In this document: piece after piece, positions 1 through 64,000 of the stretch
Layout of the letters: each line of letters opens with the position of its first letter
Numbering within the stretch: position 1 is the stretch's first letter
Source of the DNA: Nitrospinales bacterium
GTDB taxonomy: Bacteria; Nitrospinota; Nitrospinia; Nitrospinales; VA-1
NCBI GenBank assembly: GCA_965262115.1
Contig: OZ253496.1
Coordinates: 256,001-320,000, forward strand
Direction of reading: 5' to 3'
DNA: 64,000 nucleotides
Made by a program: the position numbers and the translations under genes
Notes under the pieces: generated by a model
Databases searched by the model: none
Seen by the model: only the letters and a program-made list of their open reading frames with translations
Told to the model about the DNA's origin: nothing

Positions 1-934
1 CCAGATTAGGGAAATATTTATTCTGATTATTGACCACGTGTAGCGCCGCAAGGAACTCTGCATAAAAATTCTGCGAGGCAAAACCAAAGGTTCGGCTTTT
101 ATAGTTGTTTACTATTTCGACAAAGTTGCTTCCGAACCTTTTTTTTGCACGCTTCATTCCCTGCAAACCATGGTTATAAGCCGTAATTGCCAAAGGCCAT
201 GAACCCACACTTTCAAAATTCTTTTTTAGCAATTTTGCGGCACCATGAGTCGCCATTATCGGGTCCCGTCTCTCATCCACATCATACCCAACGCGCATGA
301 ACAAGCGACCTGTGCCACGGGTGAACTGCCAAATTCCCGCCGCTCCCGCGCTTGAATAAGCCCCGATTTGAAAAGAGGATTCAACATGCGGAAGGACACT
401 CAGTTCCTTTGGGAGCTTGTATTGCTTAAATATTCTTTGAATTTCCCTTAAATACAGGCCTGATCGTTCAATGCCTTCCCGAAATCTATCTTTTTGGCCG
501 AGCTGGGCGCGTATATTCCTAGATGCTCTGTAAAAGTCATTTCTCACCAACTTAAAAACTCTTTTTTCCTCACCCTTCAAGCCCGCCTTATTTTTAGTTT
601 TTGCGATCTTGCGCAAAATAGTTTTGTATTTTGCTTTGATCTTCTTCAGCTTGCGCTCCCGCGCTCTTCGGGATAATGGCTTTTCCCCTAGATAGACAAC
701 TTCATAAATAATATCAAGGTCTCTAATATCATGGACCACTGCATGTTTAGTGCTGTACTCCGAGTAAATCTTCTTCCAAAATGCAACTTTGTTTTGAAGA
801 CCATGAGGGGTAGTAAAATGATATTTGCTCAGGGTATGAACTTCATGCGGGAGGCTGGCACTTGAATTTCCAGGAAACCAAGAGGCCGACAAGAAGACAA
901 GGGAGACAATGAGGATTCTAATAGATTTTAGCAA
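1..934 (-). CDS. Lytic transglycosylase (SLT/MltD-like), 3' end off window
   Basis: Hand translation from TTG at 934 gives a signal-like N-terminus (MLKSIRILIVSLVF) and SLT motifs LPHVESSF, SSAGAAGIWQF, LAITAYNHG. Not in the ORF track because it runs off the edge. Confidence 0.85.
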   Translation of the reverse strand, partial: MLKSIRILIVSLVFLSASWFPGNSSASLPHEVHTLSKYHFTTPHGLQNKVAFWKKIYSEYSTKHAVVHDIRDLDIIYEVVYLGEKPLSRRARERKLKKIKAKYKTILRKIAKTKNKAGLKGEEKRVFKLVRNDFYRASRNIRAQLGQKDRFREGIERSGLYLREIQRIFKQYKLPKELSVLPHVESSFQIGAYSSAGAAGIWQFTRGTGRLFMRVGYDVDERRDPIMATHGAAKLLKKNFESVGSWPLAITAYNHGLQGMKRAKKRFGSNFVEIVNNYKSRTFGFASQNFYAEFLAALHVVNNQNKYFPNL

Positions 935-1167
935 TTGCCGACTTTCTATTCTAAAAGAATTGTTTTGTAATATATCTTTTGCGACCAAAAAAAAAGACCG
1001 CCGGATGACAAGTTTATTTACTTTTGCGTTCCCAGTAAAAAAATTCAGTAACGCTTTGAATTCAAAGGATATCAAAGCCAAAACATCAGGTCAAGACAAA
1101 TCGTGGCTCTGTCGGTATTTCATGGTTTTATTTCTCCCAAAGCATATTGTTGCTATGACACCAGATT

Positions 1168-1458
1168 TTATGAGGCTTGTTGTTTTTTCGGATATTCATC
1201 GTTCAAGTGATAGACCCAGGCGAGAAGTTCCCGATTATTTTATACAAGGATTCCGGAATTTTCTGGCCAACATCTATCTTTTCCAGCAATTCAATCAGGT
1301 CCTTAGTCTTTTTTGATGGGGATATTTTGTTCCTGGGCCATAGCGATGATTTTCTCAGCGACTCAGCCTTGCCCTTTAGCCGTTACTTTGGGTGCGCGGT
1401 CACTGCCCCGAACGTATTGAAGAGATACTGCAAAATGTTTTGTCCTGTTCTGTTTCAT
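1168..1458 (-). pseudogene. FlhB C-terminal-like (EscU/YscU/HrcU family, YlqH-type) pseudogene
   Basis: MKQNRTKHFAVSLQYVRGSDRAPKVTAKGQG*VAEKIIAMAQEQNIPIKKD / KDLIELLEKIDVGQKIPESLYKII / ELLAWVYHLN. In-frame TGA at 1363-1365 plus two frameshifts (~1305, ~1232). Confidence 0.85.
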
Positions 1459-1620
1459 GTCTTGACATTCACCCGTGAGGTATTTTGACTAACCAGCAAT
1501 TCGATAAGGCTGTCTTTTATGCGGGTGACAGTGGCATTTATCACGCGGTTTGGGGCTTCCGGTGTTTGAGAAAACTCTTGAACCCTAAATTGTCTGGAAA
1601 TTGCTTTCCCTCTGGAGGTT
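1455..1620 (-). pseudogene. Possible 3' remnant of a FliK-like gene
   Basis: Open frame ending ...DSLIELLVSQNTSRVNVKT* overlaps the flhB-like ATG (ATGA). No start codon found. FliK-like genes commonly precede ylqH-type genes. Confidence 0.3.
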
Positions 1621-1692
1621 GGGACGCAGAATTATAGGGGAAAATTCTTTATTTGCAAATGGTTGTGTGATAGATGGGGAATGCTGGTGGGG

Positions 1693-2013
1693 TCAGGCAA
1701 CGATATTTATTTTCCCTCGATAAGGGTCTTCGGGAAGGGGTGGTTCATGACTGTCGTCTTCATTGAAAGACTGATTTTTCTTACGGACTCTAACACGTTT
1801 CTTGGCGTGGGCTTGAGGGTCGGTTTCCTCTAGGAAATGGGTAGGATCCATATCCTGCACCTGACTACGCTTCAACTCGTCATCCCGTTGCCGCTCCTTA
1901 TCAGCCTGTTGTGCCGTAACATTGGACAGGGTTTGCAGGGTCTGCTGGAGTTTTTCCGTATGTGTTCCCATCTGCAGAATCTGCTGCGTATTAACGGGAG
2001 GTGTTGAAGGCAT
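1693..2013 (-). CDS. Hypothetical protein in flagellar relic cluster
   Basis: 106-aa Gln-rich ORF with ATG start, between fliL and the flhB-like gene. Confidence 0.6.
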   Translation of the reverse strand: MPSTPPVNTQQILQMGTHTEKLQQTLQTLSNVTAQQADKERQRDDELKRSQVQDMDPTHFLEETDPQAHAKKRVRVRKKNQSFNEDDSHEPPLPEDPYRGKINIVA

Positions 2014-2091
2014 GATTGAGACCTGAATAATTAATCACAATGTGCACTAAATACAGGCAGCTAACAGGATAAGTCAAGGTCGAAGGAAATT

Positions 2092-2695
2092 TTACTTGAC
2101 CATGAAATGGAAAAAAAAGACATCGGTAATTGTTCCGGTACCGCTTAATAGCAAAGCGTTGGAGGCAGTCAGAATTTCTTTTTTGATTCTCTCTTCGGTT
2201 CGGGATTGTTTAAGGGTAAAGTCGGCAGACCGCTTTCTTCCAAGAATATTATAAATATTTTTTCTCACCAGAGGAAGTACCTTGTTAAGGTCATTGTCCA
2301 ACACAGCATTACTCAATAAAAGGTTTACAGATATGAATCGACCTGTTTCCCTACCCTCATCAAGAATAGGGAGAAAAAAAGGCTCCAACTTATAAATATG
2401 GACCTTTTTAACTTTGAACTCTTCCTCTTTCTTCAGTAATCTCCTCTTCGACGACCTGTTCCTCTAACGAAACCACCTCTTCCTCTTTATCTCCCATGAA
2501 AAAAAATGCCCCTGCCCCGATGACCAGGACTCCACCGCCAGAAATCATCAGGAGCTTTTTGTTCGCGAGAATTTTCTGGAGTTTTCCCTTCAGGCCACCC
2601 GCCTCAGCCTCTCCACCACCAGTATCATCTAAGAGGCGTTCAAGTTCCGCCGCCTCATCGGTAGATAGCTCCTCTTTTTCCTGGTCTTCAGCCAT
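2092..2695 (-). pseudogene. fliL: Flagellar basal body-associated FliL, frameshifted
   Basis: ORF 2408-2695 (acidic N-terminus plus TM helix) and ORF 2092-2388 (YKLEPFFL...IYNILGRKR...ITDVFF) join via a frameshift in the GAA-rich tract near 2430. Confidence 0.8.
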
Positions 2696-2782
2696 TTCTC
2701 ATTGTCCGATCATATTAGTCTAAAGAATGTAACGGTATTATAGCCCAAGAACTAAATATCTAACTATTGAGTTATCTGCTCT

Positions 2783-3388
2783 TTATGAAATTTCAAGAAG
2801 TTTGGCATAAAGTTCCTGAACCCTTTTCTTAAGATCCTCCGGTTTCGATTCATTGTCCAGAATAAAGTCCGCATATTTGTTTTTTTCTTCAAGGCTCATC
2901 TGATTTTTGATTCGGGCGACAGCCTGGTCGTAGCTCAAGGAACCCCGGCTTAGAATACGTTGAACTTGGCAATTCTCACTGGATTTAACGACAATTACCT
3001 TGTCCACATTCTTATGGTTTCCAGATTCGATCAAGAGAGCCGCATCAATGATGACGATCGCAGAAGGGTCTGCTATCTTGATTTTTAAATATATTTCCCG
3101 CTCTTTCTCAAAAACTTTTGGGTGAAGAATTGCCTCTAAAGCAGATTTTTTTCCAGGATCCTGAAATATGATTTCGGCCAGCTTTTCCCGATCCAGATTC
3201 CCCGTAGAATTCAAAATGAGTTCACCAAAAAAACTGACAATTTCATTTAATGCGGGCTGTCCCGGTCGGACCAAATCCCTGCACAATTTATCAGCATCTA
3301 TGATGCGGGCGCCCAGTTCCTCAAAAATTTTTGCGGCCAAACTTTTTCCTGAGCCGATCCCGCCTGTTAGGCCTACAAGTAAAGACAC
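2783..3388 (-). CDS. coaE: Dephospho-CoA kinase
   Basis: VGLTGGIGSGKS, IIDAD, LEAILHPKV, DAALLIE, RIKNQM. Confidence 0.97.
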   Translation of the reverse strand: MSLLVGLTGGIGSGKSLAAKIFEELGARIIDADKLCRDLVRPGQPALNEIVSFFGELILNSTGNLDREKLAEIIFQDPGKKSALEAILHPKVFEKEREIYLKIKIADPSAIVIIDAALLIESGNHKNVDKVIVVKSSENCQVQRILSRGSLSYDQAVARIKNQMSLEEKNKYADFILDNESKPEDLKKRVQELYAKLLEIS

Positions 3389-3393
3389 AAGGA

Positions 3394-4251
3394 TTATACT
3401 TTCTTTGTTAATAGGTCGTCATACAGCCGCAGGAGTTTTAGAGTGATTGGCCCGGGTTTTCCCAATCCAACAGGCCGACCATCCAGATGTGAAACCGGCA
3501 TCACCCTTTTAAGGGTTCCCGTCAGGAATATTTCATCGGCTTTAAAAAGTTCCTCGCCGGGCCATTCCCCTTCCTCCATATGAAATCCATTTTCTTTAGC
3601 CAGTTGAATCACCATTTCCCGGGTAATTCCTGAGAGAATTCCACAATCCACAGAAGGAGTGAGGATATGGCCTTCACAAACAAAGAACAGGTTACTAGTG
3701 GTTCCTTCGGTCAAATATCCCCATGGATTGACCATGATGGCATCCTGCGCCCCAAGCTTCTCCGCCTCCATTTTTGCCAAAACATTGTTCAAATAATTCC
3801 CGGTTTTAATGTTTGGATTCAAGGCATCGCGCGGGTTCCTTTTTATAGAAACCAATGCAACCCGAATTCCTTTTTCATAACAGGATTTCGGATACTCTGT
3901 CACATCCATCACCATCAAAATTATATTGGGGTGTTCACAGGATGAGGGATCAATATTAATTTCCCCAACACCACGGGTGACAATAATTCTTATATAAGAT
4001 TCACAATTGCCCACTGCGTCCAGTGTGTATTCTAACTGTTCCTGGAACCATTCCTTATCATGCGGTATCTCTAATGAAATCGCCTCAGCCGAAGCATAAA
4101 GTCGAGTCAGATGCTTGTCTAAAAAGCAGGGCTGGTTGTTTAGGGTGCTAACCACTTCATAAACACTGTCGCCAAATAAAAAACCGTGATCCAAGACTGA
4201 AATATTCAGATGATCTTGGATTTCTCCATTAAAATTAAATTTTGTAGCCAT
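3394..4251 (-). CDS. Class IV PLP aminotransferase (IlvE/PabC/Dat family)
   Basis: DHGFLFGDSVYE, IKTGNYLNN, EGTTSNLF, GILSGITR. Confidence 0.92.
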   Translation of the reverse strand: MATKFNFNGEIQDHLNISVLDHGFLFGDSVYEVVSTLNNQPCFLDKHLTRLYASAEAISLEIPHDKEWFQEQLEYTLDAVGNCESYIRIIVTRGVGEINIDPSSCEHPNIILMVMDVTEYPKSCYEKGIRVALVSIKRNPRDALNPNIKTGNYLNNVLAKMEAEKLGAQDAIMVNPWGYLTEGTTSNLFFVCEGHILTPSVDCGILSGITREMVIQLAKENGFHMEEGEWPGEELFKADEIFLTGTLKRVMPVSHLDGRPVGLGKPGPITLKLLRLYDDLLTKKV

Positions 4252-4294
4252 CTTTTATCTGTGGAGTTTCAATTCATCCGATCTGTCAAAACGG

Positions 4295-4921
4295 TTACTT
4301 TTTACTAACCGATTTTAGGATCGCATTTAATTTTTCCCGGTCTTCGGGGGAATACTGATCCAGGGGTTTATCGTTATCCGGCAGTTTTTTCTTCAAATCA
4401 TCAAACGTGTCCTTCAGCTTTTTCATTTCTTTTAGCTCGTTGAATTTTTCTTTCAGGGCGCCCGGATCCTGGCTTACAAAATCTAAAACCTTTGCCAAAT
4501 ATGGAGCGGTGTAGGAATCTTTTGTGAACTTTTTAGCCACCTCAGGAAAGAACTGCAACGGAAAAGTAATGGCAACCAGAATGACCACGCCTTTGACTAA
4601 ACCTACAACGCCACCCAAAATCCTGTCGAGCGTCGAAAGATCGGTTCCGGACCAAAGTATTCCTTTGGCAATCTTGCCCATGAGAGAGATGATAATTGCG
4701 GTGACTATATAAATAGCTGCAAACGCTACTAATTTGGCTATTGGTTTGCTGGGAATACTCTCCATCAAAACCACGGCAACACTGCCTTGATATTTGACAG
4801 CCATTAGATATCCTCCAGCATATGCTAAAAGAGAGAATATCTCACGCACAAGCCCTTTCATTAAGGAGAAAATCAGGCAAAAACCCAGCACAACGGCAAC
4901 AAAAATATCAAAAGAGGTCAT
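4295..4921 (-). CDS. cvpA: CvpA family (colicin V production) membrane protein
   Basis: FDI...KGLVREIFSL, LDRILGGVVGLVKG, four TM helices. Confidence 0.9.
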   Translation of the reverse strand: MTSFDIFVAVVLGFCLIFSLMKGLVREIFSLLAYAGGYLMAVKYQGSVAVVLMESIPSKPIAKLVAFAAIYIVTAIIISLMGKIAKGILWSGTDLSTLDRILGGVVGLVKGVVILVAITFPLQFFPEVAKKFTKDSYTAPYLAKVLDFVSQDPGALKEKFNELKEMKKLKDTFDDLKKKLPDNDKPLDQYSPEDREKLNAILKSVSKK

Positions 4922-5463
4922 TTGAATTTTTCCGAAGATTCATTTTCATTCACTAAGATATTTTCTGTAAGCAAAGTCTGATCAAAAAGTAATTTAAATG
5001 AGGATGTGAATTTGGCAGGGTTTATGGACATCTCTTCCTGAATTTGAACCAGGTCGAAAAACGCCCCTTCGCTGATTTCTTCCGGATTAATTCGAATCGC
5101 ATCATCCGTGACGCAAGTATAAACCTGAACATGCTCCCCATAAGTCTCCTGACAGGCTGATATTTTAATGGAAGGCTTCAAAACAGCCTTTAAGTTAAGC
5201 TCTTCCCACAGTTCGCGATGGGCACAATCATCATAGGATTCCCCGGCATCGACATGCCCGGCCGAGGAGGTGTCCCACAGTCCCGGGTTTTCGTCCTTAC
5301 AGAGAGCCCGCTTTTGCAAAAACAATTCTTTGCTGGAATTAAAAACCATGATATGAACGGAACGGTGCAATAATTTATTTTGATGAATATGCTTCCGGGT
5401 GGCCTGCCCTATTATGCGGTCATTTTCATCGACAATATTATAAATTTCTTGCTCTACGCTCAT
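4918..5463 (-). CDS. NUDIX hydrolase (IDI/YfcD-like)
   Basis: LLHRSVHI, LQKR, AGHVDAGESYDDCAHRELWEEL Nudix box. Confidence 0.9.
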   Translation of the reverse strand: MSVEQEIYNIVDENDRIIGQATRKHIHQNKLLHRSVHIMVFNSSKELFLQKRALCKDENPGLWDTSSAGHVDAGESYDDCAHRELWEELNLKAVLKPSIKISACQETYGEHVQVYTCVTDDAIRINPEEISEGAFFDLVQIQEEMSINPAKFTSSFKLLFDQTLLTENILVNENESSEKFK

Positions 5464-5481
5464 GGAAAATTAAACTCAATA

Positions 5482-6798
5482 TCAAGTTTGGTCGGGACGC
5501 AGATAGCTTAATTGACGAGGGAATTCACCTTCTTCGCAATAATTATTCTGGGCTAAAAGTTTGGCATCATTAATGGCCTGCCGGGAACCTTCCAGAATTA
5601 CTTTTTGATAACCCTTGTCAGCCAGAAGACCTCCTGCCTGCAAAAGACTCATAACGGACATTGCGTTAAATTTTTGTTCATCAATAAGCATGTGCAATTC
5701 CCCCTCATGATGGCGGGCAATTAAGGAAATATAAGTTGAAGGTCTGGCATGAAAACCCAATGGTTGTGGGATGGGAACTTCGGCTCTCACGATTTCCACA
5801 AATCCCTTCAAAATCTCTTTTACCAGCTTGTCGCCTTCCTGGAGATAATATTTGCTGTAATGGAAACCAAAATTAATAATTTGTCCCAGCAAGGCCTCTT
5901 TATTCACTATCCTTGAAATTTGCTGCTTACACTCTCCATGACGAATGTCATCTTCATGGCGCTCATAAAAATGACAAAGCCAGAGGACCACCTCCAGAAG
6001 ATGAAGGGGCATGGAAATATACCCTCTCAAGTTTTTTAAATCCGCTTGGGATTGCTCCATACGGGTATTCTTGACATAGGTATCGTATTCGGACTGAACA
6101 CTATGGACCAGTTCCTTAAACATACGCACGACCTTTTCATTTAATATTGAGGGGATAACGTGGCGAAACGTCTCAAGTTTGTCACTTTTTTCGAACCCTA
6201 TCTTATTGATCATCTTTGCGACTTTCCGGTATTTTTGGCAGAGGTCTAATATTCTTTCCTGTTCTTCCTTCACTTCGTCTTCAAGAATAGTTCGTGGCAG
6301 GCGCTTATTGCTTTCTATATCATAAAACTCGTTCATTGAAAACAAGTCTTCGGGAATTTTTAAACCGTTTAACTGTCCTGTTTTGACAACTTCGGCCCTC
6401 AAACCCTGAATGGAAGTGTTCAGAAAATCGAGAGCCTTATTTGCCGCTTCATTGAAGGCCCGAAAATTTTCTTCTGATTCCCCGAGGCTATAGTAAGGGT
6501 ACCGGTCCAAAATATGTTTTATATAAAATGCAGCAATAGTAAGATTGCGAATACAAGCGACATATTCCGAAAAAAAGGACCATGTTTTGTTTTCTCGGGC
6601 ACCATGCTCATCTAGAACGCTTTCGAGATACTCCGTTTCCTGGATCAGACGGGAATATAACTTTCGGGAAATTTCTTTCCCACTTTCTGCCTTTTCACAA
6701 AATAAAGCACTGACCTTGAAAAATAGTTGGGAAGGTTCTTGAACAATCTGTAAAAACTCATCTTCAGAAATAATCTGAATAAGGGATTTGGCTTCCAT
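5482..6798 (-). CDS. Large helical protein with C-terminal HPr phosphocarrier domain
   Basis: C-terminal PLGFHARPST (His15 motif) and NAMSVMSLL (Ser46 motif). The ~335-aa N-terminus is unassigned. Confidence 0.8.
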   Translation of the reverse strand: MEAKSLIQIISEDEFLQIVQEPSQLFFKVSALFCEKAESGKEISRKLYSRLIQETEYLESVLDEHGARENKTWSFFSEYVACIRNLTIAAFYIKHILDRYPYYSLGESEENFRAFNEAANKALDFLNTSIQGLRAEVVKTGQLNGLKIPEDLFSMNEFYDIESNKRLPRTILEDEVKEEQERILDLCQKYRKVAKMINKIGFEKSDKLETFRHVIPSILNEKVVRMFKELVHSVQSEYDTYVKNTRMEQSQADLKNLRGYISMPLHLLEVVLWLCHFYERHEDDIRHGECKQQISRIVNKEALLGQIINFGFHYSKYYLQEGDKLVKEILKGFVEIVRAEVPIPQPLGFHARPSTYISLIARHHEGELHMLIDEQKFNAMSVMSLLQAGGLLADKGYQKVILEGSRQAINDAKLLAQNNYCEEGEFPRQLSYLRPDQT

Positions 6799-6878
6799 CT
6801 GCTTTACAACTCACTGGAAAGTTTTGGTTTATTCAAATGTTAAGCGACCACCAATAGTATACCCGCATAGTGCGCGGG

Positions 6879-7472
6879 TTAAAAGGCCACAGATTTGATA
6901 GAAAATTTTTGAGGCAGATATTTTTGCCAGATTTCAACATGGGAATCCGGCCCGGATGGAATCACAAAAGGTATAAACTGGTAATCCGGCTTTCTGGGGA
7001 GGTGGCGTAATCGCATGTCCACTTCCAAAGGGGTTCGATCACCTTTTTTAAGATTACAGGTTTTGCAGGCAACGACTATATTTGTCCAGTTGGTTTTTCC
7101 CCCGCGAGACTTTGGCACCACATGGTCTACTGTAAGAGGATGGCTAGACGCTCCACAATACTGGCAAGTGTAATTGTCTCTTCGTAGAATATTTTTTTTG
7201 CTAAATGCCAAACCCTTTTTGCGATTGCGCCGAACCATTTTTAAAACACGTATCACGGTTGGAAGCTCGAAACTGGTCGAGGGAGTGCGCACAGTATACC
7301 CGGAGCTATCCAATTCTTCAGCCCTGCCACCAAAAACCATAGTTATCGCATGACGAGCACTGCAAAACTGGAGCGGTTCATAGGAATAATTCAAAACCAG
7401 GCTTTTGAACGAATCGAGCATGTTTCCAAACCTCGAAAGCTGGAATAACTTGATTTGTCTTACCAAACCCAC
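6879..7472 (-). CDS. HNH endonuclease family protein (true start probably MLDSFK, slightly downstream)
   Basis: LVLNYSYEPL, RRDNYTCQYCG, TVDHVVPKSRGG, NIVVACKTCNLKKG. Confidence 0.92.
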   Translation of the reverse strand: MGLVRQIKLFQLSRFGNMLDSFKSLVLNYSYEPLQFCSARHAITMVFGGRAEELDSSGYTVRTPSTSFELPTVIRVLKMVRRNRKKGLAFSKKNILRRDNYTCQYCGASSHPLTVDHVVPKSRGGKTNWTNIVVACKTCNLKKGDRTPLEVDMRLRHLPRKPDYQFIPFVIPSGPDSHVEIWQKYLPQKFSIKSVAF

Positions 7473-7538
7473 ATTAATCCGAAAAATTTTACCCTTACGC
7501 CATCACCCTGTCAATAGCAAGAGATACAAAAACGGATT

Positions 7539-8957
7539 TTACAGGATATTTCCAGTCCCCAGCCGGTTAGCCGGGTCCAGGCAAGCTTTAATTTTTCTTA
7601 GATCATTCAAACCATCTGGCCCGATCATCTTCTCAAAATATTTTTTTTTCAGCTTACCAATACCATGTTCTGCGGAAACCGTCCCCCTCCATTCTAATAT
7701 CTGATCTACCATTTGTTCATAAACCTGTTTTGCCTTATCGATTTGAGATTCCTCCGGCAGAAGATTTATATGTATATGGTTATCCCCCAAATGCCCGAAC
7801 ATTACATAATCTAAGCCATTAACTTTAAGGGTTTTCTGATAAAACTCCATCATTGACATAAAAAATTTATCAGGAACAGCCATATCCGTACCCAGTTTAA
7901 CCCTGCCAGCTCGGCTATTTTCCTCATTTATAATTATCGGGACATCATGTCTGAAATCGTGGAACTTCTTAATATCCTTTGCCCCCTGAGCAAACCAGGA
8001 ATCATCAAGCATAATATTTTCTGCGCTTAAAAATTCATACCAGTTTTCCATTACCAAATCATAGTCCTTCATTTCAAGAACATCCTGCTCAAAAAACAAA
8101 GCCGCCCTTGCATGACTGGGTATGTTTGTATGTTTGCTTTTCAATTTTTCCAGAGCATTATGATCAAAATATTCTAGGGAACAGGGATCGATCTTTTGTC
8201 CTTTAAAGGATTTTATTTGGGGAATCAATTTCCAGCAGGATCGTTCCTCTGTAAAAAACAAAATTCCGCTCACAAAATCTGCCGGACAGGGTAACAAGCG
8301 TAGGACAATGTTTGTGAAGATGCCAAGCGTGCCGTCTGATCCAATAAATAAATCCAGCCAGTCCATGCCTGGGTGCACAAAATATCCTGCAGCGTTTTTG
8401 CATTCAGGGCTTCGGTAAGAAATATCCGGGAACACTATTTGGCTGCCATCCTCAAACTTGAGCGGCTCGGTAATTTTCAACCCTCGATTGAGGACAGTTT
8501 TCCTTCCATCCAGTAAAACCAGCTCAACCTCTTCAACAAACTCACGGGTGACGCCATATTTATAGCTCCGCGATCCAGAAGCATTAGTCGCCAGGGTGCC
8601 CCCCAAAGATGCCCATGTTTCGGTGGGATTGGGCGGGTAAAACCAGCCAGTAGGGATCAAAAAACTTTGTAACTCATTTAATGTTACCGCTGGGCCGACC
8701 TGTATTCTGCCCTCTTTCGCTTCCCCAATTTTGCTCAACAGCTCCAAAGAAACTATGATTCCTCCGGATGGAATACGAGAGGCGGTCAGTCCCGTTCCTG
8801 CCCCGGCAATCGTAACCGGACGGGTTTCATTTTGCAGGAAAATGGCCAGATCATCTGAAGTTTCAGGAATAACAACTTCTTCCGCACTTCCCCCGGAAAA
8901 ATTTGAAGCATCCATTAGATATGGAGCTATGAATGCAGGTTCCGTTTTTCTGATCAT
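7539..8957 (-). CDS. FAD-linked oxidoreductase (GlcD/D-lactate dehydrogenase family)
   Basis: GAGTGL, LGGTLATNASG, FIGSDGTLGI, GHLGDNHIH, SAEHGIGKLK. Confidence 0.92.
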   Translation of the reverse strand: MIRKTEPAFIAPYLMDASNFSGGSAEEVVIPETSDDLAIFLQNETRPVTIAGAGTGLTASRIPSGGIIVSLELLSKIGEAKEGRIQVGPAVTLNELQSFLIPTGWFYPPNPTETWASLGGTLATNASGSRSYKYGVTREFVEEVELVLLDGRKTVLNRGLKITEPLKFEDGSQIVFPDISYRSPECKNAAGYFVHPGMDWLDLFIGSDGTLGIFTNIVLRLLPCPADFVSGILFFTEERSCWKLIPQIKSFKGQKIDPCSLEYFDHNALEKLKSKHTNIPSHARAALFFEQDVLEMKDYDLVMENWYEFLSAENIMLDDSWFAQGAKDIKKFHDFRHDVPIIINEENSRAGRVKLGTDMAVPDKFFMSMMEFYQKTLKVNGLDYVMFGHLGDNHIHINLLPEESQIDKAKQVYEQMVDQILEWRGTVSAEHGIGKLKKKYFEKMIGPDGLNDLRKIKACLDPANRLGTGNIL

Positions 8958-8966
8958 TGGATTCTT

Positions 8967-9569
8967 CTAGAGGCGGGAGGATTCCATCAAACCATCTGCC
9001 TGAGGAGGTAAAAATCCCTGATAGCCGTTATGCCGCTCTATCAATTCCAGAACGGTAAAGGCCTTGCCCTTTTTGATTTCCGGCTGGGTAAAAATCTGCC
9101 GCAGATCTGTTTTTGGGTCACCCGCAATCTTGTCGGCAAACTCTATCCCATGGGTCTTCATTTTGTCGATGGCGTGCTCAATCTCCTCAACCAAAATGGC
9201 GATATGATGAAAAGATTGATCACCATGTGCATGGACCCAATCCGGGATCAGGCTGGACTCACCCCGCTTGCCCTCAAAAGCCTGATCGACAAATAAGCTT
9301 GGGTAACCTGGTTTTCTGTAAACCTTTGCCCACCAGCTATCGAATTCCAGAACGCCCAGGGACTGGTCCTCGGAAAAATCAAGAGGAAAAAGGTCTTCAG
9401 CACGTGTGTCTACATCGAGAGTCCGTAGAGTGCAGTGATCGATTAGGGGCATCAGGCCGACACCACAATTCGAGAGATCATTTGCCATGCAACGCGCAGC
9501 CTTATTTTCAGATAAGAACCGACTGATGTATTCAGCGAAAAAGACATCGGTTTGTTTATCCGATTCCAT
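8967..9569 (-). CDS. VOC/glyoxalase-fold (HPPD-like) protein
   Basis: IDHCTLR, FHHIAILVEEIE, LRQIFT, LELIERH. ATG at 9569 preferred because a small ORF occupies 9571-9729. Confidence 0.8.
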   Translation of the reverse strand: MESDKQTDVFFAEYISRFLSENKAARCMANDLSNCGVGLMPLIDHCTLRTLDVDTRAEDLFPLDFSEDQSLGVLEFDSWWAKVYRKPGYPSLFVDQAFEGKRGESSLIPDWVHAHGDQSFHHIAILVEEIEHAIDKMKTHGIEFADKIAGDPKTDLRQIFTQPEIKKGKAFTVLELIERHNGYQGFLPPQADGLMESSRL

Positions 9570-9570
9570 A

Positions 9571-9729
9571 TTATGAGTTATCGCCAGGTGGAGAGTTTTC
9601 TTCATTTGTATCCTGTCGGCGTTTCTCTTCTATTTTTGGCTGATTGTGGATGAATTTCGCGTATTTGATCATTAAAACCATCATCCCCACAGAAAACAAA
9701 GCTGCCAATGCTAAAAACAGGTTATCCAC
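9571..9729 (-). CDS. Small single-TM protein (52 aa)
   Basis: GAGGAG RBS then GTG: MDNLFLALAALFSVGMMVLMIKYAKFIHNQPKIEEKRRQDTNEENSPPGDNS*. Stop lies 1 nt before the next ATG. Confidence 0.6.
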   Translation of the reverse strand: MDNLFLALAALFSVGMMVLMIKYAKFIHNQPKIEEKRRQDTNEENSPPGDNS

Positions 9730-9821
9730 TCCATCTCCTCTCAATAAATAAGGTTTACACTATTATATCACCACAGCAAAGGCCATGAAAGCGAGAGAGT
9801 AGCCAATTCTGGGAGTCCAGC

Positions 9822-9851
9822 TTGACAGTTACCTTGAAGTCTAAGTATCCT
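9822..9851 (+). promoter_or_regulatory. Sigma70-like promoter of the AAA ATPase operon
   Basis: TTGACA (9822-9827), 18 nt spacer, TATCCT. Confidence 0.5.
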
Positions 9852-10922
9852 GCCACTAGCCGTGGAGGTAATGAGCCCGGTCTAGTTGGGCAGAGAAAAT
9901 TTTGCCCGCCAAATAATAATATCGCAATTTACCTGCGGAGGTTCTCCGCTAAATCTGTTGTTAAGGATCATACATTGAACGCGACTACAAAAAAATCAAT
10001 AGAAGTGGATGGAGTCACCCTGCATTTAAGTAAGCCCGATACCACCCGTTCCGAGTGGATTGGGCAGGAAGAAGTCCTCAAGCAAATTCAGGCCTGCTGG
10101 ATGGTGGTTTCTGAAAAGGACTTTCCCCTGTCACCAAGAATCACAGGAATGCCAGGAACCGGAAAAACTACCCTGGCAATGGTAGCTGCGAATCGAATAA
10201 GCCAGCCTCTATATATATTCCAGTGTACCAGCGACACCCGCCCTGAGGATCTTTTGATAACCCCGGTTCTCTCAGAACAAGGCAAAATTTCTTACCACGC
10301 ATCTCCGCTGGTAAGCGCCATGATTGAGGGAGGTATTTGTATTCTTGATGAAGGCAACCGCATGAATGAAAAAAGCTGGGCCTCGCTGGCTCCCCTTCTC
10401 GATCACCGCCGCTACGTAGAATCCATTATTGCGAGAATCCAGATTCACGCCCATAGTGAGTTTCGCGCCTGCGTGACCATGAATAACGACGAGTCCACCT
10501 TCGAGATACCAGATTATATCCTGTCGCGTTTGCAACCCACCTTGCAGATGACGATGCCCAGTTATCAGGATGAACTGGCCATACTGCGATATCACCTTCC
10601 TTTTTCAGAGGAAGAACTTTTAAAAATGACCGTGGATTTCCTGCAAAAATCACATCAATTGGATCTGGACTTTTCTCCCCGCGACGGGATTCATATCCTT
10701 CAATATGCGCTGAAGCGAATCAGTCAGGAAAAAGACAGTCCGCTGGCCAAAGACACAATCTGGCAAGAGGCCATCAGCAAAGTTCTCGGCGAAGAAGCTC
10801 TCGACCTGGATACTCTGGCCGCCCGAAACCGCAAGGCTCTGGGAGAAGAAAGGCTACCTATGGGACTGGGAGATTTCTTTTTCAATGATGACATCCCCTT
10901 ACACCCCGACAGTGACCAATAA
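9822..10922 (+). CDS. MoxR/CbbQ-like AAA+ ATPase (real start probably TTG near 9975)
   Basis: Walker A GMPGTGKT, Walker [25 protein letters not shown] sensor II. Confidence 0.9.
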
Positions 10923-10934
10923 AGATTTAAAGCC

Positions 10935-12767
10935 ATGAGTCAGGCCCTCAAACTTAGTGATCGTATTCAATTTTTACCTGTGATCCATGGTAGCGGCAGC
11001 TTTGCGCGGGAAATACGTCATCAACTCTTATCGCTTTCTTGCGATTGTCTGGCGGTTGCGCTTCCTCCTGAATTCAAGCAAACAGTTGAAGAAGGCATCG
11101 AAATTCTTCCGAGCATTTCCCTAAGCTGCCAGGATGAAAAAGATGGCGGAATGAATTATGTGCCTATCGATCCCAGCCAGCCCATAATTATGGGACTGCG
11201 TGTTGCCATGCAGGAAGGAATACCGCGCCATTTTATAGATTGGAGTACGGAAAATTATGAAAAAAGAAGTGTCGATTTTCCCGACAGTTTTGCCTTGAGT
11301 AATGTGCCCTACGAAAAGTTTGTCAGCACCCTGCTTTTAACCCAAAAGCGACCGAGAGATAAAAGCCAGCACTTCTGGCGGGCACGATGGATGGCTTATC
11401 AGCTTCATCAACTGGAGATGGAATATTCTAATATTACCGTCCTATGTTCCATTTTGGACTGGCCTTGGATCAAGGAGGCTTATGATGATCGGTTGGAGGT
11501 CATTCCTCCTCAAAAAGCTGAAGGTCTGCCGGCATTGTCTGGCGTGGACAAAAACACCTTATTCTTTGCGCTCACCGAATTGCCCTACGTGACTTATTTG
11601 TATGAAAAAAAGCGGCTGGAACTCAGGCCTGACAATAACGCACCGGTTGACGGGGTCAAAGAAATCCTTTTGCGTGCTCGTGAACTATTTATTAAAAAAC
11701 ACAAAATTCGTTATCACAACCTGACTTCCCAGACTTTTCAAATCCTCTTGCAATATATTCGCAACCTGACTTTAATGGAGTCTCGACTCCTACCCGATCT
11801 CTATACACTGGTGAATGCTGCCAAACAATTCGGTGGGGACCCCTTTGCAATTGCGGTTTTGGAAGCGGCTAGGGAATATCCCTTCGAACCTGCCGATAAT
11901 TTACCAGAGACCCTTTCGCTGGGCATCGATCAAGCTTTACCGGATGAAGAAGACGCCAAGCCGCTCAGCATGAAAAATCGCCTGTCGGAAACCCATTTTG
12001 AATGGCGGACTCTGAATTTAAAACCCGAGCCGGACATCAGGTCGCAGGAAAAATGGCAACACCGCTGGGATCCTAATGGGCAATGTTCCTGGCCACCGGA
12101 AGATGAAAAAATAGAAAACCTGAACACCCATGTGCGTGAACAAACCAAGCTTTTATTGAGTCACGACCTGGCCCGGACCGAAAAATTCACCTCCTCTGTA
12201 AAAGATGGCATAGATATCAGGGATACTCTGCGCCACTGGTATGAAGGAGATATTTATGTGAAAGAAATTCCCCCTTCCCGAGGGCAGGTTGAAATCATTG
12301 TCTTTCTTTTTGATCCAGAGCCTGAGCCGCACAAGTATAATTGGCGCCAAACCTGGTACGCAGAGCATGACAAAGAGTCCACCCTATGTTTTTTTGCCAC
12401 CCAATACATGGACGATTTAATCGGACCGGGCATTGGCCAATCCACTTATGGAGGATGCATGATGATTTATCCTCCCCGCCCTATTCCGGATATATGGCAG
12501 GACTCCCGCATTCGTTTTTCGGAGACCCTGGAAGAAAAGCTTCTTGAAGCGGCTTTTTTTCACTCCAAGGAAAAGCATGTCACCGTTGTCGCACCCTGTG
12601 CACCGCGGATAACCTGGCGCAGGCTGGCCAGAAGATACGGTAAAAGAATCATTCATATTCCCCTGAAACGATTTTCCAATCAGACGATTGAAAAAGTAAG
12701 GCGGTTCCATGTGCTCAACGGAAAGAATATTCGTTCTTACGCGCAACGTTTCATTCAAGATCTCTAG
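10935..12767 (+). CDS. Hypothetical partner of the AAA ATPase (N-terminus TraB/GumN/DUF5682-like)
   Basis: 610-aa ORF 12 nt after the ATPase. LPVIHGS...CLAVALP and R..WMAYQL motifs. Confidence 0.75.
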   Translation: MSQALKLSDRIQFLPVIHGSGSFAREIRHQLLSLSCDCLAVALPPEFKQTVEEGIEILPSISLSCQDEKDGGMNYVPIDPSQPIIMGLRVAMQEGIPRHFIDWSTENYEKRSVDFPDSFALSNVPYEKFVSTLLLTQKRPRDKSQHFWRARWMAYQLHQLEMEYSNITVLCSILDWPWIKEAYDDRLEVIPPQKAEGLPALSGVDKNTLFFALTELPYVTYLYEKKRLELRPDNNAPVDGVKEILLRARELFIKKHKIRYHNLTSQTFQILLQYIRNLTLMESRLLPDLYTLVNAAKQFGGDPFAIAVLEAAREYPFEPADNLPETLSLGIDQALPDEEDAKPLSMKNRLSETHFEWRTLNLKPEPDIRSQEKWQHRWDPNGQCSWPPEDEKIENLNTHVREQTKLLLSHDLARTEKFTSSVKDGIDIRDTLRHWYEGDIYVKEIPPSRGQVEIIVFLFDPEPEPHKYNWRQTWYAEHDKESTLCFFATQYMDDLIGPGIGQSTYGGCMMIYPPRPIPDIWQDSRIRFSETLEEKLLEAAFFHSKEKHVTVVAPCAPRITWRRLARRYGKRIIHIPLKRFSNQTIEKVRRFHVLNGKNIRSYAQRFIQDL

Positions 12768-12781
12768 CAATACATAATCTA

Positions 12782-13756
12782 TTAATTAATTGGTTTTACA
12801 AGATACGATTGCACCCCATCAATCAGGGTCTTTTTTTCGGTTGTTTCAATTATTTCCCGCAACATCCTCTTACCCCTGCCTATAGAAGACAAGAGAACAA
12901 CTATTTCCCATTTTTTGACGCTCAATTTACTCTCAAAATCACTATGGTTAGGATTTAAATATGGATTCAAATATGCGGAGGGAATCTTTGAAGTATCGCT
13001 ATTTACCATCACCGTGCGGAATAGCGTTCTATGCCTTGGTGCCTTTAAAAATAGATTTAAAAGAAAGCCTTCATTGCCGCCCATATCAATATCAAAAATA
13101 GGAGGAAATACTATAAAAATAGTAGGCGGAGCATCTGAGTTATTAATCAGTAGGGATGTATCACCAACAGCACTTGGATCTTCAATGGCATAAGTTTCTA
13201 TTTCACCCTTGAGGCCAACCACTTGACTTTCATAATCTAAGTTTATATTTCCAGGGGCCATTCTGGACAGCTTCATATCCCATTCAAATACTTGAAAACT
13301 ACCAAAAGATTTAATTAATCTTGTAGACTTTTCAGGAATGATGACCTCAACATCATTAAATACGAGGTGGTTTGTGGAAGACCCAAGGAACGACAGTGGA
13401 AGACCCAAGGAACGACAAGTGTAGTATGCCAGCGGAATAGCCAGAACCCCTGCTATTAGAGAGGGAAGGCGAAAACTCACTTCATGGTCACCAAAAATCA
13501 ACAGACAGAAATTGGATAGAATCGAAAAAAAAGAGTGCTGGTTTGAATCGTAGTAATTTAAAAGAAGTTCTGAAAAATTAAGATGTGCATAATGATTAAA
13601 GGTTATGGCCTCATCACCAGCCAAGGGAGAGCCGATGGTAAAGAGTCTGAGAATTAAAGCTCCCAAAAATAATGCGAGCAGCAAAATTTTTTGATAATTC
13701 TTGTTTTCACCAATTAACATAGTTGTTATCTTTACTTTGGAGCTTAAGTGTTCCAC
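12782..13756 (-). pseudogene. GT39/ArnT-like glycosyltransferase, internally deleted
   Basis: N-terminus LILRL...GDEA...HSFFS...FRLPSLIAG is GT-C-like, but the further TM helices are missing. A 22-bp tandem duplication marks the junction. AT-rich. Confidence 0.6.
13374..13417. repeat. 22-bp perfect tandem duplication
   Basis: GTGGAAGACCCAAGGAACGACA x2. Confidence 0.95.
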
Positions 13757-13868
13757 TATTGCTGACAGAGAATTGTACTTTTAAGCATTAAAAACTGTAG
13801 AGACATTAGCATAATTTTTTAAAATATCCATTTCCAAAAATTTCATTATTTAGCGACTCTCTGAAAAT

Positions 13869-14330
13869 ATGGCCCCTGAAATAAATATTCGTGCAGCTCA
13901 CAAGGGTGACCTTGCCATATTGGTGCAAAACAATCAGGCTTTGGCACAAGAAACTGAAGCTTTAGAGCTGAACAAAGAGGTACTGCGAGAAGGCATCGAG
14001 CAGGCATTAAATCGGGAGGAGTGCCATTATTTCGTTGCCGTGATAGCCGGAAAAGTTGTTGGGCAAACCATGATCACTTGTGAATGGAGTGACTGGCGCA
14101 ACGGTATTATTTGGTGGATGCAAAGCGTTTACGTACATCCCGATTACCGCAAACAAGGAGTTTTTAGCACCCTGTTCAAACATATCGAAGACCTTGTCCG
14201 CAGCCATCCTCAAGTAAAAGCATTACGGTTGTATGTCATGCACAATAACAATACAGGGCAACGCACCTACCAAAGTCTGGGGATGAATGATTCGGGCTAT
14301 ATCGTTTTTGAAAAAGAGCACTTCACCTGA
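13869..14330 (+). CDS. GNAT family N-acetyltransferase
   Basis: EWSDWRNG, SVYVHPDYRKQGVF, LRLYV...YQSLGM. Confidence 0.93.
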   Translation: MAPEINIRAAHKGDLAILVQNNQALAQETEALELNKEVLREGIEQALNREECHYFVAVIAGKVVGQTMITCEWSDWRNGIIWWMQSVYVHPDYRKQGVFSTLFKHIEDLVRSHPQVKALRLYVMHNNNTGQRTYQSLGMNDSGYIVFEKEHFT

Positions 14331-14348
14331 ATGAGTCTTTCAACGGAC

Positions 14349-14936
14349 TCAATTCAGCCGACCTGGGGGAGGCGTTTCCAAGGATAAAAAATTACTATGA
14401 AGCGGGGAGTTACGAGAAAAAGCTTCCTGAACTGGATCAGGGAAAGCCCGGTCGCATTCGCTGAGATATTTCATCACCGCTATCATCCAGTCTGATTCAT
14501 GCGGAGAATGAATAACGGCAATATTTTTGTCCTCATAGTCCCTGCAAATTTGATCCGATGCCTGACTGGTTCCGGGAAGGGTGTCCCTTTTTTTTATAGT
14601 AAGCGGACGAAGCGGATCGACATGGATGATTTTCAGCCCCTTGTATTTTCCAGGAACATCTTCTTCGATAAACTCTTCGATGGGGATGCCATTGACATTG
14701 GTGAGTCCCGGTTGTGCCAAAGATGCAATGTAAATGGGGACCCTTTTTATGGATGCCTGTTCGGCGTAGCCCTCGCGAAGAACCGTCTCATTTTTATCTG
14801 TCTGGCCAAACACTACAAAGTCCCAATGTCCGTAGGTCAACTGCTTCTGTTTTTGAATGGTGACGGTGTTTTCATAAGCCTCAACAAGTTTTTCATAAAC
14901 TTTCTGGTCGCTGGTTCTGACTTTAATTTTTGGCAT
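14349..14936 (-). CDS. Hypothetical protein
   Basis: 195-aa ORF, ATG with AGGA upstream, no recognised motif. Confidence 0.7.
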   Translation of the reverse strand: MPKIKVRTSDQKVYEKLVEAYENTVTIQKQKQLTYGHWDFVVFGQTDKNETVLREGYAEQASIKRVPIYIASLAQPGLTNVNGIPIEEFIEEDVPGKYKGLKIIHVDPLRPLTIKKRDTLPGTSQASDQICRDYEDKNIAVIHSPHESDWMIAVMKYLSECDRAFPDPVQEAFSRNSPLHSNFLSLETPPPGRLN

Positions 14937-15014
14937 TTAATATCCTGATAAAAAAGATTCCAAGCACAATTATAACATGCCCACTTCTTCAGGAGGAAAT
15001 TAGCAATAACTTTA

Positions 15015-15053
15015 TATCCCTCCGGGGCACCATATCCAGGAAGGGGTACCACA
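15015..15053 (+). repeat. 39-bp hairpin unit (free-standing copy)
   Basis: TATCCCTCCGGGGCA-N17-TACCACA, same architecture as the units inside the MITEs. Confidence 0.7.
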
Positions 15054-15167
15054 ACCTCACGCTGAGTGGAAATATTTTGTCTCCATTCACTCCAGCTTTG
15101 CTATACTGCTCAAAGTAAAGCCTCTTATACACGCGTTCAATAATTCCCACCTGAACCGAAACCCTGA

Positions 15168-16733
15168 ATGGAAAGCAATAAAAAAATAAGTAAAGCGGCA
15201 GGCGTTGTAAGCGGGATGACCCTGTTGTCCAGGGTTTTCGGGTTCCTGCGTGACATGGTTATTGCTATGGCATTTGGCTCCTCGGCATCTGCCGACGCTT
15301 TTTTTGTCGCTTTCCGAATCCCCAATATGCAACGCAGAATTTTAGGCGAAGGTGCGGTGACGTCAGCTTTCATTCCTGTTTTCACCGAGACACTGACTCA
15401 AAAAGGTGAATCCGCCGCGTGGAAATTGACCGCTAACTTGTTCAATATTCTTTTTATTATTTTATCCGCAGTATCCCTGTTGATCCTGATATTTTCTCCG
15501 GCCGTGATAACGGTTTTTGCCCCCGGGTTTCTTGACGAACCCGATAAATTTAAAATGACGGTTAATTTGACACGCTGGATGGCCACTTATCTTTTCTTTA
15601 TTGGTCTTGCCGCCTTCTGTATGGGGATTTTAAACACCCTGAAAGTTTTCGCCCTTCCAGCCGCAACCCCCATTTTGCAGAATGTCAGCATGATTATGTC
15701 GGTTCTCATCATTGCTCCATTAATGGATGAGCCGATCATGGGACTGGCCATTGGTGTTGTGGCAGGAGGAGCCCTGCAATTGTTGATTCAGCTTCCCGCC
15801 GTGTTGAAAAAAGGCATGCGATTTGAAAAAACTCTTAACTTCAAGCAGGAAGAAGTCGTCAAAATCGCCCGGCTGATGGGACCTGTTGTATTGGGCCTGG
15901 CTGTTTATGAAGTTAATATCATGATCGATACCCTCATCGCTTCCCTGCTTCCGGGCGGATCGATCTCATACCTTTATTATGGCAACCGACTGGTGCAACT
16001 GCCTCTGGGAATATTTGCGGTAGCCTTAGGGATCGCCCTTCTTCCTATGTTATCGGGTCAGGCCGCAAAGGGTGACCTGAAAGATCTAGTCCAAACCTTG
16101 GGCTTCAGCATTCGCCTCATCCTTTTTGTCACCATACCCGCTACGGTAGGATTGATCATTCTGCGTGAACCCATCATCAATACCTTGTGGGAACGGGGTG
16201 AATTCCTCGCTTCCACCACCGAGGGCACTGCCATTGCCATACTTTATTATTCCATAGGTCTGTGTGCTTATTCAGGAATTAAAATCATCGCGCCGGCTTT
16301 TTATTCCCTTCAAGACACCAAAACTCCGGCTAAAATTGGCATTTATTCCATGATTCTCAATACGGTTTTGAATCTCATTTTAATGGGCCCCTTGCAACAC
16401 GGAGGGCTGGCACTGGCCACTTCCCTGGCGGCTTTATTTAATGTCGCTTTGTTGATCTACTACTTAAGAAAACGCCTGGGCCTGATGGGTGGAAGGAAAA
16501 TACTGCGTTCGACTATTAAAATGTCTGCTGCGGCAATAGTCATGGGTGCCATCACTTTTCTTTGCAGGGAAAGTTTTTTCCATGCCGGGGATCCCCTATC
16601 CATCCGACTGTTTGTCCTGACTGCTTGCATATCTGTCGGAATATTGGTATATGCCTTAATCTCTCACTTGACTAGAAATGAAGAATGGCGTTTTCTTCTG
16701 GATTTGAGAAAGAAAAAACAAATACCCGTTTAA
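15168..16733 (+). CDS. murJ: Lipid II flippase MurJ
   Basis: SRVFGFLRD, DAFFVAFRIPN, GEGA, RLVQLPLGIF, GLALATSL. Confidence 0.97.
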   Translation: MESNKKISKAAGVVSGMTLLSRVFGFLRDMVIAMAFGSSASADAFFVAFRIPNMQRRILGEGAVTSAFIPVFTETLTQKGESAAWKLTANLFNILFIILSAVSLLILIFSPAVITVFAPGFLDEPDKFKMTVNLTRWMATYLFFIGLAAFCMGILNTLKVFALPAATPILQNVSMIMSVLIIAPLMDEPIMGLAIGVVAGGALQLLIQLPAVLKKGMRFEKTLNFKQEEVVKIARLMGPVVLGLAVYEVNIMIDTLIASLLPGGSISYLYYGNRLVQLPLGIFAVALGIALLPMLSGQAAKGDLKDLVQTLGFSIRLILFVTIPATVGLIILREPIINTLWERGEFLASTTEGTAIAILYYSIGLCAYSGIKIIAPAFYSLQDTKTPAKIGIYSMILNTVLNLILMGPLQHGGLALATSLAALFNVALLIYYLRKRLGLMGGRKILRSTIKMSAAAIVMGAITFLCRESFFHAGDPLSIRLFVLTACISVGILVYALISHLTRNEEWRFLLDLRKKKQIPV

Positions 16734-16771
16734 CCCGCTTTTGCAAACACAAGATAAAGGATAACCCTCTT

Positions 16772-17386
16772 ATGATCGTCACCTGCCTGGATTTGGAAGG
16801 AGTTCTGGTTCCTGAAATCTGGATCGCCTTCGCTGAGAAAACTGGCATTGAGAAGTTGCGTCTCACCACGCGGGATATCCCCGATTACAATGACCTGATG
16901 CGGGGGCGACTCAAAATTCTTGATGAAAACAATCTTAAACTTTCTGATATCGAATACGTCATCGGAGGTATTGCCCCTCTTCCAGGGGCGAAGGAATTCT
17001 TATCCTGGCTGGAAAGCGAATTCCAGGTCATCATCCTCTCTGACACCTTTAACCAGTTCGCTGGGCCTTTGATGGCACAGCTTGACTACCCCACCCTGTT
17101 TTGCCATGACCTGATTGTTGATGAAGCCGGACGAATTGCCGATTACCGTTTGCGGATTTCCGATGCAAAAACCAAGGCAGTGGTGGCATTGAAAGGGATC
17201 AATCTGAAAGTCATAGCCGCCGGAGATTCTTACAACGATATTGGAATGCTGAAAGAAGCAGATGCTGGGATTTTGTTCAGGGCTCCTGATAACATTGTGG
17301 AAGAATTTCCCCAGTTTCCGGTGACCCAAACTTATGAAGAATTTAAAACAGCGATCCTTGAAGCCAGTAACAAACTGGGCGACTGA
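16772..17386 (+). CDS. thrH: Phosphoserine phosphatase/homoserine phosphotransferase
   Basis: CLDLEGVLVPEIW, TTRDIPDY, ILSDTF, AAGDSYND. Confidence 0.95.
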   Translation: MIVTCLDLEGVLVPEIWIAFAEKTGIEKLRLTTRDIPDYNDLMRGRLKILDENNLKLSDIEYVIGGIAPLPGAKEFLSWLESEFQVIILSDTFNQFAGPLMAQLDYPTLFCHDLIVDEAGRIADYRLRISDAKTKAVVALKGINLKVIAAGDSYNDIGMLKEADAGILFRAPDNIVEEFPQFPVTQTYEEFKTAILEASNKLGD

Positions 17387-17391
17387 AAAGA

Positions 17392-17910
17392 TTATTTAAT
17401 TTCAGAATCAAGAAGTTTGTTACCCACCCATCCGGTCCGAACCTGTTCTCCATGCCTCGGTTTTGAACGAATTTTTGACCACTTGCCTTTTTTCTCCAGG
17501 ACTTCAACCTGAGTGCCTTGAGTCAGCACAAAAAGAACTTTGCCCTTCTTTGTGCTGGGTTTGTCACGCAAATTGGCAAAGCTCACTTTAACCTTAAAAA
17601 ATAATTCAAAATCTTCGTCTTCAGCAACCTTAAGGGGAACTTCGGCAGTGACCGTTTTCTGAAAAAGGTTTTGCAGATTGATGTCCAGCTTGAATACAGC
17701 GATCACAATGAAAATCAGGGTTAGCAGAGCAATACGCGAAGAAGCTTGGGAAACATTCAAGCCTTTTTCGGGGTCGGGTTCAGGAGGTACAGGAGGATCG
17801 CATTGGACGCAATAAAAGCCCGGAGCAGGCAGAAGGGTTCCGCAAGTATCACAGTATTGATATTTGCGCTTCATATTAGGATAAGTGGTCTTGCTTGTAA
17901 TCGGGTTCAT
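17392..17910 (-). CDS. Membrane protein with zinc ribbon and bacterial SH3 domain
   Basis: CxxC...CxxC, TM helix, ANLRDKPST...GKWSKI...TGWV. Confidence 0.8.
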   Translation of the reverse strand: MNPITSKTTYPNMKRKYQYCDTCGTLLPAPGFYCVQCDPPVPPEPDPEKGLNVSQASSRIALLTLIFIVIAVFKLDINLQNLFQKTVTAEVPLKVAEDEDFELFFKVKVSFANLRDKPSTKKGKVLFVLTQGTQVEVLEKKGKWSKIRSKPRHGEQVRTGWVGNKLLDSEIK

Positions 17911-17920
17911 CCCCCGCCTT

Positions 17921-19438
17921 TTAATTGAGCCGATAAATTTGACGGTATTTATTTTTCAAATAATCGAGAAAACTTTCCGGATTCAAATTTTCCCCAGTGA
18001 CCTTCTTAACCAGATCAGGAACCGATAGCAACCTTCCTTGTTGATGAATCTGAATACCCAGCCAATCCCGCACCGAAGCCAGGTTTCCCGCTTCGACATG
18101 TTTTTCAATATCAGGCTGGGCTTGGATCAAAGCTTGATAAAACTGGCTGGCATAAATTGCCCCTAATGTATAGGAAGGGAAATAACCAAAGGCTCCCCCA
18201 CTCCAATGCGTGTCCTGCAAAACTCCAAGTGTGTCCGTTGGCGGTTCCACGCCCAAATATTCTTTCATTTTAACATTCCATATCTCCGGCAAATCCTCAA
18301 CCTGAACCGATCCGTCAAATAAACCTTTTTCCAGTTCATAGCGCAGGATGACATGCAGTGGATAGGTCACCTCGTCGGCTTCCACCCTTATTAGCGAAGG
18401 TTGGCTGACATTAACCCCCTCATAAAATTTTTCGGAAGTCACGTCTTTGAAATTTTGTGGGAATGTTTCGGCAAGCAGTGGCAGGTAGCGAGTGCAAAAG
18501 GGTCTTCCCTGCGCGATCATGCGTTCCCAGAACAGTGACTGCGATTCATGAATAGCCATGGTGAGTGCTTCGGATACAGGCAGATCACGCCCATTCTGCA
18601 TGCGCCCCTGTTCATAAAGTCCGTGACCGGTCTCATGAATGACCGCATATAATGATTCGACAAAATTATCTATTCGGTAGCGAGTAGTAATGCGGACGTC
18701 TGTCGGATGACTGCCCCCGCAAAAAGGATGCACCGAAACATCCATCCGGCCTTTGTCAAACTGGAACCCCATCTCTTCGCTGATCTTGCGGCCTAACGCT
18801 TCCTGTTTTTCAATGGGGAACCGGCCTGATAAAAAACCCGTATCGGGCTGGTAGTCGGACTCTTGAATGGATTTTATCAGTGGAATCAGTTCCGCTTTAA
18901 GCCTGTCGAAAACGGGGGTGATGTCCTTCTGAGTAGTGCCTCTTTCATAAATATCAATATTGGCGTCATAGGCTTCCATATCGGGGAAAACATGGCCAGC
19001 CCACTTTATTTTCAAATCCACCAGGCGTTTTAAAACCGGGGCAAAATCGGAAAACTTGTTTTCAGCACGGGCTTTCACCCAGATCTGATGAGCTCGGGAG
19101 GACAGTTCCGCCAACTCTGTGACCAGTGCTTTGGGAATCCGTGTAGCCATGTCGAAATCCCGGCGGGCCTCGCGGATATTGCACCATTCAAAAGCAGTGA
19201 ATCCATTTTCATCGGCATGGGGGAGACGATCGAGCAACTTTCCCATTTCAGAGTGAATGGTTTTTTCGTGAAGAACCCCGGCCAAAGCTCCGATCTGCTG
19301 GGCTCGGGATTCTGAGGCTCCTGCAGGCATGATAACCTCCTGATCCCAATGCAGGATGCCCATGATCCCGCCTAAGCGGTTGTTCTCCTCCAACAGGTGA
19401 ACCAGTGAAAAATAATCTTCTCTTAGACCTTCGTTCAT
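17921..19438 (-). CDS. Carboxypeptidase M32
   Basis: HPF, DVRITTR, HETGH, HESQS, IRVEADE, GYFPSYTLG. Confidence 0.96.
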   Translation of the reverse strand: MNEGLREDYFSLVHLLEENNRLGGIMGILHWDQEVIMPAGASESRAQQIGALAGVLHEKTIHSEMGKLLDRLPHADENGFTAFEWCNIREARRDFDMATRIPKALVTELAELSSRAHQIWVKARAENKFSDFAPVLKRLVDLKIKWAGHVFPDMEAYDANIDIYERGTTQKDITPVFDRLKAELIPLIKSIQESDYQPDTGFLSGRFPIEKQEALGRKISEEMGFQFDKGRMDVSVHPFCGGSHPTDVRITTRYRIDNFVESLYAVIHETGHGLYEQGRMQNGRDLPVSEALTMAIHESQSLFWERMIAQGRPFCTRYLPLLAETFPQNFKDVTSEKFYEGVNVSQPSLIRVEADEVTYPLHVILRYELEKGLFDGSVQVEDLPEIWNVKMKEYLGVEPPTDTLGVLQDTHWSGGAFGYFPSYTLGAIYASQFYQALIQAQPDIEKHVEAGNLASVRDWLGIQIHQQGRLLSVPDLVKKVTGENLNPESFLDYLKNKYRQIYRLN

Positions 19439-19505
19439 GCCGTAATACGCCTCCAGGAAAGAACAGATCGGTATATAAAATCAGTTAATAGCATAGAGCT
19501 ACCAG

Positions 19506-19973
19506 TTATTGTTGACTTTGGTCACGGACAATACGGATGTTCCCCGAATCCATGATCAGGACTCGTTCTCCGGCTTTAAGCTCCTCATCATTAACTTGCA
19601 CAACGGCGTACGGTTCTCCCTTATCCGGCTGGATGATAAATTCCGATGCGGTGCCACTGGTAATCAGGTCTTCGGTGGCATGGCCCAATAATCCACCTAC
19701 AACAGCCCCGCCTACCGCGCCCAGCGCACGGGTCGCCGTGCTTCCTCCCAGAGTGGAACCGGCAAGCCCACCCGCGGTGGCCCCTACTACAGCCCCAGCT
19801 CCTGACTCTGTCCCCTTTATCTCAACATCTCTAATGGAAAGAATGACTCCTTGTTTAAAATATTGAGGCGAACCCATTTCACCACGCTCATAGGTAGATC
19901 CGGAATGCATGGAACACCCGGAAATTCCCAGGAGAAGGGTCATCAAAAGAAAAACCGTGAAATTTTTATACAT
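19506..19973 (-). CDS. SlyB-like outer-membrane lipoprotein (glycine zipper)
   Basis: Lipobox ISGC; GAVVGATAGGLAGSTLGG glycine zipper. Confidence 0.88.
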   Translation of the reverse strand: MYKNFTVFLLMTLLLGISGCSMHSGSTYERGEMGSPQYFKQGVILSIRDVEIKGTESGAGAVVGATAGGLAGSTLGGSTATRALGAVGGAVVGGLLGHATEDLITSGTASEFIIQPDKGEPYAVVQVNDEELKAGERVLIMDSGNIRIVRDQSQQ

Positions 19974-20113
19974 GGCGCACTCCATAAAAGGTTCTCTGAT
20001 ATACTTCATGAAATTCCAACAAGCGTATCATCGACAAAAGACAATAAATGCGTTGACGCTGGTGGGATTTATTAATTTCCTGCTTATTAATAGTATCAAA
20101 TCCTGAGGTATAT

Positions 20114-20358
20114 ATGGAACCCGATAACGAAACTCCCGAAACGGTCCAGGCCCGACTAGATGTTTTACGCAAAGGCATTGTCAGTGAAGAAAACTCCGTC
20201 AATTATTACCAGACCCTTATAGATAAAACCCCTGAAGATTCGGACGCTAATATTGGGATGCGGAGGATGTATCAGGCCTGATGCTGGAAGAAAAAAAGCA
20301 TGTGGAACGTTTCCGCGAGCTTATTCGGGAATGGGAGCAAAAACTTAAAGAGTTCTAG
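20114..20358 (+). pseudogene. Half-ferritin/rubrerythrin-like protein, frameshifted
   Basis: GAGG RBS; MEPDN...SEENSVNYY...MRRMYQ / LMLEEKKHVERF...KEF*. ExxxxxxY and EExxH motifs are split by a 1-nt deletion near 20276. Confidence 0.7.
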
Positions 20359-20503
20359 ATATCGCCTCATATTCTAGCTGGATTGGTAAACGCCCCCTCA
20401 AACCGCTTTCAGTTTACTCAATTCAGACCGTAATTGGTATCCTCGCCATTTTCAAGTCCAAATATCCAAACTGGTTTTGTGATTAAAAATCTCTTTCATA
20501 TCC

Positions 20504-20552
20504 TTGACAATATAAAGGGCTTATTTTATTATTGATAACAATTCTCATTATT
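20504..20552 (+). promoter_or_regulatory. Sigma70 promoter with adjacent Fur box
   Basis: TTGACA-17-TATTAT, then GATAACAATTCTCATTATT (20534-20552), 14/19 match to the Fur consensus GATAATGATAATCATTATC. Confidence 0.8.
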
Positions 20553-20563
20553 ATTTTAGGGGA

Positions 20564-22774
20564 TTGAATACTCAGCAGCAACTCATAAATATCAACAATT
20601 TTAATGGTTTACCCATCATGCTATCCGCCAAAGTCGAAATGATGCAAAAATCTGACTTTTTTAAAATCATCCTGATATTTGTTTTGTTTTTAAGTCAGAG
20701 TATTTGGATTCCAACCAATGCCCAAGCAACCAATCAGGCGACGATAGATAGAACTAAAAAAATTGTCATGATGCTAAACATCGCTGCAAAGGAATTTGAG
20801 GAAGGTGTGGTGGATGGGAAAATTGTTGTTCCGCCGGAATATGAAGAAAGCCAGGTGTTTTTGCAACAGGCCATGGAACGTTTTGAAAGAATCTCTTCTG
20901 AAATCACAGATCCACAAAAAGCAGAGAACCTTAAAAAACGGCTCATCAACATGATGGCTATGGTCAAGGATAAAGTGGATTCACAAATAATGTGGAAGGA
21001 AGTCAATAGTATAAATTCAGAGTTACTGGCAACTTTCAATATCGAAATCAAAAAAACACCGATCACCCCCGTATCTCTGGGGAACGGTAAAAAAATATTT
21101 GAAAATAACTGCTCGGTTTGTCATGGCCTCAAGGGTCATGGGGATGGCCCGATGGCTAGCCAGTTTGATCCCTCCCCTGCCGTTTTATCCAACCCAAAAC
21201 TGACAGGAGACGAAAACACCACCGCTTACGACAATTTCGAGGTGATTAATGTCGGAATTGCTAACACTGGGATGATGGCTTGGGCTGGAGTGCTTTCGGA
21301 AACCGAAATTTGGAATGTCACTTATTACCTCAGGACTTTTTCCAACAACAATGTGCAACTGCCACCGGTAAATTTGCAAGTGGCTGCAATGGAGTCATCT
21401 GGAGATTCCACAAGTAGCATGGCCGAACAGGTTGTTAACGAGGTTCGTGAGCTTCTCGAAAAGAGTTTAGCAATTTATGGGTCCGGTCAGGTGGACAATG
21501 CGGCAGAAATGGCTTTTGACGCGTATCTTGCGTATGAAAAAATTGAGTCCAACCTTATTACCAAGGACAGGAGTTTGGGTGTGAGACTGGAGTCGGCCTT
21601 CAGTCGCTACCGTGGTGAGATTAAGCGTAGTGCGCCATTTGGGCATGTAGAGTCCCTTAACAAGGAAATCAATCTGGACCTGGCAAAAGGTCTGGAACTG
21701 CTCAAAAGTGAGGTCGGTTTTACGGGAATGTTCTTTCAGTCATTCTCCATCATCGTTCGGGAAGGATTTGAGGCCATTCTCATCATCGCCGCGCTGATCG
21801 CGTTTTTAACGAAATCCCGCAATCAGGGGCGGATAAAAACCATCCATATTGGCGTTGTGATCGGTATTCTTGCCAGTTTTGCAACAGCCTATGTCATCCA
21901 TGAAATCCTTCACCTGAACATGGCCAACCAGGAACTTCTCGAAGGCTGGATCATGTTAGTTGCCGTTGCGGTCTTGTTCTGGGTCAGCTATTGGTTGGTT
22001 TCAAAAATTGAAACCAGGAAGTGGCAGGAATACATCAACAAAAAAATGCGTGGCGCCCTTTCAAAGGGAAACACTTTTACCCTGGGTGCGGTGGCTTTTA
22101 TATCTGTTTACCGGGAAGGATTCGAAACCGTTCTTTTTTACAAGGCGCTTTATTTGTATGCTGAAGGTGCGACCGCAGGAATCATTCCCGGGTTTCTCGC
22201 TGGTTGTGTAGTTTTAGCAGGAGTCTTCTATTTGATCAATACTTTGGGTATGAGAATTCCCATTAAATGGTTTTTTGGTTTTACCAGTGTTCTTTTGTAT
22301 TACATGGCATTCACCTTCATGGGAAAAGGACTTCACGAGTTGCAAATGGGCGAACAGGTTCCCATGACTGCCGCAAATTTTCTGCCCAGCATTTCCTGGC
22401 TCGGCATGTATCCAACTTGGGAAACATTCATAGGGCAGGCAGCGTTATTGGGGGCTTTTGTCTTCGCGCTGATTTACACTTTTATTATTAAAGCTGAATT
22501 GGGTGCTACCCAATTAAAAGAAGAAACCTCTCAACTGCAAAATGACATCACCCAGGTACACGATCTGGTGGAACATATTTCTCATCATGCCAAGCGTTGT
22601 GAAGTATTCCTAAAGGACACTCCGGATCAGGATTTGCAGGAGCTCTCAGGCCATTTGAAGGAGATTGATATCAAAATCCACGAACTGTTCGGGCATGTGA
22701 AATATGTGGAGAACCAGCTTCAGGATGAATATGAGAAGCTGGCTAAGCAGGCCTTCCAATCCAAACAAAATTAG
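20564..22774 (+). CDS. Cytochrome c-FTR1 iron permease (EfeU/PbrT-like) with C-terminal His-rich domain; start may be ATG ~20618 or 20639
   Basis: CSVCH heme motif, REGFEA and REGFET motifs, multi-TM FTR1 domain. Confidence 0.93.
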
Positions 22775-22782
22775 GCGATCTC

Positions 22783-24075
22783 TTGAATATTAGTTTTTTT
22801 AAAAATACGCGCATCATCCACAAATGGGTCGGTCTCCTGATTGCAGTATTCATTCTTATTCTGTCTGTTTCGGGTTTTCTTTTAATGCACCCGGAGGAAT
22901 TTGGCATAGAACAAGCCCAGATCAGCGGCAAGTACCTACCGGAAAAGTATTTTCAGGTTTATAACACCCGGCGCCGTGTCCAGTCACTCGCCACAGTCTC
23001 CGACCAGATTCTATTCGCGGGAACAGACATTGGTGTTTACCGGTCCTTGGATGGAGGAAAAACCTGGCTTCAAATCAATCAGGGTTTGTTTGATCTAAAC
23101 ATCAATTCCTTGATGATTAATCCGGAAGAACCCAATACCGTTTATGCCGCAACCAAGCGTGGCGTCTTTAAGTCAGAGGATGCAGGGGACACTTGGAGTG
23201 ACTGGTTCGATGAGACAACGGGTTTGACCAATACAATAATTAATGATCTTGCCCTGCATCCTGATAACACGGATATTCTGTTTGCCGCAACCGATGGGGG
23301 CATTTTCCAATCTTTGGATGCTGGAGAGAGTTGGGTGCCGGTATACACCGATCAACCTGTCCAGATCATAAAATTTTCAGCATCGAATCTGAACACCCTG
23401 TATGCATCTGGTGAAGGCAGCACCCTTCGCAGCAAAAACAGCGGGCGTGATTGGAGTCTCGTTTGGGGAAATACCCTATCTATCGTGAGTGCGCTGATAT
23501 CCTTAGACACCGACCCAGAGTTTCTCTATTCAGGCTCCGATACCGGCCTGTACAAATCTTTCAATGGCGGCAGGAACTGGGTTGCCGATTCTGCCTTTAA
23601 GAAGGCACCCATAAACGCAATTTTTGTGAGCCCTTCCAACCTGTCACAAATATACGTAGGAAGTGGGGCGAGTTTTTACTCCAGTAAGGATGGTGGCGAC
23701 TCATGGAGGAACATTTTCTCCTTCACCCAAAAAATGAACGGGGATTCTGGAACATCGGTTGATATTACCATTAACGAAATCACCAGTCTGAATGAAAAAT
23801 CACTCTTTGCGGGCACCTCATCGGGACTTTATTTCTCTGAGGATGCCGGTGAAAACTGGGAAAATATAAATTTAAGTGGTGCGGTCAATCAACTGTCTCC
23901 CGATGAAATGAAAATGGATGTTGTGAAACTCGTGACCGAAATTCATACGGGTCGCTTTTTTGGTTCCTATTTTTATATGCTTGTGGATTTAGCGACTCTG
24001 GGAATCGTGTTTCTGACAATATCCGGCTTCCTGATTGCCTATTACCGGGCCAAGGTTAAGAACCGGAAAAAATAG
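22783..24075 (+). CDS. PepSY-associated TM protein with Asp-box beta-propeller
   Basis: IIHKWVGL...SVSGFLLMH and EIHTGRFFG...LTISG helices flank seven SxD/NxGxxW repeats. Confidence 0.85.
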   Translation: MNISFFKNTRIIHKWVGLLIAVFILILSVSGFLLMHPEEFGIEQAQISGKYLPEKYFQVYNTRRRVQSLATVSDQILFAGTDIGVYRSLDGGKTWLQINQGLFDLNINSLMINPEEPNTVYAATKRGVFKSEDAGDTWSDWFDETTGLTNTIINDLALHPDNTDILFAATDGGIFQSLDAGESWVPVYTDQPVQIIKFSASNLNTLYASGEGSTLRSKNSGRDWSLVWGNTLSIVSALISLDTDPEFLYSGSDTGLYKSFNGGRNWVADSAFKKAPINAIFVSPSNLSQIYVGSGASFYSSKDGGDSWRNIFSFTQKMNGDSGTSVDITINEITSLNEKSLFAGTSSGLYFSEDAGENWENINLSGAVNQLSPDEMKMDVVKLVTEIHTGRFFGSYFYMLVDLATLGIVFLTISGFLIAYYRAKVKNRKK

Positions 24076-24317
24076 TGGAAGATCTGACGACTGATCGTGT
24101 GATTGAACTCACAGAAACCACCGATGAGCTTTCAACCGAGAGTCAGGAAATCCATGACATGATAGAACACATCACCGAACACATTGAAAAATGTCGACTG
24201 GTTTATATGGATCAGGAGAAAAATGAAATCGAGGAAATTGGCCGGCACCTCAACACTCTGGACAAAAAAATGCACCGGCTGATGCAACACCTGGGGGAAT
24301 TGGAAAAGACCGATTAA
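24075..24317 (+). CDS. His-rich helical domain (paralog of the FTR1 C-tail; possibly the frameshifted C-terminus of the upstream gene)
   Basis: Gapless alignment to the FTR1 tail. Adding one A to the A6 run at 24067-24072 fuses it in frame to the upstream gene. Confidence 0.75.
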   Translation: MEDLTTDRVIELTETTDELSTESQEIHDMIEHITEHIEKCRLVYMDQEKNEIEEIGRHLNTLDKKMHRLMQHLGELEKTD

Positions 24318-24580
24318 TGAATATATCGCTTTTCCTTGCCTGAAGAGTGTGGAGCGAGGTTCTGATCACGGTTGATCATATTCATCTTTTTATATTCTTC
24401 CCAATTGTCTCGAAACAGGTTGAAACCAACATAATCCAGCGCTTGCATGATTTCGAGTTCAGAAACCTTGCCTTCGCCGCCATCCACTTCACGAATCACA
24501 TCTTCCAACTGTTCGCAAAGACCGGCAAACCGCTCTTCATCTTCAAACATCATAAAGTCTTTCATGAAATCAAAGGTCAT
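24314..24580 (-). CDS. Hypothetical protein
   Basis: 88-aa acidic ORF with GGGAG upstream. Confidence 0.65.
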   Translation of the reverse strand: MTFDFMKDFMMFEDEERFAGLCEQLEDVIREVDGGEGKVSELEIMQALDYVGFNLFRDNWEEYKKMNMINRDQNLAPHSSGKEKRYIH

Positions 24581-24618
24581 ACCCTTTTTCTCCCTTTAAT
24601 TGGAGTGACTCGTAATAT

Positions 24619-25269
24619 CTATACACTTATATTAGAATAAATTTTGCTCACTACAAACATAAATTCTTCGATTTCTTTTTGAATTGCAGAAAACTCCCGA
24701 TCTGCCATCCGTCTTACGGAAAATATCGATCCTCCCAGTGCCACGGCTGAGGCTCCTGCAGCAAAATAGTCAGGGATATTTTTGGGGCCAATTCCACCCA
24801 CGGCCATCAGTTTGATATGGTCAAAGGGTCCTTTTATAAGCTTAAAATAATCAGGCCCCATCTGGGAGGCGGGAAAGACCTTTACCATTGTTGCCCCAAA
24901 ACTCCATGCTTTTTCAATTTCTGTAGGGGTTAAAGCACCAGGGAAATAGGCTAGATTGTTCTTAATGCAAAGTTTAGCGACCTGCTCATTCGAGCTTGGT
25001 GCCACAATAAATTGTGCCCCCGCTTCAGCTGCCTGCTGAGCAGACTCATCAGACAAAACCGTTCCTGCCCCGATGCAAAAATCGGGAAATAATTCAACAG
25101 CCTTCTTAATAAGATAAAACGCGTCAGGAGTATTGAGAGTGATTTCCATGAAACGAAGCCCCCCTGAGTATGCTGCTTTCAGTACACCATAAAGGGAATC
25201 TCCGTCAACACCACGTATGATGCCCAATACGGGTTCTTTCTCAAAGAGGGTTAAATCAAATCCTGCCAT
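24619..25269 (-). CDS. eda: KDPG/KHG aldolase
   Basis: EITLNTP, IGAGTVL, PGALTPTEI, VKVFPA, MAVGGI. Confidence 0.93.
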   Translation of the reverse strand: MAGFDLTLFEKEPVLGIIRGVDGDSLYGVLKAAYSGGLRFMEITLNTPDAFYLIKKAVELFPDFCIGAGTVLSDESAQQAAEAGAQFIVAPSSNEQVAKLCIKNNLAYFPGALTPTEIEKAWSFGATMVKVFPASQMGPDYFKLIKGPFDHIKLMAVGGIGPKNIPDYFAAGASAVALGGSIFSVRRMADREFSAIQKEIEEFMFVVSKIYSNISV

Positions 25270-25276
25270 GAATGAA

Positions 25277-26227
25277 TTAGACGTTGGCTTCTGTAGTGAG
25301 CTTTTCGTAGAAATTTAGGTATTCATCCTTTTGCTCTGAATTTCTAACTTTCATTCCCGCGCGGGGATGCAAATCCAGAATGCCGGTAATCATGTAGGGA
25401 ATGGTGTATCCCCATTCAATATTCTTTCGCAAATCTACAAAATCCGATTCCAACACTTTCAGAATAGGTCGGATATCAAATTTCGGATTTTTCAAAAAGC
25501 CCAGTAGTAATTCCAGCGGACAGTTACCTGCGGCTCTTCCGATCCCCAAAATAGTTCCATCAAGATAGTTAATGTTATTGATGATCGATTCAATCGTATT
25601 GGCAAAGGCCAATTGCTGGTTGTTATGTGCGTGAATACCGACCTCTCGGCTTGGGAGTGCAGCTTTATACTTTTTGGCAAGATAAGAAATCTGTTCAGAA
25701 TACAAGGCTCCGAAACTATCAACCAGATAAACGACATCAACAGCACTTTCCTTTTCTACCTGTTCCAGGGCCTCATCCAACTCGCGTTCCCTGGCGTGCG
25801 ACACCGCCATAATGTTGATAGTGGTTTCATAGCCCTTTTCATTAAGCGTATTGACAATATCAATAGCCTTATCAATATCCTTGATGTATGAGGCAACCCG
25901 CATCATATCCACATGACTTTCTGATTTTGGGATCAGTGTCTTGGGATCAAAACGTCCTATATCGGCCATAACAGAAATTTTGCAATTTTTCTCTGTATTT
26001 CCGATAATGTTTTCCAGATCCTTCTCGGAACAAAATTTCATAGGACCATATTCACCCCTCTTAAACTGATTCTCGTCAGCCTTATAACCCAGTTCGATGT
26101 AGTCGACCCCTGATTTATTTACCGCTTGAAAAACTCTGCGAACAAGGTCATCGCTGAACAAGTGATTGTTCATCAATCCACCGTCACGAATGGTACAATC
26201 CAATACTTTTATTTCTTTTCGGTACAT
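25277..26227 (-). CDS. DRE-TIM (HMGL-like) aldolase catalytic domain protein
   Basis: LDCTIRDGG, VDSFG, IHAHNNQQLA, GIGRAAGN. Confidence 0.88.
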   Translation of the reverse strand: MYRKEIKVLDCTIRDGGLMNNHLFSDDLVRRVFQAVNKSGVDYIELGYKADENQFKRGEYGPMKFCSEKDLENIIGNTEKNCKISVMADIGRFDPKTLIPKSESHVDMMRVASYIKDIDKAIDIVNTLNEKGYETTINIMAVSHARERELDEALEQVEKESAVDVVYLVDSFGALYSEQISYLAKKYKAALPSREVGIHAHNNQQLAFANTIESIINNINYLDGTILGIGRAAGNCPLELLLGFLKNPKFDIRPILKVLESDFVDLRKNIEWGYTIPYMITGILDLHPRAGMKVRNSEQKDEYLNFYEKLTTEANV

Positions 26228-26590
26228 GCTGTAAAATCCCCCAAAGCGGAATCAATAGATTCCACTGAAAAAAATGAGTTTGAGCAAAAGTTTCAATAAA
26301 TTGGAAGGAAACATTATATTTGTAATGTGGGTGAGGGTCAATCAGATAATTTCAATGGATTTTTATAACCTCTAAAGAGCCCAAAATTAACAATTTCAGG
26401 AAGAAGTTATTGAATTAGTGCTAATTCCTCTCTACAGCCGAGATTTTATCACTTCAGGAGAGATTCTTTTCATCGATTCTGCTTTGCAATGGTTCTATAA
26501 TCAAAATCGTTTGTTTTGCAGGAGCCGTACAAATGCTTAGCAGATACTTGGAAGTACCTCAATCAAACTCCAGGAATTTTATACTTAATA

Positions 26591-27016
26591 ATGGCTCATA
26601 AAATATCTTTTTGGCTCGTCAAGCAGGAGCCTTCGAAATACAGTTGGGAAACTTTTGTGAAAGACGGGGAAACCTACTGGGATGGGGTGCGAAACTATCA
26701 GGCCCGCAACAATTTGCAGTCCATGAAAGAAGGGGATCTGGTTTTCTTTTATCACAGTGTCACGGGCAAGGACATCAGAGGCATTGCCAAAGTTACCCGC
26801 GAAGCTTACCCCGACCCCACAATCGATGATCCGCGTTGGGTGGTGGTCAATTTAAAACCTGTTAAAGCTCTCGCGCACCCTGTCAGCCTTGAAGAGATTA
26901 AAAATCATAAGGACCTTTCGGAAATCGCTTTAGTACGACAATCCCGTTTATCTGTTCTGCCCTTAACAAAAAAGGAAAGTCAGACTATATTAAAACTAGG
27001 CAATACTTCTATCTGA
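26591..27016 (+). CDS. EVE domain protein
   Basis: WLVKQEP, WDGVRNYQARN, GDLVFFYHS, RQSRLSV. Confidence 0.93.
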   Translation: MAHKISFWLVKQEPSKYSWETFVKDGETYWDGVRNYQARNNLQSMKEGDLVFFYHSVTGKDIRGIAKVTREAYPDPTIDDPRWVVVNLKPVKALAHPVSLEEIKNHKDLSEIALVRQSRLSVLPLTKKESQTILKLGNTSI

Positions 27017-27074
27017 CTTCAAAAATATTGAAGTATAAATTCAGGCAACTGAAACTATATAGGGAAATAAATCT

Positions 27075-27221
27075 ATGAAAACAGGACTCGCCCTTATCTT
27101 TGTTGTGATTTTATTGATTGGATGTTCAGGGGAGAGCAACGATCCGAGTGCTCCACAACCTACGCAAAAATCATCTTTATCCTTGCAATTTAAAGTAAAT
27201 TTTATGGGGATCGGTCTATGA
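27075..27221 (+). CDS. Small lipoprotein (48 aa) or truncated remnant
   Basis: MKTGLALIFVVILLIGCSGESND... with lipobox; stop overlaps the next ATG (ATGA). Confidence 0.5.
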   Translation: MKTGLALIFVVILLIGCSGESNDPSAPQPTQKSSLSLQFKVNFMGIGL

Positions 27222-27454
27222 CATCCAGAATCATCCTGATTTTACTGATCGCTTTCTTATGGAGTTGCTCCGGTGATAAAACTGCTGAACAACCTCAAAA
27301 ACCCAAGGCAACGCAATCAGTGCCAGAGAAGGTTCAAAGCCAACCCAATTTCCCCAACGCTCAGGATTTACAACCAGACTTGCATATCAGTGGCAGCCCC
27401 AGCACCCATATTTCAGGATCCCTTTCAACCTCCGAGCACATGAGCGGTCAGTAA
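27218..27454 (+). CDS. Small lipoprotein with H(I/M)SG repeats
   Basis: Lipobox LWSC; C-terminus HISGSPSTHISGSLSTSEHMSGQ. Confidence 0.7.
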   Translation: MTSRIILILLIAFLWSCSGDKTAEQPQKPKATQSVPEKVQSQPNFPNAQDLQPDLHISGSPSTHISGSLSTSEHMSGQ

Positions 27455-27458
27455 AACT

Positions 27459-28124
27459 ATGAAACCAGCCTTGCTCTTAACTGCATTTGCTTTTTTCGTT
27501 TTGGTTTCATCTTCATGGGCGGGTCCAGCAGAAATATCATCCTGCCTGAAACAAGTGACTCCGCTGAAAGCCCAGAGGGACCAGGTGGCAGATTTAGATG
27601 GGATTTGGGGACTGTTCCAAAAAAAAGCAACACTTCAACACAGTTCTGTCGAAGGCATTAGCCTGGATAACAGAGTCAACTCAATCCTTTTTCATTTAGA
27701 GTATCTATGCAACACCATCGATGGGATTCCTTTTGATGAATTGGCGGACTATGTTTCAACAAACCTGACAGAAAAGGGGGAGGAAAAATTCAGGAAGGAA
27801 TTGATCATTCTTGGCAAAAATGAGAGCCAAATCAAAGTCTGGTTTGAGTTTTCCAGATTTGCTATCGCGAATCGATATCGGGCTTTGGACCCTCAAAAAA
27901 TTTCTCACACCATTCAGGCGGCATACCCACTGGTCAAGGGGTATTTACAGCTTGCAGAAAAAATAAACGGCAAAAAGGACATAGGTTCAGTGATTCAGGA
28001 AACACAAGCCCTGACAGTCCAAATCGAGACTTATTTCAAAACCGATCCATATATATCGCAGGCTTTTCATGAAAATTCCCAAATCCCTTATGCGGATTGG
28101 GATGAAAACTACGGTGGCTCCTAA
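27459..28124 (+). CDS. Secreted hypothetical helical protein
   Basis: Signal peptide ending SSSWA; two Cys. Confidence 0.75.
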   Translation: MKPALLLTAFAFFVLVSSSWAGPAEISSCLKQVTPLKAQRDQVADLDGIWGLFQKKATLQHSSVEGISLDNRVNSILFHLEYLCNTIDGIPFDELADYVSTNLTEKGEEKFRKELIILGKNESQIKVWFEFSRFAIANRYRALDPQKISHTIQAAYPLVKGYLQLAEKINGKKDIGSVIQETQALTVQIETYFKTDPYISQAFHENSQIPYADWDENYGGS

Positions 28125-28176
28125 ACGGGCAAACCTGCAATCCAGAAATATTTTTTAACAACCTGAAGAGGAAACG

Positions 28177-28980
28177 ATGAGTAATTTTCTAGTCATAGGT
28201 GGAACAGGTGTAATGGGGACCGCAGCGATTAAAGCTATTCGCGAAAGGTTTGGCGACACAGCCAATATCCTGGCGAACTGGTATGGTAAGGAAGTGCCCG
28301 GTTTCACCATTGAAGGCGTTGAAGAAACCCTGTTTGGTGACATCAATGACCCACAGGTTCTGGATAAAATCAAAGCTTACGATAATGGACAATTCGATGC
28401 TTTATTCTACGCCACCGCCCTGGGTGAGGTTGGGGTGTCTATTGCAGAGGCGACCCCCGAGTCGATCACGCAGTCCAACAAACTTTCATTTGATCCTATC
28501 CTGAAATTGGAAGCACAACTGAATGTTAAAACCATTGTTGCCTATTCCACCTTTTATGTTATCAGGCATCAGCTCTCCACTTACGGAGCAATGGGCCATT
28601 CAAAAGAAGCTATTGAGAAATGGGCGGTTGAGAAAGGCAAGGCCCAGCATATTTGTATTCGAGCCGGACTGTTTGAGTCGCAATCGTCCCGGGGAATTAA
28701 ACTGCTATTGAGAAAAACCGCAAAAAATCCAGAAAACCTGAGAGATCCCCTGCTCCGGTCCTATTTTGAGGGGAAAAGCTCCAAGGAAGGCATCAAGAAA
28801 TTTGAAGAAGGCATCTTCAAAGAAGAAAAAGAAGCTTATGGCGATTGCAGAACAACTGCTGACGACTTATATCAATCCCATTTGAAGCTATTCGATTCCA
28901 AGGAACCTGTCTTTGTCAATGTTTGTGGCAAACGAATCTGGCTTTCTGACACACCTCTGCTCCTCAAGAATTATCTGTAA
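28177..28980 (+). CDS. Divergent SDR, FabI-like enoyl-ACP reductase candidate
   Basis: Rossmann GGTGVMG; YGAMGHSK (Y-x6-K, resembling FabI YxxMxxAK). Confidence 0.6.
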   Translation: MSNFLVIGGTGVMGTAAIKAIRERFGDTANILANWYGKEVPGFTIEGVEETLFGDINDPQVLDKIKAYDNGQFDALFYATALGEVGVSIAEATPESITQSNKLSFDPILKLEAQLNVKTIVAYSTFYVIRHQLSTYGAMGHSKEAIEKWAVEKGKAQHICIRAGLFESQSSRGIKLLLRKTAKNPENLRDPLLRSYFEGKSSKEGIKKFEEGIFKEEKEAYGDCRTTADDLYQSHLKLFDSKEPVFVNVCGKRIWLSDTPLLLKNYL

Positions 28981-28989
28981 CTCTCATTT

Positions 28990-29468
28990 TCTGTCGGAGC
29001 CCACCATGAATTTATTAATGGAAAAGGATATCCTCCAGGTCTGAAGGAGACCTTTGCATAAGTCGAAAAATCGAAGAATCGAGATGCTTCGAGATACCCC
29101 TGCGGGGCAAGAATTCAAAGGTCAAATATCACTAGCTCAGCATAACAATAAAGAGCTATTTTGTCATTCTGAAGAGCGTACGCGATGAAGAATCTCGGGT
29201 TATGCAAAGGTCTCGGCCTGAAGGGGGACGAAATTTCTTTTGAGGGAAGATTGATGGCTGTCACTGATATTGCTGAAGCCCTGACCGCATCTGATAGACC
29301 TTATAAAAAAGCCATGCCTTTGGAAACGGTCTATCGAATTCTCAGATCCATGGCCGAAAAAAAGAAGAACCGGACCCCAATCTGGTTGACTTGTTCATCG
29401 AAAAAGAAGTTTACAAAATTTACCAGAAAAAACACGAAAACGGTTCGAAAGAAAAACAACCATTTTAA
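28990..29468 (+). pseudogene. HD-GYP c-di-GMP phosphodiesterase remnant interrupted by a MITE
   Basis: VGAHHEFINGKGYPPGLK [MITE] GLKGDEISFEGRLMAVTDIAEALTASDRPYKKAM... / DPNLVDLF. The 5' part is missing and there is a second frameshift near 29360. Confidence 0.88.
29047..29214 (+). mobile_element. MITE copy 1 (168 bp)
   Basis: Perfect 15-bp TIR GAGACCTTTGCATAA/TTATGCAAAGGTCTC; 9-bp TSD GGTCTGAAG/GGCCTGAAG. Confidence 0.95.
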
Positions 29469-29548
29469 CTTTCATCCCACCCAATTCCCCCTCCCCTATC
29501 CTTTATTAAACAATTAAGAAATTTCCCCTTCCCATTTTTCAGGATACG

Positions 29549-29791
29549 TTATTTGCTTTTGGGTTTATAGGGTCCGGTTCGAAGGTAGTTGTCGTTCATT
29601 TTCACATGGATATCGATTTGAGGAGCATCCTGCTCTTTACCGTCTGGATGACCCGCATCGAATTTTTTTTCTATAAGATATTTAGTCTTATCTGATAGGA
29701 TTAAAGCCCTCTGTTTTCGAACGCGGGTTTTCTTTTTGCTAAATGTTTTTTGATATCTTTTTTTGTCCTCATGGGACATATTCAGGATCAT
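29549..29791 (-). CDS. Hypothetical basic protein
   Basis: 80-aa Lys-rich ORF. Confidence 0.5.
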   Translation of the reverse strand: MILNMSHEDKKRYQKTFSKKKTRVRKQRALILSDKTKYLIEKKFDAGHPDGKEQDAPQIDIHVKMNDNYLRTGPYKPKSK

Positions 29792-29884
29792 ATTGCACCG
29801 TTGAAAATTCGCATTTCGGGATTGTAAAATCGATCCAGCAAGACTCAGGGTACTTCACTTTCTACCTAATTTATAACTATTTTT

Positions 29885-30807
29885 ATGCCTATTGAAAAAT
29901 TAAAGGAAGCTTTCAAAGATTCAGATATTCAAGAATCTTCCTTGCGTGCCCTCATTACCTATCTGGATCACTTTGAAATTGCCCGGAGGCTCCACGAATT
30001 GAATCTGGAGCAATAGGATTTTTTAAATTGAGGGATTTGCTGAATATTCAGACCTCGGCAATGGCAAAAGAGTTCATCCGCCCTGAAACTCCAAAAGTAC
30101 ACCTGAATGATCCTTGTGAAAAGGTTGCCCAAATTGTTGTTGACAATGACAATACGGTACAGGGAATCATCACTTTCGATGATGTCATTCGGTCCCTGCA
30201 GGACAGCGCTAGTGAAGATATATACACCATGGTAGGGACCGCCAAGGTGGATCACTTCGCAAAAAAAATAAGCAACAAAATTATTGCTCGTGCACCCTGG
30301 TTGTTCACAACCTTTCTCGGAGGATTGGTCAGCGCCTGGATACTGGGGTCTTACCAGGCAACCCTTGTCGATTTTGCTGCGGTCATATTTTTCATTCCTT
30401 TTGTAATTGGATTAGCGGGCAATGTCGGAATTCAGGGTGCCACTGTTATTGTGAGAGGCTTGGCGACAGGGGATATTCAAAAAGACAATCTTGCTACCGT
30501 GGTCAAAAGTGAGCTATCTGTTGGAATATTAAATGGTGGGATTTTTGGATTACTGTGCGGAGGGCTTGTCTATCTGGCTTCCGAATCCATTTTGCACACC
30601 AATCCGGTGCTGGGTCTGGCGGTTGGAACGGGAATTATCCTCGCTGTTTCCGTCGCATCACTGATGGGTTCTTTAGCACCAATCCTGTTTATAAACCTGG
30701 ACATTGATCCTGCAATCAGTACCGGCCCTGTTATCACTGTCATCAACGATATTGTCGGATTGGCCATTTATCTTGCAACTGCGGCTTATTTTTTCTCAAC
30801 CTTTTAA
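29885..30807 (+). pseudogene. mgtE: Magnesium transporter MgtE, N-domain/CBS deleted, TM domain intact
   Basis: N-terminal fragment MPIEKLK...LHELNLEQ*, then LRDLL...GIITFDDVI, ARAPWL, AGNVGIQ, DPAISTGPVITVINDIVG. Confidence 0.8.
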
Positions 30808-31050
30808 CTCCTCCTCAGACAGTTCAATTTCGATTAAAGCGGTATCCACCTCAACATAATCCCCTTCCATGACATAAAATTCTTTCACTCTTCCCTTCAC
30901 TTCCGATAACAAGGTGAAATAGCCCTCAGAAATGATTTCAGCCACAGCAGTGCCTGGTGACACTTTATCCCCCTTTCGGACCAGGTATTTATCCACCTTA
31001 CCCGAAGTCATGGTGGGGTACATAGCGGCCATCATAATATAATCCTCCAT
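30796..31050 (-). CDS. Stand-alone lipoyl/biotinyl-like domain lacking the acceptor Lys
   Basis: MTSGKV...KGDKV..G..VAEIISEGY...EGDYVEV. Confidence 0.8.
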   Translation of the reverse strand: MEDYIMMAAMYPTMTSGKVDKYLVRKGDKVSPGTAVAEIISEGYFTLLSEVKGRVKEFYVMEGDYVEVDTALIEIELSEEELKG

Positions 31051-31155
31051 TAAACTTCCTCCAACTCAAAGATATTTGTAAAGGCTGAATTAAAAATAAT
31101 TCATTATCAGGATATTAAACAGTATAATAAGTAAATTTTTAACCCAACCTAAATC

Positions 31156-31374
31156 ATGAAACTAAGAACAGGCGATAATCTGTACGAACCGCTTTCCAGA
31201 AATACCGGAGAGATCACTTCCATCATCGAGCACCCAGAGGGAAAGGTGGTCAAGGTCCGTTGGCGAATTCCGGGCGAACTACCCCATGATACGGAACTAT
31301 TCTACAAAAAGATTCAAAGAGCTGTTCGGGACGGATACTACGAACATACCCCCAAACAGGACCCAATAAAGTAA
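31156..31374 (+). CDS. Hypothetical protein
   Basis: 72-aa ORF preceded by TATAAT. Confidence 0.65.
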   Translation: MKLRTGDNLYEPLSRNTGEITSIIEHPEGKVVKVRWRIPGELPHDTELFYKKIQRAVRDGYYEHTPKQDPIK

Positions 31375-31377
31375 TTC

Positions 31378-31662
31378 TTAATGTTTATAAACGGTATGAG
31401 AGGGACGGCCTGCCAGGATGTTTTCCTTGCCCCAGTTCACCACACCTTTAAATTTGTCAGATTGTATAAATTCATTATATGCATCCTCAGAGTTCCACTC
31501 TGACACAATCAGGTATGACTGAGCATCGCTGACATCTTTGTATAAAAAAGATTTGGAATGGCCTTCCATTTCATTCATTACTTTTATGACTGCGACAAAA
31601 GCATCTTCAAAAATCTTTTCTTTACCCGGAATCATTTTATAGTTCATTCCTATTGTAACCAC
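31378..31662 (-). CDS. Antibiotic biosynthesis monooxygenase (ABM) domain protein
   Basis: PGKEKIFE, YLIVSEWNSEDAY. Confidence 0.85.
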   Translation of the reverse strand: MVTIGMNYKMIPGKEKIFEDAFVAVIKVMNEMEGHSKSFLYKDVSDAQSYLIVSEWNSEDAYNEFIQSDKFKGVVNWGKENILAGRPSHTVYKH

Positions 31663-31699
31663 TTCTTTCTCCTTTGTGAAAAACTAATAAATAAATTTA

Positions 31700-32716
31700 T
31701 CAGGCAACAAGCTCCAGATGATCTTCTGTGGTGTCTTGTTGCAAATTAATAGAATCCAATCCAAAAATATTTTTTATGACAGAAAGATTCTCTCTTTTAT
31801 GCCCCAGATAAATAGATACTCTTCTGGCAGGCACCCTGAAAGTAACCGATAATGGTACCTGTTTCAATCCCCGGATCATCTTTATCATTTGCTCCCGAGC
31901 AATAAGACTATCCACCAGATAGCGAAATGCAGGATGAAAAGGCCCAGCAATATAATTCTCTAATAAGGATTGATCGGGATGCAAACCAACCCTGATAACG
32001 GAAATACCGGCCTTTTCAAATTGGACAACAGCCTCCTTGACAGCTTCAATCATTCTTTCCAAGTTCCAGGGAGCATAGGTTCCTTGCTGGTACATTTCAA
32101 ATAATCCCGTATTTTTAATAACCAGAGTGGGATAAATTCTGACAAAATCCGGCCCGAGGCCAATGACATCCTTCACCGATTTTTGGAATTTGTGTTCATT
32201 GTCGCCGGGAAGACCGGGCATCAATTGCAAACCCAAGCGAAATCCCCTCTCCCTAATTTTGCTGACGGCAGACTGAATCACGTCAAAGGGACATTCACGT
32301 CCCACTAATTTCAGGACTTCATGATCTGTGGACTGGATTCCCAACTCCACCGTTTCAACGTGGTTTTTAGTCAACATTGATAGTCTGACATCATCAATGA
32401 ACAAAGCGTGGGTGGAAACCCGGATCGATTGGATTTCTCCCGACAAAATCCAGGGCTGAACCGAGGATAATAAATATTTCTGGCGTTCCAGAGGAATGCC
32501 GGTAAAACTGCCTCCGAAAAAAGCCAGTTCCCTTCTCTCGGGGAGTAGATTCCGGTCCAAGCCTTCTAAATGAGTACGCAGGGTTTCTCTTAGCTTATTT
32601 CTATCTGTCTTTTTTCCCGTGCCCGTTATTTTAACTTGATTACAAAACGAGCATCGGTAAGGGCAACCTTCATGCGACACAAAAACCGGAACGATCAAAT
32701 GTTTTTTCTTTTTCAT
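31700..32716 (-). CDS. Radical SAM protein (Elp3/YhcC-like)
   Basis: CPYRCSFC, FFGGSFT, VELGIQS, QLMPGLPG, RIYPT, GPFHPAF. Confidence 0.92.
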   Translation of the reverse strand: MKKKKHLIVPVFVSHEGCPYRCSFCNQVKITGTGKKTDRNKLRETLRTHLEGLDRNLLPERRELAFFGGSFTGIPLERQKYLLSSVQPWILSGEIQSIRVSTHALFIDDVRLSMLTKNHVETVELGIQSTDHEVLKLVGRECPFDVIQSAVSKIRERGFRLGLQLMPGLPGDNEHKFQKSVKDVIGLGPDFVRIYPTLVIKNTGLFEMYQQGTYAPWNLERMIEAVKEAVVQFEKAGISVIRVGLHPDQSLLENYIAGPFHPAFRYLVDSLIAREQMIKMIRGLKQVPLSVTFRVPARRVSIYLGHKRENLSVIKNIFGLDSINLQQDTTEDHLELVA

Positions 32717-32962
32717 AGGATAAGAAGCCCATAAGCGGAAGAAATCAAAGCAAACCGGACAAGTAGTAGAGAAACTGGCTAAAAGATTTCCAGATACCTA
32801 TTACTACAAGGACTAAAAAAAGCATCCCAATGCAATGCTGAAACCAAATACAATTTTCGATGTGCTGGTTTCCGGCTCAAAGCGCGGGGGCTCTTTATCC
32901 TGGGGAATAGGATCCCTTTCATAAGGTAATTTTTTATTGACCATAGCGGGCGCAATTCAAAT

Positions 32963-33436
32963 TTACAGACGACGATACATTTTTTCAAATTCAACCTTGA
33001 AAGACGCCATGGCGGAATTCATTTCATCCAGCCTTTTAATAATTATTTTTAAAAAGTGGTCCTTAAATTTATTCAGGATGGCAGGATCCAGGGTTTTTAA
33101 CAAATAGGCATCCATTTTCAGCACAACCACCCTGTTTTTGGCAATCACATTGGTGGATCTGGTTTTCCCGGGGATCAATGGAACTTCACCAAACATAGCA
33201 CCAACTTTCAAAGTATTGAGTTCAGCATCTGGCACCTCATCTTTGGTGATGGCCAAAACTCCTTTTAACAGGATAAAAATCGTGGAGTCCTTCTCTCCCT
33301 GGCGAATTATGTAATCCCCCTTTTTATGTTCTATGATATGGGTGTCCAAGTTCACCAAGGTCTTTTTCTCGCCTGCGGTAAAAGGCTTAAAAAAAGAAAT
33401 TTCTTTTATCAACTTTAAGACGTCCTGGTTTCGCAT
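32963..33436 (-). CDS. Cyclic-nucleotide-binding domain protein
   Basis: IIRQGE, MFGEV, RSTNVIA. Confidence 0.9.
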   Translation of the reverse strand: MRNQDVLKLIKEISFFKPFTAGEKKTLVNLDTHIIEHKKGDYIIRQGEKDSTIFILLKGVLAITKDEVPDAELNTLKVGAMFGEVPLIPGKTRSTNVIAKNRVVVLKMDAYLLKTLDPAILNKFKDHFLKIIIKRLDEMNSAMASFKVEFEKMYRRL

Positions 33437-33494
33437 TGTTACTTTCTCAAAAGGATGGATTAGTATCCAGGAAGAATGTTTTACCTCATAAGCT

Positions 33495-33902
33495 TCATTT
33501 TTCCTGGCACTCGCAATACCCGTCTTCAGTCCAAAGAATATTTATATAGTCAGGGAAAATCGTCTCTTTGTCAAAATTGGCCAATTCTATCTGATCGCAG
33601 GTCAAGTTGACAACTCCTTTCAAGTTCGCTCCATGTAAAAAGGAATCCATGAGTTCAGCACCTTCCAAATCGGCATCTGAAAGGTCAGCCTCGCTTAAAA
33701 CCGCCTGGGTTAAATCTGCCCCGACCAAGGTTGCTTTGCGGAGATCCGCTTTGATCAAATAAGCGGCTGTTAAATCTGCCTGGGTTAAATCTGCCTCATC
33801 GAGTTTGGCCCCCATTAACTTGGCATTACTGAGGTCTACCCCCTTCAACTTATCTTTGGAGGCCTCAATTTCCTTTTTCCTTAAAATCCAATCTTCCAGC
33901 AT
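33495..33902 (-). CDS. Pentapeptide repeat protein
   Basis: A(D/N)LxxA repeats. Confidence 0.92.
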   Translation of the reverse strand: MLEDWILRKKEIEASKDKLKGVDLSNAKLMGAKLDEADLTQADLTAAYLIKADLRKATLVGADLTQAVLSEADLSDADLEGAELMDSFLHGANLKGVVNLTCDQIELANFDKETIFPDYINILWTEDGYCECQEK

Positions 33903-33983
33903 GTTCGATAATATCCAAAGAGTAGTTAGGTTTAGGTTGCTATTTCAGTGAAAACAGTTCAAAAAAAAAGGACACCAGCTACA

Positions 33984-34703
33984 TCATTTGGAAGGATCCG
34001 AAAAACTTTCTATGGCCATTTTAGCCGCCGCCTGTTCCGCTTCCTTTTTACTTTTTCCTGAACCCTGCCCTTTAACTTTATTCTTGATCATCACCACGAC
34101 TTCAAATTCCTTTGCATGATCCGGTCCCAGTTCATTGACCACTTTGTAGGAGGGAGTGCACACCCATTTATTCTGTGTGTATTCCTGAAGTTCACTTTTA
34201 AAATCCCTGAAAGACCAGGAGTGGACTGATTTGGATATTTCCACTTCCAACAGCGGAAGAAATACTTTGGATGCAGATTCCAGTCCACCATCCCTGAACA
34301 AGGCTCCAGCAACGGCTTCAAAAGCGCCGGCCAGGATGGAAGACTTGGCTCTTCCCCCCGACAAATCTTCTCCTTTTCCAAGAAGCAGGTATTTCCCTAA
34401 TTCTAGTTTTCGGGCAAGAGCCGCTAAACAACTTTCATTGACCACCGCCGCGCGAATTTTCGACAAGGTCCCCTCGGCATAATCACTGAATTTATCCACA
34501 AGGTAATCGCTGACCAGAATATCAAGTACAGAGTCACCCAGAAACTCGAATCGCTCATTATGCTTGAGAGACTCGTTTCTTTCATTCACGTAGGATTTAT
34601 GAGTCAGGGCTTTATTGAGAAGTTTCAGGTCGGTAAATGCATACCCGAGCGTTTCCTGAAGGGGAGCAATGTCATTGGCGCGATCAGAAGGGACTTCGAT
34701 CAT
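33984..34703 (-). CDS. rnc: Ribonuclease III
   Basis: NERFEFLGDSVL, dsRBD GKSKKEAEQAAA. Confidence 0.97.
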   Translation of the reverse strand: MIEVPSDRANDIAPLQETLGYAFTDLKLLNKALTHKSYVNERNESLKHNERFEFLGDSVLDILVSDYLVDKFSDYAEGTLSKIRAAVVNESCLAALARKLELGKYLLLGKGEDLSGGRAKSSILAGAFEAVAGALFRDGGLESASKVFLPLLEVEISKSVHSWSFRDFKSELQEYTQNKWVCTPSYKVVNELGPDHAKEFEVVVMIKNKVKGQGSGKSKKEAEQAAAKMAIESFSDPSK

Positions 34704-34711
34704 AGCGGAAA

Positions 34712-35953
34712 TTAATTTAAAAATTTCTTAAACACAAGGACCCCGTTAGTACCACCAAAACCAAACGAATTGGAAATGCAAACGCTCAATTTTATTTCAC
34801 GGGCATCATTAGGCACATAATCCAAATCACAGTCCGGATCAGGAGTGGTGTAATTAATAGTCGGCGGGATCACCCCTTTTTGCATAGCCAGAAGAGTGAA
34901 AATTGCTTCGACTCCTCCTGCGGCCCCCAGCAAATGACCGGTCATGGATTTGGTAGAACTGACAGCCAGCTTGTAAGCATGACCGCCAAACGTGGTTTTG
35001 ATAGCCTGTGTTTCCGTTGCATCAGCGCCGGTGGAGGTCCCATGCGCATTGATATAGTCCACATCCTCTTTGTTGATGCCTGCGTTGTTGAGAGCGAGTT
35101 TCAAGCAACGTGCGGCCCCCTCCCCACTGGGAGCAGTCGCCGTAATGTGGTAGGCATCGCCATTGAGACCATAGCCAATAACTTCACCATAAATTCTGGC
35201 GCCGCGTTTTTTGGCGATCTCTAGCTCTTCAAGCATAAGGACTCCGCACCCTTCACCAATGACAAAACCATCCCGATCCTTATCAAAGGGTCGGCTGGCA
35301 CCCTGAGGATCATCATTGCGATGTGATAAGGCCTTTGAGGCGTTAAAGCCAGCAATACAAAGCGGGGTGATGACCGATTCGGTGCCTCCGGCAAACATGA
35401 CATCGGCATCGCCATACTGAATAAGCCTGGCAGCTTCCCCAATAGAATGCGTTCCTGTGGCGCAAGCCGTGACCACACAGGAGTTCGGCCCCTTGGCACC
35501 CGTCATGATAGAAACCTGCCCGGACGCCAGATTAGCAATCAACATGGGAATAAAAAAAGGAGTGATTTTTTTCACTCCCCGTTCCCTTACAATATCGTGA
35601 TATCTTTCAATGGCAGGCAAACCACCCAGGCCAACCCCGACTATAACGCCGACCCGTTCTGCATTCCGGTCATTAATTTCGATCCCCGAATCATCCAACG
35701 CCATTTTACTACAGGCCACGGCATAGTGGATAAACCGGTCCATCTTCTTTACATCTTTGTGGTCTATATACTGTTCTGGATCAAATCCCCTGACTTCTCC
35801 GGCGATTTTGACAGGAAAGTTTTCTTCAGGAGTGAAGGTTTTAATAAAATCCACTCCTGAACGGCCCGCAAACAAAGCCGTTCCGTTTTCATTCACCCCA
35901 ACACCCAAAGGTGAAACGATCCCCAATCCAGTAACAACAACGCGTCTTTTCAT
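34712..35953 (-). CDS. fabF: Beta-ketoacyl-ACP synthase II
   Basis: TACATG, INAHGTST, KSMTGHLLGAAG, NSFGFGG. Confidence 0.97.
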   Translation of the reverse strand: MKRRVVVTGLGIVSPLGVGVNENGTALFAGRSGVDFIKTFTPEENFPVKIAGEVRGFDPEQYIDHKDVKKMDRFIHYAVACSKMALDDSGIEINDRNAERVGVIVGVGLGGLPAIERYHDIVRERGVKKITPFFIPMLIANLASGQVSIMTGAKGPNSCVVTACATGTHSIGEAARLIQYGDADVMFAGGTESVITPLCIAGFNASKALSHRNDDPQGASRPFDKDRDGFVIGEGCGVLMLEELEIAKKRGARIYGEVIGYGLNGDAYHITATAPSGEGAARCLKLALNNAGINKEDVDYINAHGTSTGADATETQAIKTTFGGHAYKLAVSSTKSMTGHLLGAAGGVEAIFTLLAMQKGVIPPTINYTTPDPDCDLDYVPNDAREIKLSVCISNSFGFGGTNGVLVFKKFLN

Positions 35954-35982
35954 GCATGCACCCTGGGGATTATGATGACCAA

Positions 35983-36216
35983 TCAGTTGGTTCGGCTTGT
36001 TATATAATTTGTAGCATCCTGAACCGTGGCTATTTTTTCAGCCTCCTCATCGGGAATTTCAATATCAAATTCCTCCTCAAGAGCCATCACCAATTCCACC
36101 GTATCGAGAGAATCGGCCCCCAGGTCATCAATAAAAGACGCTTCTGCAGTCATCTGTTTTTCATCAACGCCTAACTGATCAACAATAATTTCTTTAACTT
36201 TTTCTTCAACTGACAT
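35983..36216 (-). CDS. acpP: Acyl carrier protein
   Basis: [14 protein letters not shown]. Confidence 0.98.
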
Positions 36217-36241
36217 AATTTTTAAAACTCCTTGTTTGGAA

Positions 36242-36982
36242 TCACATCAACATACCACCGTTTAAATTAATGACCTGTCCTGTAATATAACTGGACTTAT
36301 CGGAAACTAAAAAAGCAACACAGCGCGCTACATCTTCAGGCAGCCCCAGTCTGGCAAGGGGTATCTGCTCAATCAATTTTTGCCGTACCGTTTCATCCAA
36401 AACCCGTGTCATTTCTGTATCAATAAAACCGGGTGCCACTGCATTCACTCTGATCCCTCTGGATGCTACTTCCCGGGCCAGAGTTTTTGTCAAACCAATC
36501 ACCCCGGCCTTGGATGCCGAGTAATTGGCCTGGCCAAAATTACCCATCACCCCAACGATTGAAGCGATATTAACAATCGCCCCACTTTTTTGTTTCATCA
36601 TCTGCTTTGCTGCCTGTTGGCTACAAAGAAAACTTCCCTTAAGGTTAATATCCAGAACCAGATTCCAATCACTTTCTTTCATCCGAATCATCAAACAGTC
36701 GCGAGTGATTCCCGCGTTATTGACCACGATATCCACCGGCTTTTTATCCTTCAGGATGAAATCAAAAACCTGTTTTACCTCAGCAGCGTTTGAGACATCA
36801 ATTTTAACGGCGGAAGCCGACCCGCCGTTATTATTTATAGCTTCTGCCGTAGCCTGGGCTCCTTCCAGGTTCACGTCTCCCAGCACTACATGAGCTCCTG
36901 CCCGGGTCAGTTCCTCACCGATGGTTCTACCAATTCCCTGAGCCCCCCCAGTGACCAAAGCCACTTTATCTTTCAGTTCCAT
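36242..36982 (-). CDS. fabG: 3-oxoacyl-ACP reductase
   Basis: [23 protein letters not shown]. Confidence 0.97.
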
Positions 36983-37006
36983 TAAAATCCTGTTCGAACG
37001 ATTAAG

Positions 37007-37948
37007 TCAATTTGCGTTTAAAGCGGCCAGAGTTTGCGACAAACTTTTGCGGTCTTCAACCTGATAGCAATTGATGTTTCTGTTAAATCTTTTTATCAGG
37101 CCGGATAAAACTTTTCCCGATCCCAACTCAATGACTGTATCAATACCATGATCCATCAGCACCTGCATCGTCTCCGACCAACGCACAGGAGAACAAACCT
37201 GTTTAACAAGGGCGGATCTGGCTTCGCTTCCTTTAGTGATGGGTTTTGCCTCGATGTTGGTGATTATAGGAAAGGACAGGTCGTGAAACTCGGTATGCTC
37301 TAATTCTTTTTGAAGCTTGATCTCAGCCGGTTTCATAAGGGCACTGTGAAACGGAGCACTTACCGGCAAGGGTACGGCTTTTTTTGCGCCTGCCTGCAAC
37401 GCCTTTTCGGAAGCCTGTAAAACGGCCTCCTTATGACCTGCAATGACCGTCTGTACAGGACTGTTTAAGTTAGCCGGCTGAACGATACAGGACTCTTCAG
37501 AAACCTGGTCGCACAATTTCTGAAGCGTATCAATCGGCAATCCTATAATGGCGGCCATTGTCCCCACTCCAATCGGAACCGCTTCCTGCATGAACTGGCC
37601 CCGCAATCGGACCAACCTTACCGCATCCTTAAATTGAAGAGCCCCTGCAGAAACCAAGGCCGAAAATTCACCCAGGCTATGGCCTGCCGCAATTACCGAA
37701 TCTATACCATTTTCCCTTAATATTTTCAAGGCCATTGTACTATGCGCCAGCAGTGCGGGCTGGGTATTTTCTGTCAACCTCAAAGTTTCTTCAGGGCCAT
37801 TAAAACAAATATTTGCAAGATCATATCCCAAAACCTCATTGGCTTCCTCCAACAATTCGTGAGCCGAGAGGACATGGTCATAAAAGTCTTTGCCCATGCC
37901 CACAAACTGGGAACCTTGGCCGGGAAAAACAAAAGCAATCTTTACCAT
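37007..37948 (-). CDS. fabD: Malonyl-CoA:ACP transacylase
   Basis: FPGQGSQ, GHSLGE, SAPFHS. Confidence 0.97.
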   Translation of the reverse strand: MVKIAFVFPGQGSQFVGMGKDFYDHVLSAHELLEEANEVLGYDLANICFNGPEETLRLTENTQPALLAHSTMALKILRENGIDSVIAAGHSLGEFSALVSAGALQFKDAVRLVRLRGQFMQEAVPIGVGTMAAIIGLPIDTLQKLCDQVSEESCIVQPANLNSPVQTVIAGHKEAVLQASEKALQAGAKKAVPLPVSAPFHSALMKPAEIKLQKELEHTEFHDLSFPIITNIEAKPITKGSEARSALVKQVCSPVRWSETMQVLMDHGIDTVIELGSGKVLSGLIKRFNRNINCYQVEDRKSLSQTLAALNAN

Positions 37949-38943
37949 TTGATCACCGCCGATCCCCAGGTCAGGCCCGCCCCAACTACCCCTAGCACAG
38001 AGGTGTCACCGGGTTGAATACGTCCACTCCGTTTCGCTTCATCAATCCCGATCGGGATGGAAGCTCCAGAGGTATTGCCATATTTGTGGATGTTCATGAA
38101 TACTTTTTCCATGGGATAGTTCAACCTTTCAGCAACCGCGCTGATAATCCTTTGGTTGGCTTGATGCGGAACCATAAGCCCCACCTCCTCCATACTCAAA
38201 CCATTAAACTCCAAAGCTTCACGAATCACATCCGTCATTCTTTTAACAGCGACCTTAAATGTCGCATTGCCGGACATTTTGATGAAATATTTTTTGTCAT
38301 CAACATCTTGTTTATTAATCCCCGTCCTGCCAATTCCACCCGGAATGCAGATCAGATCAGACAAGCGGCCGTCCGAATAAATATGCGTGGATAAAATTCC
38401 CAGAGGCTGCTCATGCTCCACCATTTTTAGCAATAAAGCCCCTGCCCCATCACCGAAAAGAATGCAGGTGGATCTGTCCGTCCAATCGATGATTCTGGAA
38501 TTGACCTCACTACCTATAACCAGGATATTTTCGTAACGCCCATTTTTCAAATATTGCTCAGCAATGGAAAGACCGAAAACAAATCCGGAACACACTGCGG
38601 AAATATCATAAGCGGCAGACCCGAAAGCTTGAATTTCGTTTTGCACAAAGCAGGCGGTGGAAGGGAACAGTACATCCGGACTGGAAGTGCAGACAATGAT
38701 TAAATCCACATCCTCAGGACCAATCCCGCCCTCTTCCAATGCCTGCTTCCCGGCCTTAGCCGCCATCGTGGAGGCGGACTCATCGTCAGCAGCAATCCGG
38801 CGCTCGCGGATTCCTGTCCGCTCAGTGATCCACGCATCGGAAGTATCAAGGGTTTTTTCAAGATCCTGATTTGTGAGGATTTTTTCCGGCAAGTAAGCGC
38901 CAGTTCCCGCGACTACTGCCCTGAAGGTATTTTGAGAAGTCAT
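37942..38943 (-). CDS. fabH: Beta-ketoacyl-ACP synthase III
   Basis: AVCSGF, FGDGAGA, PHQANQRI, YGNTS. Confidence 0.97.
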   Translation of the reverse strand: MTSQNTFRAVVAGTGAYLPEKILTNQDLEKTLDTSDAWITERTGIRERRIAADDESASTMAAKAGKQALEEGGIGPEDVDLIIVCTSSPDVLFPSTACFVQNEIQAFGSAAYDISAVCSGFVFGLSIAEQYLKNGRYENILVIGSEVNSRIIDWTDRSTCILFGDGAGALLLKMVEHEQPLGILSTHIYSDGRLSDLICIPGGIGRTGINKQDVDDKKYFIKMSGNATFKVAVKRMTDVIREALEFNGLSMEEVGLMVPHQANQRIISAVAERLNYPMEKVFMNIHKYGNTSGASIPIGIDEAKRSGRIQPGDTSVLGVVGAGLTWGSAVIKW

Positions 38944-38958
38944 TAAAATATGAAGTTA

Positions 38959-40080
38959 TCAGGTTTCGTCAGAACTTTTATTGGCTGGTTTATCGGGTTC
39001 TTCCTTATTGGCTTCTGCAGACTCTGCACCAAACGCCATATCTTTGATCTGTTTCCAAATTGTCCCTTTTGATGCTTCCATATCGGCCAGGTTAGATTCA
39101 ATGCCTTGTCGAATATGTGTATTGATGTTTTTCTCACTCAATTCACGAGCCCGGTTGATCGCATTTTTTATCGCTTTCGGCGAAGAACTTCCATGCGCGA
39201 TGATAACGACTCCGTTCACCCCCAATAGAGGGGCTCCGCCGGTCTCTGAATAGTCGACCTTTTTCTTGAATTGGTCCAACTGCGACTTTAAAAACAAATA
39301 GCCCAGTTTGCTAAGCCAACTGCTTTGAAACATGCGCTTGAGGTTGGTTCCAATCATTTCTGCCAGGCTCTCACTTATTTTGAGCGCCACATTGCCGGTG
39401 AAGCCATCACAAACAATCACATCCGCATTACCCCGATAGACTTCCTTGCCTTCAATATTGCCAATAAAATTGATATGGCTGGCTTTGAGCATTTGAAAGG
39501 CCTCCTTGACGATCTCATTTCCCTTTCCATCTTCTTCGCCAATACTGAGCAAACCTACCCGGGGATTTTCCTTGCCGAGAATATATTCCGCAAAAACATG
39601 GCCCATAATACCAAACTGAAACAACTGGCTGGTTTTGCAATCGACATTTGCGCCGGCATCCAGAAGAATGGCATTGCCCTTTAAAGTCGGTAATTGAATG
39701 GCAATGGCAGGCCGGTCAACACCGTTTAGTGGCCGTAATATTACCGTCGAATAAGCCAGAACTGCGCCGGTATTTCCGGCACTCAGAAAAGCCGATGCTG
39801 TCCCCTCTTTAACCAGGTCCAAACCAATTTTCATGGAGGACTTGCGTTTGGAGCGCAGGACTTTCCCGGGACTGTCGTGCATTTCCACCACCTCATCGGC
39901 GTGGACAATCTGAATAGGAAGGTTATGATCGGGATCGAGCCGGTCTAAGACCGCCTGAATCGGTTCGGACAAACCGGTGAGAATGATTTCCGTTTTATAT
40001 TCCCTCGCCGCCATGACCGCGCCTTCTACAGCAGCTTCCGGAGCATGATCGCCCCCCATGGCGTCAACCACGATTTTCAT
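38959..40080 (-). CDS. plsX: Phosphate acyltransferase
   Basis: MKIVVDAMGGD, SAGNTGA, DGFTGNV. The ORF-track N-terminal extension reads through a repeat and is excluded. Confidence 0.96.
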   Translation of the reverse strand: MKIVVDAMGGDHAPEAAVEGAVMAAREYKTEIILTGLSEPIQAVLDRLDPDHNLPIQIVHADEVVEMHDSPGKVLRSKRKSSMKIGLDLVKEGTASAFLSAGNTGAVLAYSTVILRPLNGVDRPAIAIQLPTLKGNAILLDAGANVDCKTSQLFQFGIMGHVFAEYILGKENPRVGLLSIGEEDGKGNEIVKEAFQMLKASHINFIGNIEGKEVYRGNADVIVCDGFTGNVALKISESLAEMIGTNLKRMFQSSWLSKLGYLFLKSQLDQFKKKVDYSETGGAPLLGVNGVVIIAHGSSSPKAIKNAINRARELSEKNINTHIRQGIESNLADMEASKGTIWKQIKDMAFGAESAEANKEEPDKPANKSSDET

Positions 40081-40099
40081 TTCCGGGTCTGGCTCCTTT

Positions 40100-40198
40100 C
40101 CACTAGCCGTGGGGGCAAATAGCAATGGCTCGTTGAGCCGAGATAACTCTTTGCCAGCCCAAAAAAGTTGTTGCACTTTGTCACCGGCGGCCCGCCGG
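40100..40198 (+). repeat. Mosaic intergenic repeat (CCAC-N5-GTGG + ~60-bp element + GC hairpin)
   Basis: GCAAATAGCAATGGCTCGTTGAGCCGAGATAACTCTTTGCCAGCC... Confidence 0.85.
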
Positions 40199-40256
40199 CC
40201 AAAGAGCGTTGGGGATTATCGAGAGGAATACGAGTAGCTAAACAGTGACGGAGGTA

Positions 40257-40439
40257 CTAAACCGCTTCGACTTCCATCACTTCTTTGCCTTTGTAATAGC
40301 CGCAATGTGCACAGATATGGTGTGGGCGGACCATCTCATGGCACTGAGGGCACTCAACATAGGAAGGAACGCTTAAGCTATCGTGAGACCGACGCATTCC
40401 TTGTTTGGATTTAGATGTTTTCTTCTTTGGGACAGCCAT
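40257..40439 (-). CDS. rpmF: 50S ribosomal protein L32
   Basis: [11 protein letters not shown], CxxC...CxxC. Confidence 0.97.
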
Positions 40440-40448
40440 AATATCTCC

Positions 40449-40973
40449 CTATTTCAACTTGTCTTTTAATTGTTCTAAAACTGCCAGTCGTGGATCGCAA
40501 GACTCTTCATTTTTGCAACCACATTTACTCTCATTCAGGTTTGTCCCGCACTGGGGGCATAAGCCTGCACAATTTTCCCGGCACAATATGACTTGCGGCA
40601 GGCTCAATAATATTAAATCTCGAACTGGAGGGGACAGGTCAATACGGCCCTCTTCATAATAATCTTGTTCCACATCCAGACCCGTCAACTCAATTTCACC
40701 GGCCAGTTGCTCATTTCCAACCCCAGGGATGAAGTGAACACTGAGCTTGGCTTTCACCGCAAAACTAAAATCACCCAAACATCGGGTACAGGTGACAGAG
40801 AGTCCCGTCTGCAAACTACCCTGGCAGAGAACTTCCTGACCGGATTTTTCTAGCTTCCCCTGAACTTTAACATCCTCCGTTAAAACACAGTCGTCTATAT
40901 TGAAGTGCTCTTTAGGCTCAAGCACATCAAAATTCAGACCCTCTTCGTAAATTTCCTCAATATCAAAAATCAT
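40449..40973 (-). CDS. yceD: DUF177/YceD protein
   Basis: CTRCL, LCRENCAGLCPQCG, DPRLAVL; upstream of rpmF. Confidence 0.93.
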   Translation of the reverse strand: MIFDIEEIYEEGLNFDVLEPKEHFNIDDCVLTEDVKVQGKLEKSGQEVLCQGSLQTGLSVTCTRCLGDFSFAVKAKLSVHFIPGVGNEQLAGEIELTGLDVEQDYYEEGRIDLSPPVRDLILLSLPQVILCRENCAGLCPQCGTNLNESKCGCKNEESCDPRLAVLEQLKDKLK

Positions 40974-41088
40974 GGCTTGAAAAAACCCTTGAATTCAAAC
41001 CCTTTGCATTTCCGGAAGCTCAATTCAGAAGGAGGGATATGGAGGGAGAATGTTATCTTTTATAGCAATTTCAGTCAAGAAAATAATT

Positions 41089-41175
41089 CCCACTCGGCGT
41101 GGGGCCAGTGAGAACCGGCGAGCCGCCGGTGGCAGATAGCCATGGCTCATTTGGCTAGCAAAGAGTTATCTCGTG
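41089..41175 (-). repeat. Mosaic intergenic repeat copy
   Basis: CCCACTCGGCGTGGGGCCAG, GC hairpin, and reverse complement of CGAGATAACTCTTTGCTAGCC. Confidence 0.85.
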
Positions 41176-41281
41176 ACAGGCTGAGTGAAGTTTGAAGGAC
41201 CACTATTTAAAAGAGAGGGGCTCATATAGACCCCGCAAGCGGGGATTGCCGGTTGCTAGTTCGCCCCACGCGGAGTGGCGG

Positions 41282-42160
41282 CTAGTGGCGCGGGTGGAAC
41301 CGGTTGTGGACTTCGAGCATTCTTTTTTCCAGAACATGAGTGTAGATTTGTGTGGTTGAGATATCGGCATGCCCTAGCATCTGCTGGACCGATCTCAAAT
41401 CGGCTCCCCTATCCAATAAATGCGTGGCGAAAGCGTGTCTCAAGGTATGCGGCGACACATTGGCTTTGATACCGCATTGACGCACATATCCTTTTAACAG
41501 CTTCCAGAATCCTTGCCGGGTCATGGCTTTGACTCTTCGGGTCAGGAACAATTCTTCCACCTTTTGCCTCTTGGCCAGAACAGGCCGGGAGTTTAACAAA
41601 TAGTCCTCCAATACATTTCTCGCAACCATGCCTATGGGGACAATGCGCTCTTTCGATCCTTTCCCCATAGTTCTCAGGCAACCAGCTACCAGATCGAGGT
41701 TATGCCCCTTCACCGATATCAGTTCAGAGACCCGCATTCCGGTTGCATACAAAACCTCCAGCATGGCCTGATCTCTGAGACCAATGGTGGTGTCCATATC
41801 CGGACAACTCAAAAGTTTGTCGACATCGGCCAGCGATAGTATATGAGGAAGCTTTCTCCACCGCCGAGGGGTTTCCAGAATCTCGGCCGGATTATCATTG
41901 AGTTGTTTGTCTTGACACAGATAGCGAAAAAAGGATTTGATCGAAGACAGACTTCGCGCAATGGAAGACGGCGACAAGCCCTCATCACGCAATATCAGAA
42001 GAGAACTACGAATATCCGCCGTTGTCAGGCCTGCCACTTCCTTGTCAGGAAAAGCCCGAGCAAAACGCCGCAGATCACGGCAATACCCTGCCACTGTGTG
42101 CGGCGAATGTCTTTTCTCAATGCGCAAATATTCGGAAAACTCTTGAATTAATGCATCCAT
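41282..42160 (-). CDS. xerD: Tyrosine recombinase XerD
   Basis: LYATGMRVSEL, TRQGFW, SPHTLRHAFATHLL, LGHADISTTQIYTHV. Confidence 0.93.
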   Translation of the reverse strand: MDALIQEFSEYLRIEKRHSPHTVAGYCRDLRRFARAFPDKEVAGLTTADIRSSLLILRDEGLSPSSIARSLSSIKSFFRYLCQDKQLNDNPAEILETPRRWRKLPHILSLADVDKLLSCPDMDTTIGLRDQAMLEVLYATGMRVSELISVKGHNLDLVAGCLRTMGKGSKERIVPIGMVARNVLEDYLLNSRPVLAKRQKVEELFLTRRVKAMTRQGFWKLLKGYVRQCGIKANVSPHTLRHAFATHLLDRGADLRSVQQMLGHADISTTQIYTHVLEKRMLEVHNRFHPRH

Positions 42161-42443
42161 AATAAAATTATGGTATAAAATTCAATAAGTTACAATTATT
42201 ATTTTTCTTATTAGGTTTATTCTGCTCAATCTGTTAAGCTTGATAGTCGAATCATAGAAGATGAATGGTTAACACAATGAAATTAGCCCATTACTGGTTT
42301 TTACCCTTCCATAAGCTTCGGATCGCCTGACCTCTCCCTCGTGGCAGGTCGCTGTTCCACTGTCCGCTTATTTTTTAGACCGAGTCATCGCCGTTTTTCG
42401 CATTTATTCATTCACAATTAAACTTTAAAAACTACAGACAACT

Positions 42444-44282
42444 ATGTTGAATCAGGAATTTATCAGAAATATTGGAATCATTGCTCATGTTGACCATGGG
42501 AAAACCACCTTGGTCGATTGTCTTCTTAAGCAGAGTGGAATGTTCCGGGACAGTGAGCTCTCGGAGACGTGCATCATGGACAGCAACGAACTGGAGAAAG
42601 AGCGCGGAATCACTATATTCTCAAAAAATGCGGCGATAAATTACAAAGGGTACAAGATCAATATTGTCGACACACCCGGGCATGCTGATTTTGGCGGCGA
42701 GGTGGAACGGATTTTAAAAATGGTCAACGGGGTTCTGCTTCTGGCCGATGCTGTCGAAGGCCCCATGCCGCAGACCCGGTTTGTTTTGAAAAAATCCCTC
42801 GAACTGGGACTCAAGCCCATTGTCGTTATCAACAAAATCGACCGCCCTGCGGCGCGGACGAAAAAGGTCGTCGATGAAGTTTTTGATTTGTTCGTTGAAC
42901 TGAATGCAAATGATGAACAACTGGACTTTCCTGTCATATACACATCAGCCAAGCAGGGTATTTCCAGGCAAACACCCACGGGCCCAAACGATGACATCAC
43001 CCCTCTTTTGGATATGGTCATCGAAAAAGTCCCAGCCTATAGAGGTGATGCCAAAGGACCTTTCCAAATGCTGGTTTCCTCCATGGATTATGATGACTAC
43101 GTTGGAAGGATCGCTATCGGCACAATCACACGTGGACATATACAGGCAAAAAGCAACTATACCCAGATCAATCGTCAAGGAGATATGAAAACCTTTAGTC
43201 TTTCCAAGCTATACACTTTCCAAGGATTGACGAAGGTAGAGTCTCCCTCAGCGACCACAGGAGATATTATCGGCATTGCTGGAATGAAGGAAGTGGAAAT
43301 CGGCGAAACCATTGCGGACTCCAGTTGCCCGGAACCACTCCCAGTTATTGAGATTGACGAACCTACTCTATCGATACATTTTTCTTCCAACACCTCACCC
43401 TTTGCAGGTCGTGAAGGCGACCTTGTCACCTCAAGGCAGGTGCGAGATCGTTTATTCAGGGAAATCCGCTCCAACGTTTCTCTCCGAGTGGAGGAAACCG
43501 ACACGCAGGATACCTTCAAGGTTTCCGGACGCGGGGAATTGCATTTAACTATATTAATAGAAACCATGCGCCGTGAGGGCTTTGAGTTTTCCATTTACCG
43601 CCCGGAGGTCTTGATCAAAGATATTGGCGGAACTCCACACGAGCCGGAAGAGTTTGTCATTCTCGATATTGACGACTCTCATATGGGCTCTGTTATGGAA
43701 GCCATGGGAAAACGCAAAGGCACCCTGAAGAATATGATCCAAGGAGAAACCACGGCGAGGCTTGAATTCGTCATTCCCACACGCGGACTTTTCGGATTTC
43801 GTTCTGAATTTCTAACGTTGACCAAAGGCACGGGAATCATTAACCGCACTTTCCATAATTTCATTCCGCATTGCGGTGAGATCGCCCAGCGCACCAATGG
43901 TGCTTTAATTGCCATGGAAAATGGAAAAACGACCGGTTTCTCCCTGTTTAATTTGCAGGAAAGAGGCTCTATGTTTCTCGGGCCGGGTGAAGAAATTTAT
44001 ACTGGACAGCTTGTCGGTGTGAACAAAAAAGATAATGACCTGGTGGTTAATATCTGCAAGGAAAAAAAGCTGAGCAATATGCGCGCATCCGGGTCCGATG
44101 TGAATATCATTCTCACACCGCCAGTAATAATGAGTCTCGAACAGATTCTTGGTTTTCTAAACGAAGACGAGTTGGCAGAGGTCACCCCGAAAAGCATACG
44201 CTTGCGGAAAAAAATCCTGAACGAAAACGACAGGAAAAGATTTGGTAGAGCGCGGAACACCATTCCTGTTTTCGTGTCCTGA
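42444..44282 (+). CDS. typA: Translational GTPase TypA/BipA
   Basis: [35 protein letters not shown]. Confidence 0.98.
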
Positions 44283-44466
44283 TTGTTCCATTTTCATTGC
44301 CCTGATATTTGAAATGTTGTAGAATCAACAACCTTTCATAAATCAGGGGAAGAGAATTGTTTTTGAAAAACATTATTTCGTTTTTCAAACCCCTAAGACT
44401 TTTTCGACAAACAAGCCCACCTTAAAATATAAGCCGGATCAAAATATATCCGGGAATGGGATTCAC

Positions 44467-45495
44467 ATGCAGCGCACAACCCTCGTTCAACACATTCGAC
44501 AACAGGAAAAAGCCAATCCCGGAGCTACTGGAGAGTTCACCAGCCTGATGAATGAAATCATGGTGGCTGGCAAGATCATTTCTCTTGAAGTCAACAGCGC
44601 AGGTATAGGAGAAGATATTTTTGGGCTTACCGGAAAAATAAATGTCCAGGGGGAAGAAGTCAAAAAGCTGGATGAGTTTTCTGACCTCACATTCACTAAA
44701 ATTATCGGTCAGTCAGGCACGGTATGTGCCATCACCTCCGAAGAAAGAGAAGAAGCTCTGATCATCGAGGACAATCCCGGAAAATATATTTTCATGATGG
44801 ATCCTCTCGATGGATCTTCAAACATTGATGTTAATGTCAGCATAGGAACGATATTTTCTATTTACCGCAAGAAAAGCCTGGGCGATAAAGTAACAGACGA
44901 GGATCTCCTGCAAAAAGGAGGCGAACAAATTGCCGCCGGTTATATCGTATATGGTTCCAGCACAATTTTTGTCTACACAACCGGGCAAGGTGTTCATGGG
45001 TTTACGCTTGATCCGGCGCTGGGTGAATTTTTTCTCTCCCATCCTGACTTGGTCATCCCTGAGCAGGGTTCTACCTACAGCACCAACGAAGGCAACTGGG
45101 GTAATTGGGATGAACCCCAAAAGGATCTGGTCGCTTATTTAAAGGAAGACGCTCCGGCAACAGGGCGCCCCTATAAATTGCGTTATATCGGCTCTCTCGT
45201 CGCGGATTTCCACCGGACTTTGTTAAAAGGCGGGCTCTTCATGTACCCCAAAGACACGAAAAGCCCTAATGGAAAATTGAGATTTTCTTTTGAGGCTGCT
45301 CCTCTGGCTTTCATTGTTGAGCAGGCCGGAGGAAAGGCCTCTACCGGAAACCAACGGATTCTGGATATTATCCCCAGCGGCATTCATGACCGTTTGCCTC
45401 TCTTCATCGGTAGCAAGAAAGATGTCGAACTGGCGGAAGAACGGCTCGCGGCCACAGTGAAAAAGGGCGGTTGGTTCAAATGGCTGAGCGGATGA
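44467..45495 (+). CDS. fbp: Fructose-1,6-bisphosphatase class I
   Basis: DPLDGSSN, RYIGSLVADFHR, GKLR..FEAAP. Confidence 0.97.
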   Translation: MQRTTLVQHIRQQEKANPGATGEFTSLMNEIMVAGKIISLEVNSAGIGEDIFGLTGKINVQGEEVKKLDEFSDLTFTKIIGQSGTVCAITSEEREEALIIEDNPGKYIFMMDPLDGSSNIDVNVSIGTIFSIYRKKSLGDKVTDEDLLQKGGEQIAAGYIVYGSSTIFVYTTGQGVHGFTLDPALGEFFLSHPDLVIPEQGSTYSTNEGNWGNWDEPQKDLVAYLKEDAPATGRPYKLRYIGSLVADFHRTLLKGGLFMYPKDTKSPNGKLRFSFEAAPLAFIVEQAGGKASTGNQRILDIIPSGIHDRLPLFIGSKKDVELAEERLAATVKKGGWFKWLSG

Positions 45496-45514
45496 CCATC
45501 GGCCTATAACTATT

Positions 45515-46780
45515 ATGAAAATTCAAAGCATACGCGGTGTTAAAGACATCCTGCCCGATGAAATCTGGAAATGGCAGTACATCGAGTCCATCGCCCATAA
45601 TATTTTTCCACGATACGGCTTCAAGGAAATCCGCCTCCCCATTTTTGAAAACACCCGGCTGTTTTCCCGCAGTATTGGCGAAACTACCGATATCGTCGAA
45701 AAGGAAATGTATACCTTTCAAGACCGGGGCGGCGACTCCATTACACTTCGGCCCGAGGGAACTGCATCGGTGGTTCGTGCCTATGTGGAGCACAAGATGT
45801 ATAATCCCCCTTCGGTGCTCAAGATGTTTTATATCGGCCCCATGTTTCGCTATGAGAGACCGCAGGCCGGTCGGTTGAGGCAATTCAATCAAATTGGAGT
45901 CGAGGCCATGGGCTCAGCCAGTCCGGTTGTGGATGTAGAAGTGATGACCATGCTCATGGAATTTTTCAAAGCACTGGGACTCACCGACATCAAACTTGAG
46001 ATCAACAGCCTGGGCAGTCAGGAATGCCGCCCTCAATACCGCGAGCTCTTAAAAACAGAAATAGAAAAACATCTGGACCAGCTTTGTTCCAACTGCAAAA
46101 ACCGATACCAGCGCAATCCTTTGCGGGTCCTCGATTGCAAGACGGAGCAATGCGGTAAGATTGCGGAAGGACTGCCAAAACTTATCGACCACCTGGACCC
46201 CGCCAGCGCCGAACATTTCTCGGAAGTGCGTTCACTTCTGGACTCTGCCGGAAGCTCCTACTCCGTCAACCCTAACCTGGTTCGAGGATTGGATTATTAC
46301 AACCGTACCGCGTTTGAAGTCACCTCACAAAATCTGGGCGCCCAAAATGCCATTTGCGGAGGCGGACGTTACGACACTCTGGTGGAAGAACTGGATGGCC
46401 CCTCGACACCCTGTTTCGGTTTTGCCCTTGGTCTCGAACGCCTGGTTTCCCTGCTACCGTTTGATGATGCAAAAACGCTAAAGAAAAATCCTGATATTTT
46501 TATCGTCTGCATGGGAGAGGAAGCCAAAACCACGGGGTTTAAAATTGCGCACGAACTACGCTTGAAGGGATTCAGGGTCGAGAGAGATTATGAAATGGGG
46601 AGCATGAAAAGCCAAATGCGTAAGGCCAACAAAGCCCAGTGCCGGTTGACCCTTATTCTGGGAGAAAACGAAATCCGTTCCGGTAAATTTGTATTGAAAA
46701 ATATGAAAACCGGCGAGCAAATAGAATGTCCTGTCGAGGAACTGGCCACAGAAATCGCCAAACTCTCCACCGATTCGTAA
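45515..46780 (+). CDS. hisS: Histidine--tRNA ligase
   Basis: LRPEGTA, FRYERPQAGR, LVRGLDYY, GGGRYD. Confidence 0.98.
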   Translation: MKIQSIRGVKDILPDEIWKWQYIESIAHNIFPRYGFKEIRLPIFENTRLFSRSIGETTDIVEKEMYTFQDRGGDSITLRPEGTASVVRAYVEHKMYNPPSVLKMFYIGPMFRYERPQAGRLRQFNQIGVEAMGSASPVVDVEVMTMLMEFFKALGLTDIKLEINSLGSQECRPQYRELLKTEIEKHLDQLCSNCKNRYQRNPLRVLDCKTEQCGKIAEGLPKLIDHLDPASAEHFSEVRSLLDSAGSSYSVNPNLVRGLDYYNRTAFEVTSQNLGAQNAICGGGRYDTLVEELDGPSTPCFGFALGLERLVSLLPFDDAKTLKKNPDIFIVCMGEEAKTTGFKIAHELRLKGFRVERDYEMGSMKSQMRKANKAQCRLTLILGENEIRSGKFVLKNMKTGEQIECPVEELATEIAKLSTDS

Positions 46781-46910
46781 TTATTTTTGTTGGACAAAAC
46801 TTTTCCCGAAATTTAGCATCCTAACTTCAGGAGCCGGGAAAGCCTGAATGATTGACCCCTCTTAATGACCGTGCTAGGTTAACCCGATATAATCGCTACT
46901 TAAAAAAATT

Positions 46911-47339
46911 ATGGCTAGCAAAGAGTTAGAAGTTCTTGAGGATTATATTGTTCAAAACAAGCTGAAGATCACTAAGCAACGGCGTGCTGTTCTCAATGCT
47001 TTTATGGAAAGCGAAAAGCATGTCAGCGCTGAGGAACTCTACAATCAGGTCACCGTCACCGACCCAAAAGTGGGGCTGGCAACGGTGTATCGCACTCTAG
47101 CGTTGCTAACCCAAAGCGGCCTGGCCTCGGAGCTGGATTTTGGCGACGGACAAAAACGCTATGAACATAAATACATGCATGGTCATCACGACCACATGAT
47201 CTGCACCGAGTGTGGAAAAATCATCGAGTTCAACCATCCCCTCATCGAAAAGTTCCAGGAAGAAGTCGCCAGCCGAAACGGGTTCAACATCACTTCCCAC
47301 AAATTGGATATGTTTGGCCTGTGTAACGAATGCCGCTAA
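46911..47339 (+). CDS. fur: Fur family transcriptional regulator
   Basis: TKQR, HVSAEE, ATVYRTL, HHDHMICTECG, CNEC. Confidence 0.93.
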   Translation: MASKELEVLEDYIVQNKLKITKQRRAVLNAFMESEKHVSAEELYNQVTVTDPKVGLATVYRTLALLTQSGLASELDFGDGQKRYEHKYMHGHHDHMICTECGKIIEFNHPLIEKFQEEVASRNGFNITSHKLDMFGLCNECR

Positions 47340-47427
47340 CCCCCACTCGGCGTGGGGCCAGCACTGCATTGCCCGTGGAGCGAACTGAGTATTCAAACGC
47401 AATACTATAATGACTCCCCCTGACAAG

Positions 47428-47634
47428 GAGACCTTTGCGTAAGTCTATAAAGCAGAAAAGCGAGATGCTTCGAGATACCCCTACGGGGCAAGAATTCAAA
47501 GGTCAAATATCACTAGCTCAGCATGACAATAAAAGGCTATTTTGTCATTCTGAGGAGCTATTGCAACGAAGACGTGATACTTTTCCCTAACCTTCGTGCC
47601 CCGGAGGGGTAATCTTGGGTTATGCAAAGCTCTC
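47428..47634 (+). mobile_element. MITE copy 2 (207 bp; extra inverted 39-bp unit)
   Basis: TIR GAGACCTTTGCGTAA/TTATGCAAAGCTCTC; perfect TSD CCTGACAAG. Confidence 0.95.
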
Positions 47635-47664
47635 CCTGACAAGGGGGATAAAGAGGATTTACAT

Positions 47665-47780
47665 ATCAGCAGTTTTTTTGACGAGCAAAGAGTATCTTGG
47701 CTCAATCAAGCCCTTGCCAACTGGCAGCATGTTATGATCCCTCATCAGTCTTTATGCACCGAAGGGGTACGCCTAGTGGG
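47665..47780 (-). repeat. Mosaic repeat copy with inserted 40-bp hairpin unit (47730-47769)
   Basis: Reverse complement reads CCCACTAGGCG[TACCCCTTCGGTGCA-N18-CATAACA]TGCTGCCAG...TTGAGCCAAGATACTCTTTGCT. Confidence 0.75.
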
Positions 47781-48669
47781 GAAGGGACTGGGCGCAACGA
47801 AATCCGATATAGTTAAAGATTTCGTTCATGACCTGGCCATAGGTGGTCACTTTTGGGAAAACTTTATTTTTGGGATGTAGCCAGACCCGGTTGGTGATGC
47901 GTAATGCGCCGGCTGAAGAGTCGAAGGAACCACCTCGTACCACTTTCGATTCACCCGCTTCCGGACCTTGAGGGTTGTCTTTCGAGCGGACTTTATAATA
48001 AGGCTCATACCAGTCGTTGACCCACTCCCAGACATTCCCCATCATGTCATAAAGACCGTACTGGCTTGGGGCTTTACTCCCAACAGGGTGTGTGGTCTCT
48101 GCTGAGTTATCTTCAAACCAGGTGTAATCTCCATGCACCATATTGCCCCAGAAGTAGCGGGTTGTCGCCCCTCCCCGAGCCGCATATTCCCATTCCGCTT
48201 CGCTGGGCAAGCGGCAGGCACCCTGTGATTTCTTGATAAACTTCTGCACATCCAGAAAATTGACCTGTTCAACGGGCAAGTCTGCTCCCATGAACTTGGA
48301 GGGATTATATCCTCTCAGCTTTTCCCAACGCGCCTGGGTCACTTCATATCTATCCAGATAAAAATCATCGACGCATACCTCATGCTCCGGCTTTTCATCT
48401 TCCTGGGTATAATCATTGCCCATGATAAAACACCCACCCTTTATGAACACCATTCCTTCAGGAGCTTTGTCGGCTTTTGACTGATCTTCGGGAGAAAACT
48501 GAACCGGTGCAACCCGCTGATCAGAGAGAGGAGTAGATTCTTCCGACACCTCTGGCAGTTCGGAAAAGCTGGGATGAATCTCGTCACTACCTTGGTCCTG
48601 GGCATTATCAGCGCAAGCCGAAAGTAGGAAAAAAACGCTGAGGATGATGAATGTTCTATAAAAACGCAT
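47773..48669 (-). CDS. Formylglycine-generating enzyme family (SUMF1/FGE-sulfatase domain) lipoprotein
   Basis: Lipobox LSAC; YEVT, RLPSEAEWEYAARG, GLYDMMGNVWEW, IGFRCA. Confidence 0.92.
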   Translation of the reverse strand: MRFYRTFIILSVFFLLSACADNAQDQGSDEIHPSFSELPEVSEESTPLSDQRVAPVQFSPEDQSKADKAPEGMVFIKGGCFIMGNDYTQEDEKPEHEVCVDDFYLDRYEVTQARWEKLRGYNPSKFMGADLPVEQVNFLDVQKFIKKSQGACRLPSEAEWEYAARGGATTRYFWGNMVHGDYTWFEDNSAETTHPVGSKAPSQYGLYDMMGNVWEWVNDWYEPYYKVRSKDNPQGPEAGESKVVRGGSFDSSAGALRITNRVWLHPKNKVFPKVTTYGQVMNEIFNYIGFRCAQSLPH

Positions 48670-48884
48670 TGTTTTAACAGGAGTTGGGGAAAGGCGAATA
48701 ATACCATTTTAATGAGGTTTTACAAAAAAATTTCTGCATTTTAAGAACTTACTGCGGTTTTTCTTGAAATAATCCTGAAATGGGTTAAAAAATGGCCCCA
48801 CATCCACGTATTTTCCAATAGATAGTTCAAATTTTTTGTCCAAATACCGATAAATAATAGAACTACTTATCATGGAGCTGGACT

Positions 48885-50760
48885 TTGCGATTCCTAAAAC
48901 CACTCAGCATTTTTGTCTCTTGCCTATTACTGGGAACAGGTTGCAGTACCCTGGAAAAAACCTATCAAAAAACGCGCCAGACAATGGCGAACCTTTTTAA
49001 CGCCGCCGAGGACACCTATCGTCCTGCCTTGGGACTGGACAGGGATATTGACTTGCAATTCGCCAAGCACCAGTTCAATCGCAGAGAATATTCCATTGCG
49101 GAATTTTATTTAAAAAAGACATTGGCCAATCAGCCGGAAAACCGGGAAGCCATCCACCTTCTGCCTTGGGCTTATTTTTTCCAAAAACGTTTTGACAAAG
49201 CATTGGCGTCTTTCAAGCAGGCACACACACTGCACAGAAAAGACCCAACCGCCTTATTGGGTATGGGCTGGTCTTATTTCAGCTTGAAGCAATATCAGAA
49301 GGCTTTGGATAGTTTTGAGCGCGCCGAACGGTTTGCCTCCCACTCCTACGAAATCCACAAAGGCAAGGCCTTCATTCATCTGGAACAGCGGCGAGGCCAG
49401 CTTGCACGAGAAGAACTGGAAAAAATTCTTCCACTCGCCAAGGAGACCTTTGCGTAAGTCTATAAAGCAGAAAAGCGAGATGCTTCGAGATACCCCTACG
49501 GGGCATGAAGTTTAATGAAGAGGATATCACATACCCCTACGGGGCAAGAATTCAAAGGTCAAATATCACTAGCTCAGCATGACAATAAAAGGCTATTTTG
49601 TCATTCTGAGGAGCTATTGCAACGAAGAATCTTGGGTTATGCAAAGCTCTCCTCGCCAAGGTGAATGAATTGCTGGAACAGTGGGAAGCTTCAAACCGTA
49701 ATGACTTCATCGTTCGTTGGGCGATCGTTCCTTCCAACCCTGATTCCAGTTCGATATTTACCTTACCGGTTGAGTTTCCCCGATATCGCAGCCTTCTCCT
49801 TGGAATGCCCACAGAAGACATAGAAGCTCTGGACTCAGCATGGGAAAGCTATTATCAGGGCAAGTACGCTAAAGCGTCCAACCTGTTTGGTGGACTGGCC
49901 CGGTCAAATTCCCCAAACCTGGATGCGGTGAACGGGTTGGCCTGGAGCCTGATGCATGCAAAACAAATCAATAAATCGGAAAAAACATTCAAGGAAATCC
50001 TGGAACTTTACCCGTATTTCCTGGGGGCCTTCAAAGGCCTGCGGGAAATTGAGGAAATCAAGAAGCGCCAGGCTGTTTATGTACAAAACTATTATGAGTA
50101 TGCGATTGACAAGTTTTTAAAATCCATCGAGCATGAGGATTATGAAATATCTTCTGCCAAAGGACTCGGCCTTTCTCTGTTTGCCATAAAAAATTATTCG
50201 GATGCCATTCCTTATTTGCAAATGGCCTTGAAGAGTGACCCCGAAAACAAAGATATGGCTTATAAACTCGACTGGAGCATTCTGAGAAGTGAGTCTCTGG
50301 GCGTTTCCCAAAAATATTTTGAAGATGTTTTAAAAAATCATCCTCTCCGCGCTTCGCCCTATATGGCTCTCGGTTGGATTCACTACAACTGGAGAAACCC
50401 TGATCTAGGAGTGGAATATTTTCTCAAAGCCATTTCTCTCGATCCGGATTTTGCGCTGACACCGGAGTTTCTAAAATTGTTGAAAAAGGAACGATTTGAA
50501 TGGCAAGTCATAATTCCCTGGGCGGGACCTACTTTCAAAATCAATTGGATGACCAGGCCATGCAAATGTTCAGGCATTCTCTAAAAATCCAACCCAACAA
50601 ATCCGAAGCCCACAAGGGAATGGGTTATGTCTATTTTCGACAGGGCAAACATAATTCAGCACATAAAGGCCTGATGAAGGCCAAACATGCCATCACCGAA
50701 GAACGCCCGAAAGCCAAGCCCCCCCCTCCTTTCGATTTCCTTCGAACAAGTCCGAATTAG
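48885..50760 (+). pseudogene. TPR-repeat lipoprotein interrupted by a MITE and a frameshift
   Basis: Removing the MITE plus one TSD restores ...LPLAK-VNELLEQW in frame. A further frameshift occurs near 50510. TPR motifs (ALLGMGWSY, EAHKGMGYVY). Confidence 0.88.
49443..49651 (+). mobile_element. MITE copy 3 (209 bp; tandem hairpin units)
   Basis: Same TIRs as copy 2; perfect TSD CTCGCCAAG. Confidence 0.95.
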
Positions 50761-50799
50761 CTTATTAATGATTTATCAGCGAAAAAACAAAACTTTCAA

Positions 50800-50952
50800 T
50801 TGACTCCTGTCAGAATTCGCTTATAGTATATTACTATTCCACTGGTTGTTTAGATATTGAGACGCTCAAACATTTGGGGAGGGAGGGGTACCTTTCTCTT
50901 TTCACTGAGGGGTGAGAAATCATGGAGTTGAATCTTGATTCGACTCCATGAT
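50800..50952 (+). ncRNA. Candidate small RNA (orphan promoter plus strong hairpin)
   Basis: TTGACT-16-TATAGT, no long ORF downstream, stem ATCATGGAGTTGAATC/GATTCGACTCCATGAT. Confidence 0.3.
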
Positions 50953-50958
50953 CCCGGT

Positions 50959-51060
50959 CCACTCCCGTGGAAGGGAATTGGGCAAGGGCTCTATTGAGCC
51001 GAACCATCTCTTTGCTAGCCTGCAATAGTTTTTACACGTTGGTCCCTCCCCGAGGGGGCC
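50959..51060 (+). repeat. Mosaic intergenic repeat copy
   Basis: CCACTCCCGTGG...GGCAAGGGCTCTATTGAGCCGAACCATCTCTTTGCTAGCC... Confidence 0.75.
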
Positions 51061-51062
51061 GC

Positions 51063-53048
51063 TTACTTTTTCCCAGAAAACATTTCCACATAAGAAGACT
51101 TTAGGTTTTCGACAACGGAAGGGTCTGCTAACGTCGAGATATCCCCAAGTTGATCGGCTTCATTGGCAACTATTTTCCGCAATATGCGCCGCATGATTTT
51201 GCCCGAACGGGTTTTGGGAAGCGCGGGAGCCCAGTGTATGACATCCGGTGTGGCGATAGGCCCGATTTCCTTTCTGACAAACTGCACCAGAGCTTTCTTC
51301 AAGGTATCATCCGGTTGCACTCCATCCATAAGCGACACGTAGGCATAGATCCCCTGGCCTTTTACCTCATGCGGGAATCCAACGACTGCAGCTTCGGCCA
51401 CGGCTTCATGCAGCACAAGAGCGGACTCCACTTCAGCAGTTCCCAGCCTATGCCCACATACGTTGATAACATCATCGACTCTGCCGGTGACCCAGTAATA
51501 ACCATCCTCATCACGACGGCAACCATCACCGGTAAAATAATAGCCCGGGTAAAGTTTGAAATAAGTTTCCTCAAAACGTTCATGGTCGCCATAAACCGTT
51601 CTCATTTGACCCGGCCAGGGTTCGGAAATCGCCAGTACGCCTGCCACTCCGTTGCCTTCAAGTATCTTGCCGGTTTCCGCCTCGATCACCACGGGTTTCA
51701 CGCCAAAAAAAGGCAGGGTTGCCGAGCCTGGTTTTGCCGGAGTGCAACCAGGTAGAGGCGTGATCATAATGCCACCAGTCTCGGTCTGCCACCATGTATC
51801 AACAATAGGGCAACGTCCCCTTCCGATATTTTTGTAATACCACCGCCAAGCTTCCGGGTTGATCGGTTCGCCCACTGAACCCAAAACCCGTAGCGTAGAA
51901 AGATCATACTGAGAGGGCGTATCTTCCCCAAACGACATGAGCGCGCGAATCGCTGTTGGAGCCGTATAAAACTGGGTGACTTTGAGTCTATCCACCACAT
52001 CCCAAAACCTTCCACAATCAGGATAGGTAGGGATGCCTTCAAACATGACCGTTGTTGCGCCATTGGCCAGTGGACCATAAACGATATAAGAGTGGCCCGT
52101 GACCCAGCCGATGTCGGCTGTGCACCACCAGATATCACCGTCCTGATAATCAAAAATATATTTATGGGTCAGCGCGGTGTAGACCATGTAACCGCCGGCA
52201 CTATGTTGAACCCCCTTGGGTTTCCCCGTTGAGCCGGAAGTATAGAGAATAAACAGAGGATCTTCCGCCGACATGACTTCCGCATCACAAACAGGGTCGG
52301 CATTTTTCATTTCTTCATGCCACCAGGTGTCCCGGCCCGACTGCATTTCAACAGCAACCTTGTCGCCCACCCGCTGAGACACAATGCAGGCTTTGATCAC
52401 AACTCCATCCTTTGCAGCCCGCTCCATGGCTTCATCGGCATTGGTTTTTAAAGGTACCGGTTTGGCGCCACGAAATCCTCCATCGGTGGTGATGAGAACC
52501 GTGCAGGCCGAGTCCACAATCCGATCTGCCAAAGCGGTGGGAGAAAACCCGCCAAAAACGATGGAATGAATCGCTCCTACCCTTGCGCAAGCCAGCATTG
52601 CAATCACCAACTCCACCACCATGGGCATATAAATAGAAATCCGGTCGCCCTTTTTCACCCCATGACTTTTCAGAACATTGGCAAATTTGCAAACCTCTTC
52701 ATGGAGTTGGCGGTAGGTCAAACGAAGATTTTCACCGGGTTCGTTCCCTTCCCATAATATGGCGGTCTGGTCACCCCGTTTTTCCAGATGACGATCCAGG
52801 CAATTGACCGTTATATTGGTTTTTGCCCCCTTGAACCATTCGATGCGTATCTTGCCGTTACGGACATCATAGTTGTAGTCACGCACCTGATCCCATTTCT
52901 CAAACCAGGTGAACTTTTCAGCCTCATCGGCCCAAAATTTTTCCGGATCACTGATGGAGCGCTCATACATTTCTCGGTATTGATCCATATTTTGGATCAA
53001 TGCCTTGGCGGAAACGGATTCAGAGGGATGGTAAATTTCCTCACTCAT
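51063..53048 (-). CDS. acs: Acetate--CoA ligase
   Basis: [32 protein letters not shown]. Confidence 0.97.
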
Positions 53049-53084
53049 AATATTTCTCCAACCAAACCTTTACGGTGTGTATTT

Positions 53085-53516
53085 TTAGAGAGACCGGACA
53101 GCCCTGGCCGCTTCGGTCAGGGTCCAAAGCCCATCAGGCTGACTAAACTCTCCATCGCGGATATTAAGTATAAATACCCGCATACGGCCAGACACCTGTT
53201 GTGCGATCATGGAAAATCCTCCACCCGAGGCGAATTGATCGCTGATATGAATAGTTTTGCCAAACTGATCCTTATTTTCAAAGCTTTTATCAAACAGGGT
53301 CGACATTTCTTCTCTTCCCGGGAGTCTCCAGTCATCATACCCGGCAAATTTATTTTCGTTCATCTCCCGCACATAATCGGCGCTGTCCTGATAATTGACC
53401 CATTTTTTCAGATCAGTCATAGAATCGGTCTTGCACCACATCAGGTTATGCGCTTTGGAGGTGACGGTGCCATCTCCATTATCAACAAAAATATTTTCTA
53501 CGTTATCGGAACTCAT
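53085..53516 (-). CDS. DUF1566 (Lcl) domain protein
   Basis: FVDNGDGTV...LMW, GYDDWRLP, RAVR. Confidence 0.88.
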   Translation of the reverse strand: MSSDNVENIFVDNGDGTVTSKAHNLMWCKTDSMTDLKKWVNYQDSADYVREMNENKFAGYDDWRLPGREEMSTLFDKSFENKDQFGKTIHISDQFASGGGFSMIAQQVSGRMRVFILNIRDGEFSQPDGLWTLTEAARAVRSL

Positions 53517-53560
53517 AATGTTATAAAACTCGACCTGGGTTTAAAAATTAAGATAAAATA

Positions 53561-53680
53561 CCGGCGTAGCCGTCGGGAGCAAATAACAATGGCTTTGTTT
53601 TGTTGATCTGAGATAACTCTTTCTCCCCTGTAAAAGCTATTGCAAATGGTAGCCAGCGTCACGCTGGCCACGGCTAGTGG
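53561..53680 (+). repeat. Mosaic intergenic repeat copy
   Basis: GCAAATAACAATGGCT...GAGATAACTCTTT...AAAAGCTATTGCA, GCCAGCGTCACGCTGGC hairpin, CCACGGCTAGTGG. Confidence 0.8.
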
Positions 53681-53690
53681 AAAATTTAAC

Positions 53691-54089
53691 ATGTCTCAAA
53701 CTCCACCACCACAGAAAAAAGTTTTACTGACCCATCTCGACTGGAACCTGCAAAGGTTGGATGAAGCCTTGAAACAGGAAAGCACCGATTATTTCAAGAG
53801 TGCCGCGCTGCAACGGTTTGGCCATACTTTTACCATGGCCATGAAGAGCATTCGGGGGTTTGGCGATTCCCAAGAGGAAACCAGGGAACCCGGTGATGAG
53901 CAGTGCATTGAATTGGCCACGCAAAACGGCTGGGCGAAAAACCAACCCGAATGGCAGGAAATGTTCGCGGACTATCAACGCATCAATCAAAAGCCCAATG
54001 AGCAGGAGACAGAAGCCCTCTATCAAAAACTACCGCGCTACCAGCAAGCTTTCAAAAGTCTATATTCGCAACTGGAAAACCTAGTCTAG
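53691..54089 (+). CDS. HI0074-like nucleotidyltransferase substrate-binding (HEPN) protein, degenerate
   Basis: LQRFGHTFTMAMKSIR resembles the family motif IQRFEYTFELAWK; W..M..D; Rx4-6H absent. Confidence 0.65.
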   Translation: MSQTPPPQKKVLLTHLDWNLQRLDEALKQESTDYFKSAALQRFGHTFTMAMKSIRGFGDSQEETREPGDEQCIELATQNGWAKNQPEWQEMFADYQRINQKPNEQETEALYQKLPRYQQAFKSLYSQLENLV

Positions 54090-54626
54090 TATTTCCCTCA
54101 ATTCATCCAACGCCATTTTTCTATGGGAAATGGCGTTTTTCTGTTTGGAAGACATTTCTCCATAGGTCTGCTCATAACCTTCCGGGATAAAAATTACATC
54201 CCAGCCAAAACCATTTCCTCCCCGGATGCTGTTTGCCAAAGTTCCGCTCACTTCACCCCTGGCAATCTTCATATTTTGTCCGTCATAAACAGCAAAACAG
54301 CATACTGCCGTTGCACCCCGGTCATCAAAGTCGTTGAGCATCTTCAACATGCCCTGACAACCGACTGTTTCTTCAAACCATTTCACCAAGGCGCCGGGCA
54401 ACCCGTTCCAGGCATGGAACAATAGCCCCGAGTCCTCCACCATCACCGGGCACTGTAATGCTGAGTACGCTTGTCGGGCTTTGTGTCGAACCACTACATC
54501 CAGATCCGGGGACTGGATTTCAAAGAGACCGTCAACCTGAATCGGTTCAAGAGCAAGGCTAAGGATTTCTCCCGCTTCCCGAACCTTATCAGGATTTCCC
54601 GTCACAAATTTGAATTGACTCAACAT
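54081..54626 (-). CDS. rdgB: Non-canonical purine NTP pyrophosphatase (RdgB/HAM1)
   Basis: TGNPDK, EDSGL, GLPG, GFGWD..F, KNAISHR. Confidence 0.93.
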   Translation of the reverse strand: MLSQFKFVTGNPDKVREAGEILSLALEPIQVDGLFEIQSPDLDVVVRHKARQAYSALQCPVMVEDSGLLFHAWNGLPGALVKWFEETVGCQGMLKMLNDFDDRGATAVCCFAVYDGQNMKIARGEVSGTLANSIRGGNGFGWDVIFIPEGYEQTYGEMSSKQKNAISHRKMALDELREILD

Positions 54627-54713
54627 GAAGACCGTCCCTGCCCTTGTCCGGCATGGTATCCTGTGTTATACATTGACCTTTTCCCTTAGACCAACATATT
54701 CAAACAATTAAAA

Positions 54714-55478
54714 TTGATGAAACAACTTTTCACTTATTCATTTTTTCTCGTTTTTCTCACTTCATGCGGCCAGATTTTTGAGGTGGACGCAGATGTACAG
54801 GCCCGGCAAGCTCTGTGGGACTTGATGGAAATACAGGATAAGTTTTATCAGGAAAACCAGCGATATGCTACCGGCCATGTGGAAATAGAAAAATACAATC
54901 TGAAATACCATTCCGGCATCGTCTACCTTGAAATAGAGTCGGCGGGAAAAGATAAATACAGGGCCGTTTCCCTTCCTGCCGAATCGACCACCGCGAGGGT
55001 ATTCGCTTATGACAGCGATCAGGGAGGGTTTTATGAAATGGCCGAGGACGAGGTTTCACGATATGTTCTGGGAGCATTGCGACATATTCGCGAGGAAAAA
55101 CATAAAAAAGATTTAAACGAACTGACCGGCTGGATATTAATGGGAGGAATGGCGTTTCTGGGACTGCGCTTTTTTGCCCGCCATCGATCCCAAGAAAATA
55201 ATACCGCTATCTGGGCTTATATCTTATGTTTGCCGGCTATGGGATGGGCCGTCGCCCTTCTGGGAAACATCGAAGTCGATGTGGTGTTCACCAGCACTAT
55301 AGCCCAGGCCACCTGGGTAGGCATGGCAATGGCCTTATTGGCTTTGGCACTGGGAAGTAGCTGGTTGATGAAAAATAAAAAACCCCCTACCCCCTTGATT
55401 AGCTTGCTGGTATGCACACTGCTCATATCCCTGTTGAGCGCTGGAGTTATGGGGTATATGCTCAAAACCTTCAGCTGA
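54714..55478 (+). CDS. Hypothetical membrane lipoprotein
   Basis: Lipobox LTSC, soluble domain, four C-terminal TM helices. Confidence 0.75.
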   Translation: MMKQLFTYSFFLVFLTSCGQIFEVDADVQARQALWDLMEIQDKFYQENQRYATGHVEIEKYNLKYHSGIVYLEIESAGKDKYRAVSLPAESTTARVFAYDSDQGGFYEMAEDEVSRYVLGALRHIREEKHKKDLNELTGWILMGGMAFLGLRFFARHRSQENNTAIWAYILCLPAMGWAVALLGNIEVDVVFTSTIAQATWVGMAMALLALALGSSWLMKNKKPPTPLISLLVCTLLISLLSAGVMGYMLKTFS

Positions 55479-55561
55479 AAAATCAGCCCAGGCGAACGGT
55501 AAGAATGTGAAGAGTTTCTGATTCACTCACCCATTGGGACCGAAGGGTAAAACTCTGACCA

Positions 55562-55948
55562 TCATGGGTGTTGGAAATTTTTGCTGTCCAGATCCTCCAG
55601 AAAATCAAACCCGGAACGAACTGCCGCTTGAACAGCAGGTTTTTCACCCAAAACTTTAAACAGAGTTCCCCATTCAGATTGCTCTCGCTTTTGAATGGAG
55701 AACTCCTGATCACCAATCTTAGCCCTGTAGTAGGTTTCCAGTTTTTCAAAAGCCTGGTTGATTTCTTTCAATCGGATGTCACCCGATTGGGTGTCAGCCT
55801 TTTCCGGATTGATGTCGGGATGAAATTGCCGGGCAAGAGAGTGATAGGATTTCCGTACCCTGAGCCACTCTTCCCCAGGGGATACGTTGAAAATTTTATA
55901 GCGCTCGGCGATTTGCATAAGATACCCTATTTTCAGGTTTTGTGCCAA
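55562..55948 (-). CDS. J-domain protein, possibly truncated
   Basis: VRKSYHSLARQFHPDIN...LKEINQAFEKL. Confidence 0.75.
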   Translation of the reverse strand: MAQNLKIGYLMQIAERYKIFNVSPGEEWLRVRKSYHSLARQFHPDINPEKADTQSGDIRLKEINQAFEKLETYYRAKIGDQEFSIQKREQSEWGTLFKVLGEKPAVQAAVRSGFDFLEDLDSKNFQHP

Positions 55949-56190
55949 ACCCTAAAATATTAATGACGCCTTAAATATCAAGAAGATATAAAAATATCCT
56001 CTTTTAGAGGCTGTTGCAACCAGGAAAAATCTACCGGAGCCTCTAAAAATTTATAGTTTATTATTTTTCAATGGGTTATATTGGCTACTATTAAAATTGT
56101 TTGATCGGGCCATGAGCTTTAGACTGGCAGTAATTTCCCCGACAATTTAACATCAATTAAAGTTTTGAAGCTTTTCCTGTTTGCGCGAAG

Positions 56191-57264
56191 ATGAATCCCT
56201 CTCACAAATTAAACACACAAAACTTCTTTGGCACCTCGGAAACCGCGCTCAGAGAACTTTTTTCTGATTTGGGTATTGAAGCCTACCGAGCTCACCAGGT
56301 TTTCACCTGGGTCTATCATTATCATTGCCGGGATTTTAATGAGATGAGCAATCTTTCTAAATCTTTGCGGTCCCAGTTGGCAGAGCATTTTCATTTCTCA
56401 CTCCCCAAAATTCAAAACCGAACCCACTCCAAGGACGGGTCGATCAAATATTTATTGGAAATGAATGATGGAGCGGTGGTGGAAAGTGTCTGGATGCCTT
56501 CGGAATCCAGAAAAACTTTATGCCTTTCCACGCAGGTGGGTTGTCGTCTGAATTGCTCGTTCTGTTTAACGGCAAGCCTGGGACTGAAAAGAAATTTAAC
56601 AGCCGGTGAAATCATCGGCCAACACATCGCCATCAATCAGGAACTCAAAGAGAAAGACCAGATCACCAACATTGTTTTTATGGGAATGGGCGAACCCCTG
56701 GACAACTATGGGCCGTTTGTCGATGCATTGCGTCTCATGATCTCCCCGGAAGCCATGAAAATTTCAACAAGAAAGGTCACCGTTTCCACATCAGGACTGG
56801 TTGAAAAAATGAAAACGTTTCAAGAGGAAAACCTGCCGATAAACCTGGCTATTTCTCTCAACGCTTCCGACAATGCCACCCGCGACCGGTTGATGCCTAT
56901 CAATAAAAAATACTCCATTGAAGTCTTAATGGATTGCCTTAAAAAATATCCTTTAAAACCGCAAAGGAGGCATACCATCGAATATGTCCTGCTCGCAGGC
57001 ATCAATGATTCGGATGAAGATGCGCAGAGGCTGGCAAAATGGTTGAGGGATGTTCCCTGCAAGATCAACCTGATTCCTTTTAACGGTTTTGATCCGTCTG
57101 AATACAGGCCTCCCACCGAACAGAGAATTTTGAAGTTTCAAAATTATTTGATCGAGCAGAATTTTTCTGCCTTTATAAGACAAAACCGGGCCACGGACAT
57201 ACTCGGTGCCTGTGGGCAACTCGCGGCCAGCGTGACGCTGGACCCAATAATCAATGGCCCATAA
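56191..57264 (+). CDS. rlmN: 23S rRNA A2503 methyltransferase RlmN
   Basis: CLSTQVGCRLNCSFC, FMGMGEPL, INLIPFN, GACGQL. Confidence 0.97.
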   Translation: MNPSHKLNTQNFFGTSETALRELFSDLGIEAYRAHQVFTWVYHYHCRDFNEMSNLSKSLRSQLAEHFHFSLPKIQNRTHSKDGSIKYLLEMNDGAVVESVWMPSESRKTLCLSTQVGCRLNCSFCLTASLGLKRNLTAGEIIGQHIAINQELKEKDQITNIVFMGMGEPLDNYGPFVDALRLMISPEAMKISTRKVTVSTSGLVEKMKTFQEENLPINLAISLNASDNATRDRLMPINKKYSIEVLMDCLKKYPLKPQRRHTIEYVLLAGINDSDEDAQRLAKWLRDVPCKINLIPFNGFDPSEYRPPTEQRILKFQNYLIEQNFSAFIRQNRATDILGACGQLAASVTLDPIINGP

Positions 57265-57330
57265 AGCCGAGATAACTCTTTGCTAGCCAGCAAAAGCTAT
57301 TGTTCATTCTCCCCGGGCGTTGCCTGGCTT
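57226..57330 (+). repeat. Mosaic repeat copy overlapping the rlmN 3' end
   Basis: GCCAGCGTGACGCTGG hairpin, CAATGGCCC, AGCCGAGATAACTCTTTGCTAGCCAGCAAAAGCTATTG. Confidence 0.85.
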
Positions 57331-57341
57331 TGCAAGACTCC

Positions 57342-58073
57342 ATGAATAATCCTGATTCCCAAAACCCCGAACTATCAATTATTATCCCTGTTTACAATGA
57401 GAGGGACAACCTGATCCCCCTTGAAGATAAGCTCGAGACAGAACTTGCAAAACTCAACCTGAGTTATGAAATCATTCTCATTGATGATGGAAGTGGCGAT
57501 GGCAGCGCTCATTTGATCAAATCCATGCAGAAACACAATCCACGTATCAGGCTTATCCAGTTCGGTCATAACCATGGGCAGTCAGCGGCATTCGCGGCCG
57601 GATTCAAAGCGGCGCAGGGGGAAATTTTCGTCACGCTTGATGCTGATTTGCAGAACAACCCCGCCGACATCCCCCTGCTTCTTGAGAAGATGCAGGACTA
57701 TGATGTGGTGTGCGGGTGGCGCCATAAGAGGAATGATCCGTGGATCAAAAGGGTTTCCTCAAAAATAGGCAATGCAGTGCGGAATAAATTGAGTGAAGAG
57801 GAAATTGCCGATACCGGATGCTCCCTGAAAGCATTTCGCCGGGAGTGCTTCGACAATGTTAAGTTTTTTAAAGGAATGCACCGGTTTTTCCCCACCTTAA
57901 TGAAAATGGAAGGGTTCCGTGTCACCCAGGTCAAAGTCAGCCATCATCCCCGGCTTCATGGGGAGTCAAAATATAATATTCGAAACCGTTTGCTTTCTTC
58001 TTTTCAGGATTTGCTGGCCATCCGCTGGATGAAAAAGCGACAGATTAACTATGATATTATCAGGGAGGATTAA
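57342..58073 (+). CDS. Glycosyltransferase family 2 (ArnC/polyprenol-phosphate type)
   Basis: IIPVYNE, DDGS.D, NHGQSAA, TLDADLQN, HRFFP. Confidence 0.92.
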   Translation: MNNPDSQNPELSIIIPVYNERDNLIPLEDKLETELAKLNLSYEIILIDDGSGDGSAHLIKSMQKHNPRIRLIQFGHNHGQSAAFAAGFKAAQGEIFVTLDADLQNNPADIPLLLEKMQDYDVVCGWRHKRNDPWIKRVSSKIGNAVRNKLSEEEIADTGCSLKAFRRECFDNVKFFKGMHRFFPTLMKMEGFRVTQVKVSHHPRLHGESKYNIRNRLLSSFQDLLAIRWMKKRQINYDIIRED

Positions 58074-58364
58074 ATGACAACAAACCAATGGTTGATCGTT
58101 GGATTTGTAGGGCAAGCCTTTTTTGGCGCCCGTTTTATTATCCAGTGGATTGTTTCCGAAAGAAAAGGCGAAAGCACTATCCCCCTTGCCTTCTGGTATT
58201 GCAGCATTGGGGGCGCAATGGTGCTTTTAACATATGCCATTCACAGGCAGGACCCAGTATTCATTGTTGGACAAAGCTTGGGAAGCATTGTCTATATCCG
58301 CAACCTGATACTGATAGACCGCAAAAGAAAATCCCTGGCGTCAATGGGAGTTGATAATGAGTAA
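58074..58364 (+). CDS. Lipid-A-disaccharide synthase N-terminal (LAB_N) domain protein
   Basis: GFVGQAFFGARFIIQW..SE, FW..S, DPVFIVGQ, YIRNL. Confidence 0.9.
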   Translation: MTTNQWLIVGFVGQAFFGARFIIQWIVSERKGESTIPLAFWYCSIGGAMVLLTYAIHRQDPVFIVGQSLGSIVYIRNLILIDRKRKSLASMGVDNE

Positions 58365-58558
58365 CTGAAAAATTAGAATCGGCGGCCTGGTTCTCATGAT
58401 ACTGGGCGGATTTCTTTTTGTCTGGTCAGTGAAGTATATTCAGGCCGAATGACCGCAAATATTTATCGGTTTGCTCTCTGTGTTCAGCACAGCCATGGGG
58501 TTTGCCCTTCTCAATTACGCCGTTGGATTTACATGAGGATGGCCCCACACCGGATTGA
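58357..58558 (+). pseudogene. Small two-TM protein pseudogene
   Basis: MSN*KIRIGGLVLMILGGFLFVWSVKYIQAE*PQIFIGLLSVFSTAMGFALL...; two in-frame TGA codons and a probable late frameshift. Confidence 0.55.
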
Positions 58559-58798
58559 CCCCTCAGTTTTGTTTTTAAACCCCTCACAAATCACCTTGTT
58601 TTTTCTGCCAAAAAAGTAAGACAAGCCTTTATTTAGCAACAGTTTTGAAAGTCCTTGACTTTGCCCAACCCGTATGATATTTCTCTACCTTCTTTAAGTC
58701 CTTTTAACCTCAGAAACAGGTTGAAAGTTTTGAAGAATTGAGGTTTTCCATAGTTGGGAAACGGGTACTTACCGCCTTCTTCTAGCCATTCATTATAA

Positions 58799-60874
58799 GT
58801 GATGATGAAACAAGCTCAAAGTCCTTTTAAAAGGGCCTTTTTTAAAACGCTTATCTGCCTGCTTTTTATCTATATGTCGGGGCATTTGACCCCTTTCCTT
58901 CCTGTTTCTTCTAATTCCATTTTTACGAATCTGAGTTTTCAGACTCTGGCATACGCCCAAGATGATGAGGATGATGAAGAGGACGAGGATGATGAAGATG
59001 AAGACGAGGATGAAGAGGGAGAAGCCGAGGAAGAAGACCTCTCATACTTAACAGATATCGGACCGGCCGCAGACCACGAGTTTGAAGAATTCTCGTTCCT
59101 GGGCATGAGCAACCGCAAGTTCACCTGGGCAGCGGCTCAGCTTCATATACTATTCGCCTCATTCATTCTAGGGTGCCCCATGTTCGTGGTCATCATGGAG
59201 GTTATGGGTGCCCGACGGACACAGGGGGTTCGTAAAGCGATTATCCTCTCAAACGTGTTTCTAGCGGTTCTTATAGGCGTCGTCATAGGGATCACAGGCG
59301 AAATCATAATCGGGATCCATCACGGTGTCTTGTATGGATTATGGGCCTGCGCATTCGGGGCTCTAATAGTCAGTTTCCTGAATTATTTCCACCGTTTGAT
59401 GAATATCCGGGCATCCGCCTTTGTCGGAGCAGTGTTTGGAGCCCTGATCGCCATGCCACTGACACCGGTCGAGCATTACGAAGTTTCCGCAATTATTCTT
59501 GCTTTGATTAATGGTGCCGTCGGCGGCTTGCTCTCCAACGGCATCATGTTTGCCCAGGCAGATTTTAAATTTGAGCGTCTGGCCCATGAGATCACTAAGG
59601 TAATTGGCATTTGTTACAGTTTTACCGCGCTGACGGGAGGTCTCTTCCTCTTTGTCATGCTGGTGGCCTATAAAGACTTCATCACCTATCTTATATCCTC
59701 GTTTCCCATGCTTTTCATGGTGGCTTACCCCACCCTGTTTATTTTGGAAACGGTAATCATGTACATCTATGTCTACTCATGGGACCCACTCAACAAGGCC
59801 AATAAAAAGGGACGGCATATTGTTACGGGCATAATGCTGAATGTCTTTGGTCTCACACTTCTGATGGCCCTGGATGGACCTGCAACCTTTATGCAGGCCC
59901 CGACAAAACCCCTTGCTGATCTGCTCACTATGGGGGAGTGGGATAGAATTACCACTTCGATTTGGATGCCCCTGAACTATCACCGGCTAGTGGGCAACGG
60001 AACCTTTGGCGGTTATATGGTTTGTATCATCGGTGCATATATGTACCTGTGGTCCGACAAAAAGGAAGAGCGGGAATATTATGACTGGGTCGGTTATATC
60101 GGCAACCTCATCGGCGTTGCCATCATGATTCCCCTGCCGGCAATGGGTTACATTTTTGTCGCCGAAATTTACCGATATGACGCCACCATTGGTATGTACA
60201 TCATGTCCGACCGGGAATCCATGTTCATGTTGGTGCAAGGGCTTTTGGTAGGAACCATGTTCAGCGCCAGTAATATTTATATGTGGGTCAGTATGAAGCG
60301 GATTGAACACGCTGAGAGATTTTTCCCGGCCATGAAATTCGGCTTCATATTGATTGTTATTTCTGCCACAATCTGGTTCACTCCCAGACGGTTTTTCGCC
60401 ACCATGCTGCCTGAACCTGGCATGGATCCAAATATGGTTTTGCCGGATAATTTGGCCTTCCTGGCTTTGATGGTTTCCAAGAATACGGCGGCGTTCTGTT
60501 TGGTGACCGTCACTTTCATCAACTATATTTTCTATACTATCGCCACCAAAACCGGAAAAGTGCATTATGGCAAGATCAATCCGCTCGGACCTTACGTTCT
60601 TATTTTCCTCGGATTCTCCGACATCTGGTTGATGAGCTGGATGGGGACCATTCGGGAACTGTCGCGGATGAATTGGCATATTTACAAAGTGTTCAAGGAT
60701 GTAACCCCGGAAAAATTTGCGCCGAGCCTGGCTGAGTCAGGCTTTCACGTTACAATGATTGTTTGGCTCTTTTTCATCCTGATGACAGCCATCATCTGGA
60801 TTGGAATCAAATATCCAAAAACCAAGAAGAAAGAAATCGAGCCAACGCAGGCATCACCGCAAATGGCAGAATAA
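58799..60874 (+). CDS. Cytochrome bd-like oxidase subunit I (CydA-like) with polyacidic N-terminal tract
   Basis: QLHILFASF (CydA His19-like), NYHRLVGN (His186-like), RELSRMNW (EVGRQPW-like); many TM helices. Confidence 0.8.
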   Translation: MMMKQAQSPFKRAFFKTLICLLFIYMSGHLTPFLPVSSNSIFTNLSFQTLAYAQDDEDDEEDEDDEDEDEDEEGEAEEEDLSYLTDIGPAADHEFEEFSFLGMSNRKFTWAAAQLHILFASFILGCPMFVVIMEVMGARRTQGVRKAIILSNVFLAVLIGVVIGITGEIIIGIHHGVLYGLWACAFGALIVSFLNYFHRLMNIRASAFVGAVFGALIAMPLTPVEHYEVSAIILALINGAVGGLLSNGIMFAQADFKFERLAHEITKVIGICYSFTALTGGLFLFVMLVAYKDFITYLISSFPMLFMVAYPTLFILETVIMYIYVYSWDPLNKANKKGRHIVTGIMLNVFGLTLLMALDGPATFMQAPTKPLADLLTMGEWDRITTSIWMPLNYHRLVGNGTFGGYMVCIIGAYMYLWSDKKEEREYYDWVGYIGNLIGVAIMIPLPAMGYIFVAEIYRYDATIGMYIMSDRESMFMLVQGLLVGTMFSASNIYMWVSMKRIEHAERFFPAMKFGFILIVISATIWFTPRRFFATMLPEPGMDPNMVLPDNLAFLALMVSKNTAAFCLVTVTFINYIFYTIATKTGKVHYGKINPLGPYVLIFLGFSDIWLMSWMGTIRELSRMNWHIYKVFKDVTPEKFAPSLAESGFHVTMIVWLFFILMTAIIWIGIKYPKTKKKEIEPTQASPQMAE

Positions 60875-60897
60875 GTTTTTTCAGGAGCAAATGAATA

Positions 60898-62142
60898 ATG
60901 AAAATTGACATAATCATTATTGGCGTTATTGCCGGGTTAAGTGGTCTGTTCGCCCTATACAGCACTTTTGGGATTATAGGGGCCGGTGCCGGGTTCGCAG
61001 TGATGGTGACTTATGCTCTGCTTCTCAAGGTCAAACCCAAAAAAATGGAAGAGAAAACACTTTTCCAGAATATCCGGTTTAAGATTCCTGTCATCGCAGT
61101 ATTAGCAGGAAGCATTTGGGTCTTGGCAGGCAAATTCAATTTTCCCGTCTGGTGGCAGATAGAGTTTGTTGCCTTCGCCTTTGTGGGTTTCTTTTTCTTC
61201 ACGCTCCTGGACTGGAAAACTCTCAAGCTGGAAAAATCGCATTTTGACTGGATCAAACGGATGCTGGCTACCTACGCCCTTGCCTCCGGTATATTTATCG
61301 GAGTGACAGCGCAACTACCCCAATTTGATCCGGAAATTGAACTTGCAAAACTCAACAAGCCTCCCGTTAAATTAGCAGGACTAGCGGGGCCCGAGGTTAT
61401 CGCCGCGGGACGCGAAGTGTTCGAAAATAATAAATGCTTCAACTGTCATAAAGTATTCTGGGAAGGCAACTCAGATCGTGGCCCCAACCTGGGTACCAAA
61501 CAGATCGGCCTTTATACCGAGGATTATATTAAAGATCAGATCCTCAACCCTCGAAGAAACCAATCTCCAGGTTTTGAGGACCCCAAATCCAAAAAAGCCA
61601 TGCCGACTTATTATGGAGATGACTTGAGTGAAGACGAGTTGTCCGCCCTGATCTCTTTTTTAAAAACCCTGCGGGACCCGACCCATATGCCGGTTGAAGG
61701 CAAATTCCCCAATCAATGGACCTGGTGGGACGATAAAAATGCCATTGCCGAGGGTAAGATGGTGTTCGAAGGGACCCACCCGGAAACAGAAGGGCTCCTC
61801 TGCGCTGTTTGTCACGGCAAGGATGGCATCCCCATGATGACCGGAGCTCTCGATTTCAGAAATGAAAATAGTCCTGATACCACAAAAACGGATAAGCTTT
61901 TAAAAGACTGGCCGGATGCCCTTTGGTATCGCCGGGTTACCCGTGGTATTCCGGAAACACCCATGGCTGCTTGGGGTATGATTTTCCCACATCTTTATCT
62001 TTGGAAGGCTGAGGCCTATGCCCGGACATTCCACGATCCTCTGGACAAACGCACCGCCAAACGGCCTGTGCCTCCCGTTCCTACCAAAGAAGAAATCGAA
62101 AGCTGGAAAACCAAAGGACTGTTCCTCGACCCATTGCTCTAA
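60898..62142 (+). CDS. Membrane-anchored diheme cytochrome c
   Basis: N-terminal TM helices; CFNCH and CAVCH; MP/PM distal Met candidates. Confidence 0.9.
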   Translation: MKIDIIIIGVIAGLSGLFALYSTFGIIGAGAGFAVMVTYALLLKVKPKKMEEKTLFQNIRFKIPVIAVLAGSIWVLAGKFNFPVWWQIEFVAFAFVGFFFFTLLDWKTLKLEKSHFDWIKRMLATYALASGIFIGVTAQLPQFDPEIELAKLNKPPVKLAGLAGPEVIAAGREVFENNKCFNCHKVFWEGNSDRGPNLGTKQIGLYTEDYIKDQILNPRRNQSPGFEDPKSKKAMPTYYGDDLSEDELSALISFLKTLRDPTHMPVEGKFPNQWTWWDDKNAIAEGKMVFEGTHPETEGLLCAVCHGKDGIPMMTGALDFRNENSPDTTKTDKLLKDWPDALWYRRVTRGIPETPMAAWGMIFPHLYLWKAEAYARTFHDPLDKRTAKRPVPPVPTKEEIESWKTKGLFLDPLL

Positions 62143-62156
62143 AAAAATTTAAAATC

Positions 62157-62195
62157 ATAAAGCCGATCTCGTTTGATGAGGTCGGCTTTATTTTT
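62157..62195 (+). terminator. Intrinsic terminator
   Basis: ATAAAGCCGATCTC/GAGGTCGGCTTTAT stem followed by a T tract. Confidence 0.85.
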
Positions 62196-62270
62196 GCCTA
62201 TTCGACAAACCCATTACAGGTTTGCTAGAATAACTGTATTGTTACAGTTCGTGATTCTTTGGAGATCGCA

Positions 62271-62750
62271 ATGAGTAAAATTGATGACTTGATAAAAGAA
62301 AACCTGCTGGAAAATGGAACCATCCTTCTTCTTCGTGATAAATACATAGGCATCCGTGGTTGCATGGAGCTTGCCACGAAAGAAGTATTAAAAAGCGTGA
62401 AACAGCTTATTGTTCCAGGAAACCAGATTTTGGATGAAGGCTTGGAGGCTCTTGCTGAATCCCCACATTTGGAAAACTTGGAACTTCTTAACATCAATCA
62501 CAATGATATTGGGGACTATGGAGCGATCGCTCTGGCAAACTCGGAAAATTTACCCAAATTGAAGATAGTCACTATGTTCGGCAATGTGGTAGGAGATACA
62601 GGAGCTCAGGCTTTTGCTAATTCGCCTCAGAGCAAGAAATACGTCAAACTGGATCTCTTTAAAAACCAGTATACCGAGATCGGCTATAAAGCCCTCACCG
62701 AATCAGAGAACCTGAAAAACTGTGAAGAGCTGGAAGTCTATCGGGATTAA
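62271..62750 (+). CDS. Leucine-rich repeat protein
   Basis: N.I.D.GA.ALA.S..L..L repeats; GGAG RBS. Confidence 0.88.
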   Translation: MSKIDDLIKENLLENGTILLLRDKYIGIRGCMELATKEVLKSVKQLIVPGNQILDEGLEALAESPHLENLELLNINHNDIGDYGAIALANSENLPKLKIVTMFGNVVGDTGAQAFANSPQSKKYVKLDLFKNQYTEIGYKALTESENLKNCEELEVYRD

Positions 62751-62757
62751 CCCGGCT

Positions 62758-63042
62758 TCAGCCCTTATCACTCCATTGTGTGGTATCAAAGGTCTTGACC
62801 TGCAGCGCATGGATGAGTTTTGGAGTCCCTGTCATTTCATGATCGAGTGCTTTGTGGACCAGCCTGACTCGTTCCATGACATTGAGGTTTTCGAATTGGG
62901 GTGAAACAACAACGATGGAATAATGACCCCCGCCTCCGGCGGCTTTATGGCCGCGATGAAGGTGGCTCTCATCGATGATCTCCACATGTTCGGCAGAGAT
63001 TCTTTCTTTAAGGTTATTATTGATAATTTCAGTGGTATCCAT
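62758..63042 (-). CDS. bolA: BolA family protein
   Basis: DESHLHRGH, HYSIVVVS..F, R.RLVH, IHALQ. Confidence 0.92.
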   Translation of the reverse strand: MDTTEIINNNLKERISAEHVEIIDESHLHRGHKAAGGGGHYSIVVVSPQFENLNVMERVRLVHKALDHEMTGTPKLIHALQVKTFDTTQWSDKG

Positions 63043-63074
63043 ATAATTTTAAAGTCTTTTTTAGGTTATTGGTA

Positions 63075-63290
63075 TTATTCATGGGGCTTGGAGCGCAGTC
63101 CCGCATCCGGGAAGTCTTTAAACTTGTTGAGGTTATCCTGGAATTTCTGAAAAGCCTCGTGTTCCTTTTCGTCCATCATTTTTGCCCGGCAGCGGGCACA
63201 AACTGGTATTTTATCGGAGTCATAATTGCGAATCCTGTTTTTGACTCCGCATTGCGGACAAGGTATGATGGCTAAACCGGGATCAGTCAT
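63075..63290 (-). CDS. Zinc-ribbon protein (TrxC N-terminal-like)
   Basis: CPQCGVKNR...PVCARC. Confidence 0.75.
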   Translation of the reverse strand: MTDPGLAIIPCPQCGVKNRIRNYDSDKIPVCARCRAKMMDEKEHEAFQKFQDNLNKFKDFPDAGLRSKPHE

Positions 63291-63349
63291 GATTCATCAT
63301 AACAAACCCGCATCGAAAATAAAAAGAGTACTTACAATCTTTCTTTAAT

Positions 63350-63619
63350 ATGTTTTTCTTCCAACAAATCGGTCCCAGCCAGAAAATACCCTTCACGACC
63401 AAGTTGGCCATGGTTTTCTGGATCATCCTGAGTTTGGCCCTGTTATCCTTTTTTGCATTCAGCATTTTTATAATCGCCTTGATGGTGGGTCTGGTTTTAT
63501 TCACCACCAGCCTGTTCCAGAAGAAAAAGCAGCCGGGTTCCATCCCCAATGCCGATTTCCAAACCAGGCCCTACTCTGCACCCCGGCATACCAAAGACGA
63601 CGACGTCATAGACATTTAG
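63350..63619 (+). CDS. Small membrane protein
   Basis: Long hydrophobic segment, C-terminal DDDVIDI. Confidence 0.7.
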   Translation: MFFFQQIGPSQKIPFTTKLAMVFWIILSLALLSFFAFSIFIIALMVGLVLFTTSLFQKKKQPGSIPNADFQTRPYSAPRHTKDDDVIDI

Positions 63620-63715
63620 CAGAGTACCTCTGCCTGTAGATTGCAATGGCTCTCACTACAAACAACAGTATTCTCGGCTCAACCAGCTCTTACTGGCTAT
63701 CCCCACGCTCAGTGG
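63619..63715 (-). repeat. Degenerate mosaic repeat copy
   Basis: GCAATGGCTC, reverse complement of TTGAGCCGAGAATACT, CCACGCTCAGTGG. Confidence 0.55.
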
Positions 63716-64000
63716 ATTTTCGAGGTCTTTTGTATATATGTGTGGCTTCGCCGTAAAACGCCTCAGCGGTTTCCATGATGGTTTCAGAAAGTGTCGGATG
63801 CGGGTGAATGGAGTGCGCCAGGTCTTTAGCGTTTAAGTCATTGTCGATGGCCAAAACACCTTCCCCGATCAACTCTCCGGCTCCAACCCCGGATATTCCC
63901 ATTCCCAGAACCTGCTCCGTATCCGGATCAAGAATCAGTTTGGTCACGCCATCCGGCCGACCCAGTGTCTGGGCTCTTCCTGACGCCCACCATGGGAATT
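63690..64000 (-). CDS. lpdA: Dihydrolipoyl dehydrogenase, 5' part off window
   Basis: FPWAASGRA...[16 protein letters not shown]. Confidence 0.9.

Follow-up and report, generated by a model that had tools for sequence, protein, structure and literature searches.

This locus raises the question of how a non-coding repeat of about 40 bases comes to lie inside other repeats. The movement of repeats shorter than 50 bases has been an open question since their description in cyanobacteria. With copies in the hundreds, empty sites to compare them with, variation inside the unit and flanks that serve as natural markers, the family described here lets the mechanism be tested directly. The window is a stretch of 64,000 nucleotides from a Nitrospinales genome (contig OZ253496.1, positions 256,001 to 320,000), and coordinates below are counted from its first letter. 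An earlier note on this DNA had listed seven copies of a hairpin unit with five different core sequences; all seven were recovered, in place and on strand, as were the five cores. The unit is 39-41 bp long, carries a small hairpin at one end and itself lacks terminal inverted repeats and target duplication. Its 15-base hairpin is exact in five of the seven copies, those at 15015 and 47730-47769 being off by one base each.

On the reverse complement of the strand read here, the unit ends in a stem of six pairs, one of them a G-T wobble, capped by a GNA triloop. The wobble (position 2/14, A-C on the top strand and G-T on the other) is found in 296 of 302 units and the TNC/GNA loop in 289 of 302, and the stem pair 6/10 covaries (C-G 194, G-C 79, T-A 10). 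Base 16 pairs with the last base, 39, in 189 of the 200 perfect-ended units (expected 85.7), and all four pair types occur among metagenome copies; on the folded strand, the two covarying bases are the first one and the one at the stem foot. Since base 16 is complementary to the last base, the unit boundary is sharper than the uncertainty of about 1 nt that had been allowed for it. The fold of the unit is under constraint. There is one stable stem per unit, and the opposite end forms just two pairs in predictions. Loops of the G-N-A type with a sheared G-A pair are far more stable in DNA than in RNA (PMC13037366). No Rfam family matches the unit, the one weak snoRNA match (E 0.32) lying inside a gene. 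The cores, 17-19 bases long, form one related family with conserved positions, and we rejected the idea that they are foreign spacers. A role of the core as a programmable guide was likewise rejected, as core-target complementarity had no reproducible register: single-position scans reached a maximum z of 3.8, one segment register at z 4.6 gave at most 1.8 once sites were clustered, and one recurring pair, between +7 and the base eleventh from the end, reached z 5.1 in 1088 tests but z 0.3 in an independent set. A guide-RNA array of the CRISPR or TIGR kind was also set aside, there being no reproducible core-target complementarity, adjacent effector gene or known RNA family.

The whole-genome pattern search proposed in the earlier note returned 286 full units, far above the 5 in a simulated genome of equal length (order-4 Markov model). 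Un-nesting brought the count to 322, with 38 second-level units and one third-level unit; single, nested and direct-tandem copies are all common. The unit was carried by 38 of 69 genomes of the Nitrospinaceae but by only 1 of 50 other genomes, and is nearly confined to this one marine family; the reversed pattern gave 0 matches in 120 genomes. Copies are also present in three phage contigs. Five of nine viral matches, and matches in one cyanobacterium and one alphaproteobacterium, looked like chance and were left out of later counts. We saw no replication-strand or transcription bias of the units (in tandem-gene context, 99 same and 92 opposite). A literature search that covered few subscription papers found no paper on this element.

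Three MITEs host the unit in the window. The host MITE has a 129-bp backbone with terminal inverted repeats, and 28 of 41 copies are flanked by identical 9-bp duplications. MITE 1 (29047..29214, +; 168 bp) consists of the backbone and one unit and has a 9-bp target duplication with one mismatch; its unit (29095..29133, +; 39 bp, A16-T39 class) sits in the first hairpin and has the filled-only G at -2 discussed below. MITE 2 (47428..47634, +; 207 bp, or 168+39) and MITE 3 (49443..49651, +; 209 bp, or 168+41) have perfect 9-bp duplications and backbones that are identical after unit removal, and these lengths agree with the earlier proposal that they differ from MITE 1 by one 39-bp and one 41-bp unit, respectively. 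MITE 2 carries a 39-bp unit of the A16-T39 class in its first hairpin (47476..47514, +) and another of the C16-G39 class at the base of the second (47573..47611, -), at a site that is empty in both MITE 1 and MITE 3. MITE 3 lies at the 3' end of a TPR gene, and its site was empty in all 14 relatives whose genes on both sides could be anchored. It holds a 39-bp resident (49532..49570, +) identical to the copy at 47476-47514 and, next to it, a 41-bp unit (49491..49531, +) with the same hairpin variant as its neighbor; 13 of 15 copies of the 41-bp unit's variant are at the 5' junction of other units. The unit at 47730..47769 (-; 40 bp, T16-A39 class) lies in a CCACT-type hairpin repeat, for which the empty copy at 47343..47361 (+) serves as reference and a second empty copy is found at 41090. 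Excising it rebuilds, as had been claimed, a repeat with 17/20 identity to both empty copies. The rebuilt sequence is not always a true empty site, however: two of the three mismatches, as well as the G at -2 in the MITEs, occur in filled copies only, and the filled 47730 site has CT instead of GG at +3/+4. The remaining copy (15015..15053, +; 39 bp) is decayed, with changes in both hairpin and end motif; it lacks the GA after the hairpin, its ends are unpaired, and it is intergenic, the downstream gene being murJ. Contigs of four public runs match parts of the stretch without differences but break at the repeats, which hides any filled/empty polymorphism. The public runs listed for the stretch included none of RNA.

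With flanks and empty sites tabulated, filled and empty copies of the same repeat were found, and the target duplication said to be missing is indeed absent (3-base in 1 of 278 sites, 2-base in 28 of 278, 4-base in 0). The companion claim of no shared target sequence did not hold, as there is a weak consensus: T-rich at -3 to -1, almost never T at +2, mostly C or T at +3, and C at +5 in 65% of the 158 clusters found among 555 target sites. Tandem junctions with a hidden true flank were excluded from these profiles. Neither a fixed target tetra- or pentanucleotide across the 158 clusters nor a fixed insertion position within target hairpins was found. Outer junctions adjoin repeated DNA in 225 of 255 cases, compared with 54-56% of random intergenic positions, which bears out the view that targets lie in or beside repeats. 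The data support the picture of a non-autonomous element of very small size that, leaving no target duplication, inserts into hairpin repeats, MITEs and its own copies. Near-identical units in unlike outer contexts share more of the -6 to +5 window (0.37/0.45) than shuffled pairs (0.29/0.36). In the same window 51.5% of 480 sites have a neighbor within two mismatches, compared with 28.9% after column shuffling, although this test is inflated by shared repeat cores and shuffling only the two halves still yields 41.6%.

Flank bases are often altered where a unit is present, which the earlier note had missed. Among loop insertions in seven genomes of this genus, g1, GG is replaced by CT at +3/+4 in 26 of 32, a change seen in 0 of 207 intact hairpins; in G000 the host arm after the insertion reads SGCTCA in 21 of 28 cases, again compared with 0 of 207. 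The changed cases in G000 involve at least 10 outer contexts, hosts of all three classes and guests with at least 6 different cores, too diverse a set to be explained by one founder composite. The same GG-to-CT change occurs in 4 of 5 filled copies of an unrelated repeat, where TGCTGC is confined to filled copies and 71 empty copies have TGGGGC. At the MITE site, G at -2 was found in 22 filled copies on several backbones and in 0 of 23 empty ones, and is linked to the loop base of the unit, not to its core. Such flank bases, present in filled sites and lacking a counterpart in empty ones, are new here. So is the homogeneity of tandem hairpins: neighbors have the same hairpin variant at 40 of 53 junctions and at 34 of the 46 where their cores differ, and in G000 at 15 of 17 (shuffled mean 5.2, maximum 12). 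A third new observation concerns the paired positions, which vary more closely with the flanks than with the unit's own core: positions 6 and 16 share 19-33% of information with flanks and 3-14% with core segments. The changes are not universal. In genera g10, g7 and g8 the flank is unchanged in 13 of 14 loop insertions, compared with 6 of 32 in g1, and the A-to-C change at +5 (core site) and the T-to-A change at +4 (G013) may each trace to one founder. Obligatory carry-over of the right flank was rejected, near-identical units with different left flanks sharing 40% of +1 to +5 versus 34% when shuffled.

Because filled sites carry changed bases, insertion was often not clean, which argues for copying with flanks rather than cut-and-paste alone. 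Our preferred reading, to which we assign a probability of about 45%, is that this mobile unit spreads by being copied into similar sites, a step in which a few flanking bases assist. The fold would form in single-stranded DNA and, by drawing both flanks together, imitate the empty site over a short stretch (about -6 to +5, 11 bases). This mimic would pair with a similar site, most often in another unit or in a further member of a hairpin-repeat family, into which the unit would then be copied by replication or repair. Mismatched flank bases would sometimes be overwritten, and a resident hairpin could be duplicated. A trans-acting factor reading the fold, and not encoded beside the units, would start the event. 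Against copying, flanks are not carried every time, and clean insertion followed by short-tract gene conversion among copies would also leave homogeneous tandems and four-gamete patterns. An end-cutting enzyme would account just as well for the exact ends in 158 target clusters and for the bases that do not vary across four genera. Neither an intermediate nor an enzyme nor any movement was observed. We consider rather doubtful its bolder form, a transposase-free micro-homing in which a 40-base single-stranded DNA fold would make its own flanks an 11-base guide, be copied in by a host or other enzyme, edit its landing site and be abundant enough for an RNA-guided IS110 to program onto. If true, it would be a mechanism for the very small nested repeats seen in many phyla. 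Flank-guided copying would also offer a compact route to scar-free, short-homology insertion.

A clean, end-directed transposition of the peel-and-paste kind is a possible though less probable account: an enzyme acting in trans would cut both ends of the folded strand, and the resulting 39-41-nt circle would join degenerate sites resembling the unit's own end, with flank changes and tandem homogeneity arising later by gene conversion. The strand-specific fold, the end pairing and the missing target duplication fit this account, and so do the resemblance of the consensus at +2, +3 and +5 to the first five bases of the unit, the existence of one-sided hybrids and the repeated presence of some variants at the 5' junction of other units (13/15, 10/11 and 7/7 copies). 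IS200/IS605 and TnpA-REP enzymes act on folded single strands (PMC8266576). It would, however, need a second process for the filled-only flank alleles, and the unit has a single stable hairpin and no fixed target word. On the strand whose paired site comes before the cut, moreover, the end-pairing bases are found 3' of the hairpin, unlike in the geometry described for IS200/IS605, where a guide 5' of the palindrome pairs with the cleavage site (PMC8266576). The earlier note had pointed to an HUH/Y1 enzyme (IS200/IS605 TnpA or RAYT), which is not supported as the mover: of the copy-rich genomes, the three with the best assemblies (G000, 93.9% complete, G013, and G007, 98%) have no PF01797, which is present in 13 of 61 family genomes. 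The expected Y1/RAYT gene flanked by the unit hairpin was not found either: among 17 Y1 loci in relatives, one has a unit hairpin in its neighborhood, at a distance of about 0.9 kb, and the other 16 have none. An IS91 rolling-circle element was rejected, since none of five genomes tested has a Y2 transposase with cognate ends (0 in G000, G013, G007 and G019, and one in G071 at a locus without unit hairpins). No transposase class among those checked tracks the unit, no gene family recurs among 824 neighboring ORFs, and inspection by eye of orphan hairpins after un-nesting found no gene between matching ends that would mark an autonomous long version. A scan of G000 ORFs for HUH motifs gave 12 unconvincing matches, and tyrosine recombinases gave four, XerD among them. 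Should the mover be an end-cutting enzyme, it would have to come from outside the classes checked here.

We find it improbable that true insertions were few and that most copies spread passively in MITEs, IS3 and hairpin repeats, with concerted evolution making the pattern. All 17 copies of one IS3-like element and 20 of 41 MITE copies do carry units, the five largest target clusters hold 204 of 368 sites, and four-gamete patterns show recombination among copies; yet the 158 clusters, identical backbones differing only by units, use of the same loop position of host units in four genera, three nesting levels, the phage copies and the constrained fold all speak against it. Insertion templated by RNA, in which reverse transcription at a nick, from an RNA spanning the unit and its 3' flank, would overwrite a few target bases, would explain changes confined to +1 to +5 and the absent target duplication, but is very improbable: a change at -2 occurs too, the only reverse transcriptase in G000 is a broken fragment with stops, the GNA triloop is a DNA-stable motif and no Rfam family matches. 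Still less probable is movement by a resident IS110 recombinase or Ssn-like GIY-YIG nuclease. Both are encoded in G000, the IS110 has a CT core and is programmed on the hairpin, and Ssn nucleases cut single strands near hairpin repeats (PMC11893778). Unit junctions lack a shared core, however, and the IS110 was found in only 10 of 70 family genomes, which include neither G019 nor G022 nor any of 6 in g10, bearing in mind that multi-copy IS can drop out of MAGs. Close Ssn-like homologs were not found in G031 or G074 (29-30 unit copies) and are present in G016 (7) and G024 (1), while the published SRM pattern matches at just 5 places in G000 and nowhere in the window's MITEs.

The closest known kind is the small dispersed repeats of cyanobacteria (SDR1-8, Nostocaceae; Elhai et al. 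2008, Genome Res 18:1484). SDRs are reported to be 21-27 nt long and to insert into other short motifs and their own copies, and SDR4-6 are said to have a common secondary structure. Both kinds are very small, non-coding, structured and high in copy number, with nested insertion (here at second and third level) and no known mover. The unit differs in its length (39-41 bp rather than 21-27), in its variable core between fixed ends, in having no HIP1-type fixed target and in its host family, SDRs being restricted to Nostocaceae (PMC5861425). REP/REPIN-RAYT systems (PMC3116915, PMC8266576, PMC3733652) share the extragenic hairpin in hundreds of copies, the strand-specific fold with a conserved mismatch, vertical spread within a lineage and targeting by IS110. 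Unlike them, the unit has no GTAG or CGTC tag before the stem and does not flank a RAYT gene; its copies stand alone, nest or follow one another in direct tandem, and it is itself a guest inside REP-like repeats. PATEs, which are gene-less IS200/IS605 derivatives, resemble it in the absent target duplication, end hairpin, terminal-base pairing and insertion at their own end (PMC10055086), but have palindromes at both ends and a fixed tetra- or pentanucleotide target; the unit is much shorter, has one hairpin, and its copy-rich genomes lack TnpA.

The unit is in turn a target. The genome has 24 copies of an IS110 (PF01548), and 24 of 26 left ends follow the left arm of the hairpin, while 26 of 26 right ends run into the right arm. 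The element has the DEDD domain and a CT core on both sides, and its predicted guide loops correspond to the left donor as well as to both halves of the target, much as in IS621 on E. coli REPs (PMC11208160). It differs from IS621 in that its target is a mobile micro-element of another phylum and its bridge RNA is a prediction. We rejected the unit as an IS110 mini-element, as unit junctions share no core dinucleotide and the CT core belongs to the inserting IS110. A further new finding is that the unit is parasitized by this IS110, whose predicted guide RNA matches the hairpin. The nesting order, with hairpin repeat in MITE, unit in repeat, unit in unit and IS110 in unit, shows a guide RNA, as predicted, tuned to another mobile element.

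The seven copies of the unit that an earlier note had placed in the window were all found where it had put them. The genome under study (G000) is a single contig (C1) of 2.68 Mb and 93.9% complete, and the window corresponds to its positions 256001-320000. A scan allowing at most 2 hairpin mismatches returned 393 hairpins and 286 full units from it, compared with 57 hairpins and 5 full units from a Markov-simulated genome scanned equally. Most full units were 39 bp (135), 41 bp (76) or 40 bp (61) long. Repeated removal of units from G000 yielded 283 + 38 + 1 = 322 units; with ~82% of the genome coding, 18 of the 322 overlap called ORFs of at least 150 aa, usually close to a doubtful start. A relaxed pattern matched 38 of 69 genomes of the family Nitrospinaceae (20/22 in the genus of G000, 6/6 in genus g10 and 8/17 in g8) and 1 of 50 genomes of the phylum outside the family, and a reversed-pattern control gave zero matches. 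Almost without exception, pattern-bearing genomes are labelled Nitrospina, Nitrospinaceae or Nitrospinota. Five good units in a genome of another family (G101) and one unit with a Nitrospinaceae-type flank in a contig labelled Marinimicrobia (L080) may reflect either transfer or mis-binning. Three phage contigs contain real copies (units in phage contigs: L011:3001-3039, L012:3001-3040, L013:3001-3038 and L284:7841-7879), and in the L011 contig one ORF ends and the next begins within the unit. G000 is also rich in short tandem words unrelated to the unit, such as CA repeats (284 matches) and two other 14-mers (79-109 matches).

On the top strand, the consensus of the unit runs TACCCSTNCSGGGCA-N-GA, then a variable segment in which a G about halfway along is conserved, then YATCAC and N'. 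Hairpin pair 6/10 covaries, positions 2/14 are A-C in 296/302 units and the loop is TNC in 289/302, as read on the top strand. On the opposite strand, 2/14 becomes a G-T wobble and the loop a GNA triloop, so that this strand is likely, judging from its sequence, to be the one that folds. PMC13037366 reports much higher stability in DNA than in RNA for GNA loops in which a sheared G-A pair forms, which points to single-stranded DNA as the folded form. Of 200 perfect-ended units, 189 have a base 16 complementary to their final base, where 85.7 would be expected; counted by distinct core, 104/112 do. Such pairing would make the two termini of the unit meet at the base of the stem. Folding programs predicted the stem as the sole stable part.

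The absence of target duplication claimed in the earlier note was borne out, with a 3-base duplication at 1 and a 4-base duplication at 0 of 278 sites. The 555 insertion sites fall into 158 target clusters with a weak consensus: T-rich at -3 to -1, T at +2 in 3%, C or T at +3 in 75% and C at +5 in 65%. The unit's preference for repeats also stands: 88% of outer junctions adjoin repeated DNA, compared with 54-56% of intergenic positions drawn at random. Of 211 targets, 60 have a counterpart allele whose outer flanks match and whose length is about that of an empty site; some of these counterparts are different members of the repeat family. The host MITE is 129 bp long, has a 9-bp duplication and is made of two hairpin repeats; 20 of its 41 complete copies bear units. 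Its members in the window are MITE 1 (29047-29214), MITE 2 (47428-47634) and MITE 3 (49443-49651). As had been proposed from the window, MITEs differ by whole units: the backbones of MITE 2 and MITE 3 are identical and units are the only difference. The search for empty orthologous sites that the note had suggested showed the MITE 3 site empty in 14/14 relatives with both flanking genes anchored. The start of the MITE resembles a DDE-transposase element in another genome, G013, where a DDE_Tnp_1/DUF772 transposase gene lies behind the MITE terminal motif (L043:10795-11736). Further intergenic repeat families of the genus, which often form mosaics with repeats that host the unit, occur in the window at 40116-40187, 41150-41173, 50997-51033, 53588-53672 and 57222-57316. 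Other units are entered at fixed positions too: the 5' junction, the interior of the core and the loop, after base 9, the last of these being the same site in four genera. At G000:C1:814839-815074, five tandem units, four of them identical, are nested in the core of a sixth.

Filled sites carry flank alleles of their own. In G000, 21/28 insertions of one unit into another's loop have SGCTCA as the host arm, a sequence seen in 0/207 intact hairpins. The changed cases span at least 10 outer contexts, all three host classes of the 16/39 pair and at least 6 guest cores. Loop insertions in other loci showed the changed arm in 15/20 cases versus 0/312 intact hairpins, and across seven genomes of genus g1 it was found in 26/32. 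In g10, g7 and g8, 13/14 loop insertions were unchanged and the remaining one was a hybrid. The CCACT-type repeat, to which the filled copy at 47730 of the window belongs, has the same GG-to-CT change at +3/+4: it is present in 4/5 filled copies and in filled copies only, the empty copies reading TGGGGC (n = 71). At the MITE site, 22 filled copies have G at -2, and C stands there in 13 other filled copies and in 23 empty ones; the -2 base tracks the loop base of the unit (A/G in 22/22, C in 11/13), and unit cores were found with both bases. Two lesser changes, +5 A-to-C and +4 T-to-A, may each derive from a single founder.

Units seem to take on parts of the site that they enter. At 53 tandem junctions the same hairpin variant stood on both sides in 40, which comprises 15/17 in G000 (shuffled mean 5.2) and 25/36 in other genomes (shuffled mean 9.5), and one 41-bp core bears whatever loop its resident neighbour has. 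Over 480 sites, positions 6 and 16 had 19-33% of information in common with the flanks and 3-14% with core segments. The G6 variant was present at 54/64 sites with AA at -3/-2, across several unrelated repeats. Near-identical units in unlike outer contexts had the -6 to +5 window in common more than in shuffled sets, with a fall at +6; a nearest-neighbour flank test is inflated by repeat cores common to sites. None of the candidate base-pairing codes linking core to target held up once sites were clustered and replication was sought.

What was observed directly comprises the sequence, the copy number, the constraints on the fold, the exact ends, nesting, flank alleles confined to filled sites and tandem homogeneity. 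The account that we tentatively prefer, at a probability of about 0.45, is that the unit would fold as single-stranded DNA, its flanks would pair, and replication or repair, set off by a putative initiating factor, would copy it into the site. However, carry-over of flanks is not obligatory, which counts against inheritance from the site. The main rival, clean transposition directed by the ends with later gene conversion among copies, is somewhat less likely in our judgement, and it and copy-in are not mutually exclusive. The unit works like the small dispersed repeats of cyanobacteria, yet by that group's membership tests it falls outside it; it is partly like PATEs and REPINs, yet their tests likewise place it outside both.

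No mover was found in the genomes searched, and the Y1/RAYT mover proposed in the earlier note is not supported: Y1 is absent from G000, G013 and G007, and none of the 17 Y1 loci in relatives is flanked by units. A Y2 transposase was absent in 4/5 genomes searched; as the relatives are mostly incomplete assemblies, such absences apply to the genomes searched. The reverse transcriptase in G000 is a broken fragment with internal stops (G000:C1:50216-51029), and the ORFs next to units, 578 in a first set and 824 in a later one, showed no recurrent protein family. G000 does have an Ssn-like GIY-YIG gene, the close homologues of which do not track the unit. Small stand-alone GIY-YIG genes lie at L002:1483-1821, presumably resembling Ssn nucleases and ending in a hairpin repeat, and at L001:1471-1788. 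On the minus strand of the window, 41282-42160 encodes a tyrosine recombinase that scores over the NCBIfam cut-off for XerD. DUF559 nuclease genes at nine places of C1 (e.g. L294 and L296) are flanked by CCCCT...AGGGG-type hairpin repeats that resemble one host repeat of the unit.

IS110, present in 10/70 genomes of the family, is an exploiter of the unit, with no sign of IS110 moving it. G000 has 24 IS110 recombinase matches (e.g. L009 and L010), several copies having shortened reading frames. The element sits at the CT of the unit's hairpin: left ends follow the hairpin's left arm in 24/26 cases, right ends run on into its right arm in 26/26, and each side has the CT. One IS3-borne site accounts for 13 of the insertions, which are not independent. 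The non-coding region upstream of IS110 has a predicted fold with two loops, a putative bridge RNA: loop one would contain words that match the left arm of the hairpin and others that match its right arm in complement, and loop two would match the IS110 donor end. This is the IS621-REP arrangement of PMC11208160 directed at the unit, the bridge RNA being predicted here. A related IS110 copy in G013 likewise ends in a unit. The element at G000:C1:695324-696172, which we take to be IS3-like, occurs at 16 further places and has a unit at one position in 17/17 copies; in 10 of the 17, IS110 lies within that unit.
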